From positions 352,001 through 416,000 of the forward strand of contig CBDHDF010000002.1 in NCBI GenBank assembly GCA_965261545.1: 64,000 bases of DNA, in the 5' to 3' direction. Source of the stretch: Bdellovibrionales bacterium (GTDB taxonomy: Bacteria > Bdellovibrionota > Bdellovibrionia > Bdellovibrionales > UBA1609). How positions within the stretch are numbered: position 1 is the stretch's first letter; each line of letters begins with the position of its first letter. Position numbers and translations under genes: made by a program. The notes below the pieces were generated by a model. That model was given only the letters and a program-made list of their open reading frames with translations, had not been told where the DNA came from and did not search any database. Shown in pieces: positions 1 through 64,000 of this stretch.

Positions 1-498
1 GATCGTTATTTGAAAGAAATATCCAAAAAGGCAGATATTCGCCATGCTCACTTGGAAAAAAGAACAAGAGAACTCAACGAATTGTTTACGGGGCAATGGG
101 GAAAACTGATAGAAAGCCTTGTTAAAGGTGACTTGGTAAGGCTTCTCAATGAAAGAAATATCCAAGTGATGGGGCTTGCCCAGGAAAATTTTCGCAGGCG
201 GAATGGAGAAGAATACGAGGTTGATATCATTGCAGTCAATGGGCGGGAGGTTGTTGTTGTGGAAGTAAAAACCACTTTAAAAAATCAGCACCTTGACCAT
301 TTTATAGAAAAGCTTGGCATGTTTAAAGATATTTTTCCAGAGTACAAAGACAAGATAGTTTATGGAGCCATAGCTTATTTGAAGGCTGATGAAGGGTCTC
401 ATCACAGGGCTGAAAAAGAAGGTCTTTTTGTGATCCGAGCCACGGGGAATAGTGCGACCCTTACGAATAAGAAAAAGTTTTCCCCCAAGGTGTTTTAG
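1..498 (+). CDS. A1: coiled-coil + PD-(D/E)XK-like nuclease-fold protein (DUF3782-type), 5' end outside the window
   Basis: Motif EYEVDIIAVNG..VVVVEVKTTL (D..ExK), FPEY, YGAIAY, GLFVI, FSPKVF. Confidence 0.85.
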   Translation, partial: DRYLKEISKKADIRHAHLEKRTRELNELFTGQWGKLIESLVKGDLVRLLNERNIQVMGLAQENFRRRNGEEYEVDIIAVNGREVVVVEVKTTLKNQHLDHFIEKLGMFKDIFPEYKDKIVYGAIAYLKADEGSHHRAEKEGLFVIRATGNSATLTNKKKFSPKVF

Positions 499-681
499 AG
501 GTATTTGGGTGTTCTTAAGGCACTGTACCTATTCAAGGGGGCAGGGAGTTTACAGAGAGAGATTTATATTTTCTCTGGTAAGAAGGAGCAATTTACCTCT
601 TGAACTCTGCGACCCCCATGAATGTTGCTCATGAGCAGCTTGCCTTTTTGGGTTCGTCGTTGTGTCGGAAAAGAGTTGTTC

Positions 682-1692
682 TCAGGATTTTGTGTTTTTG
701 ACTTTTTTACGCAGCTTTTCCACGTCTTTGGAAGTGAGTCTAGTACATAGACAAATCGCTTCTACCTCAAAGCCATTTTGAATCATTCGTAATGCCATCT
801 CTTCACGACCCTCTTCGCGACCCTTTTCAAGACCCTCTTCACGACCCTCTTCGCGACCCTCTTCACGACCCTTTTCAAGACCCTTCTTAAGGCCCTTTTC
901 CTCAGCTTCATCCAAAGAACATTGCAATGCTGACATAACTCTTTGATCCTCCTCGATACTTTCTTTTTCAATCTTACTGAGCACACTTAGCGTGAAATTT
1001 GAATCGTTTCGGTGGATATAATCCACCGCCTTTTGAATAAGGAACTTTTGATCCTTCTCACCCAAGTTTGTACCCATCTGAAACAACTCCACAATGGTCT
1101 CATGGCGAAGCTTCCAGATACTACTCATTATAAGCAAAATCGGCCTAGAAAGCAAATTCCTGCCAACTCCATGGTAAAGGTTTATATCATGGATATTCAA
1201 CAACTTACAACGAAAATTGAGGATATTCTTCCCAAATTTTTGTCTTAAAACGGGAGTGAGCCCATCCAGAGAATCTTGAAAATTCAGGGGGCCTCTCCAG
1301 TGTTTTTGTCGTCCGTGATAGACCAGTATGGGAATGACTGGGTAATTCCAACGATTGTAAACAAGAGTCTGGTACCTCAGAATCTGCTGGAGTACTTGAG
1401 AATCCTGATGACTTTTGTGTTCGAGCAGAAAAAAAAGACGCACTCGTTTTTTGGACCCCTTGACTTGAACTGAGAATAGGAGGTCAATACGCCGCTCATT
1501 GCCCTCTTCATCTGTAAAGACAGTTATTTCTGGTTTGAGAGTTTTCCAGTTAAAGATCTTAAACTCCTGTGTCGTCAAGACAAGACGGAAAATGTCTAGG
1601 CAATATCTCTCATTCAGGAAAGTTTCATTGAATAGAGCATTATGGGCCTGAGACTGTTGTTTTCTTTTTTCTGAGGTTTTCTTTGGCAACAA
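682..1692 (-). CDS. B1: Rpn family recombination-promoting nuclease/putative transposase (YhgA-like), intact
   Basis: N-terminal HNALF, RRIDLLFSV, LLEHKS, PVIPILVYHG and C-terminal (REEG)n-MALRM tail typical of Rpn proteins. Confidence 0.9.
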   Translation of the reverse strand: MLPKKTSEKRKQQSQAHNALFNETFLNERYCLDIFRLVLTTQEFKIFNWKTLKPEITVFTDEEGNERRIDLLFSVQVKGSKKRVRLFFLLEHKSHQDSQVLQQILRYQTLVYNRWNYPVIPILVYHGRQKHWRGPLNFQDSLDGLTPVLRQKFGKNILNFRCKLLNIHDINLYHGVGRNLLSRPILLIMSSIWKLRHETIVELFQMGTNLGEKDQKFLIQKAVDYIHRNDSNFTLSVLSKIEKESIEEDQRVMSALQCSLDEAEEKGLKKGLEKGREEGREEGREEGLEKGREEGREEMALRMIQNGFEVEAICLCTRLTSKDVEKLRKKVKNTKS

Positions 1693-2023
1693 TGTCAGTC
1701 TTTCAAGTGAAGAGGGTTTAAGATGGGGTGGTTTAAGAAGATTATGGACAAGTGTATGAGTATGAGCAAGTGAGCGGAGTTATCTGTTCATAAATCATCA
1801 AGACAAGATAAAAGGGGGTGGGTTCTCCGGTCAAGTCAGATCAAGTCAGAAAGTGGATTGGGGATGGTACCTCTAGTGAAATTACATCCCATGATGACAG
1901 CGATATCACTCATACCTAGCCGATTCAGGAGACCATACCGTCATTATTTGGGGGGAGCTTGAGGCTTGGTATTTCAACAACAACATAGAAAAAGTGTGAG
2001 TTCTGACTGGATATAAAATTTAC

Positions 2024-2768
2024 TTGCAAGGCACTGTCGAGGCTCATGCCCTTTTACCTATATTTTTATATTCAGTCAGAATTCACGAAAAAGTTTCAGA
2101 TTTGAATTTTTACAAGATTTATAATTCCCGTGAGGTGGATGTGATTATCAAGACCAACTCCTCTTTCGTCCATGAGATTTTCCACCCCACTCTCAATAAA
2201 GAAGCTTATGGAGCCTTTTACAGTGGTGAGTCTGTGAATACAGCGAATTTACTGAGCCCTTTACAGGAGAGCGCTCCGCTTGAAGAGTTATGGGAACGAC
2301 AAGGACTATAAGAGCCAAAAGAACAGAAAGAAAAGACTGGAGGAGATTCTAAAAAAGGCGTCTTGTGATGAGAAAACAAAGTATCTTCATTTTCCATGTG
2401 CCTTTTTGGTCAAGAAATATAAGTCGGCCCTTAAGAATATAAATAGCTCTGTGGTCCGAAAGCGTGTGCAGTCTTATTCCATTTTGAGAGATGAGGGACT
2501 GATTCCCAAGGATATCAGCTTTATTCAAAAGGCCATGGAAAATTTGCCCCCCATTGAGAAGAAGAAAGCGGTTTTGCCCGTGGCCAATATGGTTGTCATG
2601 GAGCTTGTCAAAGAGGGGGAGTTTGACCTTGCCAAGACTTGGATCCACAAGCTTGAATCTGAGGGTTTTCTCACGCCCGATGAGTCCCAAGGAATCATCA
2701 AAGGACTGGAGCAGAATATCCAAAAGATTCAAGAGGTTCGGGAGATGATGGCTGCTTCGCCCGTATGA
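2024..2768 (+). pseudogene. C1: hypothetical gene, frameshifted near 2260; the frame continues upstream through a TGA at 1997
   Basis: Two ORFs (2024-2311, 2280-2768) that join into one frame when compared with the other copies. Confidence 0.6.
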
Positions 2769-3129
2769 TAACCCTTCTTGGGGTGTAATTCATGCGCCTT
2801 GCTCCCCACCCACGCCCATGAATGTTACCTTGGGGCATTGGGGACTTCGGGGGTGGCCCATTCAATCGAAAATAGACAGAGAAAGTCATGTAGGGGGCCA
2901 TACACCTTCTTGGCTGATTGGCTCATTCAGTTTTACAATCTGATCCCTTCAAAAGATACACACACCTCCCTTAGGAATTTGCGGAGATGGTGGGAGTGGT
3001 GGGTATGGGAGCGATTCTTGCATATGTGCTTGTGAGGAGATATAAGTTTTTATTGAGGCCCTAAAATGGCCGATTTTAATCCATTCACCCGTTCATTTGA
3101 TCATTTGATCATTCGAATGAAGGCGATGA

Positions 3130-3961
3130 ATGAAGGAGGCGTCAATGTCAGATAGTGCTAAGAAAGTAGGTCCTGAAGTTGTGTGGAAGCTTATGGAGAA
3201 GGTCGCAAAATCCCAAGAAGAGACAGACCGTCATTTTAAAGAGATGTCCAAGGAGGCTGATCTCCAACGGCAGGAGAGAGACCATCACTTCAAAAAAGAT
3301 GTCCAAGGAGGCCGATCTCCAAAGGAAGGAGACAGACCATCACTTCAAAAAGATGTCCAAGGAGGCCGATCTCCAAAGGAAGGAGACAGACCGTCATTTT
3401 AAAGAGATGTCCAAGGAGGCCGAACTTCAAAGGGAGGAAGCCAAACTTCAAAGAAAGGAGACAGATCGTTATTTGAAAGAAATATCCAAAAAGGCAGATA
3501 TTCGCCATGCTCACTTGGAAAAAAGAACGAGAGAACTCAACGAATTGTTTACGGGACAATGGGGAAAACTGATAGAAAGCCTTGTTAAAGGTGACTTGGT
3601 AAGGCTTCTCAATGAAAGAAATATCCAAGTCATGGGGCTTGCCCAGGAAAATTTTCGCAGGCGGAATGGAGAAGAATACGAGGTTGATATCATTGCAGTC
3701 AATGGGCGGGAGGTTGTTGTTGTGGAAGTAAAAACCACTTTAAAGCTGAAGCACCTTGACCATTTTATAGACAAGCTTGGCATGTTTAAAGATATTTTTC
3801 CAGAGTACAAAGACAAGATAGTTTATGGAGCCATAGCTTATTTGAAGGCTGATGAAGGGTCTCATCACAGGGCTGAAAAAGAAGGTCTTTTTGTGATCCG
3901 AGCCACGGGGAATAGTGCGACCCTTACGAATAAGAAAAAGTTTTCCCCCAAGGTGTTTTAG
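3130..3961 (+). pseudogene. A2: coiled-coil PD-(D/E)XK-like gene with +1 A in a homopolymer near 3292-3297 (possibly a sequencing error)
   Basis: CAAAAAAGATG versus CAAAAAGATG in sister copies. Confidence 0.8.
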
Positions 3962-4144
3962 AGGTATTTGGGTGTTCTTAAGGCACTGTACCTATTCAAG
4001 GGGGCCGGGAGTTTACAGAGAGAGATTTATATTTTCTCTGGTAAGAAGGAGCAATTTACCTCTTGAACTCTGCGACCCCCATGAATGTTTCTCATGAGCA
4101 GCTTGCCTTTTTGGGTTCGTCGTTGTGTCGGAAAAGAGTTGTTC

Positions 4145-5110
4145 TCAGGATTTTGTGTTTTTGACTTTTTTACGCAGCTTTTCCACGTCTTTGGAAGTGA
4201 GTCTAGTACATAGACAAATCGCTTCTACCTCAAAGCCATTTTGAATCATTCGTAATGCCATCTCTTCACGACCCTCTTCACGACCCTTTTCAAGACCCTT
4301 CTTAAGGCCCTTTTCCTCAGCTTCATCCAAAGAACATTGCAATGCTGACATAACTCTTTGATCCTCCTCGATACTTTCTTTTTCAAATCTTACTGAGCAC
4401 ACTTAGCGTGAAATTTGAATCGTTTCGGTGGATATAATCCACCGCCTTTTGAATAAGGAACTTTTGATCCTTCTCACCCAATTTGTACCCATCTGAAACA
4501 ACTCCCACAATGGTCTCATGGCGAAGCTTCCAGATACTACTCATTATAAGCAAAATCGGCCTAGAAAGCAAATTCCTGCCAACTCCATGGTAAAGGTTTA
4601 TATCATGGATATTCAACAACTTACAACGAAAAATTGAGGATATTCTTCCCAAATTTTTGTCTTAAAACGGGAGTGAGCCCATCCAGAGAATCTTGAAAAT
4701 TCAGGGGGCCTCTCCAGTGTTTTTGTCGTCCGTGATAGACCAGTATGGGAATGACTGGGTAATTCCAACGATTGTAAACAAGGGTCTGGTACCTCAGAAT
4801 CTGCTGGAGTACTTGAGAATCCTGATGACTTTTGTGTTCGAGCAGAAAAAAAAGACGCACTCGTTTTTTGGACCCCTTGACTTGAACTGAGAATAGGAGG
4901 TCAATACGCCGCTCATTGCCCTCTTCATCTGTAAAGACAGTTATTTCTGGTTTGAGAGTTTTCCAGTTAAAGAGCTTAAACTCCTGTGTCGTCAAGACAA
5001 GACGGGAAAATGTCTAGGCAATATCTCTCATTCAGGAAAGTTTCATTGAATAGAGCATTATGGGCCTGAGACTGTTGTTTTCTTTTTTCTGAGGTTTTCT
5101 TTGGCAACAA
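4145..5110 (-). pseudogene. B2: Rpn family gene with several single-base indels (possibly consensus errors); C-terminal part 4145-4351 intact
   Basis: Near-identical to B1 but split into ORFs 4621-4995, 4383-4652 and 4145-4402. Confidence 0.85.
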
Positions 5111-6297
5111 TGTCAGTCTTTCAAGTGAAGAGGGTTTAAGATGGGGTGGTTTAAGAAGATTATGGACAAGTGTATCCTGAAATCCCCTTCAGTTATGACT
5201 AGGTTTCAGGACCAAAGGCTTGCATAAACCAAGACCTAAGACCTGCCTTCAATGAGAAGAATAGTGGCCATTATTTTTTTGTATACTCAAAATAAATAAA
5301 TCTTTGCCTCCCTTTGTTTCTTTTCGACTGGATTAAGGTATGGAAACTGAAGTACAATTTCATTATGAGGACAGGCTCGACAGGCTCTAAAGCAACGAAT
5401 ACACTATATTTCAAACCTGTGATCCACATGAGTTCCTATGTTAAAGGGCTGAGTAAATAGTCTTCTGCTTCCCTGATATTTCTCCCAAAACGACCTTACC
5501 TGTTGCTAACTTATAAAATTTCAAGCGATCTAATATTTTATAGACTTCATCTTTTGAAAAATCTTTATAAAGTTCCTTTTCTTTCATTACATGATCGATC
5601 CATGAAATTAGAATCAAGGCTATAAAGTTAATAAAAAGACTTCCTTTCATATTTTGAAGAGAATGCATTCTATTTCTTTTTTCATTAAGATTATGCCTTT
5701 AAAGAGAAGAATATTTTTTCTATACTATCTTTGTTTCTATACAAAGATAGTACCTCATCCCTAGAGATATTTATCTTAGAATCTGTTAGAAGGATGACGC
5801 ACCCCATGCGATTGATTTCTACCTCAAGATCATCCACATTTCTTTCTAAAACAAAATATTCATTCTCCTTTTTAATCTTAAAAAATTTCTTTTGAACTCC
5901 GAAAGTATCATTTATATAGGTGCGACAAGAAGATTCATCTTGAAACGTCTTCTGATAGAAAATATTTTCAAATTCATATATCTTTGCAAGAAATTTAGAC
6001 TCTTGTTGAGTTCTTTTTTTCTTGTCCAAATATAGGTGGGCTACACAATCTACCTTCCCTATTTTTATCTCTTTCTGACAATACCAATAGGTATCTCCTT
6101 GGAAACCAAATGCTGAAGCCGAAGACGAAAGGTTAAGAAGATAAGGAATTTTACAAGTTCTTTGGAAAGATTTGACACAAAGCTCATAGGGATAATATAA
6201 GATAGTCCTTTATCATCCAAGTCCTTGATATTGCTTTGGCTATAAAATCCTTTGTCTAAAACCAAACATTTTAGATTGATTTTGTACTCCTTAGCTA

Positions 6298-8445
6298 GTT
6301 TCTGTCCAGAAAGGCCCATTTTTTGTTCTCTGACACTCCCCATTGAGCCTCCCAATACCTCAATGGGGGAGTGAGAGTTGGAGATTTGCCCCACAAACTC
6401 TACAGATTAAGGGGAAAAAGGTCTTTAAGCGACTTGCGCCCTAGTTTTTTCGATTTGAAGACGCACCCCTACCTTTGGAAGATTTTAGCACCTTCGACCT
6501 GGTCCATTGCTGTTATTCCTAATGGATAAATTTAGGTGACAGTTGATAATTCATGTCTTGCCAAGACAACAAAATTATAGGCACAAACAGCATTCTTCAC
6601 ATACCTCTTAAAACCATCATGCCCTTTCCAGTAAGCAACTCTCATACCAAAACATCTCTTAAGGAATGAAATAACAGCCTCTATTCCGGCTCTCCAATTG
6701 AGAAGATTTTTAAAGACCCAAGCACTTTTAACCATCTTTAATATCTTCATTCCTTTTTTTTCTGGGAAGCAAACATCTTTAGCTCCCATCTCTTTGGCCT
6801 CTTCAAGATTTTCTTTTGAAGCAAACCCACCATCTGCACTTACTTTTACAGGGCAAGCCCCATAGGTTTGTGTCACTGAATTCATAACTTTTAAAAACAT
6901 ATCAGAGTCTGCGGGGTTGCCATCAGGGATCTGACAATCTAAAATCATGTTGCTTTGCCCTGAGGTCAGAAAGATTTTATGCCCAAACTCGACTTCTCTT
7001 TGCCCCTTTACAATAATGTCTGTATGCGGTTCAAAGATGGATAGGACCTTTTTTTCAGAAGATACTTTTTTCCCCTCAATAACTCTTTTTTGAGTTTGAA
7101 AGATGATTTTTTCCAGGTAGAAAGCAACATTTTCTAACTGTTTTAAACTCTTTTTCAAGGCCTTCATCTTCACACATCTTTTTTCGTTTTTTATCTTTCT
7201 GATAGTATCAGGCAATCCTTTGTTCAATTTGGTAGCGATTTTTAAGAACTCTTTATAATAAGGAAGTCTTTCTTCATCATTCTTGGAATTATTAATCTTG
7301 TAAAGCAATGTTTTTGTTCTTTTGACATCTTCTTTTGAAATAAGTCGCCAGAAGTCTTTGTTGACATTCTTACGAACTTTTTTAAATTCTCTTTCTGTAA
7401 CTCTTATGCAATCATATAAAAGAGATGCATCCGTTGGATGATGAATGTTTGATTTCGTCACTGTACTGTCCACTCTCATTTTCTTACACGGCTCAATCTT
7501 TTGATCTCTTGCATCTGAAACTAAAGAGGCGCTAATAATTCCCCAAGTTTCTTCACTTATTTGAACAATCAAGTCCTGTAAGGTGGAGTGAGCGTAATTT
7601 TCTTCCAATTCAAGGCCCAGAAAAGCTCTGGTGGATACTGAATCGACAAGATTAAAGGCTAACGCACGATAGGAAAGACCTCTTATGGATTTAAGAATAG
7701 CCACCTTGAGAACTTGCTCCGATGTCATACCAATATCACCAGAATCTTTCTTTTCTTTAACAAGGTCTTCATGAACCATATGGGCAAACTCTGGATGGCG
7801 ATCAATGATGTTATTAATTTGCTGCAATTCTGTACTGAGTTGGTGGTTAGGATATTGGGAAAAGAGTCCCAACTGTGTCTTCTTCAAATGGCGCATAGTC
7901 CCCCCTTTGGTGAAAGTTTCTCTTTAATTTTTATATTAACATACGTTTTTTTGAGGGAAAAAAGTGAGCAAGGATGTCTTTTAAGAAGAAAAAAATCAGA
8001 GAGGTTCTCGGAGAACATGGATAAGAATTCTACCTCATAGAGAGGTTCCCACGCCTCCTAAAACCTACATAAAAAATAAATGAAGAATAAAATATCAAAA
8101 ATTATTTCTCTGAAAAAACACGTCAAGTATTTTTTGAAGTTGATGCGCAACGTAATGTTATTTCCCTGAAGGAGGTTTGAAATCACCACGGTGGAAACAC
8201 AGGTTGATCCAACTCTTCCTCTCATATCAAGTAACGCAGTTGATAGCCACATAAGTCACTGAAAGGGAGGGGCTGTGAAAGGTTCGTCAAGAGAGGGGGA
8301 GGGGAACTTATTTTATTTTTCCGTTTTATGTAAGTAACTGAATTTACACGGATTATGTTTGATGGACTCCATTTTAAAGCATAAAATCTAAAGGGAAGGC
8401 ATGTAAATACTTAAAACTACTTAACTTTCTTCCCTGGACAGGAAC
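6298..8445 (-). mobile_element. ISNCY/IS5-like element, copy 1
   Basis: Ends GTTTCTGTCCAG and CTGGACAGGAAC, flanked by a TAGCTA duplication (6292-6297, 8446-8451). Confidence 0.88.
6532..7896 (-). CDS. DDE transposase (ISNCY/IS5-like), 454 aa
   Basis: RVDSTV..SNIHHPTD, SIFEPHTDII, EFGHK, ADGGF and RAGIEAVIS motifs. Confidence 0.9.
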   Translation of the reverse strand: MRHLKKTQLGLFSQYPNHQLSTELQQINNIIDRHPEFAHMVHEDLVKEKKDSGDIGMTSEQVLKVAILKSIRGLSYRALAFNLVDSVSTRAFLGLELEENYAHSTLQDLIVQISEETWGIISASLVSDARDQKIEPCKKMRVDSTVTKSNIHHPTDASLLYDCIRVTEREFKKVRKNVNKDFWRLISKEDVKRTKTLLYKINNSKNDEERLPYYKEFLKIATKLNKGLPDTIRKIKNEKRCVKMKALKKSLKQLENVAFYLEKIIFQTQKRVIEGKKVSSEKKVLSIFEPHTDIIVKGQREVEFGHKIFLTSGQSNMILDCQIPDGNPADSDMFLKVMNSVTQTYGACPVKVSADGGFASKENLEEAKEMGAKDVCFPEKKGMKILKMVKSAWVFKNLLNWRAGIEAVISFLKRCFGMRVAYWKGHDGFKRYVKNAVCAYNFVVLARHELSTVT

Positions 8446-9535
8446 TAGCTAAAGTAAGAATATTATTCAAAGTAGTCACATCATTGATGCTACAAGGATA
8501 TACTCTGTAACTAATTGGAAGACTCGCACTCTTAGACTTTGAATCTATTTTTATGTCTTGACTTAAAATTCCTAAGTTGGTTTGGTCCAAGTTATCGCCA
8601 TCTCTATTGTAACCTCTTTCTAAAAAATCATTGCCAGAACCATAAGAAGAAATAGATGTAATATCAAACATCACAGCTTGAGAAGCAGATTTATTCCTTT
8701 TAATCCATTCAAGAAAAAAATTCTCAATTGCTTCTTCATTACGACCAACCGTGAATAAGAATTTACTTATTGACCGTGAATCTAAATAGTTTTCACCAGA
8801 AACATAAGAGTCTTCGCACCAGAGGGGATACAAATAATAAGGCTCTTTCTTAATAACTTTGAAAAAAGATAAATAAAGAATTTCTTCATAATCTTCGGGA
8901 AAAATCTTTTTAAGTGCTTGTACTAAATTTAGCTTTTTGCTAATCTTTTTTAACAAGTGAAGAGAGCCAACATCCCAAGAGCCTGTGGGAATGGAACACC
9001 GAGTTGTAGGAATGAGTTCCCCCGTGGCCTCATCCTTTTTACCAAGATACACCCTTTTTTGACGAGGCTGCTTTTTCTTTTTATCCCAGTAGCTCGTGGA
9101 CTTATAGAGGTAGACCTTACCCTTGATTTTTTGCTCATATATGAAAGACATAGTCATAATTATGACTATGGATGCGTCGCATCGTCAATGTTTAGGGGAG
9201 ATAAAACCTCATTATGTTCGATTTGAAGAGAAAATCTAGGCTTAAGTCTAACACCTAGTCATAATTTTGCGGATTTCAGGGTGTATGAGTATGAGCAAGT
9301 GAGCGGAGTTATCTGTTCATAAAAGGGGGTGGGTTCTCTGGTCAAGTCAGATCAAGTCAGAAAGTGGATTGGGGATGGTACCTCTAGTGAAATTACATCC
9401 CATGATGACAGCGATATCACTCATACCTAGCCGATTCAGGAGACCATACCGTCATTATTTGGGGGGGAGCTTGAGGCTTGGTATTTCAACAACAACATAG
9501 AAAAAGTGTGAGTTCTGACTGGATATAAAATTTAC

Positions 9536-10281
9536 TTGCAAGGCACTGTCGAGGCTCATGCCCTTTTACCTATATTTTTATATTCAGTCAGAATTCACGA
9601 AAAAGTTTCAGATTTGAATTTTTACAAGATTTATAATTCCCGTGAGGTGGATGTGATTATCAAGACCAACTCCTCTTTCGTCCATGAGATTTTCCACCCC
9701 ACTCTCAATAAAGAAGCTTATGGAGCCTTTTACAGTGGTGAGTCTGTGAATACAGCGAGTCTACTGAACCCTTTATACAGGAGAGCGCTCCGCTTGAAGA
9801 GTCATGGGAACGACAAGGACTATAAGAGCCAAAAGAACAGAAAGAAAAGACTGGAGGAGATTCTAAAAAAGGCGTCTTGTGATGAGAAAACAAAGTACCG
9901 CCATTTTCCAGTGCTTTTTTGGTCAAGAAATATAAGTCAGCCCTTAAGAATATAAATAGCTCTGTGGTCCGAAAGCGTGTGCAGTCTTATTCCATTTTGA
10001 GAGATGAGGGACTGATTCCCAAGGATATCAGCTTTATTCAAAAGGCCATGGAAAATTTGCCCCCCATTGAGAAGAAGAAAGCGGTTTTGCCCGTGGCCAA
10101 TATGGTTGTCATGGAGCTTGTCAAAGAGGGGGAGTTTGACCTTGCCAAGACTTGGATCCACAAGCTTGAATCTGAGGGTTTTCTCACGCCCGATGAGTCC
10201 CAAGGAATCATCAAAGGACTGGAGCAGAATATCCAAAAGATTCAAGAGGTTCGGGAGATGATGGCTGCTTCGCCCGTATGA
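9536..10281 (+). pseudogene. C2: hypothetical gene, frameshift near 9910
   Basis: Copy of C1, split into ORFs 9536-9955 and 9919-10281. Confidence 0.6.
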
Positions 10282-10653
10282 TAACCCTTCTTGGGGTGTA
10301 ATTCATGGGGGCGCCTTGCTCCCCACCCACGCCCATGAATGTTACCTTGGGGCATTGGGGACTTCGGGGGTGGCCCATTCAATCGAAATAGACAGAGAAA
10401 GTCATGTAGGGGGCCATACACCTTCTTGGCTGATTGGCTCATTCAGTTTTACAATCTGATCCCTTCAAAAGATAACACCACACCTCCTTAGGAACTTGTG
10501 GAGATGGTGGGAGTGGTGGGTATGGGAGCGATTCTTGCATATGTGCTTGTGAGGAGATATAAGTTTTATTGAGGCCCTAAAATGGCCGATTTTAATCCAT
10601 TCACCCGTTCATTTGATCATTTGATCATTTGATCATTCGAATGAAGGCGATGA

Positions 10654-11505
10654 ATGAAGGAGGCGTCAATGTCAGATAGTGCTAAGAAAGTAGGTCCTGA
10701 AGTTGTGTGGAAGCTTATGGAGAAGGTCGCAAAATCCCAAGAAGAGACAGACCGTCATTTTAAAGAGATGTCCAAGGAGGCTGATCTCCAACGGCAGGAG
10801 GCCGATCTCCAACGGAAGGAGAGAGACCATCACTTCAAAAAGATGTCCAAGGAGGCCGATCTCCAAAGGAAGGAGACAGACCATCACTTCAAAAAGATGT
10901 CCAAGGAGGCCGATCTCCAAAGGAAGGAGACAGACCGTCATTTTAAAGAGATGTCCAAGGAGGCCGAACTTCAAAGGGAGGAAGCCAAACTTCAAAGAAA
11001 GGAGACAGATCGTTATTTGAAAGAAATATCCAAAAAGGCAGATATTCGCCATGCTCACTTGGAAAAAAGAACGAGAGAACTCAACGAATTGTTTACGGGT
11101 CCATGGGGAAAACTGATAGAAAGCCTTGTTAAAGGTGACTTGGTAAGGCTTCTCAATGAAAGAAATATCCAAGTGATGGGGCTTGCCCAGGAAAATTTTC
11201 GCAGGCGGAATGGAGAAGAATACGAGGTTGATATCATTGCAGTCAATGGGCGGGAGGTTGTTGTTGTGGAAGTAAAAACCACTTTAAAGCTGAAGCACCT
11301 TGACCATTTTATAGACAAGCTTGGCATGTTTAAAGATATTTTTCCAGAGTACAAAGACAAGATAGTTTATGGAGCCATAGCTTATTTGAAGGCTGATGAA
11401 GGGTCTCATCACAGGGCTGAAAAAGAAGGTCTTTTTGTGATCCGAGCCACGGGGAATAGTGCGACCCTTACGAATAAGAAAAAGTTTTCCCCCAAGGTGT
11501 TTTAG
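10654..11505 (+). CDS. A3: coiled-coil PD-(D/E)XK-like protein (probable start is the MSDSAKK ATG at 10669, after GGAGG)
   Basis: Intact ORF with repeat region and nuclease-like motifs. Confidence 0.88.
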   Translation: MKEASMSDSAKKVGPEVVWKLMEKVAKSQEETDRHFKEMSKEADLQRQEADLQRKERDHHFKKMSKEADLQRKETDHHFKKMSKEADLQRKETDRHFKEMSKEAELQREEAKLQRKETDRYLKEISKKADIRHAHLEKRTRELNELFTGPWGKLIESLVKGDLVRLLNERNIQVMGLAQENFRRRNGEEYEVDIIAVNGREVVVVEVKTTLKLKHLDHFIDKLGMFKDIFPEYKDKIVYGAIAYLKADEGSHHRAEKEGLFVIRATGNSATLTNKKKFSPKVF

Positions 11506-11688
11506 AGGTATTTGGGTGTTCTTAAGGCACTGTACCTATTCAAGGGGGCCGGGAGTTTACAGAGAGAGATTTATATTTTCTCTGGTAAGAAGGAGCAATT
11601 TACCTCTTGAACTCTGCGACCCCCTTGAATGTTGCTCATGAGCAGCTTGCCTTTTTGGGTTCGTCGTTGTGTCGGAAAAGAGTTGTTC

Positions 11689-12723
11689 TCAGGATTTTGT
11701 GTTTTTGACTTTTTTACGCAGCTTTTCCACGTCTTTGGAAGTGAGTCTAGTACATAGACAAATCGCTTCTACCTCAAAGCCATTTTGAATCATTCGTAAT
11801 GCCATCTCTTCACGACCCTCTTCACGACCCTCTTCACGACCCTCTTCACGACCCTCTTCACGACCCTTTTCACGACCCTCTTCACGACCCTTTTCACGAC
11901 CCTCTTCACGACCCTTCTTAAGGCCCTTTTCCTCAGCTTCATCCAAAGAACATTGCAATGCTGACATAACTCTTTGATCCTCCTCGATACTTTCTTTTTC
12001 AATCTTACTGAGCACACTTAGCGTGAAATTTGAATCGTTTCGGTGGATATAATCCACCGCCTTTTGAATAAGGAACTTTTGATCCTTCTCACCCAAGTTT
12101 GTACCCATCTGAAACAACTCCACAATGGTCTCATGGCGAAGCTTCCAGATACTACTCATTATAAGCAAAATCGGCCTAGAAAGCAAATTCCTGCCAACTC
12201 CATGGTAAAGGTTTATATCATGGATATTCAACAACTTACAACGAAAATTGAGGATATTCTTCCCAAATTTTTGTCTTAAAACGGGAGTGAGCCCATCCAG
12301 AGAATCTTGAAAATTCAGGGGACCTCTCCAGTGTTTTTGTCGTCCGTGATAGACCAGTATGGGAATGACTGGGTAATTCCAACGATTGTAAACAAGAGTC
12401 TGGTACCTCAGAATCTGCTGGAGTACTTGAGAATCCTGATGACTTTTGTGTTCGAGCAGAAAAAAAAGACGCACTCGTTTTTTGGACCCCTTGACTTGAA
12501 CTGAGAATAAAAGGTCAATACGCCGCTCATTGCCCTCTTCATCTGTAAAGACAGTTATTTCTGGTTTGAGAGTTTTCCAGTTAAAGAGCTTAAACTCCTG
12601 TGTCGTCAAGACAAGACGGAAAATGTCTAGGCAATATCTCTCATTCAGGAAAGTTTCATTGAATAGAGCATTATGGGCCTGAGACTGTTGTTTTCTTTTT
12701 TCTGAGGTTTTCTTTGGCAACAA
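11689..12723 (-). CDS. B3: Rpn family protein, intact, with the longest REEG/REKG repeat tract
   Basis: Same motifs as B1. Confidence 0.9.
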   Translation of the reverse strand: MLPKKTSEKRKQQSQAHNALFNETFLNERYCLDIFRLVLTTQEFKLFNWKTLKPEITVFTDEEGNERRIDLLFSVQVKGSKKRVRLFFLLEHKSHQDSQVLQQILRYQTLVYNRWNYPVIPILVYHGRQKHWRGPLNFQDSLDGLTPVLRQKFGKNILNFRCKLLNIHDINLYHGVGRNLLSRPILLIMSSIWKLRHETIVELFQMGTNLGEKDQKFLIQKAVDYIHRNDSNFTLSVLSKIEKESIEEDQRVMSALQCSLDEAEEKGLKKGREEGREKGREEGREKGREEGREEGREEGREEGREEMALRMIQNGFEVEAICLCTRLTSKDVEKLRKKVKNTKS

Positions 12724-13054
12724 TGTCAGTCTTTCAAGTGAAGAGGGTTTAAGATGGGGTGGTTTAAGAAGATTATGGACAAGTGTATGAGTATGAGCAA
12801 GTGAGCGGAGTTATCTGTTCATAAATCATCAAGACAAGATAAATGGGGGTGGGTTCTCCGGTCAAGTCAGATCAAGTCAGAAAGTGGATTGGGGATGGTA
12901 CCTCTAGTGAAATTACATCCCATGATGACAGCGATATCACTCATACCTAGCCGATTCAGGAGACCATACCGTCATTATTTGGGGGGAGCTTGAGGCTTGG
13001 TATTTCAACAACAACATAGAAAAAGTGTGAGTTCTGACTGGATATAAAATTTAC

Positions 13055-13800
13055 TTGCAAGGCACTGTCGAGGCTCATGCCCTTTTACCTATATTTTTAT
13101 ATTCAGTCAGAATTCACGAAAAAGTTTCAGATTTGAATTTTTACAAGATTTATAATTCCCGTGAGGTGGATGTGATTATCAAGATCAACTCCTCTTTCGT
13201 CCATGAGATTTTCCACCCCACTCTCAATAAAGAAGCTTATGGAGCCTTTTACAGTGAGGAGTCTGTGAATACAGCGATTTACTGAGCCCTTTATACAGGA
13301 GAGCGCTCCGCTTGAAGAGTTATGGGAACGACAAGGACTATAAGAGCCAAAAGAACAGAAAGAAAAGACTGGAGGAGATTCTAAAAAAGGCGTCTTGTGA
13401 TGAGAAAACAAAGTACCGCCATTTTCCATGTGCCTTCTTGGTCAAAAAATATAAGTCGGCCCTTAAGAATATAAATAGCTCTGTGGTCCGAAAGCGTCTG
13501 CAGTCTTATTCCATTTTGAGAGATGAGGGACTGATTCCCAAGGATATCAGATTTATTCAAAAGGCCATGGAAAATTTGCCCCCCATTGAGAAGAAGAAAG
13601 CGGTTTTGCCCGTGGCCAATATGGTTGTCATGGAGCTTGTCAAAGAGGGGGAGTTTGACCTTGCCAAGACTTGGATCCACAAGCTTGAATCTGAGGGTTT
13701 TCTCACGCCCGATGAGTCCCAAGGAATCATCAAAGGACTGGAGCAGAATATCCAAAAGATTCAAGAGGTTCGGGAGATGATGGCTGCTTCGCCCGTATGA
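13055..13800 (+). pseudogene. C3: hypothetical gene, frameshift near 13277
   Basis: Copy of C1, split into two ORFs. Confidence 0.6.
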
Positions 13801-14154
13801 TAACCCTTCTTGGGGTGTAATTCATGGGGGCGCCTTGCTCCCCACCCACGCCCATGAATGTTACCTTGGGGCATTGGGGACTTCGGGGGTGGCCCATTCA
13901 ATCGAAATAGACAGAGAAAGTCATGTAGGGGGCCATACACCTTCTTGGCTGATTGGCTCATTCAGTTTTACAATCTGATCCCTTCAAAAGATACACACAC
14001 CTCCTTAGGAATTTGCGGAGATGGTGGGGGTGGTGGGTATGGGAGCGATTCTTGCATATGTGCTTGTGAGGAGATATAAGTTTTATTGAGGCCCTAAAAT
14101 GGCCGATTTTAATCCATTCACCCGTTCATTTGATCATTCGAATGAAGGCGATGA

Positions 14155-14931
14155 ATGAAGGAGGCGTCAATGCCAGATAGTGCTAAGAAAGTAGGTCCTG
14201 AAGTTGTGTGGAAGCTTATGGAGAAGGTCGCAAAATCCCAAGAAGAGACAGACCGTCATTTTAAAGAGATGTCCAAGGAGGCTGATCTCCAACGGAAGGA
14301 GACAGACCATCACTTCAAAAAGATGTCCAAGGAGGCCGATCTCCAAAGGAAGGAGACAGACCGTCATTTTAAAGAGATGTCCAAGGAGGCCGAACTTCAA
14401 AGGGAGGAAGCCAAACTTCAAAGAAAGGAGACAGATCGTTATTTGAAAGAAATATCCAAAAAGGCAGATATTCGCCATGCCCACTTGGAAAAAAGAACAA
14501 GAGAACTCAATGAATTGTTTACGGGGCAATGGGGAAAACTGATAGAAAGTCTTGTTAAAGGTGACTTGGTAAGGCTTCTCAATGAAAGAAATATCCAAGT
14601 CATGGGGCTTGCTCAGGAAAGTTTTCGCAGGCGGAATGGAGAAGAATACGAGGTTGATATCATTGCAGTCAATGGGCGGGAGGTTGTTGTTGTGGAAGTA
14701 AAAACCACTTTAAAAAATCATCACCTTGACCATTTTATAGACAAGCTTGGCATGTTTAAAGATATTTTTCCAGAGTACAAAGACAAGATAGTTTATGGAG
14801 CCATAGCTTATTTGAAGGCTGATGAAGGGTCTCATCACAGGGCTGAAAAAGAAGGTCTTTTTGTGATCCGAGCCACGGGGAATAGTGCGACCCTTACGAA
14901 TAAGAAAAAGTTTTCCCCCAAGGTGTTTTAG
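14155..14931 (+). CDS. A4: coiled-coil PD-(D/E)XK-like protein (shortest complete copy)
   Basis: Intact ORF. Confidence 0.88.
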   Translation: MKEASMPDSAKKVGPEVVWKLMEKVAKSQEETDRHFKEMSKEADLQRKETDHHFKKMSKEADLQRKETDRHFKEMSKEAELQREEAKLQRKETDRYLKEISKKADIRHAHLEKRTRELNELFTGQWGKLIESLVKGDLVRLLNERNIQVMGLAQESFRRRNGEEYEVDIIAVNGREVVVVEVKTTLKNHHLDHFIDKLGMFKDIFPEYKDKIVYGAIAYLKADEGSHHRAEKEGLFVIRATGNSATLTNKKKFSPKVF

Positions 14932-16017
14932 AGGTATTTGGGTGTTTTTAAGGCACTGTACCTATTCAAGGGGGCAGGGAGTTTACAGAGAGAGATTTAT
15001 ATTTTCTCTGGTAAGAAGGAGCAATTTACCTCTTGAACTCTGCGACCCCCATGAATGTTGCTCATGAGCAGCTTGCCTTTTTGGGTTCGTCGTTGTGTCG
15101 GAAAAGAGTTGTTCTCAGGATTTTGTGTTTTTGACTTTTTTACGCAGCTTTTCCACGTCTTTGGAAGTGAGTCTAGTACATAGACAAATCGCTTCTACCT
15201 CAAAGCCATTTTGAATCATTCGTAATGCCATCTCTTCACGACCCTCTTCACGACCCTTCTCGATACCCTTCTTAAGGCCCTTTCTCATTCCCTTTTCCTC
15301 AGCTTCATCCAAAGAACATTGCAATGCTGACATAACTCTTTGATCCTCCTCGATACTTTCTTTTTCAATCTTACTGAGTACATTTAAAGTAAAATCTGGA
15401 TCGTTTCGGTGGATATAATCCACCGCTTTTTGAATAAGGAACTTTTGATCCTTCTCATCCAAGTTTATACCCATCTGAAACAGCTCCACAATGGTCTCAT
15501 GGCGAAGCTTCCAGATACTACTCATTATAAGCAAAATCGGCCTAGAAAGCAAATTCCTGCCAACTCCATGGTAAAGGTTTATATCATGGATATTCAACAA
15601 CTTACAACGAAAATTGAGGATATTCTTCCCAAATTTTTGTCTTAAAACGGGAGTGAGTCCATCCAGAGAGTCTTGAAAATTCAGGGGACCCCTCCAGTGT
15701 TTTTGTCGTCCGTGATAGACCAGTATGGGAATGACTGGGTAATTCCAACGATTGTAAACAAGGGTCTGGTACCTCAGAATTTGTTGAAGAACTTGAGAAT
15801 CCTGATGACTTTTGTGTTCGAGCAGAAAAAAAAGACGCACTCGTTTTTTGGACCCCTTGACTTGAACTGAGAATAAAAGGTCAATACGCCGCTCATTGCC
15901 CTCTTCATCTGTAAAGACAGTTATTTCTGGTTTGAGAGTTTTCCAGTTAAAGAGCTTAAACTCCTGTGTCGTCAAGACAAGACGGAAAATGTCTAGGCAA
16001 TATCCAATGCCGTTTCC

Positions 16018-17064
16018 TTAAGCCACCACACCCCTCTGCCTCTGCGTTAAGCTATTTCTTTTAAAAGAACTCCCAGCCCTTTTGATAGACCTTTCATAGC
16101 TTCTTTTGAAGTGCCTCCTCTTCTCCATTGAAATCTTCATCAGCAACTTTATCTGCTTCCTAAATTTCTGATAGAGCCCCGCAACAAAAAGAGGGATGCT
16201 ATCCATTATGAAATCAAGAATCAGTTTAAAGTTAGGTTTTTTGTAGTCATTTTTTACCAACTGATTCACACTGTCTTCATCCTCATTTATGCTCATTTGA
16301 ATCTTTGTATAATTGAAGAGCCAAAAATAAGAATACAGCTCTTGCAATATTCCATTAAGGCTTGTTGAGTGCCACTGCTCCATTTTCATTGTCGATGTAA
16401 AATCACGAAATGTCGTTTCTATTTCCCAACGACGAGAGTAAAGAGCAACCATATCCTTCTTGTCCAAGGAGCCATGCGGAAGATTAGTGGCCAAAACAGA
16501 GAACTCCCCAGTCTTTGGGTTTTTATACTTATAGAGATGAATGACCACCCCCTCAATAACCATTTGTGAATACCAACCTGGGCCATTAAATAAATTTACG
16601 ATGGGGATAAAAGTAGAGCCTCGCTTACAACGCGCAATAAAGAAGTTACTGGCTTGAGCATGGGCCTTAATAATCTCTGTAGATAAATAAAGCCTATCGT
16701 AGAGAGTTATGCTATTACTCTCAAAACTACCTATCATTTGAATAGCATTGGCGATTTCGTTGAGAGCGGGAGAATAGCAAAGATTCTTTGTCACACCCGA
16801 TAAAACGTCATAAGCATGAGATAGATACATACGTAAGAAATGAGTTTCCATCTCATTTGGGCAAGGGTACCCACAATAACCCTCCTTTAAAAGATCTTTA
16901 GAGCGAGGAAGTGCTAATTGGTCGCCATCTATGGCATAGATATAAAAACCATGAAACGTTTTTCTCAATGGTTCGTAGTCTGTAATCAGAGATTCAAAGA
17001 TATCTTTGAAAAATAGGTAAGAAATACTTTGACGTATCTTGCTGAGACTGCTTTTGACTGGCAT
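16018..17064 (-). CDS. IS4-family transposase (frame open a further ~72 codons upstream)
   Basis: AIDG, LYDRLY and LYSRRWEIETTFR (YREK motif). Confidence 0.88.
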   Translation of the reverse strand: MPVKSSLSKIRQSISYLFFKDIFESLITDYEPLRKTFHGFYIYAIDGDQLALPRSKDLLKEGYCGYPCPNEMETHFLRMYLSHAYDVLSGVTKNLCYSPALNEIANAIQMIGSFESNSITLYDRLYLSTEIIKAHAQASNFFIARCKRGSTFIPIVNLFNGPGWYSQMVIEGVVIHLYKYKNPKTGEFSVLATNLPHGSLDKKDMVALYSRRWEIETTFRDFTSTMKMEQWHSTSLNGILQELYSYFWLFNYTKIQMSINEDEDSVNQLVKNDYKKPNFKLILDFIMDSIPLFVAGLYQKFRKQIKLLMKISMEKRRHFKRSYERSIKRAGSSFKRNSLTQRQRGVVA

Positions 17065-17317
17065 GAGAAGCAGGTCACCAAAATGAGTCCATACCGTCTT
17101 AAGAGCGATTTGGTAGCCTTCGTAATTTGTTCCTGAAATAAGATAGATAATGGTAAAAAAGAAAATTTGAGGATTAAATTTTCGATTCCTTTTTTGTTTT
17201 TCTGGATCGACAAGGTGCTCTGGCTTGAAGGAAGAATCAAGTTTTGGTAGAATAAAATGGTCATCTGTGACGCGAACTCGTCATTTGGGGGCTTTCGAGA
17301 TCAATATTGGATTGCAT

Positions 17318-17915
17318 CCTGAAATCCCTAAAAGTTGTAACTAGGTTTAATGTATTGCGTTAACTCTCTTTTCCTATGGAATTGGCTACTATCAACGGTT
17401 TGAGAGGTTTAATAGTATTAATATATTTAATATGACTCATAAAAATCTTCTTCGAAAGGTCCTTCGTTCCCATTGGATCGACAATATAAATTAGGCATAG
17501 TGGTAGCCTGCTTCTCTTCCTTGTCCCAAAAGCTTTTAACTTTATAGAGATAGGTTTTTCTTCAGTAACCCTCTCCAAAATTAGTTTCAGCTCCTATAGC
17601 CTGTTTCATGTGTTCTTGGAGAAAGATATATCGCAGATTTTTCCTCTATTTGAAACAATTTTGAGAGATATTTCTTTCATTAAGATTATTATAAGAGTAC
17701 ACAGTTTAAAATAGCTCTGCCAAGTTTCAAAACGAATCTAATGGCAAGAACTACTTGTTTTTTCCTTGGTTTTTTTGCTCAAATCTGTATGACATCGTTA
17801 ATATTGTAACTATGCTTTTGAAGAGATGAAAATCTCTTAATCAAAGTGAAGGCCTTCTCAGACAATAATCAGGACTTAAGTCCTATACCTAGTTACAACT
17901 TTTAGGGATTTCAGG
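17318..17915. mobile_element. 598-bp non-autonomous IS1634 derivative (MITE)
   Basis: 29-bp TIR CCTGAAATCCCTAAAAGTTGTAACTAGGT, the same as the ends of IS1634-b (58037-62096); TSD TTGCAT; no transposase ORF. Confidence 0.9.
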
Positions 17916-18098
17916 TTGCATGTAACTTACTCCTTGGTTGAGGGTTGGGTGTAAAATAAAACAAGTCTTATTCTTGTCGATTTATCTAATGATTTCAAGA
18001 GATTTTTCTTAAGGAAACGGCATTGAGGCAATATCTCTCATTCAGGAAAGTTTCATTGAATAGAGCATTATGGGCCTGAGACTGTTGTTTTCTTTTTT

Positions 18099-19826
18099 GG
18101 GTATATCCGAGTTTCTCAACAGAAAATGGGCCTAATTTCGACGTCGCAGAATTACCGCATTAAAAACCAAGAAAATAATTCAATTTCCATGATTTATCCC
18201 CCTCATTACTTTACCCATAAAAAACCATGGTTTAATCTCTTAATTTACTTATTGGAAAATAATACAGGAGATGCCATGGTCTTGAATAAGTTTATTATAA
18301 AGATGTTGAAATTATCATTCTTAAAAGTGACTTGGGTTAAATTTAAAAATCGAAATCAAGAACTTCACTTAGGGGTTAAACCCCATAAGAATGGCTGCCG
18401 TTGTCCTCATTGTGGACGCCGCTGTAAGATACTTAGATGCTTAGAAGAAAGAGTGTGGCGAGATATCGTCGTGTGCGGTACCCCCATTTATTTCCATTAT
18501 TCTCCGAAGGAAGTTCTGTGTCCCACTCATGGTCGTATTATGGAGAGAATTCCTTGGGCCGACCACTTCAGTCGAGTCACCTATCGTCTGGAACTAACAA
18601 TTCTGACCCTGACCAAGCAGATGACCCAAAAAGCCGTTTCAGAGCTTGTCAAGATACCCACATCCACCTTATCTGATCTTATTCATCGAATCATCCACAG
18701 GGAACGAGATGGTCACAAAATTCGTGGTTTGGAGGTCATTGGAGTCGATGAAATTTCTTATGCTAAGGGAAGGAAGTTTATTACCTTGATTTACGACATG
18801 AAGAAAGGCTGTGTCGTTTGGATTGGAAAAGGTAAGGGTAAGGAGTAAGGAGACAATAGACTCCTTTTTTACAAAGGAACTCAGCCAATATCAGCGAGAC
18901 AAAATTAGAGTGGCTTGTTGTGATATGGCTCAAGGCTACATCTCCTCTATCAAGGAGCATTGTAAGAATGCTACTCTCGTTTTGGACAAATTTCACATTA
19001 TTCAATCCCTCAACAGGGCTGTGGATGAGGTGAGAAAAGAAATTTGGAGAGATGCCTGCAAGAAGGACAGAAAGGCTATTAAGGGAACTCGCTGGTTGAT
19101 AGCCTACAGTTCATCCTCTCGTAGTAAAGCCCAAACTCGTAAAATTAACCTCATGGAGAAATCTAACAATAAAATATTCAGAGCATGGCTGCTTAAAGAT
19201 AATTTTGAGCATTTCTGGGATTATGTGAGTCCAGGTCATGCTGCGAATTTTCTGAAGGCCTGGATCACTCGTGCCTTAAGATCACGCATTGATTCTATGA
19301 AAAAGTTTGCCTTGATGCTCAGGAAGCACCAAGAAAATATTCTTTCCTTCATTAAAGATCCTGTCACAAATGCCAAGGCTGAGGGAATCAATCGCCTTCT
19401 AAAGATCATAAAAAATCGGGCTTCAGGATTTAAGAACCTACAGGGTTTTGAGAATATGATTTACTTGTGTGCTGGGGATTTGGATATTGTTGGAAGTTTC
19501 CCCAAGCGTTTTTGTACATTATAGTTTTTATTGTCGATCAACATTTCTTTTTCCAATTCACCTCCCCATACTAACTCCGCCAAGATGAGTCAGTTATCCA
19601 CAGACTCATCCATGGCGACGCTGCGGCTATGGCCCTCGGGAGCCACAATAAAGCAGCGCTGCTGTGGGTGAGTCTTGTGGATAACGGCGGCTCTCCAGAC
19701 AAGTGATTTGGTAGCCCTGTCCTCCGTGTTTTTATGTACAAATCTTAGGAATAACCTGTACATCCAGTTTTTAGCTATTTCCCTAGGGAATTTGGACTTT
19801 AGGCTCCGAGAAACTCGGATATAGCC
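18099..19826 (+). mobile_element. ISL3-family element
   Basis: TIR GG(G/C)TATATCCGAGTTTCTC; 8-bp TSD TCTTTTTT. Confidence 0.92.
18276..19524 (+). pseudogene. ISL3 transposase, frameshifted by a 7-bp duplication at 18839-18852
   Basis: CPHCG zinc finger, IGVDEISY, CCDM, LDKFH and TNAKAEGIN motifs. Confidence 0.9.
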
Positions 19827-20188
19827 TCTTTTTTCTGAGGTTTTCTTTGGCAACAATGTCAGTCTTTCAAGTGAAGAGGGTTTAAGATGGGGTGGTTTAA
19901 GAAGATTATGGACAAGTGTATGAGTATGAGCAAGTGAGCGGAGTTATCTGTTCATAAATCATCAAGACAAGATAAAAGGGGGTGGGTTCTCCGGTCAAGT
20001 CAGATCAAGTCAGAAAGTGGATTGGGGATGGTACCTCTAGTGAAATTACATCCCATGATGACAGCGATATCACTCATACCTAGCCGATTCAGGAGACCAT
20101 ACCGTCATTATTTGGGGGGGAGCTTGAGGCTTGGTATTTCAACAACAACATAGAAAAAGTGTGAGTTCTGACTGGATATAAAATTTAC

Positions 20189-20934
20189 TTGCAAGGCACT
20201 GTCGAGGCTCATGCCCTTTTACCTATATTTTTATATCCAGTCAGAACTCACGAAAAAGTTTCAGATTTGAATTTTTACAAGATTTATAATTCCCGTGAGG
20301 TGGATGTGATTATCAAGACCAACTCCTCTTTCGTCCATGAGATTTTCCACCCCACTCTCAATAAAGAAGCTTATGGAGCCTTTTACAGTGAGGAGTCTGT
20401 GAATACAGCGAATTTACTGAGCCCTTTATACAGGAGAGCGCTCCGCTTGAAGAGTTATGGGAACGACAAGGACTATAAGAGCCAAAAGAACAGAAAGAAA
20501 AGACTGGAGGAGATTTAAAAAAGGCGTCTTGTGATGAGAAAACAAAGTACCGCCATTTTCCATGTGCCTTCTTGGTCAAAAAATATAAGTCGGCCCTTAA
20601 GAATATAAATAGCTCTGTGGTCCGAAAGCGTCTGCAGTCTTATTCCATTTTGAGAGATGAGGGACTGATTCCCAAGGATATCAGCTTTATTCAAAAGGCC
20701 ATGGAAAATTTGCCCCCCATTGAGAAGAAGAAAGCGGTTTTGCCCGTGGCCAATATGGTTGTCATGGAGCTTGTCAAAGAGGGGGAGTTTGACCTTGCCA
20801 AGACTTGGATCCACAAGCTTGAATCTGAGGGTTTTCTCACGCCCGATGAGTCCCAAGGAATCATCAAAGGACTGGAGCAGAATATCCAAAAGATTCAAGA
20901 GGTTCGGGAGATGATGGCTGCTTCGCCCGTATGA
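20189..20934 (+). pseudogene. C4: hypothetical gene, frameshift near 20515
   Basis: Copy of C1, split into two ORFs. Confidence 0.6.
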
Positions 20935-21294
20935 TAACCCTTCTTGGGGTGTAATTCATGGGGGCGCCTGCTCCCCACCCACGCCCATGAATGTTACCTT
21001 GGGGCATTGGGGACTTCGGGGGTGGCCCATTCAACCGAAATAGACAGAAAAAGTCATATAGGGGGCCAGACACCTTCTTGGCTGATTGGCTCATTCAGTT
21101 TTACATTTACAATCTGATCCCTTCAAAAGATCACACCACACCTCCTTAGGAATTTGCGGAGATGGTGGGAGTGGTGGGTATGGGAGCATTTCTTGCATAT
21201 GTGCTTGTGAGGAGATATAAGTTTTATTGAGGCCCTAAAATGGCCGATTTTAATCCATTCACTGTTCATTTGATCATTCGAATGAAGGCGATGA

Positions 21295-22092
21295 ATGAAG
21301 GAGGCGTCAATGCCAGATAGTGCTAAGAAAGTAGGTCCTGAAGTTGTGTGGAAGCTTATGGAGAAGGTCGCAAAATCCCAAGAAGAGACAGACCGTCATT
21401 TTAAAGAGATGTCCAAGGAGGCTGATCTCCAACGGAAGGAGAGAGACCATCACTTCAAAAAGATGTCCAAGGAGGCCGATCTCCAAAGGAAGGAGACAGA
21501 CCGTCATTTCAAAGAGATGTCCAAGGAGGCCGAACTTCAAAGGGAGGAAGCCAAACTTCAAAGGGAGAAGGCCGACCTTGAAAGGAAGGAGACAGATCGT
21601 TATTTGAAAGAAATATCCAAAAAGGCAGATATTCGCCATGCTCACTTGGAAAAAAGAACAAGAGAACTCAACGAATTGTTTACGGGACAATGGGGAAAAC
21701 TGATAGAAAGCCTTGTTAAAGGTGACTTGGTAAGACTTCTCAATGAAAGAAATATCCAAGTGATGGGGCTTGCCCAGGAAAATTTTCGTAGGCGGAATGG
21801 AGAAGAATACGAGGTTGATATCATTGCAGTCAATGGGCGGGAGGTTGTTGTTGTGGAAGTAAAAACCACTTTAAAAAATCATCACCTTGACCATTTTATA
21901 GAAAAGCTCGGCATGTTTAAAGATATTTTTCCAGAGTACAAAGACAAGATAATTTACGGTGCCATAGCTTATTTGAAGGCCAATGAAGGGGCTCATAACA
22001 AGGCTGAAAAAAAAGGTCTTTTTGTAATCCGAGCTACCGGCAATAGTGCCACCATCACCAATCAAAAAGAATTTTCTCCGAAGGTGTTCTAA
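21295..22092 (+). CDS. A5: coiled-coil PD-(D/E)XK-like protein
   Basis: Intact ORF with type-2 C-terminus. Confidence 0.88.
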   Translation: MKEASMPDSAKKVGPEVVWKLMEKVAKSQEETDRHFKEMSKEADLQRKERDHHFKKMSKEADLQRKETDRHFKEMSKEAELQREEAKLQREKADLERKETDRYLKEISKKADIRHAHLEKRTRELNELFTGQWGKLIESLVKGDLVRLLNERNIQVMGLAQENFRRRNGEEYEVDIIAVNGREVVVVEVKTTLKNHHLDHFIEKLGMFKDIFPEYKDKIIYGAIAYLKANEGAHNKAEKKGLFVIRATGNSATITNQKEFSPKVF

Positions 22093-22441
22093 GGCAAAAA
22101 GGACTTTGATACCTCGTTAAAGAAGCTTATGGAGCCTTTTACAGTGACGAGTCTGTAGATACAGCGAGTCTACTGAGCCCTTTGTACAGGAGAGTGCTCA
22201 ACTTGAAGAGTCATGGGAACGACAAAGACTATAAAAGCCAAAAAAAAAGAAAGAAGAGGCTGGAGGAGATTCTTAAAAAGCGTCTTGTATTGGCTTTTTT
22301 GTAAACCTTGGTGTTTTTGAATGCTTTGTGGGCATAGAAGATGAGGTTAAAATGAAGATAATGGACTTATTTTTGCATGTGCCTTTGTTGTGTGATATTT
22401 GTGAAATGAAACCAATGGGTGAAGTCAAGTGAAGCCAATGA

Positions 22442-23227
22442 ATGATGGAGGTATCAATGTCAGATAGTGCTAAGAAAGTAGGTCCTGAAGTTGTGTGGAA
22501 GCTTATGGAGAAGGTAGCAAAATCCCAAGAAGAGACAAGTCTCCAACAGAAGGAGACAGACCGTCATTTCAAAGAGATGTCCAAGGAGGCTGATCTCCAA
22601 AGGAAGGAGGCCGATCTCCAAAGGAAGGAGACAGACCATCACTTCAAAAAGATGTCCAAGGAGGCCGAACTTCAAAGGGAGGAAGCCAAACTTCAAAGGG
22701 AGAAGGCCGACCTTGAAAGGAAGGAGACAGATCGTTATTTGAAAGAAATATCCAAAAAGGCAGATATTCGCCATGCTCACTTGGAAAAAAGAACAAGAGA
22801 ACTCAACGAATTGTTTACGGGGCAATGGGGAAAACTGATAGAAAGCCTTGTTAAAGGTGACTTGGTAAGGCTTCTCAATGAAAGAAATATCCAAGTGATG
22901 GGGCTTGCCCAGGAAAATTTTCGCAGGCGGAATGGAGAAGAATACGAGGTTGATATCATTGCAGTCAATGGGCGGGAGGTTGTTGTTGTGGAAGTAAAAA
23001 CCACTTTAAAAAATCAGCACCTTGACCATTTTATAGAAAAGCTCGGCATGTTTAAAGATATTTTTCCAGAGTACAAAGACAAGATAATTTACGGTGCCAT
23101 AGCTTATTTGAAGGCCAATGAAGGGGCTCATAACAAGGCTGAAAAAAAAGGTCTTTTTGTAATCCGAGCCACGGGGAATAGTGCGACCCTTACGAATAAG
23201 AAAAAGTTTTCCCCCAAGGTGTTTTAG
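22442..23227 (+). CDS. A6: coiled-coil PD-(D/E)XK-like protein (hybrid C-terminus)
   Basis: Intact ORF. Confidence 0.88.
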   Translation: MMEVSMSDSAKKVGPEVVWKLMEKVAKSQEETSLQQKETDRHFKEMSKEADLQRKEADLQRKETDHHFKKMSKEAELQREEAKLQREKADLERKETDRYLKEISKKADIRHAHLEKRTRELNELFTGQWGKLIESLVKGDLVRLLNERNIQVMGLAQENFRRRNGEEYEVDIIAVNGREVVVVEVKTTLKNQHLDHFIEKLGMFKDIFPEYKDKIIYGAIAYLKANEGAHNKAEKKGLFVIRATGNSATLTNKKKFSPKVF

Positions 23228-23269
23228 AGGTATTTGGGTGTTCTTAAGGCACTGTACCTATTCAAGGGG

Positions 23270-24686
23270 CAATGCCGTTTCCTTAAGCCACCACACCCCT
23301 CTGCCTCTGCGTTAAGCTATTTCTTTTAAAAGAACTCCCAGCCCTTTTGATAGACCTTTCATAGCTTCTTTTGAAGTGCCTCCTCTTCTCCATTGAAATC
23401 TTCATCAGCAACTTTATCTGCTTCCTAAATTTCTGATAGAGCCCCGCAACAAAAAGGGGGATGCTATCCATTATGAAATCAAGAATCAGTTTAAAGTTAG
23501 GTTTTTTGTAGTCATTTTTTACCAACTGATTCACACTGTCTTCATCCTCATTTATGCTCATTTGAATCTTTGTATAATTGAAGAGCCAAAAATAAGAATA
23601 CAGCTCTTGCAATATTCCATTAAGGCTTGTTGAGTGCCACTGCTCCATTTTCATTGTCGATGTAAAATCACGAAATGTCGTTTCTATTTCCCAACGACGA
23701 GAGTAAAGAGCAACCATATCCTTCTTGTCCAAGGAGCCATGCGGAAGATTAGTGGCCAAAACAGAGAACTCCCCAGTCTTTGGGTTTTTATACTTATAGA
23801 GATGAATGACCACCCCCTCAATAACCATTTGTGAATACCAACCTGGGCCATTAAATAAATTTACGATGGGGATAAAAGTAGAGCCTCGCTTACAACGCGC
23901 AATAAAGAAGTTACTGGCTTGAGCATGGGCCTTAATAATCTCTGTAGATAAATAAAGCCTATCGTAGAGAGTTATGCTATTACTCTCAAAACTACCTATC
24001 ATTTGAATAGCATTGGCGATTTCGTTGAGAGCGGGAGAAAAGCAAAGATTCTTTGTCACACCCGATAAAACGTCATAAGCATGAGATAGATACATACGTA
24101 AGAAATGAGTTTCCATCTCATTTGGGCAAGGGTACCCACAATAACCCTCCTTTAAAAGATCTTTAGAGCGAGGAAGTGCTAATTGGTCGCCATCTATGGC
24201 ATAGATATAAAAACCATGAAACGTTTTTCTCAATGGTTCGTAGTCTGTAATCAGAGATTCAAAGATATCTTTGAAAAATAGGTAAGAAATACTTTGACGT
24301 ATCTTGCTGAGACTGCTTTTGACTGGCATGAGAAGCAGGTCACCAAAATGAGTCCATACCGTCTTAAGAGCGATTTGGTAGCCTTCGTAATTTGTTCCGG
24401 AAATAAGATAGATAATGGTAAAAAAGAAAATTTGAGGATTAAATTTTCGATTCCTTTTTTGTTTTTCTGGATCGACAAGGTGCTCTGGCTTGAAGGAAGA
24501 ATCAAGTTTTGGTAGAATAAAATGGTCATCTGTGACGCGAACTCGTCATTTGGGGGCTTTCGAGATCAATATTGGATTGCATGTGACTTACTCCTTGGTT
24601 GAGGGTTGGGTGTAAAATAAAACAAGTCTTATTCTTGTCGATTTATCTAATGATTTCAAGAGATTTTTCTTAAGGAAACGGCATTG
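23270..24686 (-). mobile_element. IS4-family element, copy 2
   Basis: 18-bp TIR; TSD ATTCAAGGGG; 1417 bp. Confidence 0.94.
23283..24329 (-). CDS. IS4-family transposase
   Basis: Near-identical to copy 1. Confidence 0.88.
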   Translation of the reverse strand: MPVKSSLSKIRQSISYLFFKDIFESLITDYEPLRKTFHGFYIYAIDGDQLALPRSKDLLKEGYCGYPCPNEMETHFLRMYLSHAYDVLSGVTKNLCFSPALNEIANAIQMIGSFESNSITLYDRLYLSTEIIKAHAQASNFFIARCKRGSTFIPIVNLFNGPGWYSQMVIEGVVIHLYKYKNPKTGEFSVLATNLPHGSLDKKDMVALYSRRWEIETTFRDFTSTMKMEQWHSTSLNGILQELYSYFWLFNYTKIQMSINEDEDSVNQLVKNDYKKPNFKLILDFIMDSIPLFVAGLYQKFRKQIKLLMKISMEKRRHFKRSYERSIKRAGSSFKRNSLTQRQRGVVA

Positions 24687-24849
24687 ATTCAAGGGGGCAG
24701 GGAGTTTACAGAGAGAGATTTATATTTTCTCTGGTAAGAAGGAGCAATTTACCTCTTGAACTCTGCGACCCCCATGAATGTTGCTCATGAGCAGCTTGCC
24801 TTTTTGGGCTTGTCGTTGTGTCGGAAAAGAGTTGTTCTCAGGATTTTGT

Positions 24850-26738
24850 GGGACTGTAAAAATAATTGTGTAACTGCAATTTTTTTCTTAAATCTTAAAG
24901 CCACTTATGTGGCTCCACTCCTGGTAAAAAGCACAGTCCCATATTATTCGTCAATGTATAATTGACATTTTTTCCTTCAAGCGATTTTGTCAGTCACAAT
25001 GCATTATAAGTTAATGGGGAGGTGGACATCTTCGCTGGTCTATATAATTGGCCTCTTTAGTTACTCTGGACTTTTGATTGTATTATGGAGCCGTAATGGG
25101 ATCATATCAGAACTGGAAAGAACTCAAATAAATAATTATCATCTTGGTTGAAAAAAAATCAGCAATGGCTCTCTCAAAAAAATGGAAATTCCAATCTCAT
25201 CAAAGGGTTCATGTGTTTAGGTTCCCATACTATATTACCCCCTTTTTTTTATTTTTTTTAACTTAGGATATTCGAGAAATACCAGAATTGGGATGAAATA
25301 TGAAAAAAAATGGGAACCCAAATCTGCACCAAGAGGGCATGTATTTAGGTTCCCATACTATATTACCCTAACCATAGTCTCGGTATTCCAGTACTTCTGT
25401 CAACGCCTTAGAGGGGCTTTTAAGCCCCCTTATAAGGCAGGTGGTGGACCTTATTAAAAAACTTAGTTGTCAAAACGGTCACCGTATTCAATGGCAAACC
25501 TGTTCATGGCTGGCTTCCAGTTGTGTAATGGTCGTGTCCATCGCTTAGAGGCCATTTTTATCGCTAAATATACAACTTTTAAAGCCGACCGATCACTGGG
25601 AAATATCTTACGATTTCTGATCGCCTTGCGGATCACGCTATTTAACGACTCTATGGCGTTTGTGGTATAAAAAATCTTTCTGATTTCATCCGGATAATCG
25701 AAAATAGTGATGAGATTGTCCCAATTCCTACGCCAAGACTTTTCAATATTCGGATACTTTGAAGACCACTTGGTACAAAATTCCTCAAGGGCCTTTTCAG
25801 CTTCTGTCAGAGTCGTAGAGCCATAAATGGACTTGAGGTCTTGGGCGACAGCTTTCATATCCTTGGAAGGGACATAGCGAAGGGAATTGCGGACCATATG
25901 GACAATGCACAGTTGTACTTTAGACTTGGGAAAAGCCGCTGAAATGGCTTGAGGAAAACCTGTAAGACCATCTACAGAAAATATAAATACGTCTTTCAAC
26001 CCTCGATTTTGCAGCTCAGTCAAAACACTCAACCAAAACTTTGAACCCTCATTTTCAGAAATCCATAGGCCCAACAAGTCTTTCTGACCCTCCTCTGTAA
26101 TACCAAGAGCTAGGTAAATCGCCTTATTAATAACTCTCTTGTCTTGATGGACCTTCACCACGATACAGTCCAAAAATACGATAGGGTAAGTGCTATCCAA
26201 GGGGCGGTTCTGCCAAGCCGTAACTTCATCAATAACAGCATCCGTCACGTTGGCTATCACTGAGTGGGATATCTCTGCACCATGGTAGAGGTCTTTGATA
26301 GCTCCTTGAATATCCCTGGTCGTCATTCCCCTCGCATAGAGGGTCAGGATACTGTCTTCAAAGCCCTCAAGACGAGTCTTACCCTTGGGAATGACTTGGG
26401 GCTCAAAGGAGGCACTTCGGTCACGGGGGACCTGAAGCTCCACCTCGCCTTTCTCTCCCTTTATGGTCTTTCTACTGTAACCATTGCGAGTGTTGGATTT
26501 GCGGGTCTCAGACTTCTCATGCCTCTCATAACCTAGGTGATCGTCCATTTCCGCATTAAGAGCTGTCTCTAAAACAACCTTCATCAGTTGACCCGTTATG
26601 TCGGATAAATCCTTTTGGGTCTTGACGTTCTTCGCTAGTTCCTTGCCTATTGTCTTGATATCCATTTTGCCTTCTCCTTTCAGGATGATAGTTCATCCTA
26701 ATATGATTCGGCAGTTACACAAAATAGTTTACAGGCTC
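24850..26738 (-). mobile_element. IS256-family element, copy 1 (intact, intron-free)
   Basis: TIRs GGGACTGTAAAAATAATTGTGTAACTGC and GAGCCTGTAAACTATTTTGTGTAACTGC; 8-bp TSD GATTTTGT. Confidence 0.94.
25463..26665 (-). CDS. IS256-family (Mutator-type) transposase, 400 aa
   Basis: RNGY, VPRDR, YARGMTTRDI, QLCIVH and YTTNAIESLN motifs. Confidence 0.95.
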   Translation of the reverse strand: MDIKTIGKELAKNVKTQKDLSDITGQLMKVVLETALNAEMDDHLGYERHEKSETRKSNTRNGYSRKTIKGEKGEVELQVPRDRSASFEPQVIPKGKTRLEGFEDSILTLYARGMTTRDIQGAIKDLYHGAEISHSVIANVTDAVIDEVTAWQNRPLDSTYPIVFLDCIVVKVHQDKRVINKAIYLALGITEEGQKDLLGLWISENEGSKFWLSVLTELQNRGLKDVFIFSVDGLTGFPQAISAAFPKSKVQLCIVHMVRNSLRYVPSKDMKAVAQDLKSIYGSTTLTEAEKALEEFCTKWSSKYPNIEKSWRRNWDNLITIFDYPDEIRKIFYTTNAIESLNSVIRKAIRNRKIFPSDRSALKVVYLAIKMASKRWTRPLHNWKPAMNRFAIEYGDRFDN

Positions 26739-26805
26739 GATTTTGTGTTTTTGACTTTTTTACGCAGCTTTTCCACGTCTTTGGAAGTGAGTCTAGTACA
26801 TAGAC

Positions 26806-28222
26806 CAATGCCGTTTCCTTAAGAAAAATCTCTTGAAATCATTAGACAAATCGACAAGAATAAGACTTGTTTTATTTTACACCCAACCCTCAACCAAGGA
26901 GTAAGTCACATGCAATCCAATATTGATCTCGAAAGCCCCCAAATGACGAGTTCGCGTCACAGATGACCATTTTATTCTACCAAAACTTGATTCTTCCTTC
27001 AAGCCAGAGCACCTTGTCGATCCAGAAAAACAAAAAAGGAATCGAAAATTTAATCCTCAAATTTTCTTTTTTACCATTATCTATCTTATTTCAGGAACAA
27101 ATTACGAAGGCTACCAAATCGCTCTTAAGACGGTATGGACTCATTTTGGTGACCTGCTTCTCATGCCAGTCAAAAGCAGTCTCAGCAAGATACGTCAAAG
27201 TATTTCTTACCTATTTTTCAAAGATATCTTTGAATCTCTGATTACAGACTACGAACCATTGAGAAAAACGTTTCATGGTTTTTATATCTATGCCATAGAT
27301 GGCGACCAATTAGCACTTCCTCGCTCTAAAGATCTTTTAAAGGAGGGTTATTGTGGGTACCCTTGCCCAAATGAGATGGAAACTCATTTCTTACGTATGT
27401 ATCTATCTCATGCTTATGACGTTTTATCGGGTGTGACAAAGAATCTTTGCTTTTCTCCCGCTCTCAACGAAATCGCCAATGCTATTCAAATGATAGGTAG
27501 TTTTGAGAGTAATAGCATAACTCTCTACGATAGGCTTTATTTATCTACAGAGATTATTAAGGCCCATGCTCAAGCCAGTAACTTCTTTATTGCGCGTTGT
27601 AAGCGAGGCTCTACTTTTATCCCCATCGTAAATTTATTTAATGGCCCAGGTTGGTATTCACAAATGGTTATTGAGGGGGTGGTCATTCATCTCTATAAGT
27701 ATAAAAACCCAAAGACTGGGGAGTTCTCTGTTTTGGCCACTAATCTTCCGCATGGCTCCTTGGACAAGAAGGATATGGTTGCTCTTTACTCTCGTCGTTG
27801 GGAAATAGAAACGACATTTCGTGATTTTACATCGACAATGAAAATGGAGCAGTGGCACTCAACAAGCCTTAATGGAATATTGCAAGAGCTGTATTCTTAT
27901 TTTTGGCTCTTCAATTATACAAAGATTCAAATGAGCATAAATGAGGATGAAGACAGTGTGAATCAGTTGGTGAAAAATGACTACAAAAAACCTAACTTTA
28001 AACTGATTCTTGATTTCATAATGGATAGCATCCCTCTTTTTGTTGCGGGGCTCTATCAGAAATTTAGGAAGCAGATAAAGTTGCTGATGAAGATTTCAAT
28101 GGAGAAGAGGAGGCACTTCAAAAGAAGCTATGAAAGGTCTATCAAAAGGGCTGGGAGTTCTTTTAAAAGAAATAGCTTAACGCAGAGGCAGAGGGGTGTG
28201 GTGGCTTAAGGAAACGGCATTG
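26806..28222 (+). mobile_element. IS4-family element, copy 3
   Basis: 18-bp TIR; TSD GTACATAGAC. Confidence 0.94.
27163..28209 (+). CDS. IS4-family transposase
   Basis: As copy 1. Confidence 0.88.
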   Translation: MPVKSSLSKIRQSISYLFFKDIFESLITDYEPLRKTFHGFYIYAIDGDQLALPRSKDLLKEGYCGYPCPNEMETHFLRMYLSHAYDVLSGVTKNLCFSPALNEIANAIQMIGSFESNSITLYDRLYLSTEIIKAHAQASNFFIARCKRGSTFIPIVNLFNGPGWYSQMVIEGVVIHLYKYKNPKTGEFSVLATNLPHGSLDKKDMVALYSRRWEIETTFRDFTSTMKMEQWHSTSLNGILQELYSYFWLFNYTKIQMSINEDEDSVNQLVKNDYKKPNFKLILDFIMDSIPLFVAGLYQKFRKQIKLLMKISMEKRRHFKRSYERSIKRAGSSFKRNSLTQRQRGVVA

Positions 28223-30108
28223 GTACATAGACAAATCGCTTCTACCTCAAAGCCATTTTGAATCATTCGTAATGCCATCTCTTCACGACCCTCTTCACGA
28301 CCCTCTTCACGACCCTCTTCACGACCCTCTTCACGACCCTTTTCAAGACCCTTCTTAAGGCCCTTTTCCTCAGCTTCATCCAAAGAACATTGCAATGCTG
28401 ACATAACTCTTTGATCCTCCTCGATACTTTCTTTTTCAATCTTACTGAGCACACTTAGCGTGAAATTTGAATCGTTTCGGTGGATATAATCCACCGCCTT
28501 TTGAATAAGGAACTTTTGATCCTTCTCACCCAAGTTTGTACCCATCTGAAACAACTCCACAATGGTCTCATGGCGAAGCTTCCAGATACTACTCATTATA
28601 AGAAAAATCGGCCTAGAAAGCAAATTCCTGCCAACTCCACGGTAAAGGTTTATATCATGGATATTCAACAACTTACAACGAAAATTGAGGATATTCTTCC
28701 CAAATTTTTGTCTTAAAACGGGAGTGAGCCCATCCAGAGAATCTTGAAAATTCAGGGGGCCTCTCCAGTGTTTTTGTCGTCCGTGATAGACCAGTATGGG
28801 AATGACTGGGTAATTCCAACGATTGTAAACAAGAGTCTGGTACCTCAGAATCTGCTGGAGTACTTGAGAATCCTGATGACTTTTGTGTTCGAGCAGAAAA
28901 AAAAGACGCACTCGTTTTTTGGACCCCTTGACTTGAACTGAGAATAAAAGGTCAATACGCCGCTCATTGCCCTCTTCATCTGTAAAGACAGTTATTTCTG
29001 GTTTGAGAGTTTTCCAGTTAAAGAGCTTAAACTCCTGTGTCGTCAAGACAAGACGGAAAATGTCTAGGCAATATCTCTCATTCAGGAAAGTTTCATTGAA
29101 TAGAGCATTATGGGCCTGAGACTGTTGTTTTCTTTTTTCTGAGGTTTTCTTTGGCAACAATGTCAGTCTTTCAAGTGAAGAGGGTTTAAGATGGGGTGGT
29201 TTAAGAAGATTATGGACAAGTGTATGAGTATGAGCAAGTGAGCGGAGTTATCTGTTCATAAATCATCAAGACAAGATAAAAGGGGGTGGGTTCTCCGGTC
29301 AAGTCAGATCAAGTCAGAAAGTGGATTGGGGATGGTACCTCTAGTGAAATTACATCCCATGATGACAGCGATATCACTCATACCTAGCCGATTCAGGAGA
29401 CCATACCGTCATTATTTGGGGGGAGCTTGAGGCTTGGTATTTCAACAACAACATAGAAAAAGTGTGAGTTCTGACTGGATATAAAATTTACTTGCAAGGC
29501 ACTGTCGAGGCTCATGCCCTTTTACCTATATTTTTATATCCAGTCAGAACTCACGAAAAAGTTTCAGATTTGAATTTTTACAAGATTTATAATTCCCGTG
29601 AGGTGGATGTGATTATCAAGATCAACTCCTCTTTCGTCCATGAGATTTTCCACCCCACTCTCAATAAAGAAGCTTATGGAGCCTTTTACAGTGAGGAGTC
29701 TGTGAATACAGCGATTTACTGAGCCCTTTATACAGGAGAGCGCTCCGCTTGAAGAGTTATGGGAACGACAAGGACCATAAGAGCCAAAAGAACAGAAAGA
29801 AAAGACTGGAGGAGATTCTAAAAAAGGCGTCTTGTGATGAGAAAACAAAGTACCGCCATTTTCCATGTGCCTTCTTGGTCAAAAAATATAAGTCGGCCCT
29901 TAAGAATATAAATAGCTCTGTGGTCCGAAAGCGTCTGCAGTCTTATTCCATTTTGAGAGATGAGGGACTGATTCCCAAGGATATCAGCTTTATTCAAAAG
30001 GCCATGGAAAATTTGCCCCCCATTGAGAAGAAGAAAGCGGTTTTGCCCGTGGCCAATATGGTTGTCATGGAGCTTGTCAAAGAGGGGGAGTTTGACCTTG
30101 CCAAGACT

Positions 30109-31519
30109 CAATGCCGTTTCCTTAAGAAAAATCTCTTGAAATCATTAGATAAATCGACAAGAATAAGACTTGTTTTATTTTACACCCAACCCTCAACCAA
30201 GGAGTAAGTCACATGCAATCCAATATTGATCTCGAAAGCCCCCAAATGACGAGTTCGCGTCACAGATGACCATTTTATTCTACCAAAACTTGATTCTTCC
30301 TTCAAGCCAGAGCACCTTGTCGATCCAGAAAAACAAAAAAGGAATCGAAAATTTAATCCTCAAATTTTCTTTTTTACCATTATCTATCTTATTTCAGGAA
30401 CAAATTACGAAGGCTACCAAATCGCTCTTAAGACGGTATGGACTCATTTTGGTGACCTGCTTCTCATGCCAGTCAAAAGCAGTCTCAGCAAGATACGTCA
30501 AAGTATTTCTTACCTATTTTTCAAAGATATCTTTGAATCTCTGATTACAGACTACGAACCATTGAGAAAAACGTTTCATGGTTTTTATATCTATGCCATA
30601 GATGGCGACCAATTAGCACTTCCTCGCTCTAAAGATCTTTTAAAGGAGGGTTATTGTGGGTACCCTTGCCCAAATGAGATGGAAACTCATTTCTTACGTA
30701 TGTATCTATCTCATGCTTATGACGTTTTATCGGGTGTGACAAAGAATCTTTGCTTTTCTCCCGCTCTCAACGAAATCGCCAATGCTATTCAAATGATAGG
30801 TAGTTTTGAGAGTAATAGCATAACTCTCTACGATAGGCTTTATTTATCTACAGAGATTATTAAGGCCCATGCTCAAGCCAGTAACTTCTTTATTGCGCGT
30901 TGTAAGCGAGGCTCTACTTTTATCCCCATCGTAAATTTATTTAATGGCCCAGGTTGGTATTCACAAATGGTTATTGAGGGGGTGGTCATTCATCTCTATA
31001 AGTATAAAAACCCAAAGACTGGGGAGTTCTCTGTTTTGGCCACTAATCTTCCGCATGGCTCCTTGGACAAGAAGGATATGGTTGCTCTTTACTCTCGTCG
31101 TTGGGAAATAGAAACGACATTTCGTGATTTTACATCGACAATGAAAATGGAGCAGTGGCACTCAACAAGCCTTAATGGAATATTGCAAGAGCTGTATTCT
31201 TATTTTTGGCTCTTCAATTATACAAAGATTCAAATGAGCATAAATGAGGATGAAGACAGTGTGAATCAGTTGGTGAAAAATGACTACAAAAAACCTAACT
31301 TTAAACTGATTCTTGATTTCATAATGGATAGCATCCCTCTTTTTGTTGCGGGGCTCTATCAGAAATTTAGGAAGCAGATAAAGTTGCTGATGAAGATTTC
31401 AATGGAGAAGAGGAGGCACTTCAAAAGAAGCTATGAAAGGTCTATCAAAAGGGCTGGGAGTTCTTTTAAAAGAAATAGCTTAACGCAGAGGGGTGTGGTG
31501 GCTTAAGGAAACGGCATTG
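30109..31519 (+). mobile_element. IS4-family element, copy 4
   Basis: 18-bp TIR; TSD TGCCAAGACT; 6-bp in-frame deletion near the 3' end. Confidence 0.94.
30466..31506 (+). CDS. IS4-family transposase
   Basis: As copy 1. Confidence 0.88.
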   Translation: MPVKSSLSKIRQSISYLFFKDIFESLITDYEPLRKTFHGFYIYAIDGDQLALPRSKDLLKEGYCGYPCPNEMETHFLRMYLSHAYDVLSGVTKNLCFSPALNEIANAIQMIGSFESNSITLYDRLYLSTEIIKAHAQASNFFIARCKRGSTFIPIVNLFNGPGWYSQMVIEGVVIHLYKYKNPKTGEFSVLATNLPHGSLDKKDMVALYSRRWEIETTFRDFTSTMKMEQWHSTSLNGILQELYSYFWLFNYTKIQMSINEDEDSVNQLVKNDYKKPNFKLILDFIMDSIPLFVAGLYQKFRKQIKLLMKISMEKRRHFKRSYERSIKRAGSSFKRNSLTQRGVVA

Positions 31520-32013
31520 TGCCAAGACTTGGATCCACAAGCTTGAATCTGAGGGTTTTCTCACGCCCGATGAGTCCCAAGGAATCATCAAAGGACTGGA
31601 GCAGAATATCCAAAAGATTCAAGAGGTTCGGGAGATGATGGCTGCTTCGCCCGTATGATAACCCTTCTGGGGTGTAATTCATGGGGGCGCCTTGCTCCCC
31701 ACCCACGCCCATGAATGTTACCTTGGGGCATTGGGGACTTCGGGGGTGACCCATTCAACCGAAATAGACAGAGAAAGTCATGTAGGGGGCCATACACCTT
31801 CTTGGCTGATTGGCTCATTCAGTTTTACAATCTGATCCCTTCAAAAGATAACACCACACCTCCTTAGGAATTTGTGGAGATGGTGGGGGTGGTGGGTATG
31901 GGAGCGATTCTTGCATATGTGCTTGTGAGGAGATATAAGTTTTATTGAGGCCCTAAAATGGCCGATTTTAATCCATTCACCCGTTCATTTGATCATTCGA
32001 ATGAAGGCGATGA

Positions 32014-32832
32014 ATGAAGGAGGCGTCAATGCCAGATAGTGCTAAGAAAGTAGGTCCTGAAGTTGTGTGGAAGCTTATGGAGAAGGTCGCAAAATCCCAA
32101 GAAGAGACAGACCGTCATTTTAAAGAGATGTCCAAGGAGGCTGATCTCCAACGGCAGGAGGCTGATTTCCAACGGAAGGAGAGAGACCATCACTTCAAAA
32201 AGATGTCCAAGGAGGCCGATCTCCAAAGGAAGGAGACAGACCGTCATTTCAAAGAGATGTCCAAGGAGGCCGAACTTCAAAGGGAGGAAGCCAAACTTCA
32301 AAGGGAGAAGGCCGACCTTGAAAGGAAGGAGACAGATCGTTATTTGAAAGAAATATCCAAAAAGGCAGATATTCGCCATGCTCACTTGGAAAAAAGAACA
32401 AGAGAACTCAACGAATTGTTTACGGGACAATGGGGAAAACTGATAGAAAGCCTTGTTAAAGGTGACTTGGTAAGACTTCTCAATGAAAGAAATATCCAAG
32501 TGATGGGGCTTGCCCAGGAAAATTTTCGTAGGCGGAATGGAGAAGAATACGAGGTTGATATCATTGCAGTCAATGGGCGGGAGGTTGTTGTTGTGGAAGT
32601 AAAAACCACTTTAAAAAATCATCACCTTGACCATTTTATAGAAAAGCTCGGCATGTTTAAAGATATTTTTCCAGAGTACAAAGACAAGATAATTTACGGT
32701 GCCATAGCTTATTTGAAGGCCAATGAAGGGGCTCATAACAAGGCTGAAAAAAAAGGTCTTTTTGTAATCCGAGCTACCGGCAATAGTGCCACCATCACCA
32801 ATCAAAAAGAATTTTCTCCGAAGGTGTTCTAA
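32014..32832 (+). CDS. A7: coiled-coil PD-(D/E)XK-like protein
   Basis: Intact ORF. Confidence 0.88.
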   Translation: MKEASMPDSAKKVGPEVVWKLMEKVAKSQEETDRHFKEMSKEADLQRQEADFQRKERDHHFKKMSKEADLQRKETDRHFKEMSKEAELQREEAKLQREKADLERKETDRYLKEISKKADIRHAHLEKRTRELNELFTGQWGKLIESLVKGDLVRLLNERNIQVMGLAQENFRRRNGEEYEVDIIAVNGREVVVVEVKTTLKNHHLDHFIEKLGMFKDIFPEYKDKIIYGAIAYLKANEGAHNKAEKKGLFVIRATGNSATITNQKEFSPKVF

Positions 32833-33181
32833 GGCAAAAAGGACTTTGATACCTCGTTAAAGAAGCTTATGGAGCCTTTTACAGTGACGAGTCTGTAGAT
32901 ACAGCGAGTCTACTGAGCCCTTTGTACAGGAGAGTGCTCAACTTGAAGAGTCATGGGAACGACAAAGACTATAAAAGCCAAAAAAAAAGAAAGAAGAGGC
33001 TGGAGGAGATTCTTAAAAAGCGTCTTGTATTGGCTTTTTTGTAAACCTTGGTGTTTTTGAATGCTTTGTGGGCATAGAAGATGAGGTTAAAATGAAGATA
33101 ATGGACTTATTTTTGCCTGTGCCTTTGTTGTGTGATATTTGTGAAATGAAACCAATGGGTGAAGTCAAGTGAAGCCAATGA

Positions 33182-34225
33182 ATGATGGAGGTATCAATGT
33201 CAGATAGTGCTAAGAAAGTAGGTCCTGAAGTTGTGTGGAAGCTTATGGAGAAGGTAGCAAAATCCCAAGAAGAGACAAGTCTCCAACAGAAGGAGACAGA
33301 CCGTCATTTCAAAGAGATGTCCAAGGAGGCTGATCTCCAAAGGAAGGAGGCCGATCTCCAAAGGAAGGAGACAGACCATCACTTCAAAAAGATGTCCAAG
33401 GAGGCCGATCTCCAAAGGAAGGAGACAGACCATCACTTCAAAAAGATGTCCAAGGAGGCCGATCTCCAAAGGAAGGAGACAGACCATCACTTCAAAAAGA
33501 TGTCCAAGGAGGCCGAACTTCAAAGGGAGAAGGCCGACCTTGAAAGGAAGGAGACAGACCGTTATTTGAAAAAGATGTCCAAGGAGGCCGAACTTCAAAG
33601 GGAGAAGGCCGACCTTGAAAGGAAGGAGACAGACCGTCATTTCAAAGAGATGTCCAAGGAGGCCGAACTTCAAAGGGAGGAAGCCAAACTTCAAAGGGAG
33701 AAGGCCGACCTTGAAAGGAAGGAGACAGATCGTTATTTGAAAGAAATATCCAAAAAGGCAGATATTCGCCATGCTCACTTGGAAAAAAGAACAAGAGAAC
33801 TCAACGAATTGTTTACGGGACAATGGGGAAAACTGATAGAAAGCCTTGTTAAAGGTGACTTGGTAAGACTTCTCAATGAAAGAAATATCCAAGTGATGGG
33901 GCTTGCCCAGGAAAATTTTCGCAGGCGGAATGGAGAAGAATACGAGGTTGATATCATTGCAGTCAATGGGCGGGAGGTTGTTGTTGTGGAAGTAAAAACC
34001 ACTTTAAAAAATCAGCACCTTGACCATTTTATAGAAAAGCTCGGCATGTTTAAAGATATTTTTCCAGAGTACAAAGACAAGATAATTTACGGTGCCATAG
34101 CTTATTTGAAGGCCAATGAAGGGGCTCATAACAAGGCTGAAAAAAAAGGTCTTTTTGTAATCCGAGCTACCGGCAATAGTGCCACCATCACCAATCAAAA
34201 AGAATTTTCTCCGAAGGTGTTCTAA
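33182..34225 (+). CDS. A8: coiled-coil PD-(D/E)XK-like protein (longest copy)
   Basis: Intact ORF. Confidence 0.88.
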   Translation: MMEVSMSDSAKKVGPEVVWKLMEKVAKSQEETSLQQKETDRHFKEMSKEADLQRKEADLQRKETDHHFKKMSKEADLQRKETDHHFKKMSKEADLQRKETDHHFKKMSKEAELQREKADLERKETDRYLKKMSKEAELQREKADLERKETDRHFKEMSKEAELQREEAKLQREKADLERKETDRYLKEISKKADIRHAHLEKRTRELNELFTGQWGKLIESLVKGDLVRLLNERNIQVMGLAQENFRRRNGEEYEVDIIAVNGREVVVVEVKTTLKNQHLDHFIEKLGMFKDIFPEYKDKIIYGAIAYLKANEGAHNKAEKKGLFVIRATGNSATITNQKEFSPKVF

Positions 34226-34574
34226 GGCAAAAAGGACTTTGATACCTCGTTAAAGAAGCTTATGGAGCCTTTTACAGTGACGAGTCTGTAGATACAGCGA
34301 GTCTACTGAGCCCTTTGTACAGGAGAGTGCTCAACTTGAAGAGTCATGGGAACGACAAAGACTATAAAAGCCAAAAAAAAAGAAAGAAGAGGCTGGAGGA
34401 GATTCTTAAAAAGCGTCTTGTATTGGCTTTTTTGTAAACCTTGGTGTTTTTGAATGCTTTGTGGGCATAGAAGATGAGGTTAAAATGAAGATAATGGACT
34501 TATTTTTGCCTGTGCCTTTGTTGTGTGATATTTGTGAAATGAAACCAATGGGTGAAGTCAAGTGAAGCCAATGA

Positions 34575-35551
34575 ATGATGGAGGTATCAATGTCAGATAG
34601 TGCTAAGAAAGTAGGTCCTGAAGTTGTGTGGAAGCTTATGGAGAAGGTCGCAAAATCCCAAGAAGAGACAAGTCTCCAACAGAAGGAGACAGACCGTCAT
34701 TTCAAAGAGATGTCCAAGGAGGCTGATCTCCAAAGGAAGGAGGCCGATCTCCAAAGGAAGGAGACAGACCATCACTTCAAAAAGATGTCCAAGGAGGCCG
34801 ATCTCCAAAGGAAGGAGACAGACCATCACTTCAAAAAGATGTCCAAGGAGGCCGAACTTCAAAGGGAGAAGGCCGACCTTGAAAGGAAGGAGACAGACCG
34901 TTATTTGAAAAAGATGTCCAAGGAGGCCGAACTTCAAAGGGAGAAGGCCGACCTTGAAAGGAAGGAGACAGACCGTCATTTCAAAGAGATGTCCAAGGAG
35001 GCCGAACTTCAAAGGGAGGAAGGGAGAAGGCCGACCTTGAAAGGAAGGAGACAGATCGTTATTTGAAAGAAATATCCAAAAAGGCAGATATTCGCCATGC
35101 TCACTTGGAAAAAAGAACGAGAGAACTCAACGAATTGTTTACGGGACAATGGGGAAAACTGATAGAAAGCCTTGTTAAAGGTGACTTGGTAAGGCTTCTC
35201 AATGAAAGAAATATCCAAGTGATGGGGCTTGCCCAGGAAAATTTTCGCAGGCGGAATGGAGAAGAATACGAGGTTGATATCATTGCAGTCAATGGGCGGG
35301 AGGTTGTTGTTGTGGAAGTAAAAACCACTTTAAAAAATCAGCACCTTGACCATTTTATAGAAAAGCTCGGCATGTTTAAAGATATTTTTCCAGAGTACAA
35401 AGACAAGATAATTTACGGTGCCATAGCTTATTTGAAGGCCAATGAAGGGGCTCATAACAAGGCTGAAAAAAAAGGTCTTTTTGTAATCCGAGCTACCGGC
35501 AATAGTGCCACCATCACCAATCAAAAAGAATTTTCTCCGAAGGTGTTCTAA
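34575..35551 (+). pseudogene. A9: frameshifted by a 13-bp deletion near 35022
   Basis: GAGGAAG|GGAGAAG versus GAGGAAGCCAAACTTCAAAGGGAGAAG in sister copies. Confidence 0.85.
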
Positions 35552-35875
35552 GGCAAAAAGGACTTTGATGCCTCGTTAAAGAAGCTTATGGAGCCTTTTA
35601 GTGACGAGTCTGTAGATACAGCGAGTCTACTGAGCCCTTTGTACAGGAGAGTGCTCAACTTGAAGAGTCATGGGAACGACAAAGACTATAAAAGCCAAAA
35701 AAAAAGAAAGAAGAGGCTGGAGGAGATTCTTAAAAAGCGTCTTGTATTGGCTTTTTTGTAAACCTTGGTGTTTTTGAATGCTTTGTGGGCATAGAAGATG
35801 AGGTTAAAATGAAGATAATGGACTTATTTTTGCCTGTGCCTTTGTTGTGTGATATTTGTGAAATGAAACCAATGG

Positions 35876-36820
35876 GTGAAGCCAATGAATGAGGCGTCAA
35901 TGTCAGATAGTGCTAAGAAAGTAGGTCCTGAAGTTGTGTGGAAGCTTATGGAGAAGGTCGCAAAATCCCAAGAAGAGACAAGTCTCCAACAGAAGGAGAC
36001 AGACCGTCATTTCAAAGAGATGTCCAAGGAGGCTGATCTCCAAAGGAAGGAGGCCGATCTCCAAAGGAAGGAGACAGACCATCACTTCAAAAAGATGTCC
36101 AAGGAGGCCGAACTTCAAAGGGAGAAGGCCGACCTTGAAAGGAAGGAGACAGACCGTTATTTGAAAAAGATGTCCAAGGAGGCCGAACTTCAAAGGGAGA
36201 AGGCCGACCTTGAAAGGAAGGAGACAGACCGTCATTTCAAAGAGATGTCCAAGGAGGCCGAACTTCAAAGGGAGGAAGCCAAACTTCAAAGGGAGAAGGC
36301 CGACCTTGAAAGGAAGGAGACAGATCGTTATTTGAAAGAAATATCCAAAAAGGCAGATATTCGCCATGCTCACTTGGAAAAAAGAACGAGAGAACTCAAC
36401 GAATTGTTTACGGGACAATGGGGAAAACTGATAGAAAGCCTTGTTAAAGGTGACTTGGTAAGGCTTCTCAATGAAAGAAATATCCAAGTGATGGGGCTTG
36501 CCCAGGAAAATTTTCGCAGGCGGAATGGAGAAGAATACGAGGTTGATATCATTGCAGTCAATGGGCGGGAGGTTGTTGTTGTGGAAGTAAAAACCACTTT
36601 AAAAAATCAGCACCTTGACCATTTTATAGAAAAGCTCGGCATGTTTAAAGATATTTTTCCAGAGTACAAAGACAAGATAATTTACGGTGCCATAGCTTAT
36701 TTGAAGGCCAATGAAGGGGCTCATAACAAGGCTGAAAAAAAAGGTCTTTTTGTAATCCGAGCTACCGGCAATAGTGCCACCATCACCAATCAAAAAGAAT
36801 TTTCTCCGAAGGTGTTCTAA
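35876..36820 (+). CDS. A10: coiled-coil PD-(D/E)XK-like protein
   Basis: Intact ORF. Confidence 0.88.
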   Translation: MKPMNEASMSDSAKKVGPEVVWKLMEKVAKSQEETSLQQKETDRHFKEMSKEADLQRKEADLQRKETDHHFKKMSKEAELQREKADLERKETDRYLKKMSKEAELQREKADLERKETDRHFKEMSKEAELQREEAKLQREKADLERKETDRYLKEISKKADIRHAHLEKRTRELNELFTGQWGKLIESLVKGDLVRLLNERNIQVMGLAQENFRRRNGEEYEVDIIAVNGREVVVVEVKTTLKNQHLDHFIEKLGMFKDIFPEYKDKIIYGAIAYLKANEGAHNKAEKKGLFVIRATGNSATITNQKEFSPKVF

Positions 36821-37144
36821 GGCAAAAAGGACTTTGATGCCTCGTTAAAGAAGCTTATGGAGCCTTTTAGTGACGAGTCTGTAGATACAGCGAGTCTACT
36901 GAGCCCTTTGTACAGGAGAGTGCTCAACTTGAAGAGTCATGGGAACGACAAAGACTATAAAAGCCAAAAAAAAAGAAAGAAGAGGCTGGAGGAGATTCTT
37001 AAAAAGCGTCTTGTATTGGCTTTTTTGTAAATCTTGGTGTTTTTGAATGCTTTGTGGGCATAGAAGATGAGGTTAAAATGAAGATAATGGACTTATTTTT
37101 GCATGTGCCTTTGTTGTGTGATATTTGTGAAATGAAACCAATGG

Positions 37145-38005
37145 GTGATGGAGGCGTCAATGTCAGATAGTGCTAAGAAAGTAGGTCCTGAAGTTGTGTG
37201 GAAGCTTATGGAGAAGGTCGCAAAATCCCAAGAAGAGACAAGTCTCCAACAGAAGGAGACAGACCGTCATTTCAAAGAGATGTCCAAGGAGGCTGATCTC
37301 CAAAGGAAGGAGGCCGATCTCCAAAGGAAGGAGACAGACCATCACTTCAAAAAGATGTCCAAGGAGGCCGAACTTCAAAGGGAGAAGGCCGACCTTGAAA
37401 GGAAGGAGACAGACCGTTATTTGAAAAAGATGTCCAAGGAGGCCGAACTTCAAAGGGAGGAAGCCAAACTTCAAAGGGAGAAGGCCGACCTTGAAAGGAA
37501 GGAGACAGATCGTTATTTGAAAGAAATATCCAAAAAGGCAGATATTCGCCATGCTCACTTGGAAAAAAGAACGAAAGAGCTCAACGAATTATTTACGGGG
37601 CAATGGGGAAAACTGATAGAAAGCCTTGTTAAAGGTGACTTGGTAAGGCTTCTCAATGAAAGAAATATCCAAGTGATGGGGCTTGCCCAGGAAAATTTTC
37701 GCAGGCGGAATGGAGAAGAATACGAGGTTGATATCATTGCAGTCAATGGGCGGGAGGTTGTTGTTGTGGAAGTAAAAACCACTTTAAAAAATCATCACCT
37801 TGACCATTTTATAGAAAAGCTCGGCATGTTTAAAGATATTTTTCCAGAGTACAAAGACAAGATAATTTACGGTGCCATAGCTTATTTGAAGGCCAATGAA
37901 GGGGCTCATAACAAGGCTGAAAAAAAAGGTCTTTTTGTAATCCGAGCTACCGGCAATAGTGCCACCATCACCAATCAAAAAGAATTTTCTCCGAAGGTGT
38001 TCTAA
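37145..38005 (+). CDS. A11: coiled-coil PD-(D/E)XK-like protein
   Basis: Intact ORF. Confidence 0.88.
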   Translation: MMEASMSDSAKKVGPEVVWKLMEKVAKSQEETSLQQKETDRHFKEMSKEADLQRKEADLQRKETDHHFKKMSKEAELQREKADLERKETDRYLKKMSKEAELQREEAKLQREKADLERKETDRYLKEISKKADIRHAHLEKRTKELNELFTGQWGKLIESLVKGDLVRLLNERNIQVMGLAQENFRRRNGEEYEVDIIAVNGREVVVVEVKTTLKNHHLDHFIEKLGMFKDIFPEYKDKIIYGAIAYLKANEGAHNKAEKKGLFVIRATGNSATITNQKEFSPKVF

Positions 38006-38147
38006 GGCAAAAAGGACTTTGATACCTCGTTAAAGAAGCTTATGGAGCCTTTTAGTGACGAGTCTGTAGATACAGCGAGTCTACTGAGCCCTTTGTACAG
38101 GAGAGTGCTCAACTTGAAGAGTCATGGGAACGACAAAGACTATAAAA

Positions 38148-38223
38148 CCTGAATTCTACAAAAATGGTAACAAGGATTCTGGCCTAAGGTCCTGACATTG
38201 TGAAGCGACGGCTGGGATTAATA
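38148..38223 (-). mobile_element. Isolated right end of IS1634-c
   Basis: Reverse complement of ~51389-51464; begins CCTGAATTCTACAAAAATGGTAACAAGG. Confidence 0.9.
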
Positions 38224-39070
38224 GAGCCTGTAAACTATTTTGTGTAACTGCCGAATCATATTAGGATGAACTATCATCCTGAAAGGAGAAGGCAGAATGG
38301 ATATCAAGACAATGTGTGCCACGAAGTCACGGAGGTGACATGCTGATGTGAAGATGGAGGTAGGTCCTCCGCACTCGGATTTCAGGATTTGAGTGCAAAC
38401 AACCTTGCTGCTGCATGGGAGGCAAGGCCCTTGTAGTGAGCGAGCAAGGAAAAGGCCGTAGTAAACGGTCATGTAAGTACTAGGGAGATGAGCGAAAGCA
38501 AACCCACCGACGACGCATCGAAAGATTAACAGTCGCGTCAAAACCGAAGGAAGGTTGTCTCCGTCGGGATAAGTCTAGAGGAAGCCTGATGACCGATCTA
38601 GACGGCGTGCGGTGTATAGGGGGCATGAACCTAGTACAGGCTTCGTATCGGAACGTGGGAACCTGCTGGTGGATGATAAGGGAAACGCTATAAGGGAGAC
38701 CCCCGAAGTGCTAAATACCGATGCCACCAACCAGGGGCAGAGTGATTCGTAGTAGTGATGAAGTTCTTGTAATGAGAATGGAGCGAAGGGGTCACATGAT
38801 TTATGGAAGTAGTCAGGCCAACTTGGTTATGCTGAGGAGGAGCCTAATGAAACGGAAAATCATAGGAGCCGTGTGAGGGGAGACTTTCAAGCACGGTTCT
38901 GTGAGGGGCAGTGGGGGAAGTTCCCACTGCCTACTCGATAGGCAAGGAACTAGCGAAGAACGTCAAGACCCAAAAGGATTTATCCGACATAACGGGTCAA
39001 CTGATGAAGGTTGTTTTAGAGACGGCCCTTAATGCGGAAATGGACGATCACCTAGGTTATGAGAGGCATG
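38224..39070 (+). mobile_element. IS256 copy 2: 5' fragment carrying a group II intron, cut off by IS21
   Basis: TIR GAGCCTGTAAAC...; transposase start MDIKTI/GKELAKNVK. Confidence 0.9.
38314..38939 (+). ncRNA. ORF-less group II intron (626 nt), copy 1
   Basis: 5' GTGTG; domain V GAGCCGTGTGAGGGGAGACTTTCAAGCACGGTTC; domain VI hairpin ending CCTACTCGAT; precise insertion without TSD relative to the intact IS256. Confidence 0.93.
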
Positions 39071-41237
39071 TGTTAGCTGACAATTAAAATGCCCCACCGT
39101 CGCCAATGAAAAGTGGCCACTTTTCAGAGGAGGACCTATGGTGATTTTTGGCATTGTCAACCGAGACGCATATAATCAATTGATATTACTCATAAAAAGG
39201 CTCCGAGCTGATAAGAACTCCTTTTGGGTTCTTGTCGACCTGGAAAGGGGCTCCGTGTTGGAGAGTCCTTCCATGACAGCCTATTCAGGTTCCATATTTG
39301 TCATTTGTAGACTGTTTCTGGATTTCAATGAGGTTAAATATATAGTCAAGAAAAGCCTGTTTAGGCTGTGCCCATTTTCTAAAGTATTTAAATTCCACAA
39401 GATTCCAACATTTGCCTCAATTTTCATGGAATTTCTTTCTGAAGACAGGCTTCCCTTAAAGCCGTCGCCAATTAAAATGTCCCACTTTCAATATGGAGGT
39501 TGTCGCCAATGAAAAGTGACCAATCTTCAGGGAGTGTTCAAATACTAGACAATGAAGTCTCTTCTTCTGATATAGATACTAAGCTCACAGAGTCCCTCCC
39601 TTTTGCAACTCAAAAGGTTAGCAATGAGGAGGATCTTATGATTAGTCAATACACTTTCGGCCGCATTCGTGACCTGAGTCACAGTGGTAAAAATAAGACA
39701 GAAATATCTCGTGAATTAGGGATCAATCGTAAGACGGTGCGCAAGTACTGTGAGTCCAACACCCCACCGAAGTACAAGGCGAGGTCCAAAAGAACTCGCC
39801 CAGATCCCCTTAATGGATATATGGATCGGGTGAAGTACTTTTTGAAGTTGAACCCAAGTAACACCGCCCGTGAAATATATGAGCTATTAGTTGAGGAGGG
39901 TTATCGTGGGAGTGAGAGAACGGTTCAGAGAAGAGTTTGTGAGATTCTTGGTTCTCGCCCCAAGGAGCGTTTTTTCAGCCAAAGATATGATCCTGGAGAA
40001 CAGGCTCAGTTTGATTTTAAGGAGAAGGTTGCTTTACCATTTGCCGATGGTGTTCAGATCGTTCATCTCCATTTTGGAACATTGCCTTGTAGTGGCACCT
40101 GTTGGGTTCGTGCCTACCCCTTTCTTGTCTATGAGTGTTTCATCGATGGGGTGCATGCTTTTTTGAAAAGATAGGTGGGATGAGTGCGAACATCCGTATT
40201 GATAATTTATCTCCCTGTGTGAAGAAAGTTCTTAAAGGAAATCAGCGAATTTACACCCAATCTTTTGATCGAGCCATCCAATACTATGGATTTAAGGTTC
40301 TTCCCTGCCGCGCAGGGAAGGGCTCTGACAAGGGAGATGTGGAGCGTGATATTCGAACCTTCAGTTCTCGGATAAAAAATATTGTTAGAAACAAAGGAAT
40401 TGTTTTTAAAGACTGGGATCATTTGAATCAGTTTTTAGAGTCTTATATGGATCAGCATCAGAGTGACTCCACCAAATCTCGCTTTGAGGAGGAGGCCAAA
40501 GTTCTTAAGCCTTTGCCTCCACGAGATGAAGATATTCTCTGTAAGGTGAATATTTGTCAAAGTAATGGTTATGGGACTTTGAGAATAGGTAAAACCACAT
40601 ATTCCATACCTGATGAGGTGATCCAATCTCCCTGTAAAACCGTACAGGGTCCCTATCATGTCACGATCTATCGTGCAGGAGGGAAGCAAGAAATTGTCGC
40701 TCGCCATCAAAGAAAACCTGATGGGGAGCATAGTTGCTGAATTTCACGAGTTTGACCCACTGAATTTCACGAAGTTTGACCCACCCCTCAGTCAGTCAAT
40801 TTGAGGTCCAATTTTGAATTTCACGGTGGCTCAAACTTTGTCAATTTAAACCTTCTTTTTTCTGCTGACTCAGTAACTTTTACACCCTCAATGTCACGAT
40901 GTCCCAACGGTGGGTTAAGGCTTATTTGCCAGAATGTTAGATGCCAACTAAAATTGGCCACTTTGTCATTGAGAATCTCGACCCTCCCCATTTCTGAGGT
41001 TTCAATGGAGGGTTTTTCAATGGGGATGTTGAATCCATTGCTCAAAATGGCAGAGAATAGCGAGCCAGTTATCCACAAATTTATCCATGGTGACGCTGCG
41101 TCTGTGACCCCGATGTCTATCAACGCAGCGCTGCCGTGGGTAAATTTTGTGGATAACTGGCGGGTACATGATTCAATAGTTCCGATGGAGTGTCTCCCGA
41201 TGGTGTCTTCCAAGGTCTGCCTTTGCATGGATTCTCC

Positions 41238-41966
41238 TTAAATCGTCTTTCTCTGCCTAAATGAGCTTCCAGACATGGCTATTTTGATAGCTTGAGAGGT
41301 TATGCGATCCATAATAGCTTCACAAACGATGGGATCCTCAATGACTTCACTCCAATTTTTTATTGGAAGTTGGGTTGTAAGAATGAGGCTCAGGTCAGGG
41401 CCTCGTTCATCAATCACATCGTAAAGGTCTTGATATTGGTTAGAGGTAAGGGGCTTGATACCAAAATCATCCAACACAAGTATCGAGACTGATTTTAGCC
41501 TTTTAAGGAAGTTTAGATATGTCCCCTGGGCTCTTTCTAAGTTGAATTTTTCAACAAGAGTATTCATTCTGAAGAACTGAGTGGAAAAACCTTGGCGACA
41601 GGCGTGATTACCTATGGCACAAGCCAAATATGACTTTCCAACACCCGTTGGGCCAGAGATAATTATATTTTGACCTCTTTGAGCAAATCTCATAAGGGCT
41701 AGATCACTCAAAACTCTTCGATCGACTCCTCGGTTGGATTTGGTTTCAAAGGCCTCAAGGCTTGCTTTTTGCTGCAAAGCTGCTCTTTTGATAAGTCTTG
41801 AGACCTTCTGATTTTCACGATGGATTTTTTCGTCCTCAAAGATGACATTTAGAAAGTCCTCGTAACCAAGATCCTGCTCCTCAGCTTCTTTGAGCCTCTG
41901 GCTCAAGGTTGCTAAAACTCCCCTCATTTTTAATATCTCTAATAAATTTTCTGTTTGTTTAATCAT
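41238..41966 (-). CDS. istB: IS21 helper AAA+ ATPase IstB
   Basis: Walker A GPTGVGKS, LVLDDFG, AIMDR. Confidence 0.95.
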   Translation of the reverse strand: MIKQTENLLEILKMRGVLATLSQRLKEAEEQDLGYEDFLNVIFEDEKIHRENQKVSRLIKRAALQQKASLEAFETKSNRGVDRRVLSDLALMRFAQRGQNIIISGPTGVGKSYLACAIGNHACRQGFSTQFFRMNTLVEKFNLERAQGTYLNFLKRLKSVSILVLDDFGIKPLTSNQYQDLYDVIDERGPDLSLILTTQLPIKNWSEVIEDPIVCEAIMDRITSQAIKIAMSGSSFRQRKTI

Positions 41967-42047
41967 TTTCTTCTCCTATACGACCTCTCTTATGGAGGTC
42001 AAAATGACCCGTTAGGTGGTTGAGAACCACCCACCGGGGCTATGTGA

Positions 42048-43565
42048 TTAGTGGCGGCAAGCATTCTCCCAGTGCTCTGAACCTCTTAAATTTTCATTAG
42101 GTTGACGGCAGACTCTTGGCTCCTCTTTTCGATGACTTTTTGCTGAAATAACTTTCTCAACTCCACGAACCCTAATGTCACTTAAAGCTGCATCTACAAA
42201 AAATGAGCAAGCCTGCTCCAAAGAAGCTGTTGAATACCGTTTTCTTAGATTGAGTATCCCCTGAACACGACGAAGATACATAAGCGGATGGCGAGGCTCT
42301 TTGATAAGCCGCTCGGCAACTTTGTGAATGCTTTCTCCAAGGCTTGATGCCTCTTTAAGTACATTTTGTGGCGTTTGCTCTAAAATGGCCCGGTGGGACT
42401 CAGGGAGATGAGATTTTGTCGTAAAGTAGCGCCCTCGACTGCCCTGGGGGATGTGATGTATCGCCACCCGCTCTAATTCTGAATAAACCTCCAAGCATTG
42501 TTGGCTAATACGAATATCTAACTTCTTGCCGCGATGCTTATAAGGAACAGAGTAAAAATTGTAGTTATATTGAATGTGACAATCCGGATGAACCTTGGAA
42601 TGCTTCCAGAATCCACTCTCATAGCGTCTTTCAGGAAGAGGATTCAATTTTGACTTCTCAAAAGATTCAAACTTCTGTCGACGACTCAACCCATACTTTT
42701 TTTGAATACGATCATTGAAAATAGCTGCCAAATGCTTCAACTCAGCGTTGATGTCTGCTAGAGAATACATTTGCCGCTCTCTTATCTGGGGCCAAGACCA
42801 GCGCCAAAAGACTCCAAGGGTATTTTCGATAAGACTCTTGTCTTTGGGGCGAGATGGCCTCATCGCCAAAGGAGCCACATTGTAGTGATCACACAAGAGG
42901 TGAAACTCAGAGTTAATATCGGGGTCATAAGTATCAGCTCTTGTCACTTGAACCTTTGCGTTATCAAAAGCAATGGTTCCGGTCACACCACCAAAAAACT
43001 CAAAACCAGAAGCTATGGAGGAAAAAACATCTTCCCGCTGCTCTGTTAATGTGGCGCATGGAAAGAAAAACTGACTCGATGGAAGTATCATTCCAAATAA
43101 TCGACATGGGATGAACTCCCCAGTCTTGGCATCTGTATAGCCAAAACAAGAGTCTTTTCCCTTATAGTCAAACTCACTCCGTTCACCAGGGGTGAATGTC
43201 TGGTGCATATCAAGCTTTATACTTGGGTGCCTCCGACGAAACTCTCTCCAAAAAGAAAGATAACTCACACCGTCAATCTCGGACTGAATATGTCGCTCCC
43301 AGTAATGAGCCAATTGAGTCCCTAGGCTTTGCTTGAGGCGAACATCTGTCCAATTCACCTTGGATGACCATGGGGCTTGGTAGGGCCCATGCGACCCCTT
43401 TGAGCGGCTGTTAGGGCCTCCGGGACTATCCTTCACATACTTCTTCACAGTGTTCCGACTAACACCCATAGCTCGAGCTATTTGTCTCGAACTGAGTCCA
43501 AGCTCTATGTATTTCTTAATATTGTTGATCATTCTTGCTCCTTTTTTCTTACCTTGTTTGCCCAT
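42048..43565 (-). CDS. istA: IS21 transposase IstA
   Basis: N-terminal HTH, PGERSEFDY, FDNAK, PKDKSLIE and YSVP motifs. Confidence 0.93.
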   Translation of the reverse strand: MGKQGKKKGARMINNIKKYIELGLSSRQIARAMGVSRNTVKKYVKDSPGGPNSRSKGSHGPYQAPWSSKVNWTDVRLKQSLGTQLAHYWERHIQSEIDGVSYLSFWREFRRRHPSIKLDMHQTFTPGERSEFDYKGKDSCFGYTDAKTGEFIPCRLFGMILPSSQFFFPCATLTEQREDVFSSIASGFEFFGGVTGTIAFDNAKVQVTRADTYDPDINSEFHLLCDHYNVAPLAMRPSRPKDKSLIENTLGVFWRWSWPQIRERQMYSLADINAELKHLAAIFNDRIQKKYGLSRRQKFESFEKSKLNPLPERRYESGFWKHSKVHPDCHIQYNYNFYSVPYKHRGKKLDIRISQQCLEVYSELERVAIHHIPQGSRGRYFTTKSHLPESHRAILEQTPQNVLKEASSLGESIHKVAERLIKEPRHPLMYLRRVQGILNLRKRYSTASLEQACSFFVDAALSDIRVRGVEKVISAKSHRKEEPRVCRQPNENLRGSEHWENACRH

Positions 43566-44089
43566 AGACACCTCCTCGTTAATGCGTAGCGCAGAAAGAA
43601 TATCTATGAAGATCTAAGTGGGTCAATGTTTGGTGAAATTCAGTGGGTCAAACTTCGTGAAATTGGGTGGGTCAAACCAGGTGAAATTGGGTGGGTCAAA
43701 CTAGGTGAAATTTTGCATAGTCTTCTTCTTGAACATATCCTTCCCTCTTTAGTTCGTAAGCCGCAAGCCATGGTAAGATGGGCTCACCGATCCATTCTTT
43801 TTCCAACAAATGTGTTTGAAAATTTTTATCAATACCTCAAGCAACAAGATTCAAGCCGTGCCGAGCATGAATATTTAAGAGTTATCAACTTGATTCAGCA
43901 TGTGAGTTGGCAGGACTTATCTACAGCCATGGAGCTTCAATTAGAAAGTCGTGAGATTTTCGACTTTAAATCCATAAAAGATTTGCTCTTAGGAAATCCC
44001 ACCAAAATTAATTTGAATGACCAACAAAAACCACTTCAACCTAGATTGTCTCAATATGACAGTCTTGTTCCAAACATAGGAGGTTCTTA

Positions 44090-44489
44090 ATGAATCACGA
44101 AGAACTTATAGGTTCTCTTAAAAAACTCCGACTTCCAGCGATGGCGGATGAATATGTTGCAACGGCTAGAGTTGCCGAAAAAACAAAAAAGACGTATGAA
44201 CAGTATTTAGGTATACTCGTTCAAAATGAGCTTGCTGACAAGCATTCCCAGAGAGTGAAAAGATTGCTTAAGGGGGCCAAGCTTCCTCAACTTAAATCAC
44301 TCCAAACTTATAACTTCCAGAAAAGAACGGGAGTGACAGCTCAGCAAATTAATTGGATGGCAGAGGGAGAGTGGGTCAGAAAAGCCTGTAATGTTGTGTT
44401 TTACGGAAGCTTTGGAATGGGGAAAAGTCATTTGGCCATGTCCCTAGTTCGTTCACTCTGTGAACAAGGCTATCGATGTTTATGGGTCA
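44090..44489 (+). pseudogene. istB: IstB, truncated after Walker A and fused to array spacer DNA
   Basis: LKKLRLPAM and GSFGMGKSHLA, then an abrupt switch to array sequence. Confidence 0.88.
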
Positions 44490-44761
44490 CAATTATCTTC
44501 ATTTTAACCTCATCTTCTATGCCCACAAAGCATTCAAAAACACCAAGGTTTACAAAAAAGCCAATACAAGACGCTTTTTAAGAATCTCCTCCAGCCTCTT
44601 CTTTCTTTTTTTTTGGCTTTTATAGTCTTTGTCGTTCCCATGACTCTTCAAGTTGAGCACTCTCCTGTACAAAGGGCTCAGTAGACTCGCTGTATCTACA
44701 GACTCGTCACTGTAAAAGGCTCCATAAGCTTCTTTAACGAGGTATCAAAGTCCTTTTTGCC

Positions 44762-45634
44762 TTAGAACACCTTCGGAGAAAATTCTTTTTGATTGGTGAT
44801 GGTGGCACTATTGCCGGTAGCTCGGATTACAAAAAGACCTTTTTTTTCAGCCTTGTTATGAGCCCCTTCATTGGCCTTCAAATAAGCTATGGCACCGTAA
44901 ATTATCTTGTCTTTGTACTCTGGAAAAATATCTTTAAACATGCCGAGCTTTTCTATAAAATGGTCAAGGTGATGATTTTTTAAAGTGGTTTTTACTTCCA
45001 CAACAACAACCTCCCGCCCATTGACTGCAATGATATCAACCTCGTATTCTTCTCCATTCCGCCTGCGAAAATTTTCCTGGGCAAGCCCCATCACTTGGAT
45101 ATTTCTTTCATTGAGAAGCCTTACCAAGTCACCTTTAACAAGGCTTTCTATCAGTTTTCCCCATTGCCCCGTAAACAATTCATTGAGTTCTCTTGTTCTT
45201 TTTTCCAAGTGAGCATGGCGAATATCTGCCTTTTTGGATATTTCTTTCAAATAACGATCTGTCTCCTTCCTTTGAAGTTTGGCTTCCTCCCTTTGAAGTT
45301 CGGCCTCCTTGGACATCTCTTTGAAATGACGGTCTGTCTCCTTCCTTTCAAGGTCGGCCTTCTCCCTTTGAAGTTCGGCCTCCTTGGACATCTTTTTCAA
45401 ATAACGATCTGTCTCCTTCCTTTCAAGGTCGGCCTCCTTGGACATCTTTTTGAAGTGACGGTCTGTCTCCTTCCTTTGGAGATCAGCCTCCTTGGACATC
45501 TCTTTGAAATGACGGTCTGTCTCCTTCTGTTGGAGACTTGTCTCTTCTTGGGATTTTGCTACCTTCTCCATAAGCTTCCACACAACTTCAGGACCTACTT
45601 TCTTAGCACTATCTGGCATTGACGCCTCCTTCAT
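44762..45634 (-). CDS. A15: coiled-coil PD-(D/E)XK-like protein
   Basis: Intact ORF. Confidence 0.88.
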   Translation of the reverse strand: MKEASMPDSAKKVGPEVVWKLMEKVAKSQEETSLQQKETDRHFKEMSKEADLQRKETDRHFKKMSKEADLERKETDRYLKKMSKEAELQREKADLERKETDRHFKEMSKEAELQREEAKLQRKETDRYLKEISKKADIRHAHLEKRTRELNELFTGQWGKLIESLVKGDLVRLLNERNIQVMGLAQENFRRRNGEEYEVDIIAVNGREVVVVEVKTTLKNHHLDHFIEKLGMFKDIFPEYKDKIIYGAIAYLKANEGAHNKAEKKGLFVIRATGNSATITNQKEFSPKVF

Positions 45635-45981
45635 TCATTGGCTTCACTTGACTTCACCCATTGGTTTCATTTCACAAATATCACACAACAAAGGCACATG
45701 CAAAAATAAGTCCTTATCTTCATTTTAACCTCATCTTCTATGCCCACAAAGCATTCAAAAACACCAAGGTTTACAAAAAAGCCAATACAAGACGCTTTTT
45801 AAGAATCTCCTCCAGCCTCTTCTTTCTTTTTTTTTGGCTTTTATAGTCTTTGTCGTTCCCATAACTCTTCAAGTTGAGCACTCTCCTGTACAAAGGGCTC
45901 AGTAGACTCGCTGTATCTACAGACTCGTCACTGTAAAAGGCTCCATAAGCTTCTTTAACGAGGTATCAAAGTCCTTTTTGC

Positions 45982-46938
45982 CTAGAACACCTTCGGAGAA
46001 AATTCTTTTTGATTAGTGATGGTGGCACTATTGCCGGTAGCTCGGATTACAAAAAGACCTTTTTTTTCAGCCTTGTTATGAGCCCCTTCATTGGCCTTCA
46101 AATAAGCTATGGCACCGTAAATTATCTTGTCTTTGTACTCTGGAAAAATATCTTTAAACATGCCGAGCTTTTCTATAAAATGGTCAAGGTGATGATTTTT
46201 TAAAGTGGTTTTTACTTCCACAACAACAACCTCCCGCCCATTGACTGCAATGATATCAACCTCGTATTCTTCTCCATTCCGCCTGCGAAAATTTTCCTGG
46301 GCAAGCCCCATCACTTGGATATTTCTTTCATTGAGAAGTCTTACCAAGTCACCTTTAACAAGGCTTTCTATCAGTTTTCCCCATTGCCCCGTAAATAATT
46401 CGTTGAGCTCTTTCGTTCTTTTTTCCAAGTGAGCATGGCGAATATCTGCCTTTTTGGATATTTCTTTCAAATAACGATCTGTCTCCTTCCTTTCAAGGTC
46501 GGCCTTCTCCCTTTGAAGTTTGGCTTCCTCCCTTTGAAGTTTGGCTTCCTCCCTTTGAAGTTCGGCCTCCTTGGACATCTCTTTGAAATGACGGTCTGTC
46601 TCCTTCCTTTCAAGGTCGGCCTTCTCCCTTTGAAGTTCGGCCTCCTTGGACATCTTTTTCAAATAACGATCTGTCTCCTTCCTTTCAAGGTCGGCTTCCT
46701 CCCTTTGAAGTTCGGCCTCCTTGGACATCTTTTTGAAGTGATGGTCTGTCTCCTTCCTTTGGAGATCGGCCTCCTTCCTTTGGAGATCAGCCTCCTTGGA
46801 CATCTCTTTGAAATGACGGTCTGTCTCCTTCTGTTGGAGACTTGTCTCTTCTTGGGATTTTGCTACCTTCTCCATAAGCTTCCACACAACTTCAGGACCT
46901 ACTTTCTTAGCACTATCTGACATTGACACCTCCATCAC
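45982..46938 (-). CDS. A14: coiled-coil PD-(D/E)XK-like protein
   Basis: Intact ORF. Confidence 0.88.
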   Translation of the reverse strand: MMEVSMSDSAKKVGPEVVWKLMEKVAKSQEETSLQQKETDRHFKEMSKEADLQRKEADLQRKETDHHFKKMSKEAELQREEADLERKETDRYLKKMSKEAELQREKADLERKETDRHFKEMSKEAELQREEAKLQREEAKLQREKADLERKETDRYLKEISKKADIRHAHLEKRTKELNELFTGQWGKLIESLVKGDLVRLLNERNIQVMGLAQENFRRRNGEEYEVDIIAVNGREVVVVEVKTTLKNHHLDHFIEKLGMFKDIFPEYKDKIIYGAIAYLKANEGAHNKAEKKGLFVIRATGNSATITNQKEFSPKVF

Positions 46939-47262
46939 CCATTGGTTTCATTTCACAAATATCACACAACAAAGGCACATGCAAAAATAAGTCCTTATCT
47001 TCATTTTAACCTCATCTTCTATGCCCACAAAGCATTCAAAAACACCAAGATTTACAAAAAAGCCAATACAAGACGCTTTTTAAGAATCTCCTCCAGCCTC
47101 TTCTTTCTTTTTTTTTGGCTTTTATAGTCTTTGTCGTTCCCATGACTCTTCAAGTTGAGCACTCTCCTGTACAAAGGGCTCAGTAGACTCGCTGTATCTA
47201 CAGACTCGTCACTGTAAAAGGCTCCATAAGCTTCTTTAACGAGGTATCAAAGTCCTTTTTGC

Positions 47263-48156
47263 CTAGAACACCTTCGGAGAAAATTCTTTTTGATTGGTGA
47301 TGGTGGCACTATTGCCGGTAGCTCGGATTACAAAAAGACCTTTTTTTTCAGCCTTGTTATGAGCCCCTTCATTGGCCTTCAAATAAGCTATGGCACCGTA
47401 AATTATCTTGTCTTTGTACTCTGGAAAAATATCTTTAAACATGCCGAGCTTTTCTATAAAATGGTCAAGGTGCTGATTTTTTAAAGTGGTTTTTACTTCC
47501 ACAACAACAACCTCCCGCCCATTGACTGCAATGATATCAACCTCGTATTCTTCTCCATTCCGCCTGCGAAAATTTTCCTGGGCAAGCCCCATCACTTGGA
47601 TATTTCTTTCATTGAGAAGCCTTACCAAGTCACCTTTAACAAGGCTTTCTATCAGTTTTCCCCATTGCCCCGTAAACAATTCATTGAGTTCTCTTGTTCT
47701 TTTTTCCAAGTGAGCATGGCGAATATCTGCCTTTTTGGATATTTCTTTCAAATAACGATCTGTCTCCTTCCTTTCAAGGTCGGCCTTCTCCCTTTGAAGT
47801 TTGGCTTCCTCCCTTTGAAGTTCGGCCTCCTTGGACATCTTTTTGAAGTGATGGTCTGTCTCCTTCCTTTGGAGATCGGCCTCCTTGGACATCTTTTTGA
47901 AGTGATGGTCTGTCTCCTTCCTTTGGAGATCGGCCTCCTTGGACATCTTTTTGAAGTGATGGTCTGTCTCCTTCCTTTGGAGATCGGCCTCCTTCCTTTG
48001 GAGATCAGCCTCCTTGGACATCTCTTTGAAATGACGGTCTGTCTCCTTCTGTTGGAGACTTGTCTCTTCTTGGGATTTTGCGACCTTCTCCATAAGCTTC
48101 CACACAACTTCAGGACCTACTTTCTTAGCACTATCTGACATTGACGCCTCCATCAC
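47263..48156 (-). CDS. A13: coiled-coil PD-(D/E)XK-like protein
   Basis: Intact ORF. Confidence 0.88.
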   Translation of the reverse strand: MMEASMSDSAKKVGPEVVWKLMEKVAKSQEETSLQQKETDRHFKEMSKEADLQRKEADLQRKETDHHFKKMSKEADLQRKETDHHFKKMSKEADLQRKETDHHFKKMSKEAELQREEAKLQREKADLERKETDRYLKEISKKADIRHAHLEKRTRELNELFTGQWGKLIESLVKGDLVRLLNERNIQVMGLAQENFRRRNGEEYEVDIIAVNGREVVVVEVKTTLKNQHLDHFIEKLGMFKDIFPEYKDKIIYGAIAYLKANEGAHNKAEKKGLFVIRATGNSATITNQKEFSPKVF

Positions 48157-48480
48157 CCATTGGTTTCATTTCACAAATATCACACAACAAAGGCACATGC
48201 AAAAATAAGTCCATTATCTTCATTTTAACCTCATCTTCTATGCCCACAAAGCATTCAAAAACACCAAGATTTACAAAAAAGCCAATACAAGACGCTTTTT
48301 AAGAATCTCCTCCAGCCTCTTCTTTCTTTTTTTTTGGCTTTTATAGTCTTTGTCGTTCCCATGACTCTTCAAGTTGAGCACTCTCCTGTACAAAGGGCTC
48401 AGTAGACTCGCTGTATCTACAGACTCGTCACTAAAAGGCTCCATAAGCTTCTTTAACGAGGCATCAAAGTCCTTTTTGCC

Positions 48481-49503
48481 TTAGAACACCTTCGGAGAAA
48501 ATTCTTTTTGATTGGTGATGGTGGCACTATTGCCGGTAGCTCGGATTACAAAAAGACCTTTTTTTTCAGCCTTGTTATGAGCCCCTTCATTGGCCTTCAA
48601 ATAAGCTATGGCACCGTAAATTATCTTGTCTTTGTACTCTGGAAAAATATCTTTAAACATGCCGAGCTTTTCTATAAAATGGTCAAGGTGCTGATTTTTT
48701 AAAGTGGTTTTTACTTCCACAACAACAACCTCCCGCCCATTGACTGCAATGATATCAACCTCGTATTCTTCTCCATTCCGCCTGCGAAAATTTTCCTGGG
48801 CAAGCCCCATCACTTGGATATTTCTTTCATTGAGAAGCCTTACCAAGTCACCTTTAACAAGGCTTTCTATCAGTTTTCCCCATTGCCCCGTAAATAATTC
48901 GTTGAGCTCTTTCGTTCTTTTTTCCAAGTGAGCATGGCGAATATCTGCCTTTTTGGATATTTCTTTCAAATAACGATCTGTCTCCTTCCTTTCAAGGTCG
49001 GCCTTCTCCCTTTGAAGTTTGGCTTCCTCCCTTTGAAGTTCGGCCTCCTTGGACATCTTTTTCAAATAACGATCTGTCTCCTTCCTTTCAAGGTCGGCCT
49101 TCTCCCTTTGAAGTTTGGCTTCCTCCCTTTGAAGTTCGGCCTCCTTGGACATCTTTTTGAAGTGATGGTCTGTCTCCTTCCTTTGGAGATCGGCCTCCTT
49201 GGACATCTTTTTGAAGTGATGGTCTGTCTCCTTCCTTTGGAGATCGGCCTCCTTGGACATCTTTTTGAAGTGATGGTCTGTCTCCTTCCTTTGGAGATCG
49301 GCCTCCTTGGACATCTTTTTGAAGTGACGGCCTGTCTCCTTCCTTTGGAGATCAGCCTCCTTGGACATCTCTTTGAAATGACGGTCTGTCTCCTTCTGTT
49401 GGAGACTTGTCTCTTCTTGGGATTTTGCTACCTTCTCCATAAGCTTCCACACAACTTCAGGACCTACTTTCTTAGCACTATCTGGCATTGACGCCTCCTT
49501 CAT
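48481..49503 (-). CDS. A12: coiled-coil PD-(D/E)XK-like protein
   Basis: Intact ORF. Confidence 0.88.
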   Translation of the reverse strand: MKEASMPDSAKKVGPEVVWKLMEKVAKSQEETSLQQKETDRHFKEMSKEADLQRKETGRHFKKMSKEADLQRKETDHHFKKMSKEADLQRKETDHHFKKMSKEADLQRKETDHHFKKMSKEAELQREEAKLQREKADLERKETDRYLKKMSKEAELQREEAKLQREKADLERKETDRYLKEISKKADIRHAHLEKRTKELNELFTGQWGKLIESLVKGDLVRLLNERNIQVMGLAQENFRRRNGEEYEVDIIAVNGREVVVVEVKTTLKNQHLDHFIEKLGMFKDIFPEYKDKIIYGAIAYLKANEGAHNKAEKKGLFVIRATGNSATITNQKEFSPKVF

Positions 49504-49714
49504 TCATTGGCTTCACTTGACTTCACCCATTGGTTTCATTTCACAAATATCACACAACAAAGGCACATGCAAAAATAAGTCCATTATCTTCATTTTAACC
49601 TCATCTTCTATGCCCACAAAGCATTCAAAAACACCAAGATTTACAAAAAAGCCAATACAAGACGCTTTTTAAGAATCTCCTCCAGCCTCTTCTTTCTTTT
49701 TTTTTGGCTTTTAT

Positions 49715-51464
49715 CCTGAATTCTACAAAAATGGTAACAAGGTTTAGGTCTAAAGTCTAGAATCTGACTTCAGAACAAATATAACGCGGTTTCAGACCTC
49801 TTTTGAATTGAAAGAATTCAAAATCCTTGTTACCATTGGTAACAATGTCTTATTTACATGAGCAAAAGAGAAACGGTAAAATTTACGTTTATGAGATACA
49901 CGGCTATTGGGACTCAAAGAAAAAACAATCTCGCCAAAAAAGAACCTATTTAGGGCGTAAAGATGAGGTCAGCGGTGAGATTAAAACTAAAAAGAAAAAA
50001 GTCCCTATAGGCTCCTATACTGTTGGATCTTTATATTTTCTGAAAGAAATTTGTAAACAATCCAAACTACTTAAAGTTGTCAAACAAGTTTTTCCTGAGG
50101 AATATGAAAAGATTCTTCATTTGTCATGTTTTAAGATTATAAAGAAAGAGCCTTATTATTTTTATAAGTCTTGGTGTGAAGAGTCTTACGTTTCCAAAGA
50201 AATTTCTATGGGATCGACCAAAACTAGTAGACTTTTACACTCTATTGGTCAAGACGAGAAAAAAATAGATATTTTTTTTACAAATTGGATAAAAGAGCTT
50301 AAATCTACTGGCTCTATCCTATTTGATATTACATCTATTTCTTCTTATGGGTCCAAAAATGAATTTTTGGAACGAGGTTACAATAGAGATGGCGAAAATT
50401 TAGAACAAGTAAATTTGGGTTTGATTGCACGAGCTTCCAGCACTAATTCAATAGGCTTACCTTTAGCTTACAGGGTATACCCTGGCAGTATTACGGATGT
50501 AACGACACTGAGGAATGTAACAGATCTTGTGGGTAGATATAAGTTAAATCTTGATATTTTAGTGATGGACAAAGGGTTTTATAGTCAAGAAAACATAAAG
50601 AATATGAACAAACAAGGCTTGAGCTATATAGTTCCTATGAGCTTCAGCACTCAGAAATCTAAAGAAATTTTATTTGACTTGCATGACAAGTTATTATCTC
50701 CTGGATCATTATTTGCTTTCTATGAGCAAGTATACTCCTACTCTAAGAAAGAAATAGAAATTGGAAGTGAAAGTTGTATGGCTCATGTTTTTTTAGAAGG
50801 TAAGAGGCGGTCTGATCAGGAGTCTATTTTTATAAGAAAGATATCAGATTTAGAAAATCTTTTTTTAGAAAAAAATTTTTCAAGTAAGGATGATGCATCT
50901 CTTTATTTGAAAGAGACATTAAAAACTAAGAAAAATTTTTTTTTCATTGAAGAATCCGAGAATAAATTTGTAATTGAGAGAAACCTCAATGTTTTTCGAG
51001 ATGAGATGATAAAGATGGGCTGCTTGATTCTCATCACTAATAACATTCAAATGGATCGGGATGAAATTTTAAGATTATATAGAAGAAAAGATTGTGTAGA
51101 AAAGGTTTTTCGTGCTTTTAAGCATGACATAGATGAGAAAAGAAATAGGACACATTCGTTGATCGCAATGAGAGGAAGTATTTTCATTAATTTTAGCTCT
51201 TTAATTTTGATTACATGGGTTGATCATGTGATGAAGAAAAATGAGCTATACAAAAAAATGACAAAAGCCGAACTTTATAAGATATTAGACCGTCTCAAGT
51301 TGTATGAGCTAGCCACAGGCACTCCCATACTTGGTGAAGTGTCAAAAAAGCAAAAAGATATTTTGAAGGCGTTCAATGTAAGTACAAATATTAATCCCAG
51401 CCGTCGCTTCACAATGTCAGGACCTTAGGCCAGAATCCTTGTTACCATTTTTGTAGAATTCAGG
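49715..51464 (+). mobile_element. IS1634-family element c (flanks do not form a TSD)
   Basis: TIR CCTGAATTCTACAAAAATGGTAACAAGG; flanks TTTTAT and GAGAAT. Confidence 0.92.
49845..51428 (+). CDS. IS1634-family transposase, intact
   Basis: FDITSISSY, RGYNRDGENLEQVN, MDKGFYS and YRRKDCVEKVF motifs. Confidence 0.92.
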   Translation: MSYLHEQKRNGKIYVYEIHGYWDSKKKQSRQKRTYLGRKDEVSGEIKTKKKKVPIGSYTVGSLYFLKEICKQSKLLKVVKQVFPEEYEKILHLSCFKIIKKEPYYFYKSWCEESYVSKEISMGSTKTSRLLHSIGQDEKKIDIFFTNWIKELKSTGSILFDITSISSYGSKNEFLERGYNRDGENLEQVNLGLIARASSTNSIGLPLAYRVYPGSITDVTTLRNVTDLVGRYKLNLDILVMDKGFYSQENIKNMNKQGLSYIVPMSFSTQKSKEILFDLHDKLLSPGSLFAFYEQVYSYSKKEIEIGSESCMAHVFLEGKRRSDQESIFIRKISDLENLFLEKNFSSKDDASLYLKETLKTKKNFFFIEESENKFVIERNLNVFRDEMIKMGCLILITNNIQMDRDEILRLYRRKDCVEKVFRAFKHDIDEKRNRTHSLIAMRGSIFINFSSLILITWVDHVMKKNELYKKMTKAELYKILDRLKLYELATGTPILGEVSKKQKDILKAFNVSTNINPSRRFTMSGP

Positions 51465-51903
51465 GAGAATAGCATGGGGCTCTTTTTTGGCATAGCCATG
51501 GATCACCTCGCCCACAGGACGAGGCTATTTTAATTTAGTATAGACGCAATGCCGTTTCCTTAAGAAAAATCTCTTGAAATCATTAGATAAATCGACAAGA
51601 ATAAGACTTGTTTTATTTTACACCCAACCCTCAACCAAGGAGTAAGTCACATGCAATCCAATATTGATCTCGAAAGCCCCCAAATGACGAGTTCGCGTCA
51701 CAGATGACCATTTTATTCTACCAAAACTTGATTCTTCCTTCAAGCCAGAGCACCTTGTCGATCCAGAAAAACAAAAAAGGAATCGAAAATTTAATCCTCA
51801 AATTTTCTTTTTTACCATTATCTATCTTATTGCCGGAACAAATTACGAAGGCTACCAAATCGCTCTTAAGACGGTATGGACTCATTTTGGTGACCTGCTT
51901 CTC

Positions 51904-52950
51904 ATGCCAGTCAAAAGCAGTCTCAGCAAGATACGTCAAAGTATTTCTTACCTATTTTTCAAAGATATCTTTGAATCTCTGATTACAGACTACGAACCAT
52001 TGAGAAAAACGTTTCATGGTTTTTATATCTATGCCATAGATGGCGACCAATTAGCACTTCCTCGCTCTAAAGATCTTTTAAAGGAGGGTTATTGTGGGTA
52101 CCCTTGCCCAAATGAGATGGAAACTCATTTCTTACGTATGTATCTATCTCATGCTTATGACGTTTTATCGGGTGTGACAAAGAATCTTTGCTTTTCTCCC
52201 GCTCTCAACGAAATCGCCAATGCTATTCAAATGATAGGTAGTTTTGAGAGTAATAGCATAACTCTCTACGATAGGCTTTATTTATCTACAGAGATTATTA
52301 AGGCCCATGCTCAAGCCAGTAACTTCTTTATTGCGCGTTGTAAGCGAGGCTCTACTTTTATCCCCATTGTAAATTTATTTAATGGCCCAGGTTGGTATTC
52401 ACGAATGGTTATTGAGGGGGTGGTCATTCATCTCTATAAGTATAAAAACCCAAAGACTGGGGAGTTCTCTGTTTTGGCCACTAATCTTCCGCATGGCTCC
52501 TTGGACAAGAAGGATATGGTTGCTCTTTACTCTCGTCGTTGGGAAATAGAAACGACATTTCGTGATTTTACATCGACAATGAAAATGGAGCAGTGGCACT
52601 CAACAAGCCTTAATGGAATATTGCAAGAGCTGTATTCTTATTTTTGGCTCTTCAATTATACAAAGATTCAAATGAGCATAAATGAGGATGAAGACAGTGT
52701 GAATCAGTTGGTAAAAAATGACTACAAAAAACCTAACTTTAAACTGATTCTTGATTTCATAATGGATAGCATCCCCCTTTTTGTTGCGGGGCTCTATCAG
52801 AAATTTAGGAAGCAGATAAAGTTGCTGATGAAGATTTCAATGGAGAAGAGGAGGCACTTCAAAAGAAGCTATGAAAGGTCTATCAAAAGGGCTGGGAGTT
52901 CTTTTAAAAGAAATAGCTTAACGCAGAGGCAGAGGGGTGTGGTGGCTTAA
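51904..52950 (+). CDS. IS4-family transposase
   Basis: As copy 1. Confidence 0.88.
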   Translation: MPVKSSLSKIRQSISYLFFKDIFESLITDYEPLRKTFHGFYIYAIDGDQLALPRSKDLLKEGYCGYPCPNEMETHFLRMYLSHAYDVLSGVTKNLCFSPALNEIANAIQMIGSFESNSITLYDRLYLSTEIIKAHAQASNFFIARCKRGSTFIPIVNLFNGPGWYSRMVIEGVVIHLYKYKNPKTGEFSVLATNLPHGSLDKKDMVALYSRRWEIETTFRDFTSTMKMEQWHSTSLNGILQELYSYFWLFNYTKIQMSINEDEDSVNQLVKNDYKKPNFKLILDFIMDSIPLFVAGLYQKFRKQIKLLMKISMEKRRHFKRSYERSIKRAGSSFKRNSLTQRQRGVVA

Positions 52951-53045
52951 GGAAAGAGCCTGTAAACTATTTTGTGTAACTGCCGAATCATATTAGGATG
53001 AACTATCATCCTGAAAGGAGAAGGCAGAATGGATATCAAGACAAT

Positions 53046-53671
53046 GTGTGCCACGAAGTCACGGAGGTGACATGCTGATGTGAAGATGGAGGTAGGTCCT
53101 CCGCACTCGGATTTCAGGATTTGAGTGCAAACAACCTTGCTGCTGCATGGGAGGCAAGGCCCTTGTAGTGAGCGAGCAAGGAAAAGGCCGTAGTAAACGG
53201 TCATGTAAGTACTAGGGAGATGAGCGAAAGCAAACCCACCGACGACGCATCGAAAGATTAACAGTCGCGTCAAAACCGAAGGAAGGTTGTCTCCGTCGGG
53301 ATAAGTCTAGAGGAAGCCTGATGACCGATCTAGACGGCGTGCGGTGTATAGGGGGCATGAACCTAGTACAGGCTTCGTATCGGAACGTGGGAACCTGCTG
53401 GTGGATGATAAGGGAAACGCTATAAGGGAGACCCCCGAAGTGCTAAATACCGATGCCACCAACCAGGGGCAGAGTGATTCGTAGTAGTGATGAAGTTCTT
53501 GTAATGAGAATGGAGCGAAGGGGTCACATGATTTATGGAAGTAGTCAGGCCAACTTGGTTATGCTGAGGAGGAGCCTAATGAAACGGAAAATCATAGGAG
53601 CCGTGTGAGGGGAGACTTTCAAGCACGGTTCTGTGAGGGGCAGTGGGGGAAGTTCCCACTGCCTACTCGAT
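53046..53671 (+). ncRNA. ORF-less group II intron, copy 2
   Basis: Same 626-nt sequence as 38314-38939. Confidence 0.93.
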
Positions 53672-54297
53672 GTGTGCCACGAAGTCACGGAGGTGACATG
53701 CTGATGTGAAGATGGAGGTAGGTCCTCCGCACTCGGATTTCAGGATTTGAGTGCAAACAACCTTGCTGCTGCATGGGAGGCAAGGCCCTTGTAGTGAGCG
53801 AGCAAGGAAAAGGCCGTAGTAAACGGTCATGTAAGTACTAGGGAGATGAGCGAAAGCAAACCCACCGACGACGCATCGAAAGATTAACAGTCGCGTCAAA
53901 ACCGAAGGAAGGTTGTCTCCGTCGGGATAAGTCTAGAGGAAGCCTGATGACCGATCTAGACGGCGTGCGGTGTATAGGGGGCATGAACCTAGTACAGGCT
54001 TCGTATCGGAACGTGGGAACCTGCTGGTGGATGATAAGGGAAACGCTATAAGGGAGACCCCCGAAGTGCTAAATACCGATGCCACCAACCAGGGGCAGAG
54101 TGATTCGTAGTAGTGATGAAGTTCTTGTAATGAGAATGGAGCGAAGGGGTCACATGATTTATGGAAGTAGTCAGGCCAACTTGGTTATGCTGAGGAGGAG
54201 CCTAATGAAACGGAAAATCATAGGAGCCGTGTGAGGGGAGACTTTCAAGCACGGTTCTGTGAGGGGCAGTGGGGGAAGTTCCCACTGCCTACTCGAT
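53672..54297 (+). ncRNA. ORF-less group II intron, copy 3 (directly abutting copy 2)
   Basis: Junction ...CCTACTCGAT|GTGTGCCACG... Confidence 0.93.
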
Positions 54298-54347
54298 AGG
54301 CAAGGAACTAGCGAAGAACGTCAAGACCCAAAAGGATTTATCCGACA

Positions 54348-54592
54348 GGGTGTGCTAACGATATACTGTAGATTATATACCCACAGCGTCAATTTGTGCC
54401 CTCTTCAATCAGCATTTAGTCATAGGTTGAGCTCGACACTGTCGGTTTAAGGCCTTAAAATTTTCATCAATCCCTTAAAAGTTCAATACAAAGCACTTGC
54501 AGAGTCAATCTTGTGGGTAGATTCTTCTTAAACTGATAGTATTAAGTTAGACTAAAGGACGGTAATTTCTACAGTATATTATTAGCACACCC
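54348..54592. mobile_element. 245-bp MITE
   Basis: 25-bp TIR GGGTGTGCTAA(CG/TA)ATATACTGTAGA; 8-bp TSD ATCCGACA. Confidence 0.92.
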
Positions 54593-56412
54593 ATCCGACA
54601 TAACGGGTCAACTGATGAAGGTTGTTTTAGAGACGGCCCTTAATGCGGAAATGGACGATCACCTAGGTTATGAGAGGCATGAGAAGTCTGAGACCCGCAA
54701 ATCCAACACTCGCAATGGTTACAGTAGAAAGACCATAAAGGGAGAGAAAGGCGAGGTGGAGCTTCAGGTCCCCCGTGACCGAAGTGCCTCCTTTGAACCT
54801 CAAGTCATTCCCAAGGGTAAGACTCGTCTTGAGGGCTTTGAAGACAGTATCCTGACCCTCTATGCGAGGGGAATGACGACCAGGGATATTCAAGGAGCTA
54901 TCAAAGACCTCTACCATGGTGCAGAGATATCCCACTCAGTGATAGCCAACGTGACGGATGCTGTTATTGATGAAGTTACGGCTTGGCAGAACCGCCCCTT
55001 GGATAGCACTTACCCTATCGTATTTTTGGACTGTATCGTGGTGAAGGTCCATCAAGACAAGAGAGTTATTAATAAGGCGATTTACCTAGCTCTTGGTATT
55101 ACAGAGGAGGGTCAGAAAGACTTGTTGGGCCTATGGATTTCTGAAAATGAGGGTTCAAAGTTTTGGTTGAGTGTTTTGACTGAGCTGCAAAATCGAGGGT
55201 TGAAAGATGTATTTATATTTTCTGTAGATGGTCTTACAGGTTTTCCTCAAGCCATTTCAGCGGCTTTTCCCAAGTCTAAAGTGCAACTGTGCATTGTCCA
55301 TATGGTCCGCAATTCCCTTCGCTATGTTCCTTCCAAGGATATGAAAGCTGTCGCCCAAGACCTCAAGTCCATTTATGGCTCTACGACTCTGACAGAAGCT
55401 GAAAAGGCCCTTGAGGAATTTTGTACCAAGTGGTCTTCAAAGTATCCTAATATTGAAAAGTCTTGGCGTAGGAATTGGGACAATCTCATCACTATTTTCG
55501 ATTATCCGGATGAAATCAGAAAGATTTTTTATACCACAAACGCCATAGAGTCGTTAAATAGCGTGATCCGCAAGGCGATCAGAAATCGTAAGATATTTCC
55601 CAGTGATCGGTCGGCTTTAAAAGTTGTATATTTAGCGATAAAAATGGCCTCTAAGCGATGGACACGACCATTACACAACTGGAAGCCAGCCATGAACAGG
55701 TTTGCCATTGAATACGGTGACCGTTTTGACAACTAAGTTTTTTAATAAGGTCCACCACCTGCCTTATAAGGGGGCTTAAAAGCCCCTCTAAGGCGTTGAC
55801 AGAAGTACTGGAATACCGAGACTATGGTTAGGGTAATATAGTATGGGAACCTAAATACATGCCCTCTTGGTGCAGATTTGGGTTTCCATTTTTTTTCATA
55901 TTTCATCCCAATTCTGGTATTTCTCGAATATCCTAAGTTAAAAAAAATAAAAAAAAGGGGGTAATATAGTATGGGAACCTAAACACATGAACCCTTTGAT
56001 GAGATTGGAATTTCCATTTTTTTGAGAGAGCCATTGCTGATTTTTTTTCAACCAAGATGATAATTATTTATTTGAGTTCTTTCCAGTTCTGATATGATCC
56101 CATTACGGCTCCATAATACAATCAAAAGTCCAGAGTAACTAAAGAGGCCAATTATATAGACCAGCGAAGATGTCCACCTCCCCATTAACTTATAATGCAT
56201 TGTGACTGACAAAATCGCTTGAAGGAAAAAATGTCAATTATACATTGACGAATAATATGGGACTGTGCTTTTTGCCAGGAGTGGAGCCACATAAGTGGCT
56301 TTAAGATTTAAGAAAAAAATTGCAGTTACACAATTATTTTTACAGTCCCTAAGGAAACGGCATTGGTCCTAGGAGAGTAGGGGTTTTATGCACTTCCCCC
56401 TTTCGTTCACAA

Positions 56413-56622
56413 CTATGCAATCGATTCTTCATTTACAACATGCTCAATAGATCGCGGGTTCTCCATTTTTTCGGAGGCGTTTAAAACTTCCATAGCCACA
56501 ATATTACCTTTTTTGTCATAATCAAGAATAACTCCTGACCCATTTTCTTCACTCTCGACTATTTCACGATCGGAAAGAACAATTCTAATAATATCAACTT
56601 CAGCATCATAAGAAACTTTCAT
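56413..56622 (-). CDS. DUF2283-type small protein (putative antitoxin)
   Basis: MKVSYDAEVDII..GVILDYDKKGNIVAMEVLNAS pattern; start overlaps the upstream stop (TAATG). Confidence 0.8.
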   Translation of the reverse strand: MKVSYDAEVDIIRIVLSDREIVESEENGSGVILDYDKKGNIVAMEVLNASEKMENPRSIEHVVNEESIA

Positions 56623-56891
56623 TATTTGAACTCCCAATATTTCTTTATCTTACTTGTTTTATAAACAGTAATTATCTTAAACGGAATCTTTCTCTCATCA
56701 ACTATAATACGAATTAAATACACTTTACCATTAGAAAAAGGTAACCGAGACTGGTAAACACGGCACCCAGAATAGCTACCCACAATCTGTTCAGGTTTTA
56801 ATAAAACTCCTTCGAGAAGTATCTCAGAAATTCTCCTCCTTTTCATTTCCTGCATAACATGTTTTGATAGTACAAATTTTTTATTATTCAG
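56622..56891 (-). CDS. DUF4258-type small protein (putative RelE-like toxin); possible CTG start
   Basis: LSKHVMQEMKRRRI..PEQIV..LIRIIV..IITVYKTSKIKKYW. Confidence 0.75.
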   Translation of the reverse strand: MNNKKFVLSKHVMQEMKRRRISEILLEGVLLKPEQIVGSYSGCRVYQSRLPFSNGKVYLIRIIVDERKIPFKIITVYKTSKIKKYWEFK

Positions 56892-57262
56892 ACTCTACCT
56901 CTCCACTTCACCTAATATTTCCAAATATTTTTTAATCTGCTTATGCTATCAAGTATCTTTTTACAAATCATCATAGCTTTTTATTTTTTTAGATCCGATC
57001 ATACACCTCTCCTTTCCTTTAGCACTGTCCTATGGATGTTTAGAATCTATCTCTTTCTCCCAATAATCTTTCAACATGACCAACTGATACCTACTACCAG
57101 CCTTGATTAGCGGTGTTGGAGGATGGTCGACTTGACCCACCATCTTAAAGTTATGGCTTCTCCTCATAAATACCACCAAAAACCCTGAATACCAAGGGTT
57201 TGAGCTAGAAACTCCTTTGATCTTTTGCTGGATGAGAGCTTTTTTTTTGGATTCAAGTCTTT

Positions 57263-57440
57263 TTGCCTCCTCGATGCGGGCTTTTTCTCGCTGAAGGCTT
57301 GACTGTAGGAACTAAGGAAGAAAGGGTCCCTAAGATTCTCACAAAAGATGAGCTTAGGATACTTCTTAAGCAGGCTAAAACAAGCAACAATCCTTGGTAT
57401 CCCACATGGGCTTTTGCTATTTCCCGGAGGGGAGGGCAAA
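57263..57440 (+). pseudogene. Possible tyrosine recombinase fragment
   Basis: PKILTKDELRILLKQAK..PWYPTWAFAISRRG resembles the segment leading to the first catalytic Arg. Confidence 0.35.
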
Positions 57441-58353
57441 CTACTCCCCGGACACAATGGCAAACTTTTGGAGGTTGGCACAACGTGTCGAACTACAATT
57501 TCACTTGCCTTAATGTTCACCTCAACCTCCTTCACCAGTAGCCTTACAATCTCCTTTTTTTGCTCAAAACTCAATACCTTTAAATTGGCACTCACTTTTT
57601 TTTGGAATTCTTGGAGTTGATCTACAAGCTGTAGTTGTTGTCCTTCTTGCCTTTGCTCATACTCTAAAGATTGCTTTTCATTTTCAAGTTGCTTTATTTT
57701 TCCTCTTATTTTTTTTAATCGTGACTCTATTTCTGATAGATTTAGAGTTCCATTTTGATAAAGATCCAAGAGACGTTCCTTTTCATGTGTTATTTGACGA
57801 ATCTCCTGAGCCTTTTTTACAATTAATTTTTCCAATGATTGTTGTTCACCTTTTTGCTCATGAATTCTACTTGTATACTCATCTATAACTGTCTGCGGAT
57901 TTTCAAGTAATTTAACTGTTTGTTCCCAAACTAAGTCATCTAAAACTTCAACTCTTACGGGATGAGATGAGCAAACTCTACCTTTAGCTGGCCACCTATA
58001 ACCATCTTGTCCCATGCAGCGATAATAACAAAGCTTCCTGAAATCCCTAAAAGTTGTAACTAGGTTTAATGTATTGCGTTAACTTTCCTCTCTTCCTATG
58101 GAATTGGCTGCTGTCAACGGTTTGAGAGGTTTAATAGTATTAATATATTTAATATGATTCATAAGAATTTGCTGCGAAAGGTCCTCTTCGTCCCCATTGG
58201 ATAGATGAGGCATAGTGGTAGCCACAGCCACCGTCACATTTGAAACAGATAAAAAACATCATTTTGTCTTGGGAAGCCCATCTATTTGGAAGGCTGAAAA
58301 AATATCCTTTTGTTTTTTAGACAGCTCTCCAAGCATCAGATCACCTGTAGCTA

Positions 58354-60508
58354 GTTCCTGTCCAGGGAAGAAAGTTAAGTAGTTTTAAGTATTTACATGC
58401 CTTCCCTTTAGATTTTATGCTTTAAAATGGAGTCCATCAAACATAATCCGTGTAAATTCAGTTACTTACATAAAACGGAAAAATAAAATAAGTTCCCCCC
58501 CCCCCCCCCCCCTCTCTTGACGAACCTTTCACAGCCCCTCCCTTTCAGTGACTTATGTGGCTATCAACTGGTTACTTGATATGAGAGGAAGAGTTGGATC
58601 AACCTGTGTTTCCACCGTGGTGATTTCAAACCTCCTTCAGGGAAATAACATTACGTTGCGCATCAACTTCAAAAAATACTTGACGTGTTTTTTCAGAGAA
58701 ATAATTTTTGATATTTTATTCTTCATTTATTTTTTATGTAGGTTTTAGGAGGCGTGGGAACCTCTCTATGAGGTAGAATTCTTATCCATGTTCTCCGAGA
58801 ACCTCTCTGATTTTTTTCTTCTTAAAAGACATCCTTGCTCACTTTTTTCCCTCAAAAAAACGTATGTTAATATAAAAATTAAAGAGAAACTTTCACCAAA
58901 GGGGGGACTATGCGCCATTTGAAGAAGACACAGTTGGGACTCTTTTCCCAATATCCTAACCACCAACTCAGTACAGAATTGCAGCAAATTAATAACATCA
59001 TTGATCGCCATCCAGAGTTTGCCCATATGGTTCATGAAGACCTTGTTAAAGAAAAGAAAGATTCTGGTGATATTGGTATGACATCGGAGCAAGTTCTCAA
59101 GGTGGCTATTCTTAAATCCATAAGAGGTCTTTCCTATCGTGCGTTAGCCTTTAATCTTGTCGATTCAGTATCCACCAGAGCTTTTCTGGGCCTTGAATTG
59201 GAAGAAAATTACGCTCACTCCACCTTACAGGACTTGATTGTTCAAATAAGTGAAGAAACTTGGGGAATTATTAGCGCCTCTTTAGTTTCAGATGCAAGAG
59301 ATCAAAAGATTGAGCCGTGTAAGAAAATGAGATTGGACAGTACAGTGACGAAATCAAATATTCATCATCCAACGGATGCATCGCTTTTATATGACTGCAT
59401 AAGAGTTACAGAAAGAGAATTTAAAAAAGTTCGTAAAAATGTCATGAAAGATTTTTGGCGACTTATTTCAAGAGAAGATCTTAAGAGAGCAAAAACCTTG
59501 CTTTACAAAATTAATAATTCCAAAAATGATGCGGAAAGACTACCTTGCTATAAGGAGCTTTTAAAAATCGCTACCAAATTGAACAAAGGATTACCTGATA
59601 CCATCAGAAAGATAAAAAAAGAACAAAAATGTGTGAAGATGAATGCTTTGAAAAAGAGTCTAAAACAGTTAGAAAATGTTGCCTTCTACCTGGAAAAAAT
59701 CATCTTTCAAACTCAAAAAAGAGTTATTGAGGGGAAAAAAGTATCTTCTGAAAAAAAGGTCCTATCCATCTTTGAACCGCATACAGACATTATTGTAAAG
59801 GGGCAAAGAGAAGTCGAGTTTGGGCATAAAATCTTTTTGACCTCAGGGCAAAGCAACATGATTTTAGATTGTCAGATCCCTGATGGCAACCCCGCAGACT
59901 CTGATATGTTTTTAAAAGTTATGAATTCAGTGACACAAACCTATGGGGCTTGCCCTGTAAAAGTAAGTGCAGATGGTGGGTTTGCTTCAAAAGAAAATCT
60001 TGAAGAGGCCAAAGAGATGGGGGCTAAAGATGTTTGCTTCCCAGAAAAAAAAGGAATGAAAATATTAAAGATGGTTAAAAGTGCTTGGGTCTTTAAAAAT
60101 CTTCTCAATTGGAGAGCCGGAATAGAGGCTGTTATTTCATTCCTTAAGAGATGTTTTGGTATGAGAGTTGCTTACTGGAAAGGGCATGATGGTTTTAAGA
60201 GGTATGTAAAGAATGCCGTTTGTGCCTATAATTTTGTTGTCTTGGCAAGACATGAATTATCAACTGTCACCTAAATTTATCCATTAGGAATAACAGCAAT
60301 GGACCAGGTCGAAGGTGCTAAAATCTTCCAAAGGTAGGGGTGCGTCTTCAAATCGAAAAAACTAGGGCGCAAGTCGCTTAAAGACCTTTTTCCCCTTAAT
60401 CTGTAGAGTTTGTGTGGCAAATCTCCAACTCTCACTCCCCCATTGAGGCATTGGGAGGCTCAATGGGGAGTGTCAGAGAACAAAAAATGGGCCTTTCTGG
60501 ACAGAAAC
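58354..60508 (+). mobile_element. ISNCY/IS5-like element, copy 2
   Basis: Same ends as copy 1; TAGCTA duplication (58348-58353, 60509-60514). Confidence 0.9.
58910..60274 (+). CDS. DDE transposase (ISNCY/IS5-like), 454 aa
   Basis: As 6532-7896. Confidence 0.9.
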   Translation: MRHLKKTQLGLFSQYPNHQLSTELQQINNIIDRHPEFAHMVHEDLVKEKKDSGDIGMTSEQVLKVAILKSIRGLSYRALAFNLVDSVSTRAFLGLELEENYAHSTLQDLIVQISEETWGIISASLVSDARDQKIEPCKKMRLDSTVTKSNIHHPTDASLLYDCIRVTEREFKKVRKNVMKDFWRLISREDLKRAKTLLYKINNSKNDAERLPCYKELLKIATKLNKGLPDTIRKIKKEQKCVKMNALKKSLKQLENVAFYLEKIIFQTQKRVIEGKKVSSEKKVLSIFEPHTDIIVKGQREVEFGHKIFLTSGQSNMILDCQIPDGNPADSDMFLKVMNSVTQTYGACPVKVSADGGFASKENLEEAKEMGAKDVCFPEKKGMKILKMVKSAWVFKNLLNWRAGIEAVISFLKRCFGMRVAYWKGHDGFKRYVKNAVCAYNFVVLARHELSTVT

Positions 60509-62253
60509 TAGCTAATTCATAAAATTTTAATCGGTCCATCATTTTGTAAATTTCTATTTTAGACATTTTTTTATATAACTTCTTATCTTTCATAACAGTA
60601 TCAATATGTGAAATTAAAATTAAAGAGAGAAAATTAATAAAGATGCTTCCCCTCATATTCATGAGAGAATGAACTCGACTTCTCCTTCCATTAATATCAT
60701 GCTTGAATGAGAAAAATACTTTCTCAATGATATCTTTGTTTCGATATAAACTCAATATATTTGTTTTCTTTAAATCATGACTATTTGTAATTAATATCAT
60801 AATACCCAGCGTAGAAGATTCTTCATTAATATTTTCTTCATTTAAAGAAATCTTAAATGGAGTGCAATCAGAGATATTGAGAAACCTTTTTTTATTTCCT
60901 AAAGTTTCTTTCATATAGGAACTAGCTTGTTCTTCTGATTTCAAATCTTTCTCAAGAAAGAGTTTCATAAAATCAAGCAACTCTTTCATTAACACAGATT
61001 CCTCATAAACCCTTCTTTCTTTGTCTAAGAAAATATGAGCCGTACAATCAAATCCTCCGATTTTTATTGATTCTTTGCAATGCGAATAAATTTCCTCATT
61101 AAAAGTAAAAGAGCATGATGGAGATTTTATTTTCTCATTTAAAGCCACAGCAAGCTCTCTTGAGAGTTTTGTTCTAAAACTCATGGGTATCAAATACTTC
61201 AATTCCTTACGATGCAGTCCCTTAATATTTTCTACACTAGAAAAACCCTTATCCATAACTAAACAATCTAAATCTAATTTATAACTTGTTATGATCTCAA
61301 TAATATTCGATAAAGTTTTGACATCCGGTATACTTCCAGGATAGATTCTGTACGCTATAGGCGTATGAGTTTTATTGTCTTCAGATTTCCTACTTATCAG
61401 ACCTAAGTTTATTTGTTCGAGATTCTCTCCATCTCTGTTGTAACCTTTCTCTAAAAATTCATTATTCATAGAGTAGGAAGAAAAGGATGTGATGTCAAAC
61501 ATTACCGTACCAGAACCCTTCACTTGATTTATCCATTCGCTAAAGAAAGATTCTATCTTTTTTTGATCTCTCCCAAGATCACATAAGAGATTGCTTATTT
61601 TTTGTGACGACATAAAATTTTTCTTTGAAACATAAGCTTCTTGACACCACATATCGTAAAGATAAAAGGGCTCTCTTTTGATTATTTTAAAAAAAGCTAA
61701 ATGCAAATAATGTTCGTAATTATCTGGATAAATTTTAGACAATGTTTTTAGAAGATTTAGTTGTTCGCATATTTTCTCTAAGAAAAATAAGGCTCCCACA
61801 TTATAGGAGCCTATGGGAATCTTTTTTCTTTTGGTCTTAATTTGACCTGTAAACTCATCCTTTCTTCCAAGGTAGATGCGTTTTTGCCTGGCCTGCTTTT
61901 TTTCCTTGTCCCAAAAGCTTTCAACTTTATAGACATAGGTTTTTCCCTTATTTTTTTGCTCAAAAGTGTATGACATCGTTAATATTGTAACTATGCTTTT
62001 GAAGAGATGACAATCTCTTAATCAAAGTGAAGGCCTTCTCAGACAATAATCAGGACTTAAGTCCTACACCTAGTTACAACTTTTAGGGATTTCAGGAAGC
62101 TTATACCTTGAGTGAGAAGCAGGTTTGCCATAGATCGAATAACCACACTCTTTGCATCATAAAAGGTAAATCATCGAGGAACCCCGTCTTTCAATAATTT
62201 TGAGATGTAATAGACTGAATCCATAACCACTAACTACTTACGAGGAGATAGAT

Positions 62254-62652
62254 ATGGATTTAGAGATTTTACGCAAGAAATTGAGCACATATCGTGGCCC
62301 AAGCGGCCGCATACGAGGAGCCAGTGATGAACTCCTTTATGAGTTGCTGACGGCCTGGGAGAATTGGTCGGGTCCGATGAGCGGCTTCTATAAATCTCTT
62401 GGAGTCAGTAGGAATGGTATGGCCTCAATGATAGGCAAGGCAAAGAAGCTAAAAAGAGAGGGCCATTTTCCGGAGTCAGAGTTTAAAGAGATCAAGATGG
62501 AGCCAAGTTCTTCGCTCCCAGGGGTGAGTTCTCCCTCCCATTCAGGCATCATTTTGAGATGGTCAAGGGGGCAAGTCATCCGTTTTCCCCATGTGGATGG
62601 GCTGATTGAATTTCTAAATAAGACAGATAAGACAGAAAAGAAGGCCTCATGA
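62254..62652 (+). CDS. tnpA: IS66 accessory protein (TnpA position)
   Basis: Position upstream of tnpB with ATGA overlap; HTH-like segment. Confidence 0.65.
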   Translation: MDLEILRKKLSTYRGPSGRIRGASDELLYELLTAWENWSGPMSGFYKSLGVSRNGMASMIGKAKKLKREGHFPESEFKEIKMEPSSSLPGVSSPSHSGIILRWSRGQVIRFPHVDGLIEFLNKTDKTEKKAS

Positions 62653-63005
62653 TAGCTTTGAACCGCAGGACCAAAATATTCGTCTGTAAGGAGCCCACAG
62701 ATATGAGGGCTTCTTATGATTCTTTATTTCATCGAGCCAAGACAGTTTTAGACAAGGACCCTTTTTCGGGTCATTTATTTTTGTTTGTCAACCGCCGTCG
62801 TACGTCGTGCAAGTGCCTGTACTATGATGGCACAGGATTGGTAATTTTATCCAAGCGTCTTGAGCAGGGAACATTTTCTAGGATCAATCCTTTTCATAGT
62901 AAAGAAATTGTATTAACAGAGGCCGAGTTTGGTTTATTTTTTGAGGGAGCGAATTTAGAAAAAAGGTTTATAGAAAGTCCTTTGGAGATAAAAAAAAGTT
63001 GCTAA
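62649..63005 (+). CDS. tnpB: IS66 accessory protein TnpB
   Basis: PTDMR, DPFSGHLFLFVNRRR and KRLEQG motifs. Confidence 0.93.
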   Translation: MIALNRRTKIFVCKEPTDMRASYDSLFHRAKTVLDKDPFSGHLFLFVNRRRTSCKCLYYDGTGLVILSKRLEQGTFSRINPFHSKEIVLTEAEFGLFFEGANLEKRFIESPLEIKKSC

Positions 63006-63066
63006 AAAAATATTCCCAATGAGTCAAGAGTTGTCACTTTAAAAATATTTGTTTATCCTTTTATTT

Positions 63067-64000
63067 ATGAGCCAAGAAGATCTTTTCAAAGTTGTTCCAA
63101 AGACTCGATTTGACTTGATAAAAAAAGGTGAAGTTGTTTACCTTTTCCAAGAAGCCGAGCACACCATCCGCAAGCTGCAAAAAGAGATCAAAGACTTAAG
63201 AAATCTCCATGGAGAACTGAAGCAAAAAACTTTCTTGGTGGATGAGCAATATATTCTTTTAAAGAACAAGCTTTTTGGCAAAAGCTCAGAAAAGGAATCT
63301 CCAGATAATAAGAAAGATTCATCCCACCCAGCTTCGTTTCAAAATTCTACTTCTGACAAGGATGAAAAAAGAAAAAAGCGTATCCAGCTCCCCTCGGAAA
63401 GATATCCCAATGCCCCCGTTGTTGAACAAGAGGTGGAGCTTCAAGAACCTCCCAAATGCACTTGCTGTGGGGCCGAGATGAAGGACTCAGGTCTTACGGA
63501 AGCCAGTGAGTACCTCACCGTGGTTCCTGCCAAATATCTTATTATTAGACAAAAACGCCACAAATATAACTGTGGCCGTTGTCACGGGAGTCTTAAAACC
63601 GCTCCTACCCCCCCTCGAATCAAACCAAAGAGTTCTTACAGCGATGAAATGATGTTGGATGTGTCTTTGACCAAATACTGTGACCTCATTCCCATAGAGC
63701 GCTATGGGGCCATAGCTGGAAGAGCTGGGCTCGAAGGCTTACCTCCCCAAAGTCTCATAGAGTTGACCCACCATGTGGCCGACTTTACAAAAGGAGCTTA
63801 CGATAAGCTCAAAGAAGAGATTCAAAGCAGCCAGGTTCTTCATGCCGATGAAACCCCTCACAAAATGCTTGAGAGAAATGGGGGGAAGAGTTGGTATTTA
63901 TGGGGATTTTCCAATACAAAGACGAGTTATTTTGAAATACACAACACTCGCTCTGGGGATGTGTCTTCAAAGATGATAAAGAACTCCAAGTGTGAATATT
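63067..64000 (+). CDS. tnpC: IS66 transposase TnpC (3' partial)
   Basis: LFGKSSEK, zinc-finger CTCCG, LHADETP and YLW motifs; frame open to the window end. Confidence 0.9.
   Translation, partial: MSQEDLFKVVPKTRFDLIKKGEVVYLFQEAEHTIRKLQKEIKDLRNLHGELKQKTFLVDEQYILLKNKLFGKSSEKESPDNKKDSSHPASFQNSTSDKDEKRKKRIQLPSERYPNAPVVEQEVELQEPPKCTCCGAEMKDSGLTEASEYLTVVPAKYLIIRQKRHKYNCGRCHGSLKTAPTPPRIKPKSSYSDEMMLDVSLTKYCDLIPIERYGAIAGRAGLEGLPPQSLIELTHHVADFTKGAYDKLKEEIQSSQVLHADETPHKMLERNGGKSWYLWGFSNTKTSYFEIHNTRSGDVSSKMIKNSKCEY

Follow-up and report, generated by a model that had tools for sequence, protein, structure and literature searches.

Organization of the nuclease array

The window, the whole 64,000-nucleotide stretch analysed here, overlaps an array of 18 near-identical nuclease genes at contig positions 342379-401488, with 16 of the 18 frames intact. 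Fifteen copies overlap window positions 1-49488, confirming the 15 paralogues counted in an earlier sequence-only reading, while the whole array is larger, since c1 (260 aa, contig 342379), c2 (242 aa, contig 345768), c3 (278 aa, contig 350549), and the 5' part of c4 lie upstream. One more copy, the 19th, with 84% head identity, lies outside the array at contig position 640527. The nuclease genes of that reading were recovered, but its account omitted other features: Rpn genes and 3' fragments of an upstream gene (five each), and nine IS-bearing inserts, of which eight fall within the span it described and one lies just past it. The array is built from 3.4-kb units (3' gene fragment, nuclease, convergent Rpn), which make up half of it, and 1.2-1.4-kb nuclease-only units. 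The fragments derive from a 1031-aa spermidine-synthase-domain gene at contig 331790-334885, sharing 681 nt at 95-96% identity.

The first window feature is the 3' part of c4 (1..498, plus strand; 249 aa, intact), whose start lies 251 nt upstream of the window. It is followed by an intact YhgA-like Rpn gene (PF04754; 682..1692, minus strand) with a 12-nt repeat tail and a candidate internal start, and by the 3' gene fragment duplicated as part of the 3.4-kb unit (2024..2768, plus). Copy c5 (3145..3961, plus) carries one additional A in a homopolymer, probably a consensus error because the adjoining Rpn (4145..5110, minus) has five more single-base homopolymer indels; upstream of that Rpn lies a nested IS insert with DDE transposases (5176..9280). 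The next units comprise a 3' fragment (9536..10281, plus), intact c6 (278 aa; 10669..11505, plus), and an intact Rpn (11689..12723, minus), then a fragment (13055..13800, plus), intact c7 (253 aa; 14170..14931, plus), which is the copy that was folded, and an Rpn (15115..19856, minus) split by an IS4 (16005-18025) and a second IS (18099-19856). A further fragment (20189..20934, plus) precedes intact c8 (260 aa; 21310..22092, plus) and intact c9 (256 aa; 22457..23227, plus), the latter with a recombinant head haplotype. An IS4 (23270..24666) occupies the same intergenic site as the IS4 after c2, in opposite orientation, followed by an Rpn (24838..29160, minus) that carries one IS at the 3' end (24838-26738) and is interrupted by an IS4 (26810-28222), a fragment (29492..31658, plus) split by an IS4 (30109-31519), and c10 (267 aa; 32029..32832, plus).

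Copy c11 (342 aa; 33197..34225, plus) has the longest stalk, with 18 modules, and opens the run of nuclease-only units. It is followed on the plus strand by c12 (34590..35551), whose frame is lost because one module lacks 13 nt, c13 (306 aa; 35900..36820), with a weakened ribosome-binding site, and c14 (281 aa; 37160..38005). Beyond a nested IS block (38148..44491), the minus strand carries c15 (285 aa; 44762..45619), c16 (313 aa; 45982..46923), c17 (292 aa; 47263..48141), and c18 (335 aa; 48481..49488). The left end of this block and an IS end at 49715 split one and the same spacer, indicating an IS-mediated inversion of c15-c18. The contig also carries a separate, letter-perfect tandem triple of a different gene (3 x 3130 nt).

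Assembly support

Mis-assembly, which the sequence-only reading had raised as a possible source of the copies, is unlikely, because contigs from public runs cover the head at a depth of 27.4, against 3-3.6 for single-copy genes (7.6-9x), and a unit-to-unit junction occurs in 4/4 public runs examined, from two studies. That a long-read assembler concatenated a few copies or strain variants would agree with the homopolymer indel cluster at window positions 2200-5100, which suggests thin local support, with observed ratios reaching about 65-75% of the 10-14x expected from the assembly, and with the public contig pieces examined, none of which spans the array. Against this, both unit junctions occur in public contigs, and linked substitutions and distinct IS insertions tell the copies apart, leaving such an artefact highly improbable.

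Stalk modules, length and register

Every stalk parses fully into in-frame 21-nt and 33-nt modules, as first proposed, and the module strings are distinct in 18/18 copies, a pattern that would fit diversifying selection too. The modules are a few near-identical units, different ones being used by each lineage, and the N-terminal cap and the neck at either stalk end are conserved. The lengths earlier listed for the 12 complete intact window copies were reproduced exactly. That no two are alike holds for these 12 (p 0.04-0.19) but not array-wide, where 260 and 278 aa each occur twice, giving 14 distinct lengths among 16 intact copies. The chance of at least 14 distinct lengths is 0.11 when module counts are resampled and 0.55 when lengths are drawn uniformly from the 45 attainable, so the differences are no more than chance and lengths are not over-dispersed.

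Helical register is maintained across length changes (period 3.56; R 0.62, with jittered values reaching at most 0.37; 73/111 homologues), supporting the idea that 7- and 11-residue modules preserve it. Intact-copy stalks differ by up to 100 residues, and monomer models predict one unbroken helix, 129 to 209 residues long. A composition of 54% charged and 17% hydrophobic residues leaves room for the stalk being a single charged helix.

Head domain and active site

Outside the stalk (75 nt + 504 nt), 50 of 579 sites vary. The head, previously called nearly invariant, is indeed near-identical among copies, but it falls into two haplotypes with up to 46 differences, plus recombinants. By profile and atlas evidence, the array protein is assigned to DUF8196 (PF26618), combining a coiled coil with a PD-(D/E)XK head: PF26618 is precomputed on P0001-P0008, the genome's own nuclease copies, and the top atlas cluster (cosine 0.97) bears the DUF8196 name, 31% of its members carrying the family. 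A Pfam scan of the 258- and 347-aa ORFs gave no match to PF12644 (DUF3782) or PF07788 (DUF1626) at E <= 0.1; PF12644 occurs on 13-29% of members in look-alike atlas clusters. An Hjc profile matched at 25.4 bits, above its cut-off of 21.1.

The c7 model (pLDDT 92) places a helix at residues 10-138 and a PD-(D/E)XK head at 121-253. Its best structural match is NucS (2vld; Z 10.0, rmsd 3.0, 106 aligned residues), followed by Can2 (7bdv, Z 9.0) and Card1 (6wxw, Z 8.6), with 12-20% identity to the head. Catalytic residues E126, D163, E176, and K178 (c7 numbering) are invariant in 112 aligned sequences, and the E/D/ExK residues are present in 19/19 copies. The proposed nuclease fold is thus supported, the head being predicted to adopt a PD-(D/E)XK core of the NucS/Can2/Card1 kind, a shared fold that in itself shows no function. 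PADLOC returned only weak matches, the best for the 253-aa copy (E 5e-5, CARF_PDDEXK) and none for the 342-aa copy. Profile searches detected neither a DNA-binding nor a sensor domain in the N-terminal part, and no signal peptide-type N-terminus was seen on the copies. No functional study of DUF8196/DUF3782 nucleases was found in the literature.

Rpn genes of the array and genome

The array Rpn matches PF04754 at 83.6 bits (cut-off 21; copy at 11689..12723) and TIGR01784 at 46.4, below its cut-off of 52.1. In 15/15 tails examined, a GAGGAGG motif precedes an in-frame ATG by 11 nt, and 4-residue repeats, variable among array copies, start about 14 residues after this candidate internal ATG. With its YhgA-like domain and repeats inside the range of 8-20 residues from an internal start that marks the type, the convergent gene is classed as an Rpn-type toxin-antitoxin with a putative internal antitoxin start. 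Rpn proteins are anti-virus PD-(D/E)XK toxins with a repeat-variable oligomerisation helix, tandem arrays, and an intragenic antitoxin (PMC10400941; Koonin 2023, PMC10400984), and in E. coli repeat number sets toxin-antitoxin specificity, one added 4-residue repeat abolishing cognate inhibition (Zhong et al. 2023, PMC10400941). The earlier statement that no system of such design is characterised therefore holds only in part, as Rpn, inside the array, already is. In a second Rpn cluster upstream, 8/8 copies differ in repeat count over a range of 9 values (p ~0.01 given the range). This distinctness was noted post hoc, and its p rises to as much as 0.17 when neutral change is simulated between wide bounds; in another Rpn family of the genome, a dispersed one, lengths coincide twice among 12 intact copies.

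Recombination, slippage and selection

Recombination among copies, as earlier suggested, is supported by 262/1081 site pairs failing the four-gamete test in non-stalk DNA (Rm = 8). Neighbouring copies are more alike, with a Mantel rho of 0.48 for non-stalk DNA and 0.42 for module strings (p <= 0.001). The two pairs with identical non-stalk DNA, c8/c10 and c12/c13, differ in the stalk alone, so slippage outpaces substitution. Purifying selection on the head is supported by sequence comparison, with pN/pS of about 0.15 (0.028/0.20 between haplotypes) and dN/dS to the remote copy of 0.10-0.12, although the pN/pS signal may predate amplification. A ribosome-binding motif is clear in 17/18 copies, and every copy has its own start. 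None of 10 primary IS insertions struck a nuclease gene (p 0.006-0.06); avoidance is weaker in the older array half (p 0.06). The genome contains hundreds of transposase ORFs, which suggests weak selection.

Apart from nuclease, Rpn, and fragment sequences, the array holds nothing but spacers and IS, with no RT, recombinase, integrase, silent-cassette layout, or single expression site. This content gives no sign of a dedicated diversifying system (DGR, shufflon, integron, or cassette conversion). The notion of a locus-specific, purpose-built library is not supported, as relatives' dispersed copies vary likewise, lengths are not over-dispersed, and no recombinase, RT, or silent-cassette layout is present.

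Relatives and genomic neighbourhood

DUF8196/DUF3782 nucleases form 1967 clusters at 50% identity (E <= 0.001). In relatives, 33/35 pairs of near-identical paralogues have different stalks with register kept, making a constant head with a variable stalk a family-wide pattern. No comparable array was found there, relatives' copies being dispersed with at most three in a row at the loci examined. Relatives carry none or several matches (3-11 in 7/60), a distribution that suggests defence-like behaviour, and 10-23 matches occur in 3/300 phylum genomes. The array neighbourhood includes Rpn, Uma2, a Panacea antitoxin, and Fic, in keeping with the proposed role in defence. By Pfam, about half of 14 neighbours are of conflict type, but these were chosen for their unusual look, hence no enrichment test. 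PF12784 Rpn occurs in 3/7 carriers vs 2/53 non-carriers, kin that are not independent. Most neighbour genes in relatives are unrelated housekeeping genes, and their loci hold no conserved partner gene. No stalk-only gene was found outside the array, and plasmid and phage collections gave no match.

Interpretation of the array

The best explanation, to which we assign a probability of roughly 55%, is a defence or conflict nuclease that acts on its own, is retained by selection, and carries an oligomerisation stalk tolerant of length changes, its gene having been multiplied by tandem amplification and its stalk varied by slippage. How the array arose is largely shown: in a genome full of IS elements, both units were duplicated in tandem, head to tail, through unequal recombination, copies exchanged sequence, and the 21- and 33-nt modules slipped and crossed over between non-matching positions more quickly than single bases changed, which gave each copy its own stalk. 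Selection preserves frame, helical register, and active site; IS elements later broke spacers and Rpn copies and inverted four nuclease copies. A dedicated diversifying enzyme is unnecessary. The stalk may assemble a parallel oligomer that brings the NucS/Can2/Card1-like heads together, with the enzyme acting against foreign DNA and kept in many copies, like Rpn; stalk length would then be tolerated variation within register, not itself the selected trait.

A less likely alternative is an Rpn-like self-pairing code, in which stalk length and module order decide subunit assembly. Each copy would form its own oligomer, or be inhibited by no stalk-only form except its own, and copies that differ would have the advantage under selection. 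The E. coli repeat experiment, the co-amplified Rpn with its own variable repeats and candidate internal start, the distinct counts of the second Rpn cluster, and the 18 distinct nuclease module strings all lean this way, and unequal stalks in a parallel oligomer could presumably not register both conserved ends. Nuclease lengths are not over-dispersed, however, two paralogue pairs in relatives have identical stalks, searches turned up neither an antitoxin or stalk-only gene nor a conserved partner, an internal start cannot yield an N-terminal fragment, and the Rpn evidence is weakened by its post hoc nature and by the collisions in the dispersed family. It is similarly doubtful, though conceivable, that DUF8196 and Rpn are two independent PD-(D/E)XK defence families with repeat-helix self-recognition barcodes co-amplified in one unit; were this so, each combination of stalk length and module order would pair with none but its own kind, and amplification and slippage would generate a set of mutually orthogonal nucleases.

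Somewhat less probable is selfish or neutral amplification, in which a promoter-plus-ORF cassette spreads, perhaps by its own nicking, and extra copies useless to the host pile up under relaxed selection. Genome-wide IS expansion, the letter-perfect triple, the dead gene fragment carried by the unit, and the none-or-several distribution are consistent with it, as is the sharing among dispersed copies in relatives, where any common upstream stretch is mostly 50-250 nt and ragged and homology often ends near the stop codon. Yet the nuclease genes retain their frames, ribosome-binding sites, and active sites, whereas IS struck neighbouring Rpn copies and spacers, 23/23 matches in one genome (G236) lack an internal stop, terminal repeats or fixed ends were not seen by eye, and the mobile-element collections were without match. 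The ruler or sensor arm of the sequence-only reading, whereby the stalk sets cut-site distance or modules bind phage or host proteins, is improbable and found no direct support: the long predicted helix and the repeat-length ruler EcoR124I/II (cited in PMC10400941) would accord with it, but the N-terminal end lacks a DNA-binding or sensor domain, and few near-identical, lineage-specific modules fit structure better than recognition.

DUF8196 is a catalogued family, and the variety of the array is explained by ordinary duplication and repeat slippage. The locus constitutes a natural allelic series, 16 intact genes whose heads are almost alike and whose stalks vary by as much as 100 residues, beside an Rpn series of known repeat logic. 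It makes testable both the role of DUF8196/DUF3782 and repeat-length variation as a general guard against paralogue cross-talk in conflict nucleases; if stalk length is irrelevant, the array is ordinary gene amplification with a slippage-prone repeat.

Comparison with known systems

Contingency loci and cassette-based antigenic variation generate variants from repeat-unit slippage and paralogue recombination, as the array does, but its copies, unlike variation cassettes, have their own starts and ribosome-binding sites, with no single expression site or dedicated recombinase. NucS/EndoMS and Can2/Card1 are the closest solved folds to the head (Z 8.6-10), the array protein having a long helix in place of a CARF sensor or NucS N-terminal domain. 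DUF3782 (PF12644) and DUF1626 (PF07788, COG5493) proteins share with DUF8196 and the array an N-terminal coiled-coil stalk, a C-terminal PD-(D/E)XK head, and a patchy distribution (PMC4786415, PMC1913061, PMC3424549). DUF1626 is an archaeal-type relative that often has Thr in motif III, whereas the array protein keeps ExK and, unlike DUF3782/DUF1626, has no nonad/beta-layer motif and no PF12644/PF07788 match. The 18 tandem copies also contrast with the short runs at relatives' loci. An Rpn-type internal-start antitoxin for the stalked nuclease finds no support, given the N-terminal variable helix and the lack of a stalk-only gene outside the array or a conserved partner in relatives; proteolytic or frameshift stalk products may still arise. 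Rpn itself resembles the array nuclease in its PD-(D/E)XK domain, repeat-variable helix, patchy multi-copy distribution, and tandem arrays; Rpn lacks terminal repeats, and none were seen by eye around relatives' dispersed nuclease copies. The two differ in that helix, with the variable helix being N-terminal and built of 7- and 11-residue units in the array nuclease, and C-terminal and built of 4-residue units in Rpn.

Nuclease copies and stalk composition

The source genome (G000; 4.3 Mb, 11 contigs, 96.8% complete) is rich in IS elements, with transposase-type ORFs or fragments filling its four largest protein clusters (136, 78, 71 and 71). A tblastn search with the head, the C-terminal PD-(D/E)XK domain of the stalked nuclease, identified 21 places: 18 in an array at C2:342379-401488 on the contig that carries it, one remote copy at C2:640527, and two fragments. 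The 15 copies counted within or overlapping the window in the sequence-only reading were borne out by this search, and all 12 intact lengths reported there are exact. With upstream copies included, the 16 intact copies measure 242, 249, 253, 256, 260, 260, 267, 278, 278, 281, 285, 292, 306, 313, 335 and 342 aa. The statement that no two lengths are the same therefore fails array-wide, as 260 and 278 each occur twice, and the 14 distinct lengths among 16 are within chance (p 0.11 under resampled module counts, 0.55 under a uniform draw over 45 attainable lengths). Over-dispersion of the lengths was rejected as not significant.

The module strings, that is, the order of the 21-nt and 33-nt modules encoding the N-terminal coiled-coil stalk, are distinct in all 18 copies, with three pairs differing by a single module. 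Two of the 18 copies are out of frame: c5, through one extra A in a run, and c12, through a 13-nt loss inside a module. The c5 frameshift is probably a consensus error, and the adjoining copy of Rpn, a YhgA-like toxin gene, has five homopolymer indels. Single-base homopolymer indels cluster at window ~2200-5100 over three adjacent genes, probably reflecting local consensus error. Antisense ORFs across the stalk were discounted as shadows of the repeat.

Array organization and IS insertions

The array consists of two alternating unit types, of 3.4 kb and 1.2-1.4 kb. The longer unit has three elements: 681 nt from the 3' end of a spermidine-synthase-domain gene (1031 aa), the nuclease, and the convergent Rpn gene. 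In the shorter unit the nuclease is accompanied only by a spacer, which retains less of that gene fragment; the parent 1031-aa gene sits upstream of the array units. An 8-nt repeat immediately 5' of the ribosome-binding site in 3.4-kb-unit copies (e.g. window ~10600) varies in number between copies. A promoter scan of window 31500-34700 was uninformative, giving 7 sites vs 3.6 ± 2.1 in shuffles, with one 9/12 site 5' of c10.

Ten primary IS-bearing inserts were mapped in the array. All fall outside the nuclease ORFs, which make up 40% of the DNA that is not IS (p 0.006; 0.009 if the site hit twice is taken as one; 0.06 in the older half alone). IS4 has inserted in opposite orientations at window 23270 and C2:346539, which are one and the same intergenic position in two unit copies, a target hot spot. 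A single spacer is split across window 38147 and 49714 and both breaks bear IS ends, from which it follows that c15-c18 were inverted after array formation. An ORF at C2:418316-419491, with group II intron RT-like motifs, separates the two parts of a serine-recombinase-like gene, the 3' one being located at window 57164-58015. Type IV pilin-like genes are found near this array (C2:330914) and near several relatives' copies (loci L015, L016, L017 and L033).

Origin of stalk variety

The non-stalk DNA of the copies comprises two haplotypes and their mosaics, with 262 of 1081 informative site pairs incompatible and at least eight recombination events by the Rm figure (Rm = 8). Array neighbours resemble each other more in non-stalk DNA and in module string alike, a pattern that unequal crossing-over predicts. 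Two copy pairs have identical non-stalk DNA and both differ in the stalk; module change is therefore faster than substitution. The head is under purifying selection, substitutions being mostly silent (pN 0.028, pS 0.20; dN/dS 0.10-0.12 vs the remote copy).

Distribution among relatives

Among 60 relatives, seven carry the head (3-11 matches apiece); among 300 phylum genomes, three do, with 10, 23 and 13 matches. The 23 are those of G236, a 2.8-Mb genome, where they are dispersed and free of internal stops. Stalks were compared in 56 copies from nine genomes, parsed from part of the matches, with six dropped for want of an anchor or start. They differ in 33 of 35 within-genome pairs, not independent of one another, whose heads are at least 90% identical, and a constant head with a variable stalk is thus a family trait. 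Cap-to-neck distances hold helical phase (period 3.56, R 0.62; 73 of 111 homologues, 38 dropped), so that register is preserved.

Relatives' copies are mostly dispersed, with repeat units particular to each lineage. Dispersed copies mostly have a common short upstream stretch, and homology often ends near the stop codon. No conserved partner gene or antitoxin was found among their nearest neighbours. Beyond the array itself, the source genome yielded no module DNA forming a stalk by itself, and the nuclease had no tblastn match in 72,556 plasmid and 50,697 phage records, nor any PHROG match. In G017, another genome, a broken nuclease copy is followed directly downstream by a secreted-looking protein of 14-residue repeats (L019:3273-4529).

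Protein family and predicted fold

The window's nuclease proteins match PF26618 (DUF8196), to which they belong; 2413 of 2787 candidates are homologues, and a separate search counted 1967 clusters at 50% identity (E <= 0.001). The predicted structure of the 253-aa copy (112 sequences, pLDDT 92) shows a single helix, residues 10-138, leading into the PD-(D/E)XK head. Its best structural matches are NucS (Z 10.0), Can2 (9.0), AF1548 (8.7), and VC1899 and Card1 (both 8.6), with NucS the one Foldseek match at E <= 0.001. E126, D163, E176 and K178 are invariant in aligned homologues and array copies. For the 342-aa copy, a single-sequence prediction (pLDDT 70, pTM 0.27) shows no more than one long helix. 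A sequence search for solved relatives yielded four hits and no more, all weak (E 0.17-0.95) and all pairing the stalk with helical proteins. An oligomeric coiled coil, nuclease activity and a defence role are inferred for the DUF8196 protein.

Under DUF3782, Hartmann et al. (PMC4786415) mention prokaryotic endonucleases of the PD-(D/E)XK type that have a coiled coil at the N terminus. DUF1626 is listed by Knizewski et al. (PMC1913061) and Steczkiewicz et al. (PMC3424549) as a family with coiled coils, a patchy distribution and no known function. Among the matches listed there was no published functional study of DUF8196, DUF3782, DUF1626 or COG5493, and the name DUF8196 was absent there too.

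Rpn repeats and alternative readings

The convergent Rpn gene ends in a tail of 12-nt repeats and has a candidate internal start; the array's seven tails are all distinct in sequence, with six lengths. Zhong et al. (PMC10400941) show that Rpn proteins act as toxins against phage and have antitoxins encoded within their own genes, that cognate inhibition is set by repeat number, and that rpn arrays originate by tandem duplication; repeat variation would prevent inhibition in trans (Koonin, PMC10400984). A second Rpn cluster lies 39-66 kb upstream of where the window begins, at C2:285776-312998 (L066, L067). Its eight genes, seven near-identical, span C2:285776-312236 and show eight different 4-residue repeat counts within nine values, an almost complete ladder. 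This distinctness has p 0.009 given the range, 0.04 (by hand) without the divergent eighth copy, and up to 0.17 in neutral simulation. A further dispersed Rpn-type family (PF12784) has 13 near-full-length copies, with two count collisions among 12 intact; wherever copies agree completely over the first 200 residues, their counts differ, the collisions lying between sub-lineages. Because the statistics weaken and PF12784 counts collide, avoidance of equal repeat counts by Rpn copies is a hint, not a result. Two Uma2-like genes and one Panacea antitoxin lie among the second cluster, and a Fic gene adjoins the remote nuclease copy at C2:640527; these add to the conflict-gene setting.

An assembly artefact is scarcely credible as the source of the array. 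Four public runs, stored as contigs, were compared with its left edge, three being from one sample, possibly the source. The 3.4-kb unit junction was found in all four runs, from two studies, and the short-unit junction in X3. Head contig depth was 27.4 in X1 and X3 vs 3 and 3.6 on single-copy genes, or 7.6-9x where the assembly predicts 10-14x, a consistency check only, since contig depth is not a copy number. In X5 the flanking single-copy genes were without cover and nothing was concluded. Assembler collapse of identical units as the cause of all-distinct copies was rejected, since a letter-perfect 3 x 3130-nt tandem, which might itself be artefactual, survives in the same contig (C2:159500-168700).

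The most favoured reading, at a probability of about 0.55, is a defence-type nuclease kept by selection, with the stalk varying passively. That the stalk is a barcode, a self-pairing code between copies, is possible but doubtful; all module strings are distinct and the Rpn precedent is close at hand, and lengths are distinct only within chance. Selfish or neutral amplification is improbable; the IS-rich genome speaks for it, the retained frames, active sites and IS-free nuclease ORFs against it. A ruler or sensor arm, as suggested from sequence, is very unlikely; each lineage uses repeat units of its own, which suits a structural role better than recognition.

The family is already catalogued and the stalk pattern recurs elsewhere; what sets this locus apart is how large the array is and that Rpn was amplified along with it, a combination that offers a sharp test.

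What the first reader, a model, noticed from the sequence alone, without database searches (positions are those of the whole stretch)
53046..54297. Precise head-to-tail dimer of an ORF-less group II intron
Seen: two complete 626-nt introns are joined with no intervening base (..CCTACTCGAT|GTGTGCCACG..) between the same exons that flank the single copy at 38314-38939. Established: homing normally splits the target site, and stacked group II introns are usually nested inside one another. Inference, two routes: (a) the intron re-homed into the exon1/intron junction, where IBS1/IBS2 survive and only the +1 base changes from A to G, which would let the site keep accreting copies; or (b) a reverse-transcribed intron circle recombined in, since the junction is exactly a circle junction. 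Sequential splicing, or one splice from the first 5' end to the last 3' end, could still rejoin the exons.
Basis: partly seen in the sequence, partly recalled or inferred. Interest (0 to 1): 0.8.

Follow-up and report, generated by a model that had tools for sequence, protein, structure and literature searches.

The report
Mini-intron inserted twice, back to back
Two identical copies of a small self-splicing mobile intron sit end to end inside a jumping gene, most likely because a second copy landed at the front edge of the first, an event already shown in laboratory experiments with related introns.

Summary
Window 53046-53671 and 53672-54297 are identical 626-nt ORF-less group II introns (IIB, class D-like, as RmInt1/RmInt2) with no base between them, in codon 6 of an IS256-family transposase. 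The genome holds a second dimer at C11:520568-525747, in a different IS256 allele, with copies that differ, so simple assembly duplication is unlikely. Reads could not confirm this locus.

Covariation places EBS1, EBS2 and EBS3 (U). The exon1|intron junction keeps 7/7 EBS1 pairs and a U-G wobble at +1, and one natural monomer already sits at a +1 G site. Best reading (0.72): a second retrohoming event into that junction, with a reverse transcriptase supplied in trans; no intact class D-like helper was found.

This route is published from mobility assays: RmInt2 (PMC4615759), retargeted RmInt1 (PMC4075523), EcKTE56.groEL (PMC12584367). One scan of public genomes gave 14 flanked full-length pairs, and this scan noted such tandems before on other DNA. 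One point is open: in 5 of 6 related public tandems EBS3 cannot pair with G. A clean natural example of a known behaviour. Interest 0.27.

The parts
52956..53045 (+). Exon 1: left end of an IS256-family element and the first 17 nt of its transposase gene (ATG at 53029)
   Evidence: 98.9% to the intact copy whose ORF lies at 25463-26665; PF00872
53033..53037 (+). IBS2 (-13 to -9); 3 of 5 pairs with EBS2
   Evidence: EBS2 column fixed by covariation in relatives
53039..53045 (+). IBS1 (-7 to -1); 7 of 7 pairs with EBS1, one of them a wobble
53046..53671 (+). Intron copy 1 (upstream; inferred to be the later arrival), 626 nt, ORF-less
53256..53260 (+). EBS2 of copy 1 (GAUUA); 53882-53886 in copy 2
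53286..53292 (+). EBS1 of copy 1 (GUUGUCU); 53912-53918 in copy 2
   Evidence: covaries with exon 1 in family Z, in two variant copies in this genome and in public relatives
53349..53349 (+). EBS3 of copy 1 (U); 53975 in copy 2
   Evidence: column covaries with the +1 exon base: U/A here, A/T in family Z, A/T in L046, G/C in L049
53566..53608 (+). Stub in domain IV: Shine-Dalgarno-like run and ATG giving 9 codons that run into domain V; probable remnant of the lost RT gene
   Evidence: remnant status is inference
53598..53631 (+). Domain V of copy 1, 34 nt, AGC triad (54224-54257 in copy 2)
53665..53665 (+). A at -7 in domain VI, predicted branch point (54291 in copy 2)
53671..53672 (+). Head-to-tail junction, no intervening base
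53672..54297 (+). Intron copy 2 (downstream; inferred to be the first arrival), identical to copy 1
54298..54347 (+). Exon 2, first 50 nt (IS256 transposase continues; +1 = A)
54348..54592 (+). 245-nt miniature inverted-repeat element with an 8-bp target duplication, interrupting exon 2; 7 full-length copies in the genome
54593..55898 (+). Rest of the IS256-family element and matching flank (99.3% to the intact window copy); transposase ORF fragment 54615-55736
38314..38939 (+). Monomer of the same intron at the same position of another IS256 copy
25463..26665 (-). Intact 400-aa IS256-family transposase with an empty target site
51904..52950 (+). Upstream DDE transposase gene on the same strand; possible source of read-through transcription (inference)

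Best explanation
A non-autonomous class D-like group IIB intron homes into codon 6 of an abundant IS256-family element. Step 1 (product shown): one copy inserts and gives exon1-intron-exon2. Step 2 (shown by pairing rules): this leaves the whole 5' half of the target in place, and the new +1 base is the intron's own first G, which wobble-pairs with EBS3 U. Step 3 (inferred): a second lariat RNP, made from any copy in the genome with a reverse transcriptase borrowed in trans, reverse-splices at the exon1|intron junction and is copied into DNA, giving exon1-new-old-exon2. The target is rebuilt each time, so trimers are possible; recombination between the identical copies would return a monomer (inferred). 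Splicing (inferred): copy 1 can leave first, which gives copy 2 its true exon 1; copy 2 cannot easily go first because its neighbour pairs poorly with EBS1. It happened twice in this genome.
For: Exon1|intron junction: EBS1 7/7, EBS2 3/5, EBS3 wobble, the same as the empty IS256 site except at +1. Monomer C11:778574 lies at a site whose empty alleles have G at +1 (34 exact empty alleles). EBS positions are fixed by covariation. Second dimer at C11:520568-525747: IS256 allele differing at 5 of 10 informative columns read in both, different flank, copy 1 interrupted by a 3922-nt nested insertion, copy 2 with a 4-nt deletion seen once in the genome against 14 wild-type matches. 2 of 8 occupied exon-1 sites are dimers; 0.64 are expected if filled sites are hit as often as empty ones, P(>=2)=0.14. 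Polarity in relatives: in L046 and L052 the two copies differ (90%, 97%) and both have EBS1/EBS2 fitting exon 1; in L046 the upstream copy has EBS3 C, matching the downstream intron's G, and the downstream copy has EBS3 A, matching its exon 2 T. Published: RmInt2, class D, EBS3 U, gave two head-to-tail copies (PMC4615759); EcKTE56.groEL gave tandems in 22.4% (ORF-deleted) and 4.2% (full-length) of positive colonies, ascribed to EBS3(U)-IBS3(G) (PMC12584367); retargeted RmInt1 through C-G (PMC4075523).
Against: The two window copies are identical, so their order of arrival cannot be read. No intact class D-like RT was found in the assembly: the three closest are 5'-truncated and frameshifted, split by a 1925-nt insertion, or partial; intact RTs of other intron families exist but are only about 32-41% identical to the RTs of this intron's public relatives. 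IBS2 is weak (3/5). In 5 of the 6 class D-like public tandems that I aligned, the upstream copy's EBS3 (A in 4, G in 1) cannot pair with G, so the wobble is not a general requirement; this intron also has a natural site with a U-C mismatch at +1 (C2:236742). RmInt1 selection experiments found no wobble at EBS3-IBS3 (PMC4075523). Any protein contacts in exon 2 beyond +1 are lost at the junction and were not tested.
Confidence: 0.72

Rival explanations
1. An intron RNA circle was reverse-transcribed into a DNA circle (or head-to-tail cDNA) that recombined into the resident copy by a single crossover.
For: The junction is the same as a perfect circle junction. [quoted passage not shown] It needs no EBS3 pairing, which would fit the 5 of 6 public tandems without it.
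Against: The same paper could not isolate full-length DNA circles and reports that RmInt1 and Ll.LtrB mutant circles often carry an extra C at the junction; both junctions here have no extra base. Public stacks of unlike introns (for example L047, L055, L061, L099, whose 5' parts match at only about 66-71% over part of their length) cannot form by homologous crossover. The pairing rules already explain this case.
Confidence: 0.12
2. Assembly artefact: the assembler went twice round the intron at this locus, perhaps through the junction that exists at C11.
For: The two window copies are identical. The assembly holds 23 other near-exact tandem duplications with units of 200-6000 nt, which I did not examine.
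Against: The assembly places many longer repeats inside contigs (543 start bins for repeats of at least 2 kb at 99% identity, 131 for at least 3 kb), which points to long reads (inference). The C11 dimer has unlike copies and cannot be a plain duplication, so the junction is real at least once. 10 of 14 flanked public pairs are less than 100% identical.
Confidence: 0.08
3. The second copy inserted behind the first, using the intron's own 3' end as its binding site.
For: The last four bases of the intron pair with EBS1 (two wobbles) and +1 stays A. A different pair in this genome may have formed this way: at C11:346167/346168 one RT-encoding intron follows another directly, and its other site has a similar upstream sequence.
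Against: Only 5 of 7 EBS1 pairs, with mismatches at -5 and -6, and 2 of 5 EBS2 pairs; none of the five natural target types has two adjacent EBS1 mismatches. Marked public pairs point to upstream insertion.
Confidence: 0.05
4. One dimer arose once and was copied to the second locus by gene conversion between IS256 copies.
For: There are about 67 near-identical IS256 left ends, with mosaic haplotypes.
Against: The two dimers differ at exon markers on both sides, at -19 and from +85 on, so the tract would have to begin and end within about 100 nt of the introns. This bears only on independence, not on how the first dimer formed.
Confidence: 0.03

Closest known systems
RmInt2 of Sinorhizobium meliloti (class D, IIB3; PMC4615759, passages read)
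   Same: Class D-type intron that targets an insertion sequence; EBS3 is U; imperfect EBS2-IBS2 pairing tolerated; two head-to-tail copies, ascribed to EBS3 U pairing with the intron's first G.
   Different: RmInt2 encodes its own RT and the tandem was a plasmid-assay product; it targets IS inverted repeats. Here the intron is ORF-less, targets the IS256 transposase gene, and the tandems are chromosomal, at two loci.
EcKTE56.groEL of Escherichia coli (IIB1; PMC12584367, abstract, passages and Discussion read)
   Same: Tandem at the exon1/first-copy junction with no spacer; EBS3(U)-IBS3(G) wobble; more frequent for the ORF-deleted form (22.4% against 4.2%).
   Different: Subgroup IIB1 with an extra subdomain; target is the groEL stop codon; seen under over-expression.
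Retargeted RmInt1 (PMC4075523, passages read)
   Same: Tandem insertion because the intron's first G pairs with EBS3; same EBS1 (-1 to -7) geometry.
   Different: Engineered; Watson-Crick C-G, not wobble; wild-type RmInt1 selections showed no wobble at this position.
Twintrons and ORF-less bacterial group II introns (review PMC4424553, passages read)
   Same: Repeated homing builds stacks of introns; ORF-less introns usually rely on a related RT in trans.
   Different: Twintrons are nested, one inside another; this is side by side. The word 'tandem' does not occur in that review.
[quoted passage not shown]
   Same: The same 3'-to-5' junction in DNA.
   Different: Seen there by PCR with unknown origin; here it is embedded between two complete copies and their exons.

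Membership tests
Group II intron | GUGYG 5' end, AY 3' end, domain V with catalytic triad, domain VI with A at -7 | tested here: met
   GTGTG...AT; Rfam RF00029 66 bits and RF01999 88.5 bits in each copy; 34-nt domain V, AGC triad, A at -7; fold z-score -5.0 against 20 shuffles
Group II intron | Precise insertion without target duplication | tested here: met
   59 empty against 8 filled exon-1 sites; empty alleles for three of four other sites
Group II intron | Self-splicing or protein-assisted splicing | not testable with these tools
   needs RNA or in vitro data
Subgroup IIB | EBS1, EBS2 and a single-base EBS3 pairing with the +1 exon base | tested here: met
   covariation of all three columns with the exons across this intron, family Z and public relatives; EBS2 pairing is weak at this intron's own sites (3-4 of 5)
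Class D (IIB3, RmInt1-like) | RT with the C-terminal motif LX3AX3PXLF[V/A]HW (definition from PMC4615759) | tested here: inconclusive
   The intron has no RT. Of the two ORF-bearing relatives fetched (67-69% over 478 nt), one RT has the strict motif and one the core only. Works like class D; membership rests on relatives, no tree was built.
Subgroup IIC (label given in an earlier scan note) | No EBS2-IBS2 pairing (PMC4075523); shortened domain V with CGC triad and insertion after terminators (recalled) | tested here: not met
   EBS2 column covaries with the exon in relatives; 34-nt domain V with AGC; no terminator-like site in 52800-54700
ORF-less (non-autonomous) group II intron | No RT in domain IV; related RT available in trans | tested here: inconclusive
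   No ORF: met (9-codon stub). Helper: class D-like RT genes are present but all three are broken in this assembly.
Tandem insertion at an occupied homing site | No spacer; EBS3 able to pair with G; exon-1 binding sites intact | tested here: met
Tandem insertion at an occupied homing site | Newer copy lies upstream | tested here: inconclusive
   window copies are identical; at C11 the downstream copy has the private deletion and the upstream one a later insertion; polarity is clear only in relatives L046 and L052
Twintron | One intron nested inside another | tested here: not met
   copies are side by side; definition from PMC4424553

The most novel reading that the evidence does not exclude
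Side-by-side stacking is a common, uncatalogued fate of bacterial group II introns in nature (dimers, trimers and stacks of unlike introns, in many phyla), and it often happens without the EBS3-G pair that the papers invoke. Either reverse splicing into DNA ignores IBS3 when the 3' 'exon' is another intron's GUGYG, or a circle route works in natural genomes. A stack may also splice as one composite ribozyme, using domains I-IV of the first copy and V-VI of the last. This genome, with two dimers among eight occupied sites, would be a natural test case.
Probability: 0.2. Interest if true: 0.55.

Novelty: new member of a known kind. Interest (0 to 1): 0.27.

Why it matters
It shows that tandem insertion, so far found in my searches only as a product of mobility assays, is fixed in a natural chromosome, twice, for an intron without its own enzyme. 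An occupied site seems to be about as good a target as an empty one (2 of 8 occupied sites are dimers), so insertion does not protect a site. It also means that head-to-tail junctions amplified from DNA, often read as intron circles, can be plain chromosomal tandems. The host gene is a transposase that is disrupted anyway, so no effect on the cell is implied.

Tried and rejected
Public runs: 7 runs were listed and no RNA holder was listed; I laid 4 of the 5 holders (X1, X2, X3, X5), all contigs. No listed contig bridges 53671/53672, but none bridges the locus-specific exon2|miniature-element junction at 54347/54348 either, depth drops over the intron's 3' end in X1 and X2, and the tool leaves records out. 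No verdict on the assembly.

Metagenome scans: the exact junction and a domain I motif each gave 0 matches. Relatives: 0 of 40 related genomes match the intron; not found in those searched.

ORF-bearing parent: none found beside the 22 RT hits I examined out of the 30 listed. Tandem Repeats Finder gave nothing because its longest period is 500. The first four-way alignment misplaced the 5' ends, so I used only its domain I core and repeated it with more relatives. The first haplotype run failed on an offset and was redone. I did not fix the position of delta-prime. The right end of the IS256 was not located cleanly. Promoter scan: 2 sites against 1.8 expected, none upstream of the intron.

Rejected: class IIC; twintron; slippage at microhomology (2 nt only). 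The public scan has no denominator (introns that fit the pattern without a following GTGYG were not counted), so it gives no frequency; 34 of 76 places stayed unclassified, and some pairs at contig ends (L048, L074, L110) may be assembly loops and were left out of the 14.

Literature: four searches listed no paper whose title or abstract start describes natural side-by-side bacterial tandems; most subscription papers are outside the library, and I opened no supplements, which may list natural cases.

Full report
Observation. The window is contig C2:352001-416000 of a 4.3-Mb genome in 11 contigs. 53046-53671, 53672-54297 and 38314-38939 are 626 nt and identical, with no base at the junction. 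Rfam scores a domain I family and the domain V-VI family in all three. The dimer and the monomer share 91 nt upstream and 50 nt downstream.

The target. The exons are the start of an IS256-family transposase gene (PF00872); the intron sits after nucleotide 17, in codon 6. The genome has 67 matches to the last 30 nt of exon 1: 59 are empty and 8 are followed by this intron. Those 8 are five complete monomers, one truncated copy and two dimers, in several IS256 haplotypes, so the intron has been homing into this element repeatedly. The window monomer and the truncated copy share an upstream flank and are not independent. At the dimer, exon 2 is cut after 50 nt by a 245-nt miniature element with an 8-bp target duplication, so splicing alone would not give a transposase.

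A second dimer. The exact junction occurs twice in the genome. At C11:520568-525747 copy 1 is interrupted at position 507 by 3922 nt with a 10-bp duplication, holding two DDE transposase genes. Copy 2 lacks 4 nt at position 310-311; that deletion is seen once in the genome against 14 wild-type matches. Its IS256 differs from the window's at 5 of 10 informative columns read in both, and has another flank. An assembler does not make this by duplicating sequence. For the window locus the case is indirect: the assembly resolves many repeats longer than the dimer, but it also holds 23 other tandem duplications that I did not examine, and public runs gave no verdict.

Anatomy. Comparison with a 73% identical ORF-less family in the same genome (Z), with two variant copies and with public relatives fixes the exon-binding sites. 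EBS1 (intron 241-247) is GUUGUCU against AGACAAT; in Z it is CGGUAGU against GCTGCTG; two variant copies have changed EBS1 and matching changed exons. EBS2 (211-215) covaries with -13 to -9 in relatives but pairs at only 3-4 of 5 positions at this intron's sites. EBS3 (304) is U with +1 A here, A with +1 T at 6 of 6 Z ends, A with T in L046 and G with C in L049. Domain V has 34 nt and an AGC triad. Domain IV keeps a ribosome-site-like run and a 9-codon stub. The two ORF-bearing relatives that I fetched from the plasmid search are annotated ltrA; one carries the class D motif given in PMC4615759 and one its core. I read the intron as IIB, class D-like. An earlier scan note called this family IIC; that is not met.

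Mechanism. Scored by the same rules, the exon1|intron junction has 7/7 EBS1 pairs, 3/5 EBS2 pairs and a U-G wobble, as good as the empty site except at +1. The intron-end|exon2 junction has 5/7, with two adjacent mismatches, and 2/5. The intron accepts G at +1 in nature: at C11:778574 the 34 exact empty alleles continue with G. If filled sites were hit as often as empty ones, 0.64 dimers would be expected; 2 are seen (P=0.14). Shown: the products, the pairings, tolerance of +1 G. Inferred: that reverse splicing made the dimer, that the upstream copy is newer, the order of splicing, and the helper. The three class D-like RT genes in the assembly are broken; intact RTs of more distant intron families remain, and the assembly is 96.8% complete.

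Other genomes. One pattern scan of public genomes for an intron 3' end followed at once by GTGYG gave 79 loci, 76 distinct places after dropping three repeats. In 23 of 76 the downstream sequence begins as a copy (at least 89.5% over 280 nt) of the upstream unit. 14 of these are full-length pairs with at least 200 nt of flank on both sides; 10 of the 14 are not identical, and 7 have units of 663-839 nt, too short for an RT. L044, L066 and L071 show two junctions in a row. In 19 of 76 the downstream unit has a homologous intron end but unmatched 5' parts (unlike introns, or contig edges); 34 were not classified. In L046 and L052 both copies fit exon 1, and in L046 each EBS3 fits its own +1 base, which gives the order old-downstream, new-upstream. 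Against my reading: in 5 of the 6 class D-like tandems aligned, the upstream EBS3 cannot pair with G. The wobble is therefore enough to explain this case but is not the general rule.

What is known. PMC4615759 (passages): RmInt2, class D with EBS3 U, produced two head-to-tail copies, and the authors name this as a dispersal strategy. PMC12584367 (abstract, passages, Discussion): tandems of EcKTE56.groEL in 22.4% and 4.2% of positive colonies, ascribed to EBS3(U)-IBS3(G). PMC4075523 (passages): tandem insertion of retargeted RmInt1; no wobble selected for the wild type. [quoted passage not shown] PMC4424553 (passages): twintrons are nested; ORF-less bacterial introns are called rare. Earlier notes of this scan report such tandems in other genomes and led me to three of these papers; I gave re-homing 55% before reading them.

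Verdict. Real in the assembly, very likely real in the chromosome, and best explained by a published mechanism. New member of a known kind; interest 0.27. What remains of interest is the repeat occurrence in one natural genome and the public tandems that lack the EBS3-G pair.

Noticed in passing
L001/L003; G000 C11:346167/346168: Two different RT-encoding group II introns are joined head to tail with no spacer. The upstream one is 5'-truncated by an IS21-type element. The downstream one's other site (C10:511248) has an upstream sequence much like the first intron's 3' end, so it may target intron ends.
   Followed up: partly
G000 C2:263342-263415: A truncated RT-encoding intron of another family ends at the same IS256 exon 2, so two unrelated introns may use the same insertion point.
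   Followed up: no
L019; G000 C2:463512-464144: A chimeric 633-nt intron: 5' half from family Z, 3' half from the intron studied here.
   Followed up: partly
L014; G000 C4:185506-188822: A copy of this intron is broken by an insertion near its 3' end, followed by a whole family Z intron and then a second 3' part (485-626): a rearranged stack.
   Followed up: no
L018; G000 C10:508798-511605: An RT-encoding intron lies antisense inside a family Z intron.
   Followed up: no
   Followed up: no
L038, L047, L051, L053, L055, L059, L061, L073, L085, L087, L099, L109: Twelve Bacteroidota loci share a related intron start at the junction; in most it is an ORF-less intron of about 621-636 nt with a different intron stacked directly upstream, and the downstream exon often reads like an attC-type core (label recalled, not tested).
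   Followed up: no
window 1-37800 and 44500-49500: Dozens of near-identical genes with internal 21- and 75-nt repeats, some with a restriction-endonuclease-like domain (Hjc/UPF0102 hits), interleaved with YhgA-like transposase genes.
   Followed up: no
G000 C2, C6, C7, C10, C11: 23 further near-exact tandem duplications with units of 217-3130 nt; not checked for being IS dimers or assembly errors.
   Followed up: no
G000 C2:291100 and C2:494623: Degenerate copies of this intron with altered EBS1 sit at exons that match the altered EBS1: natural retargeting.
   Followed up: yes
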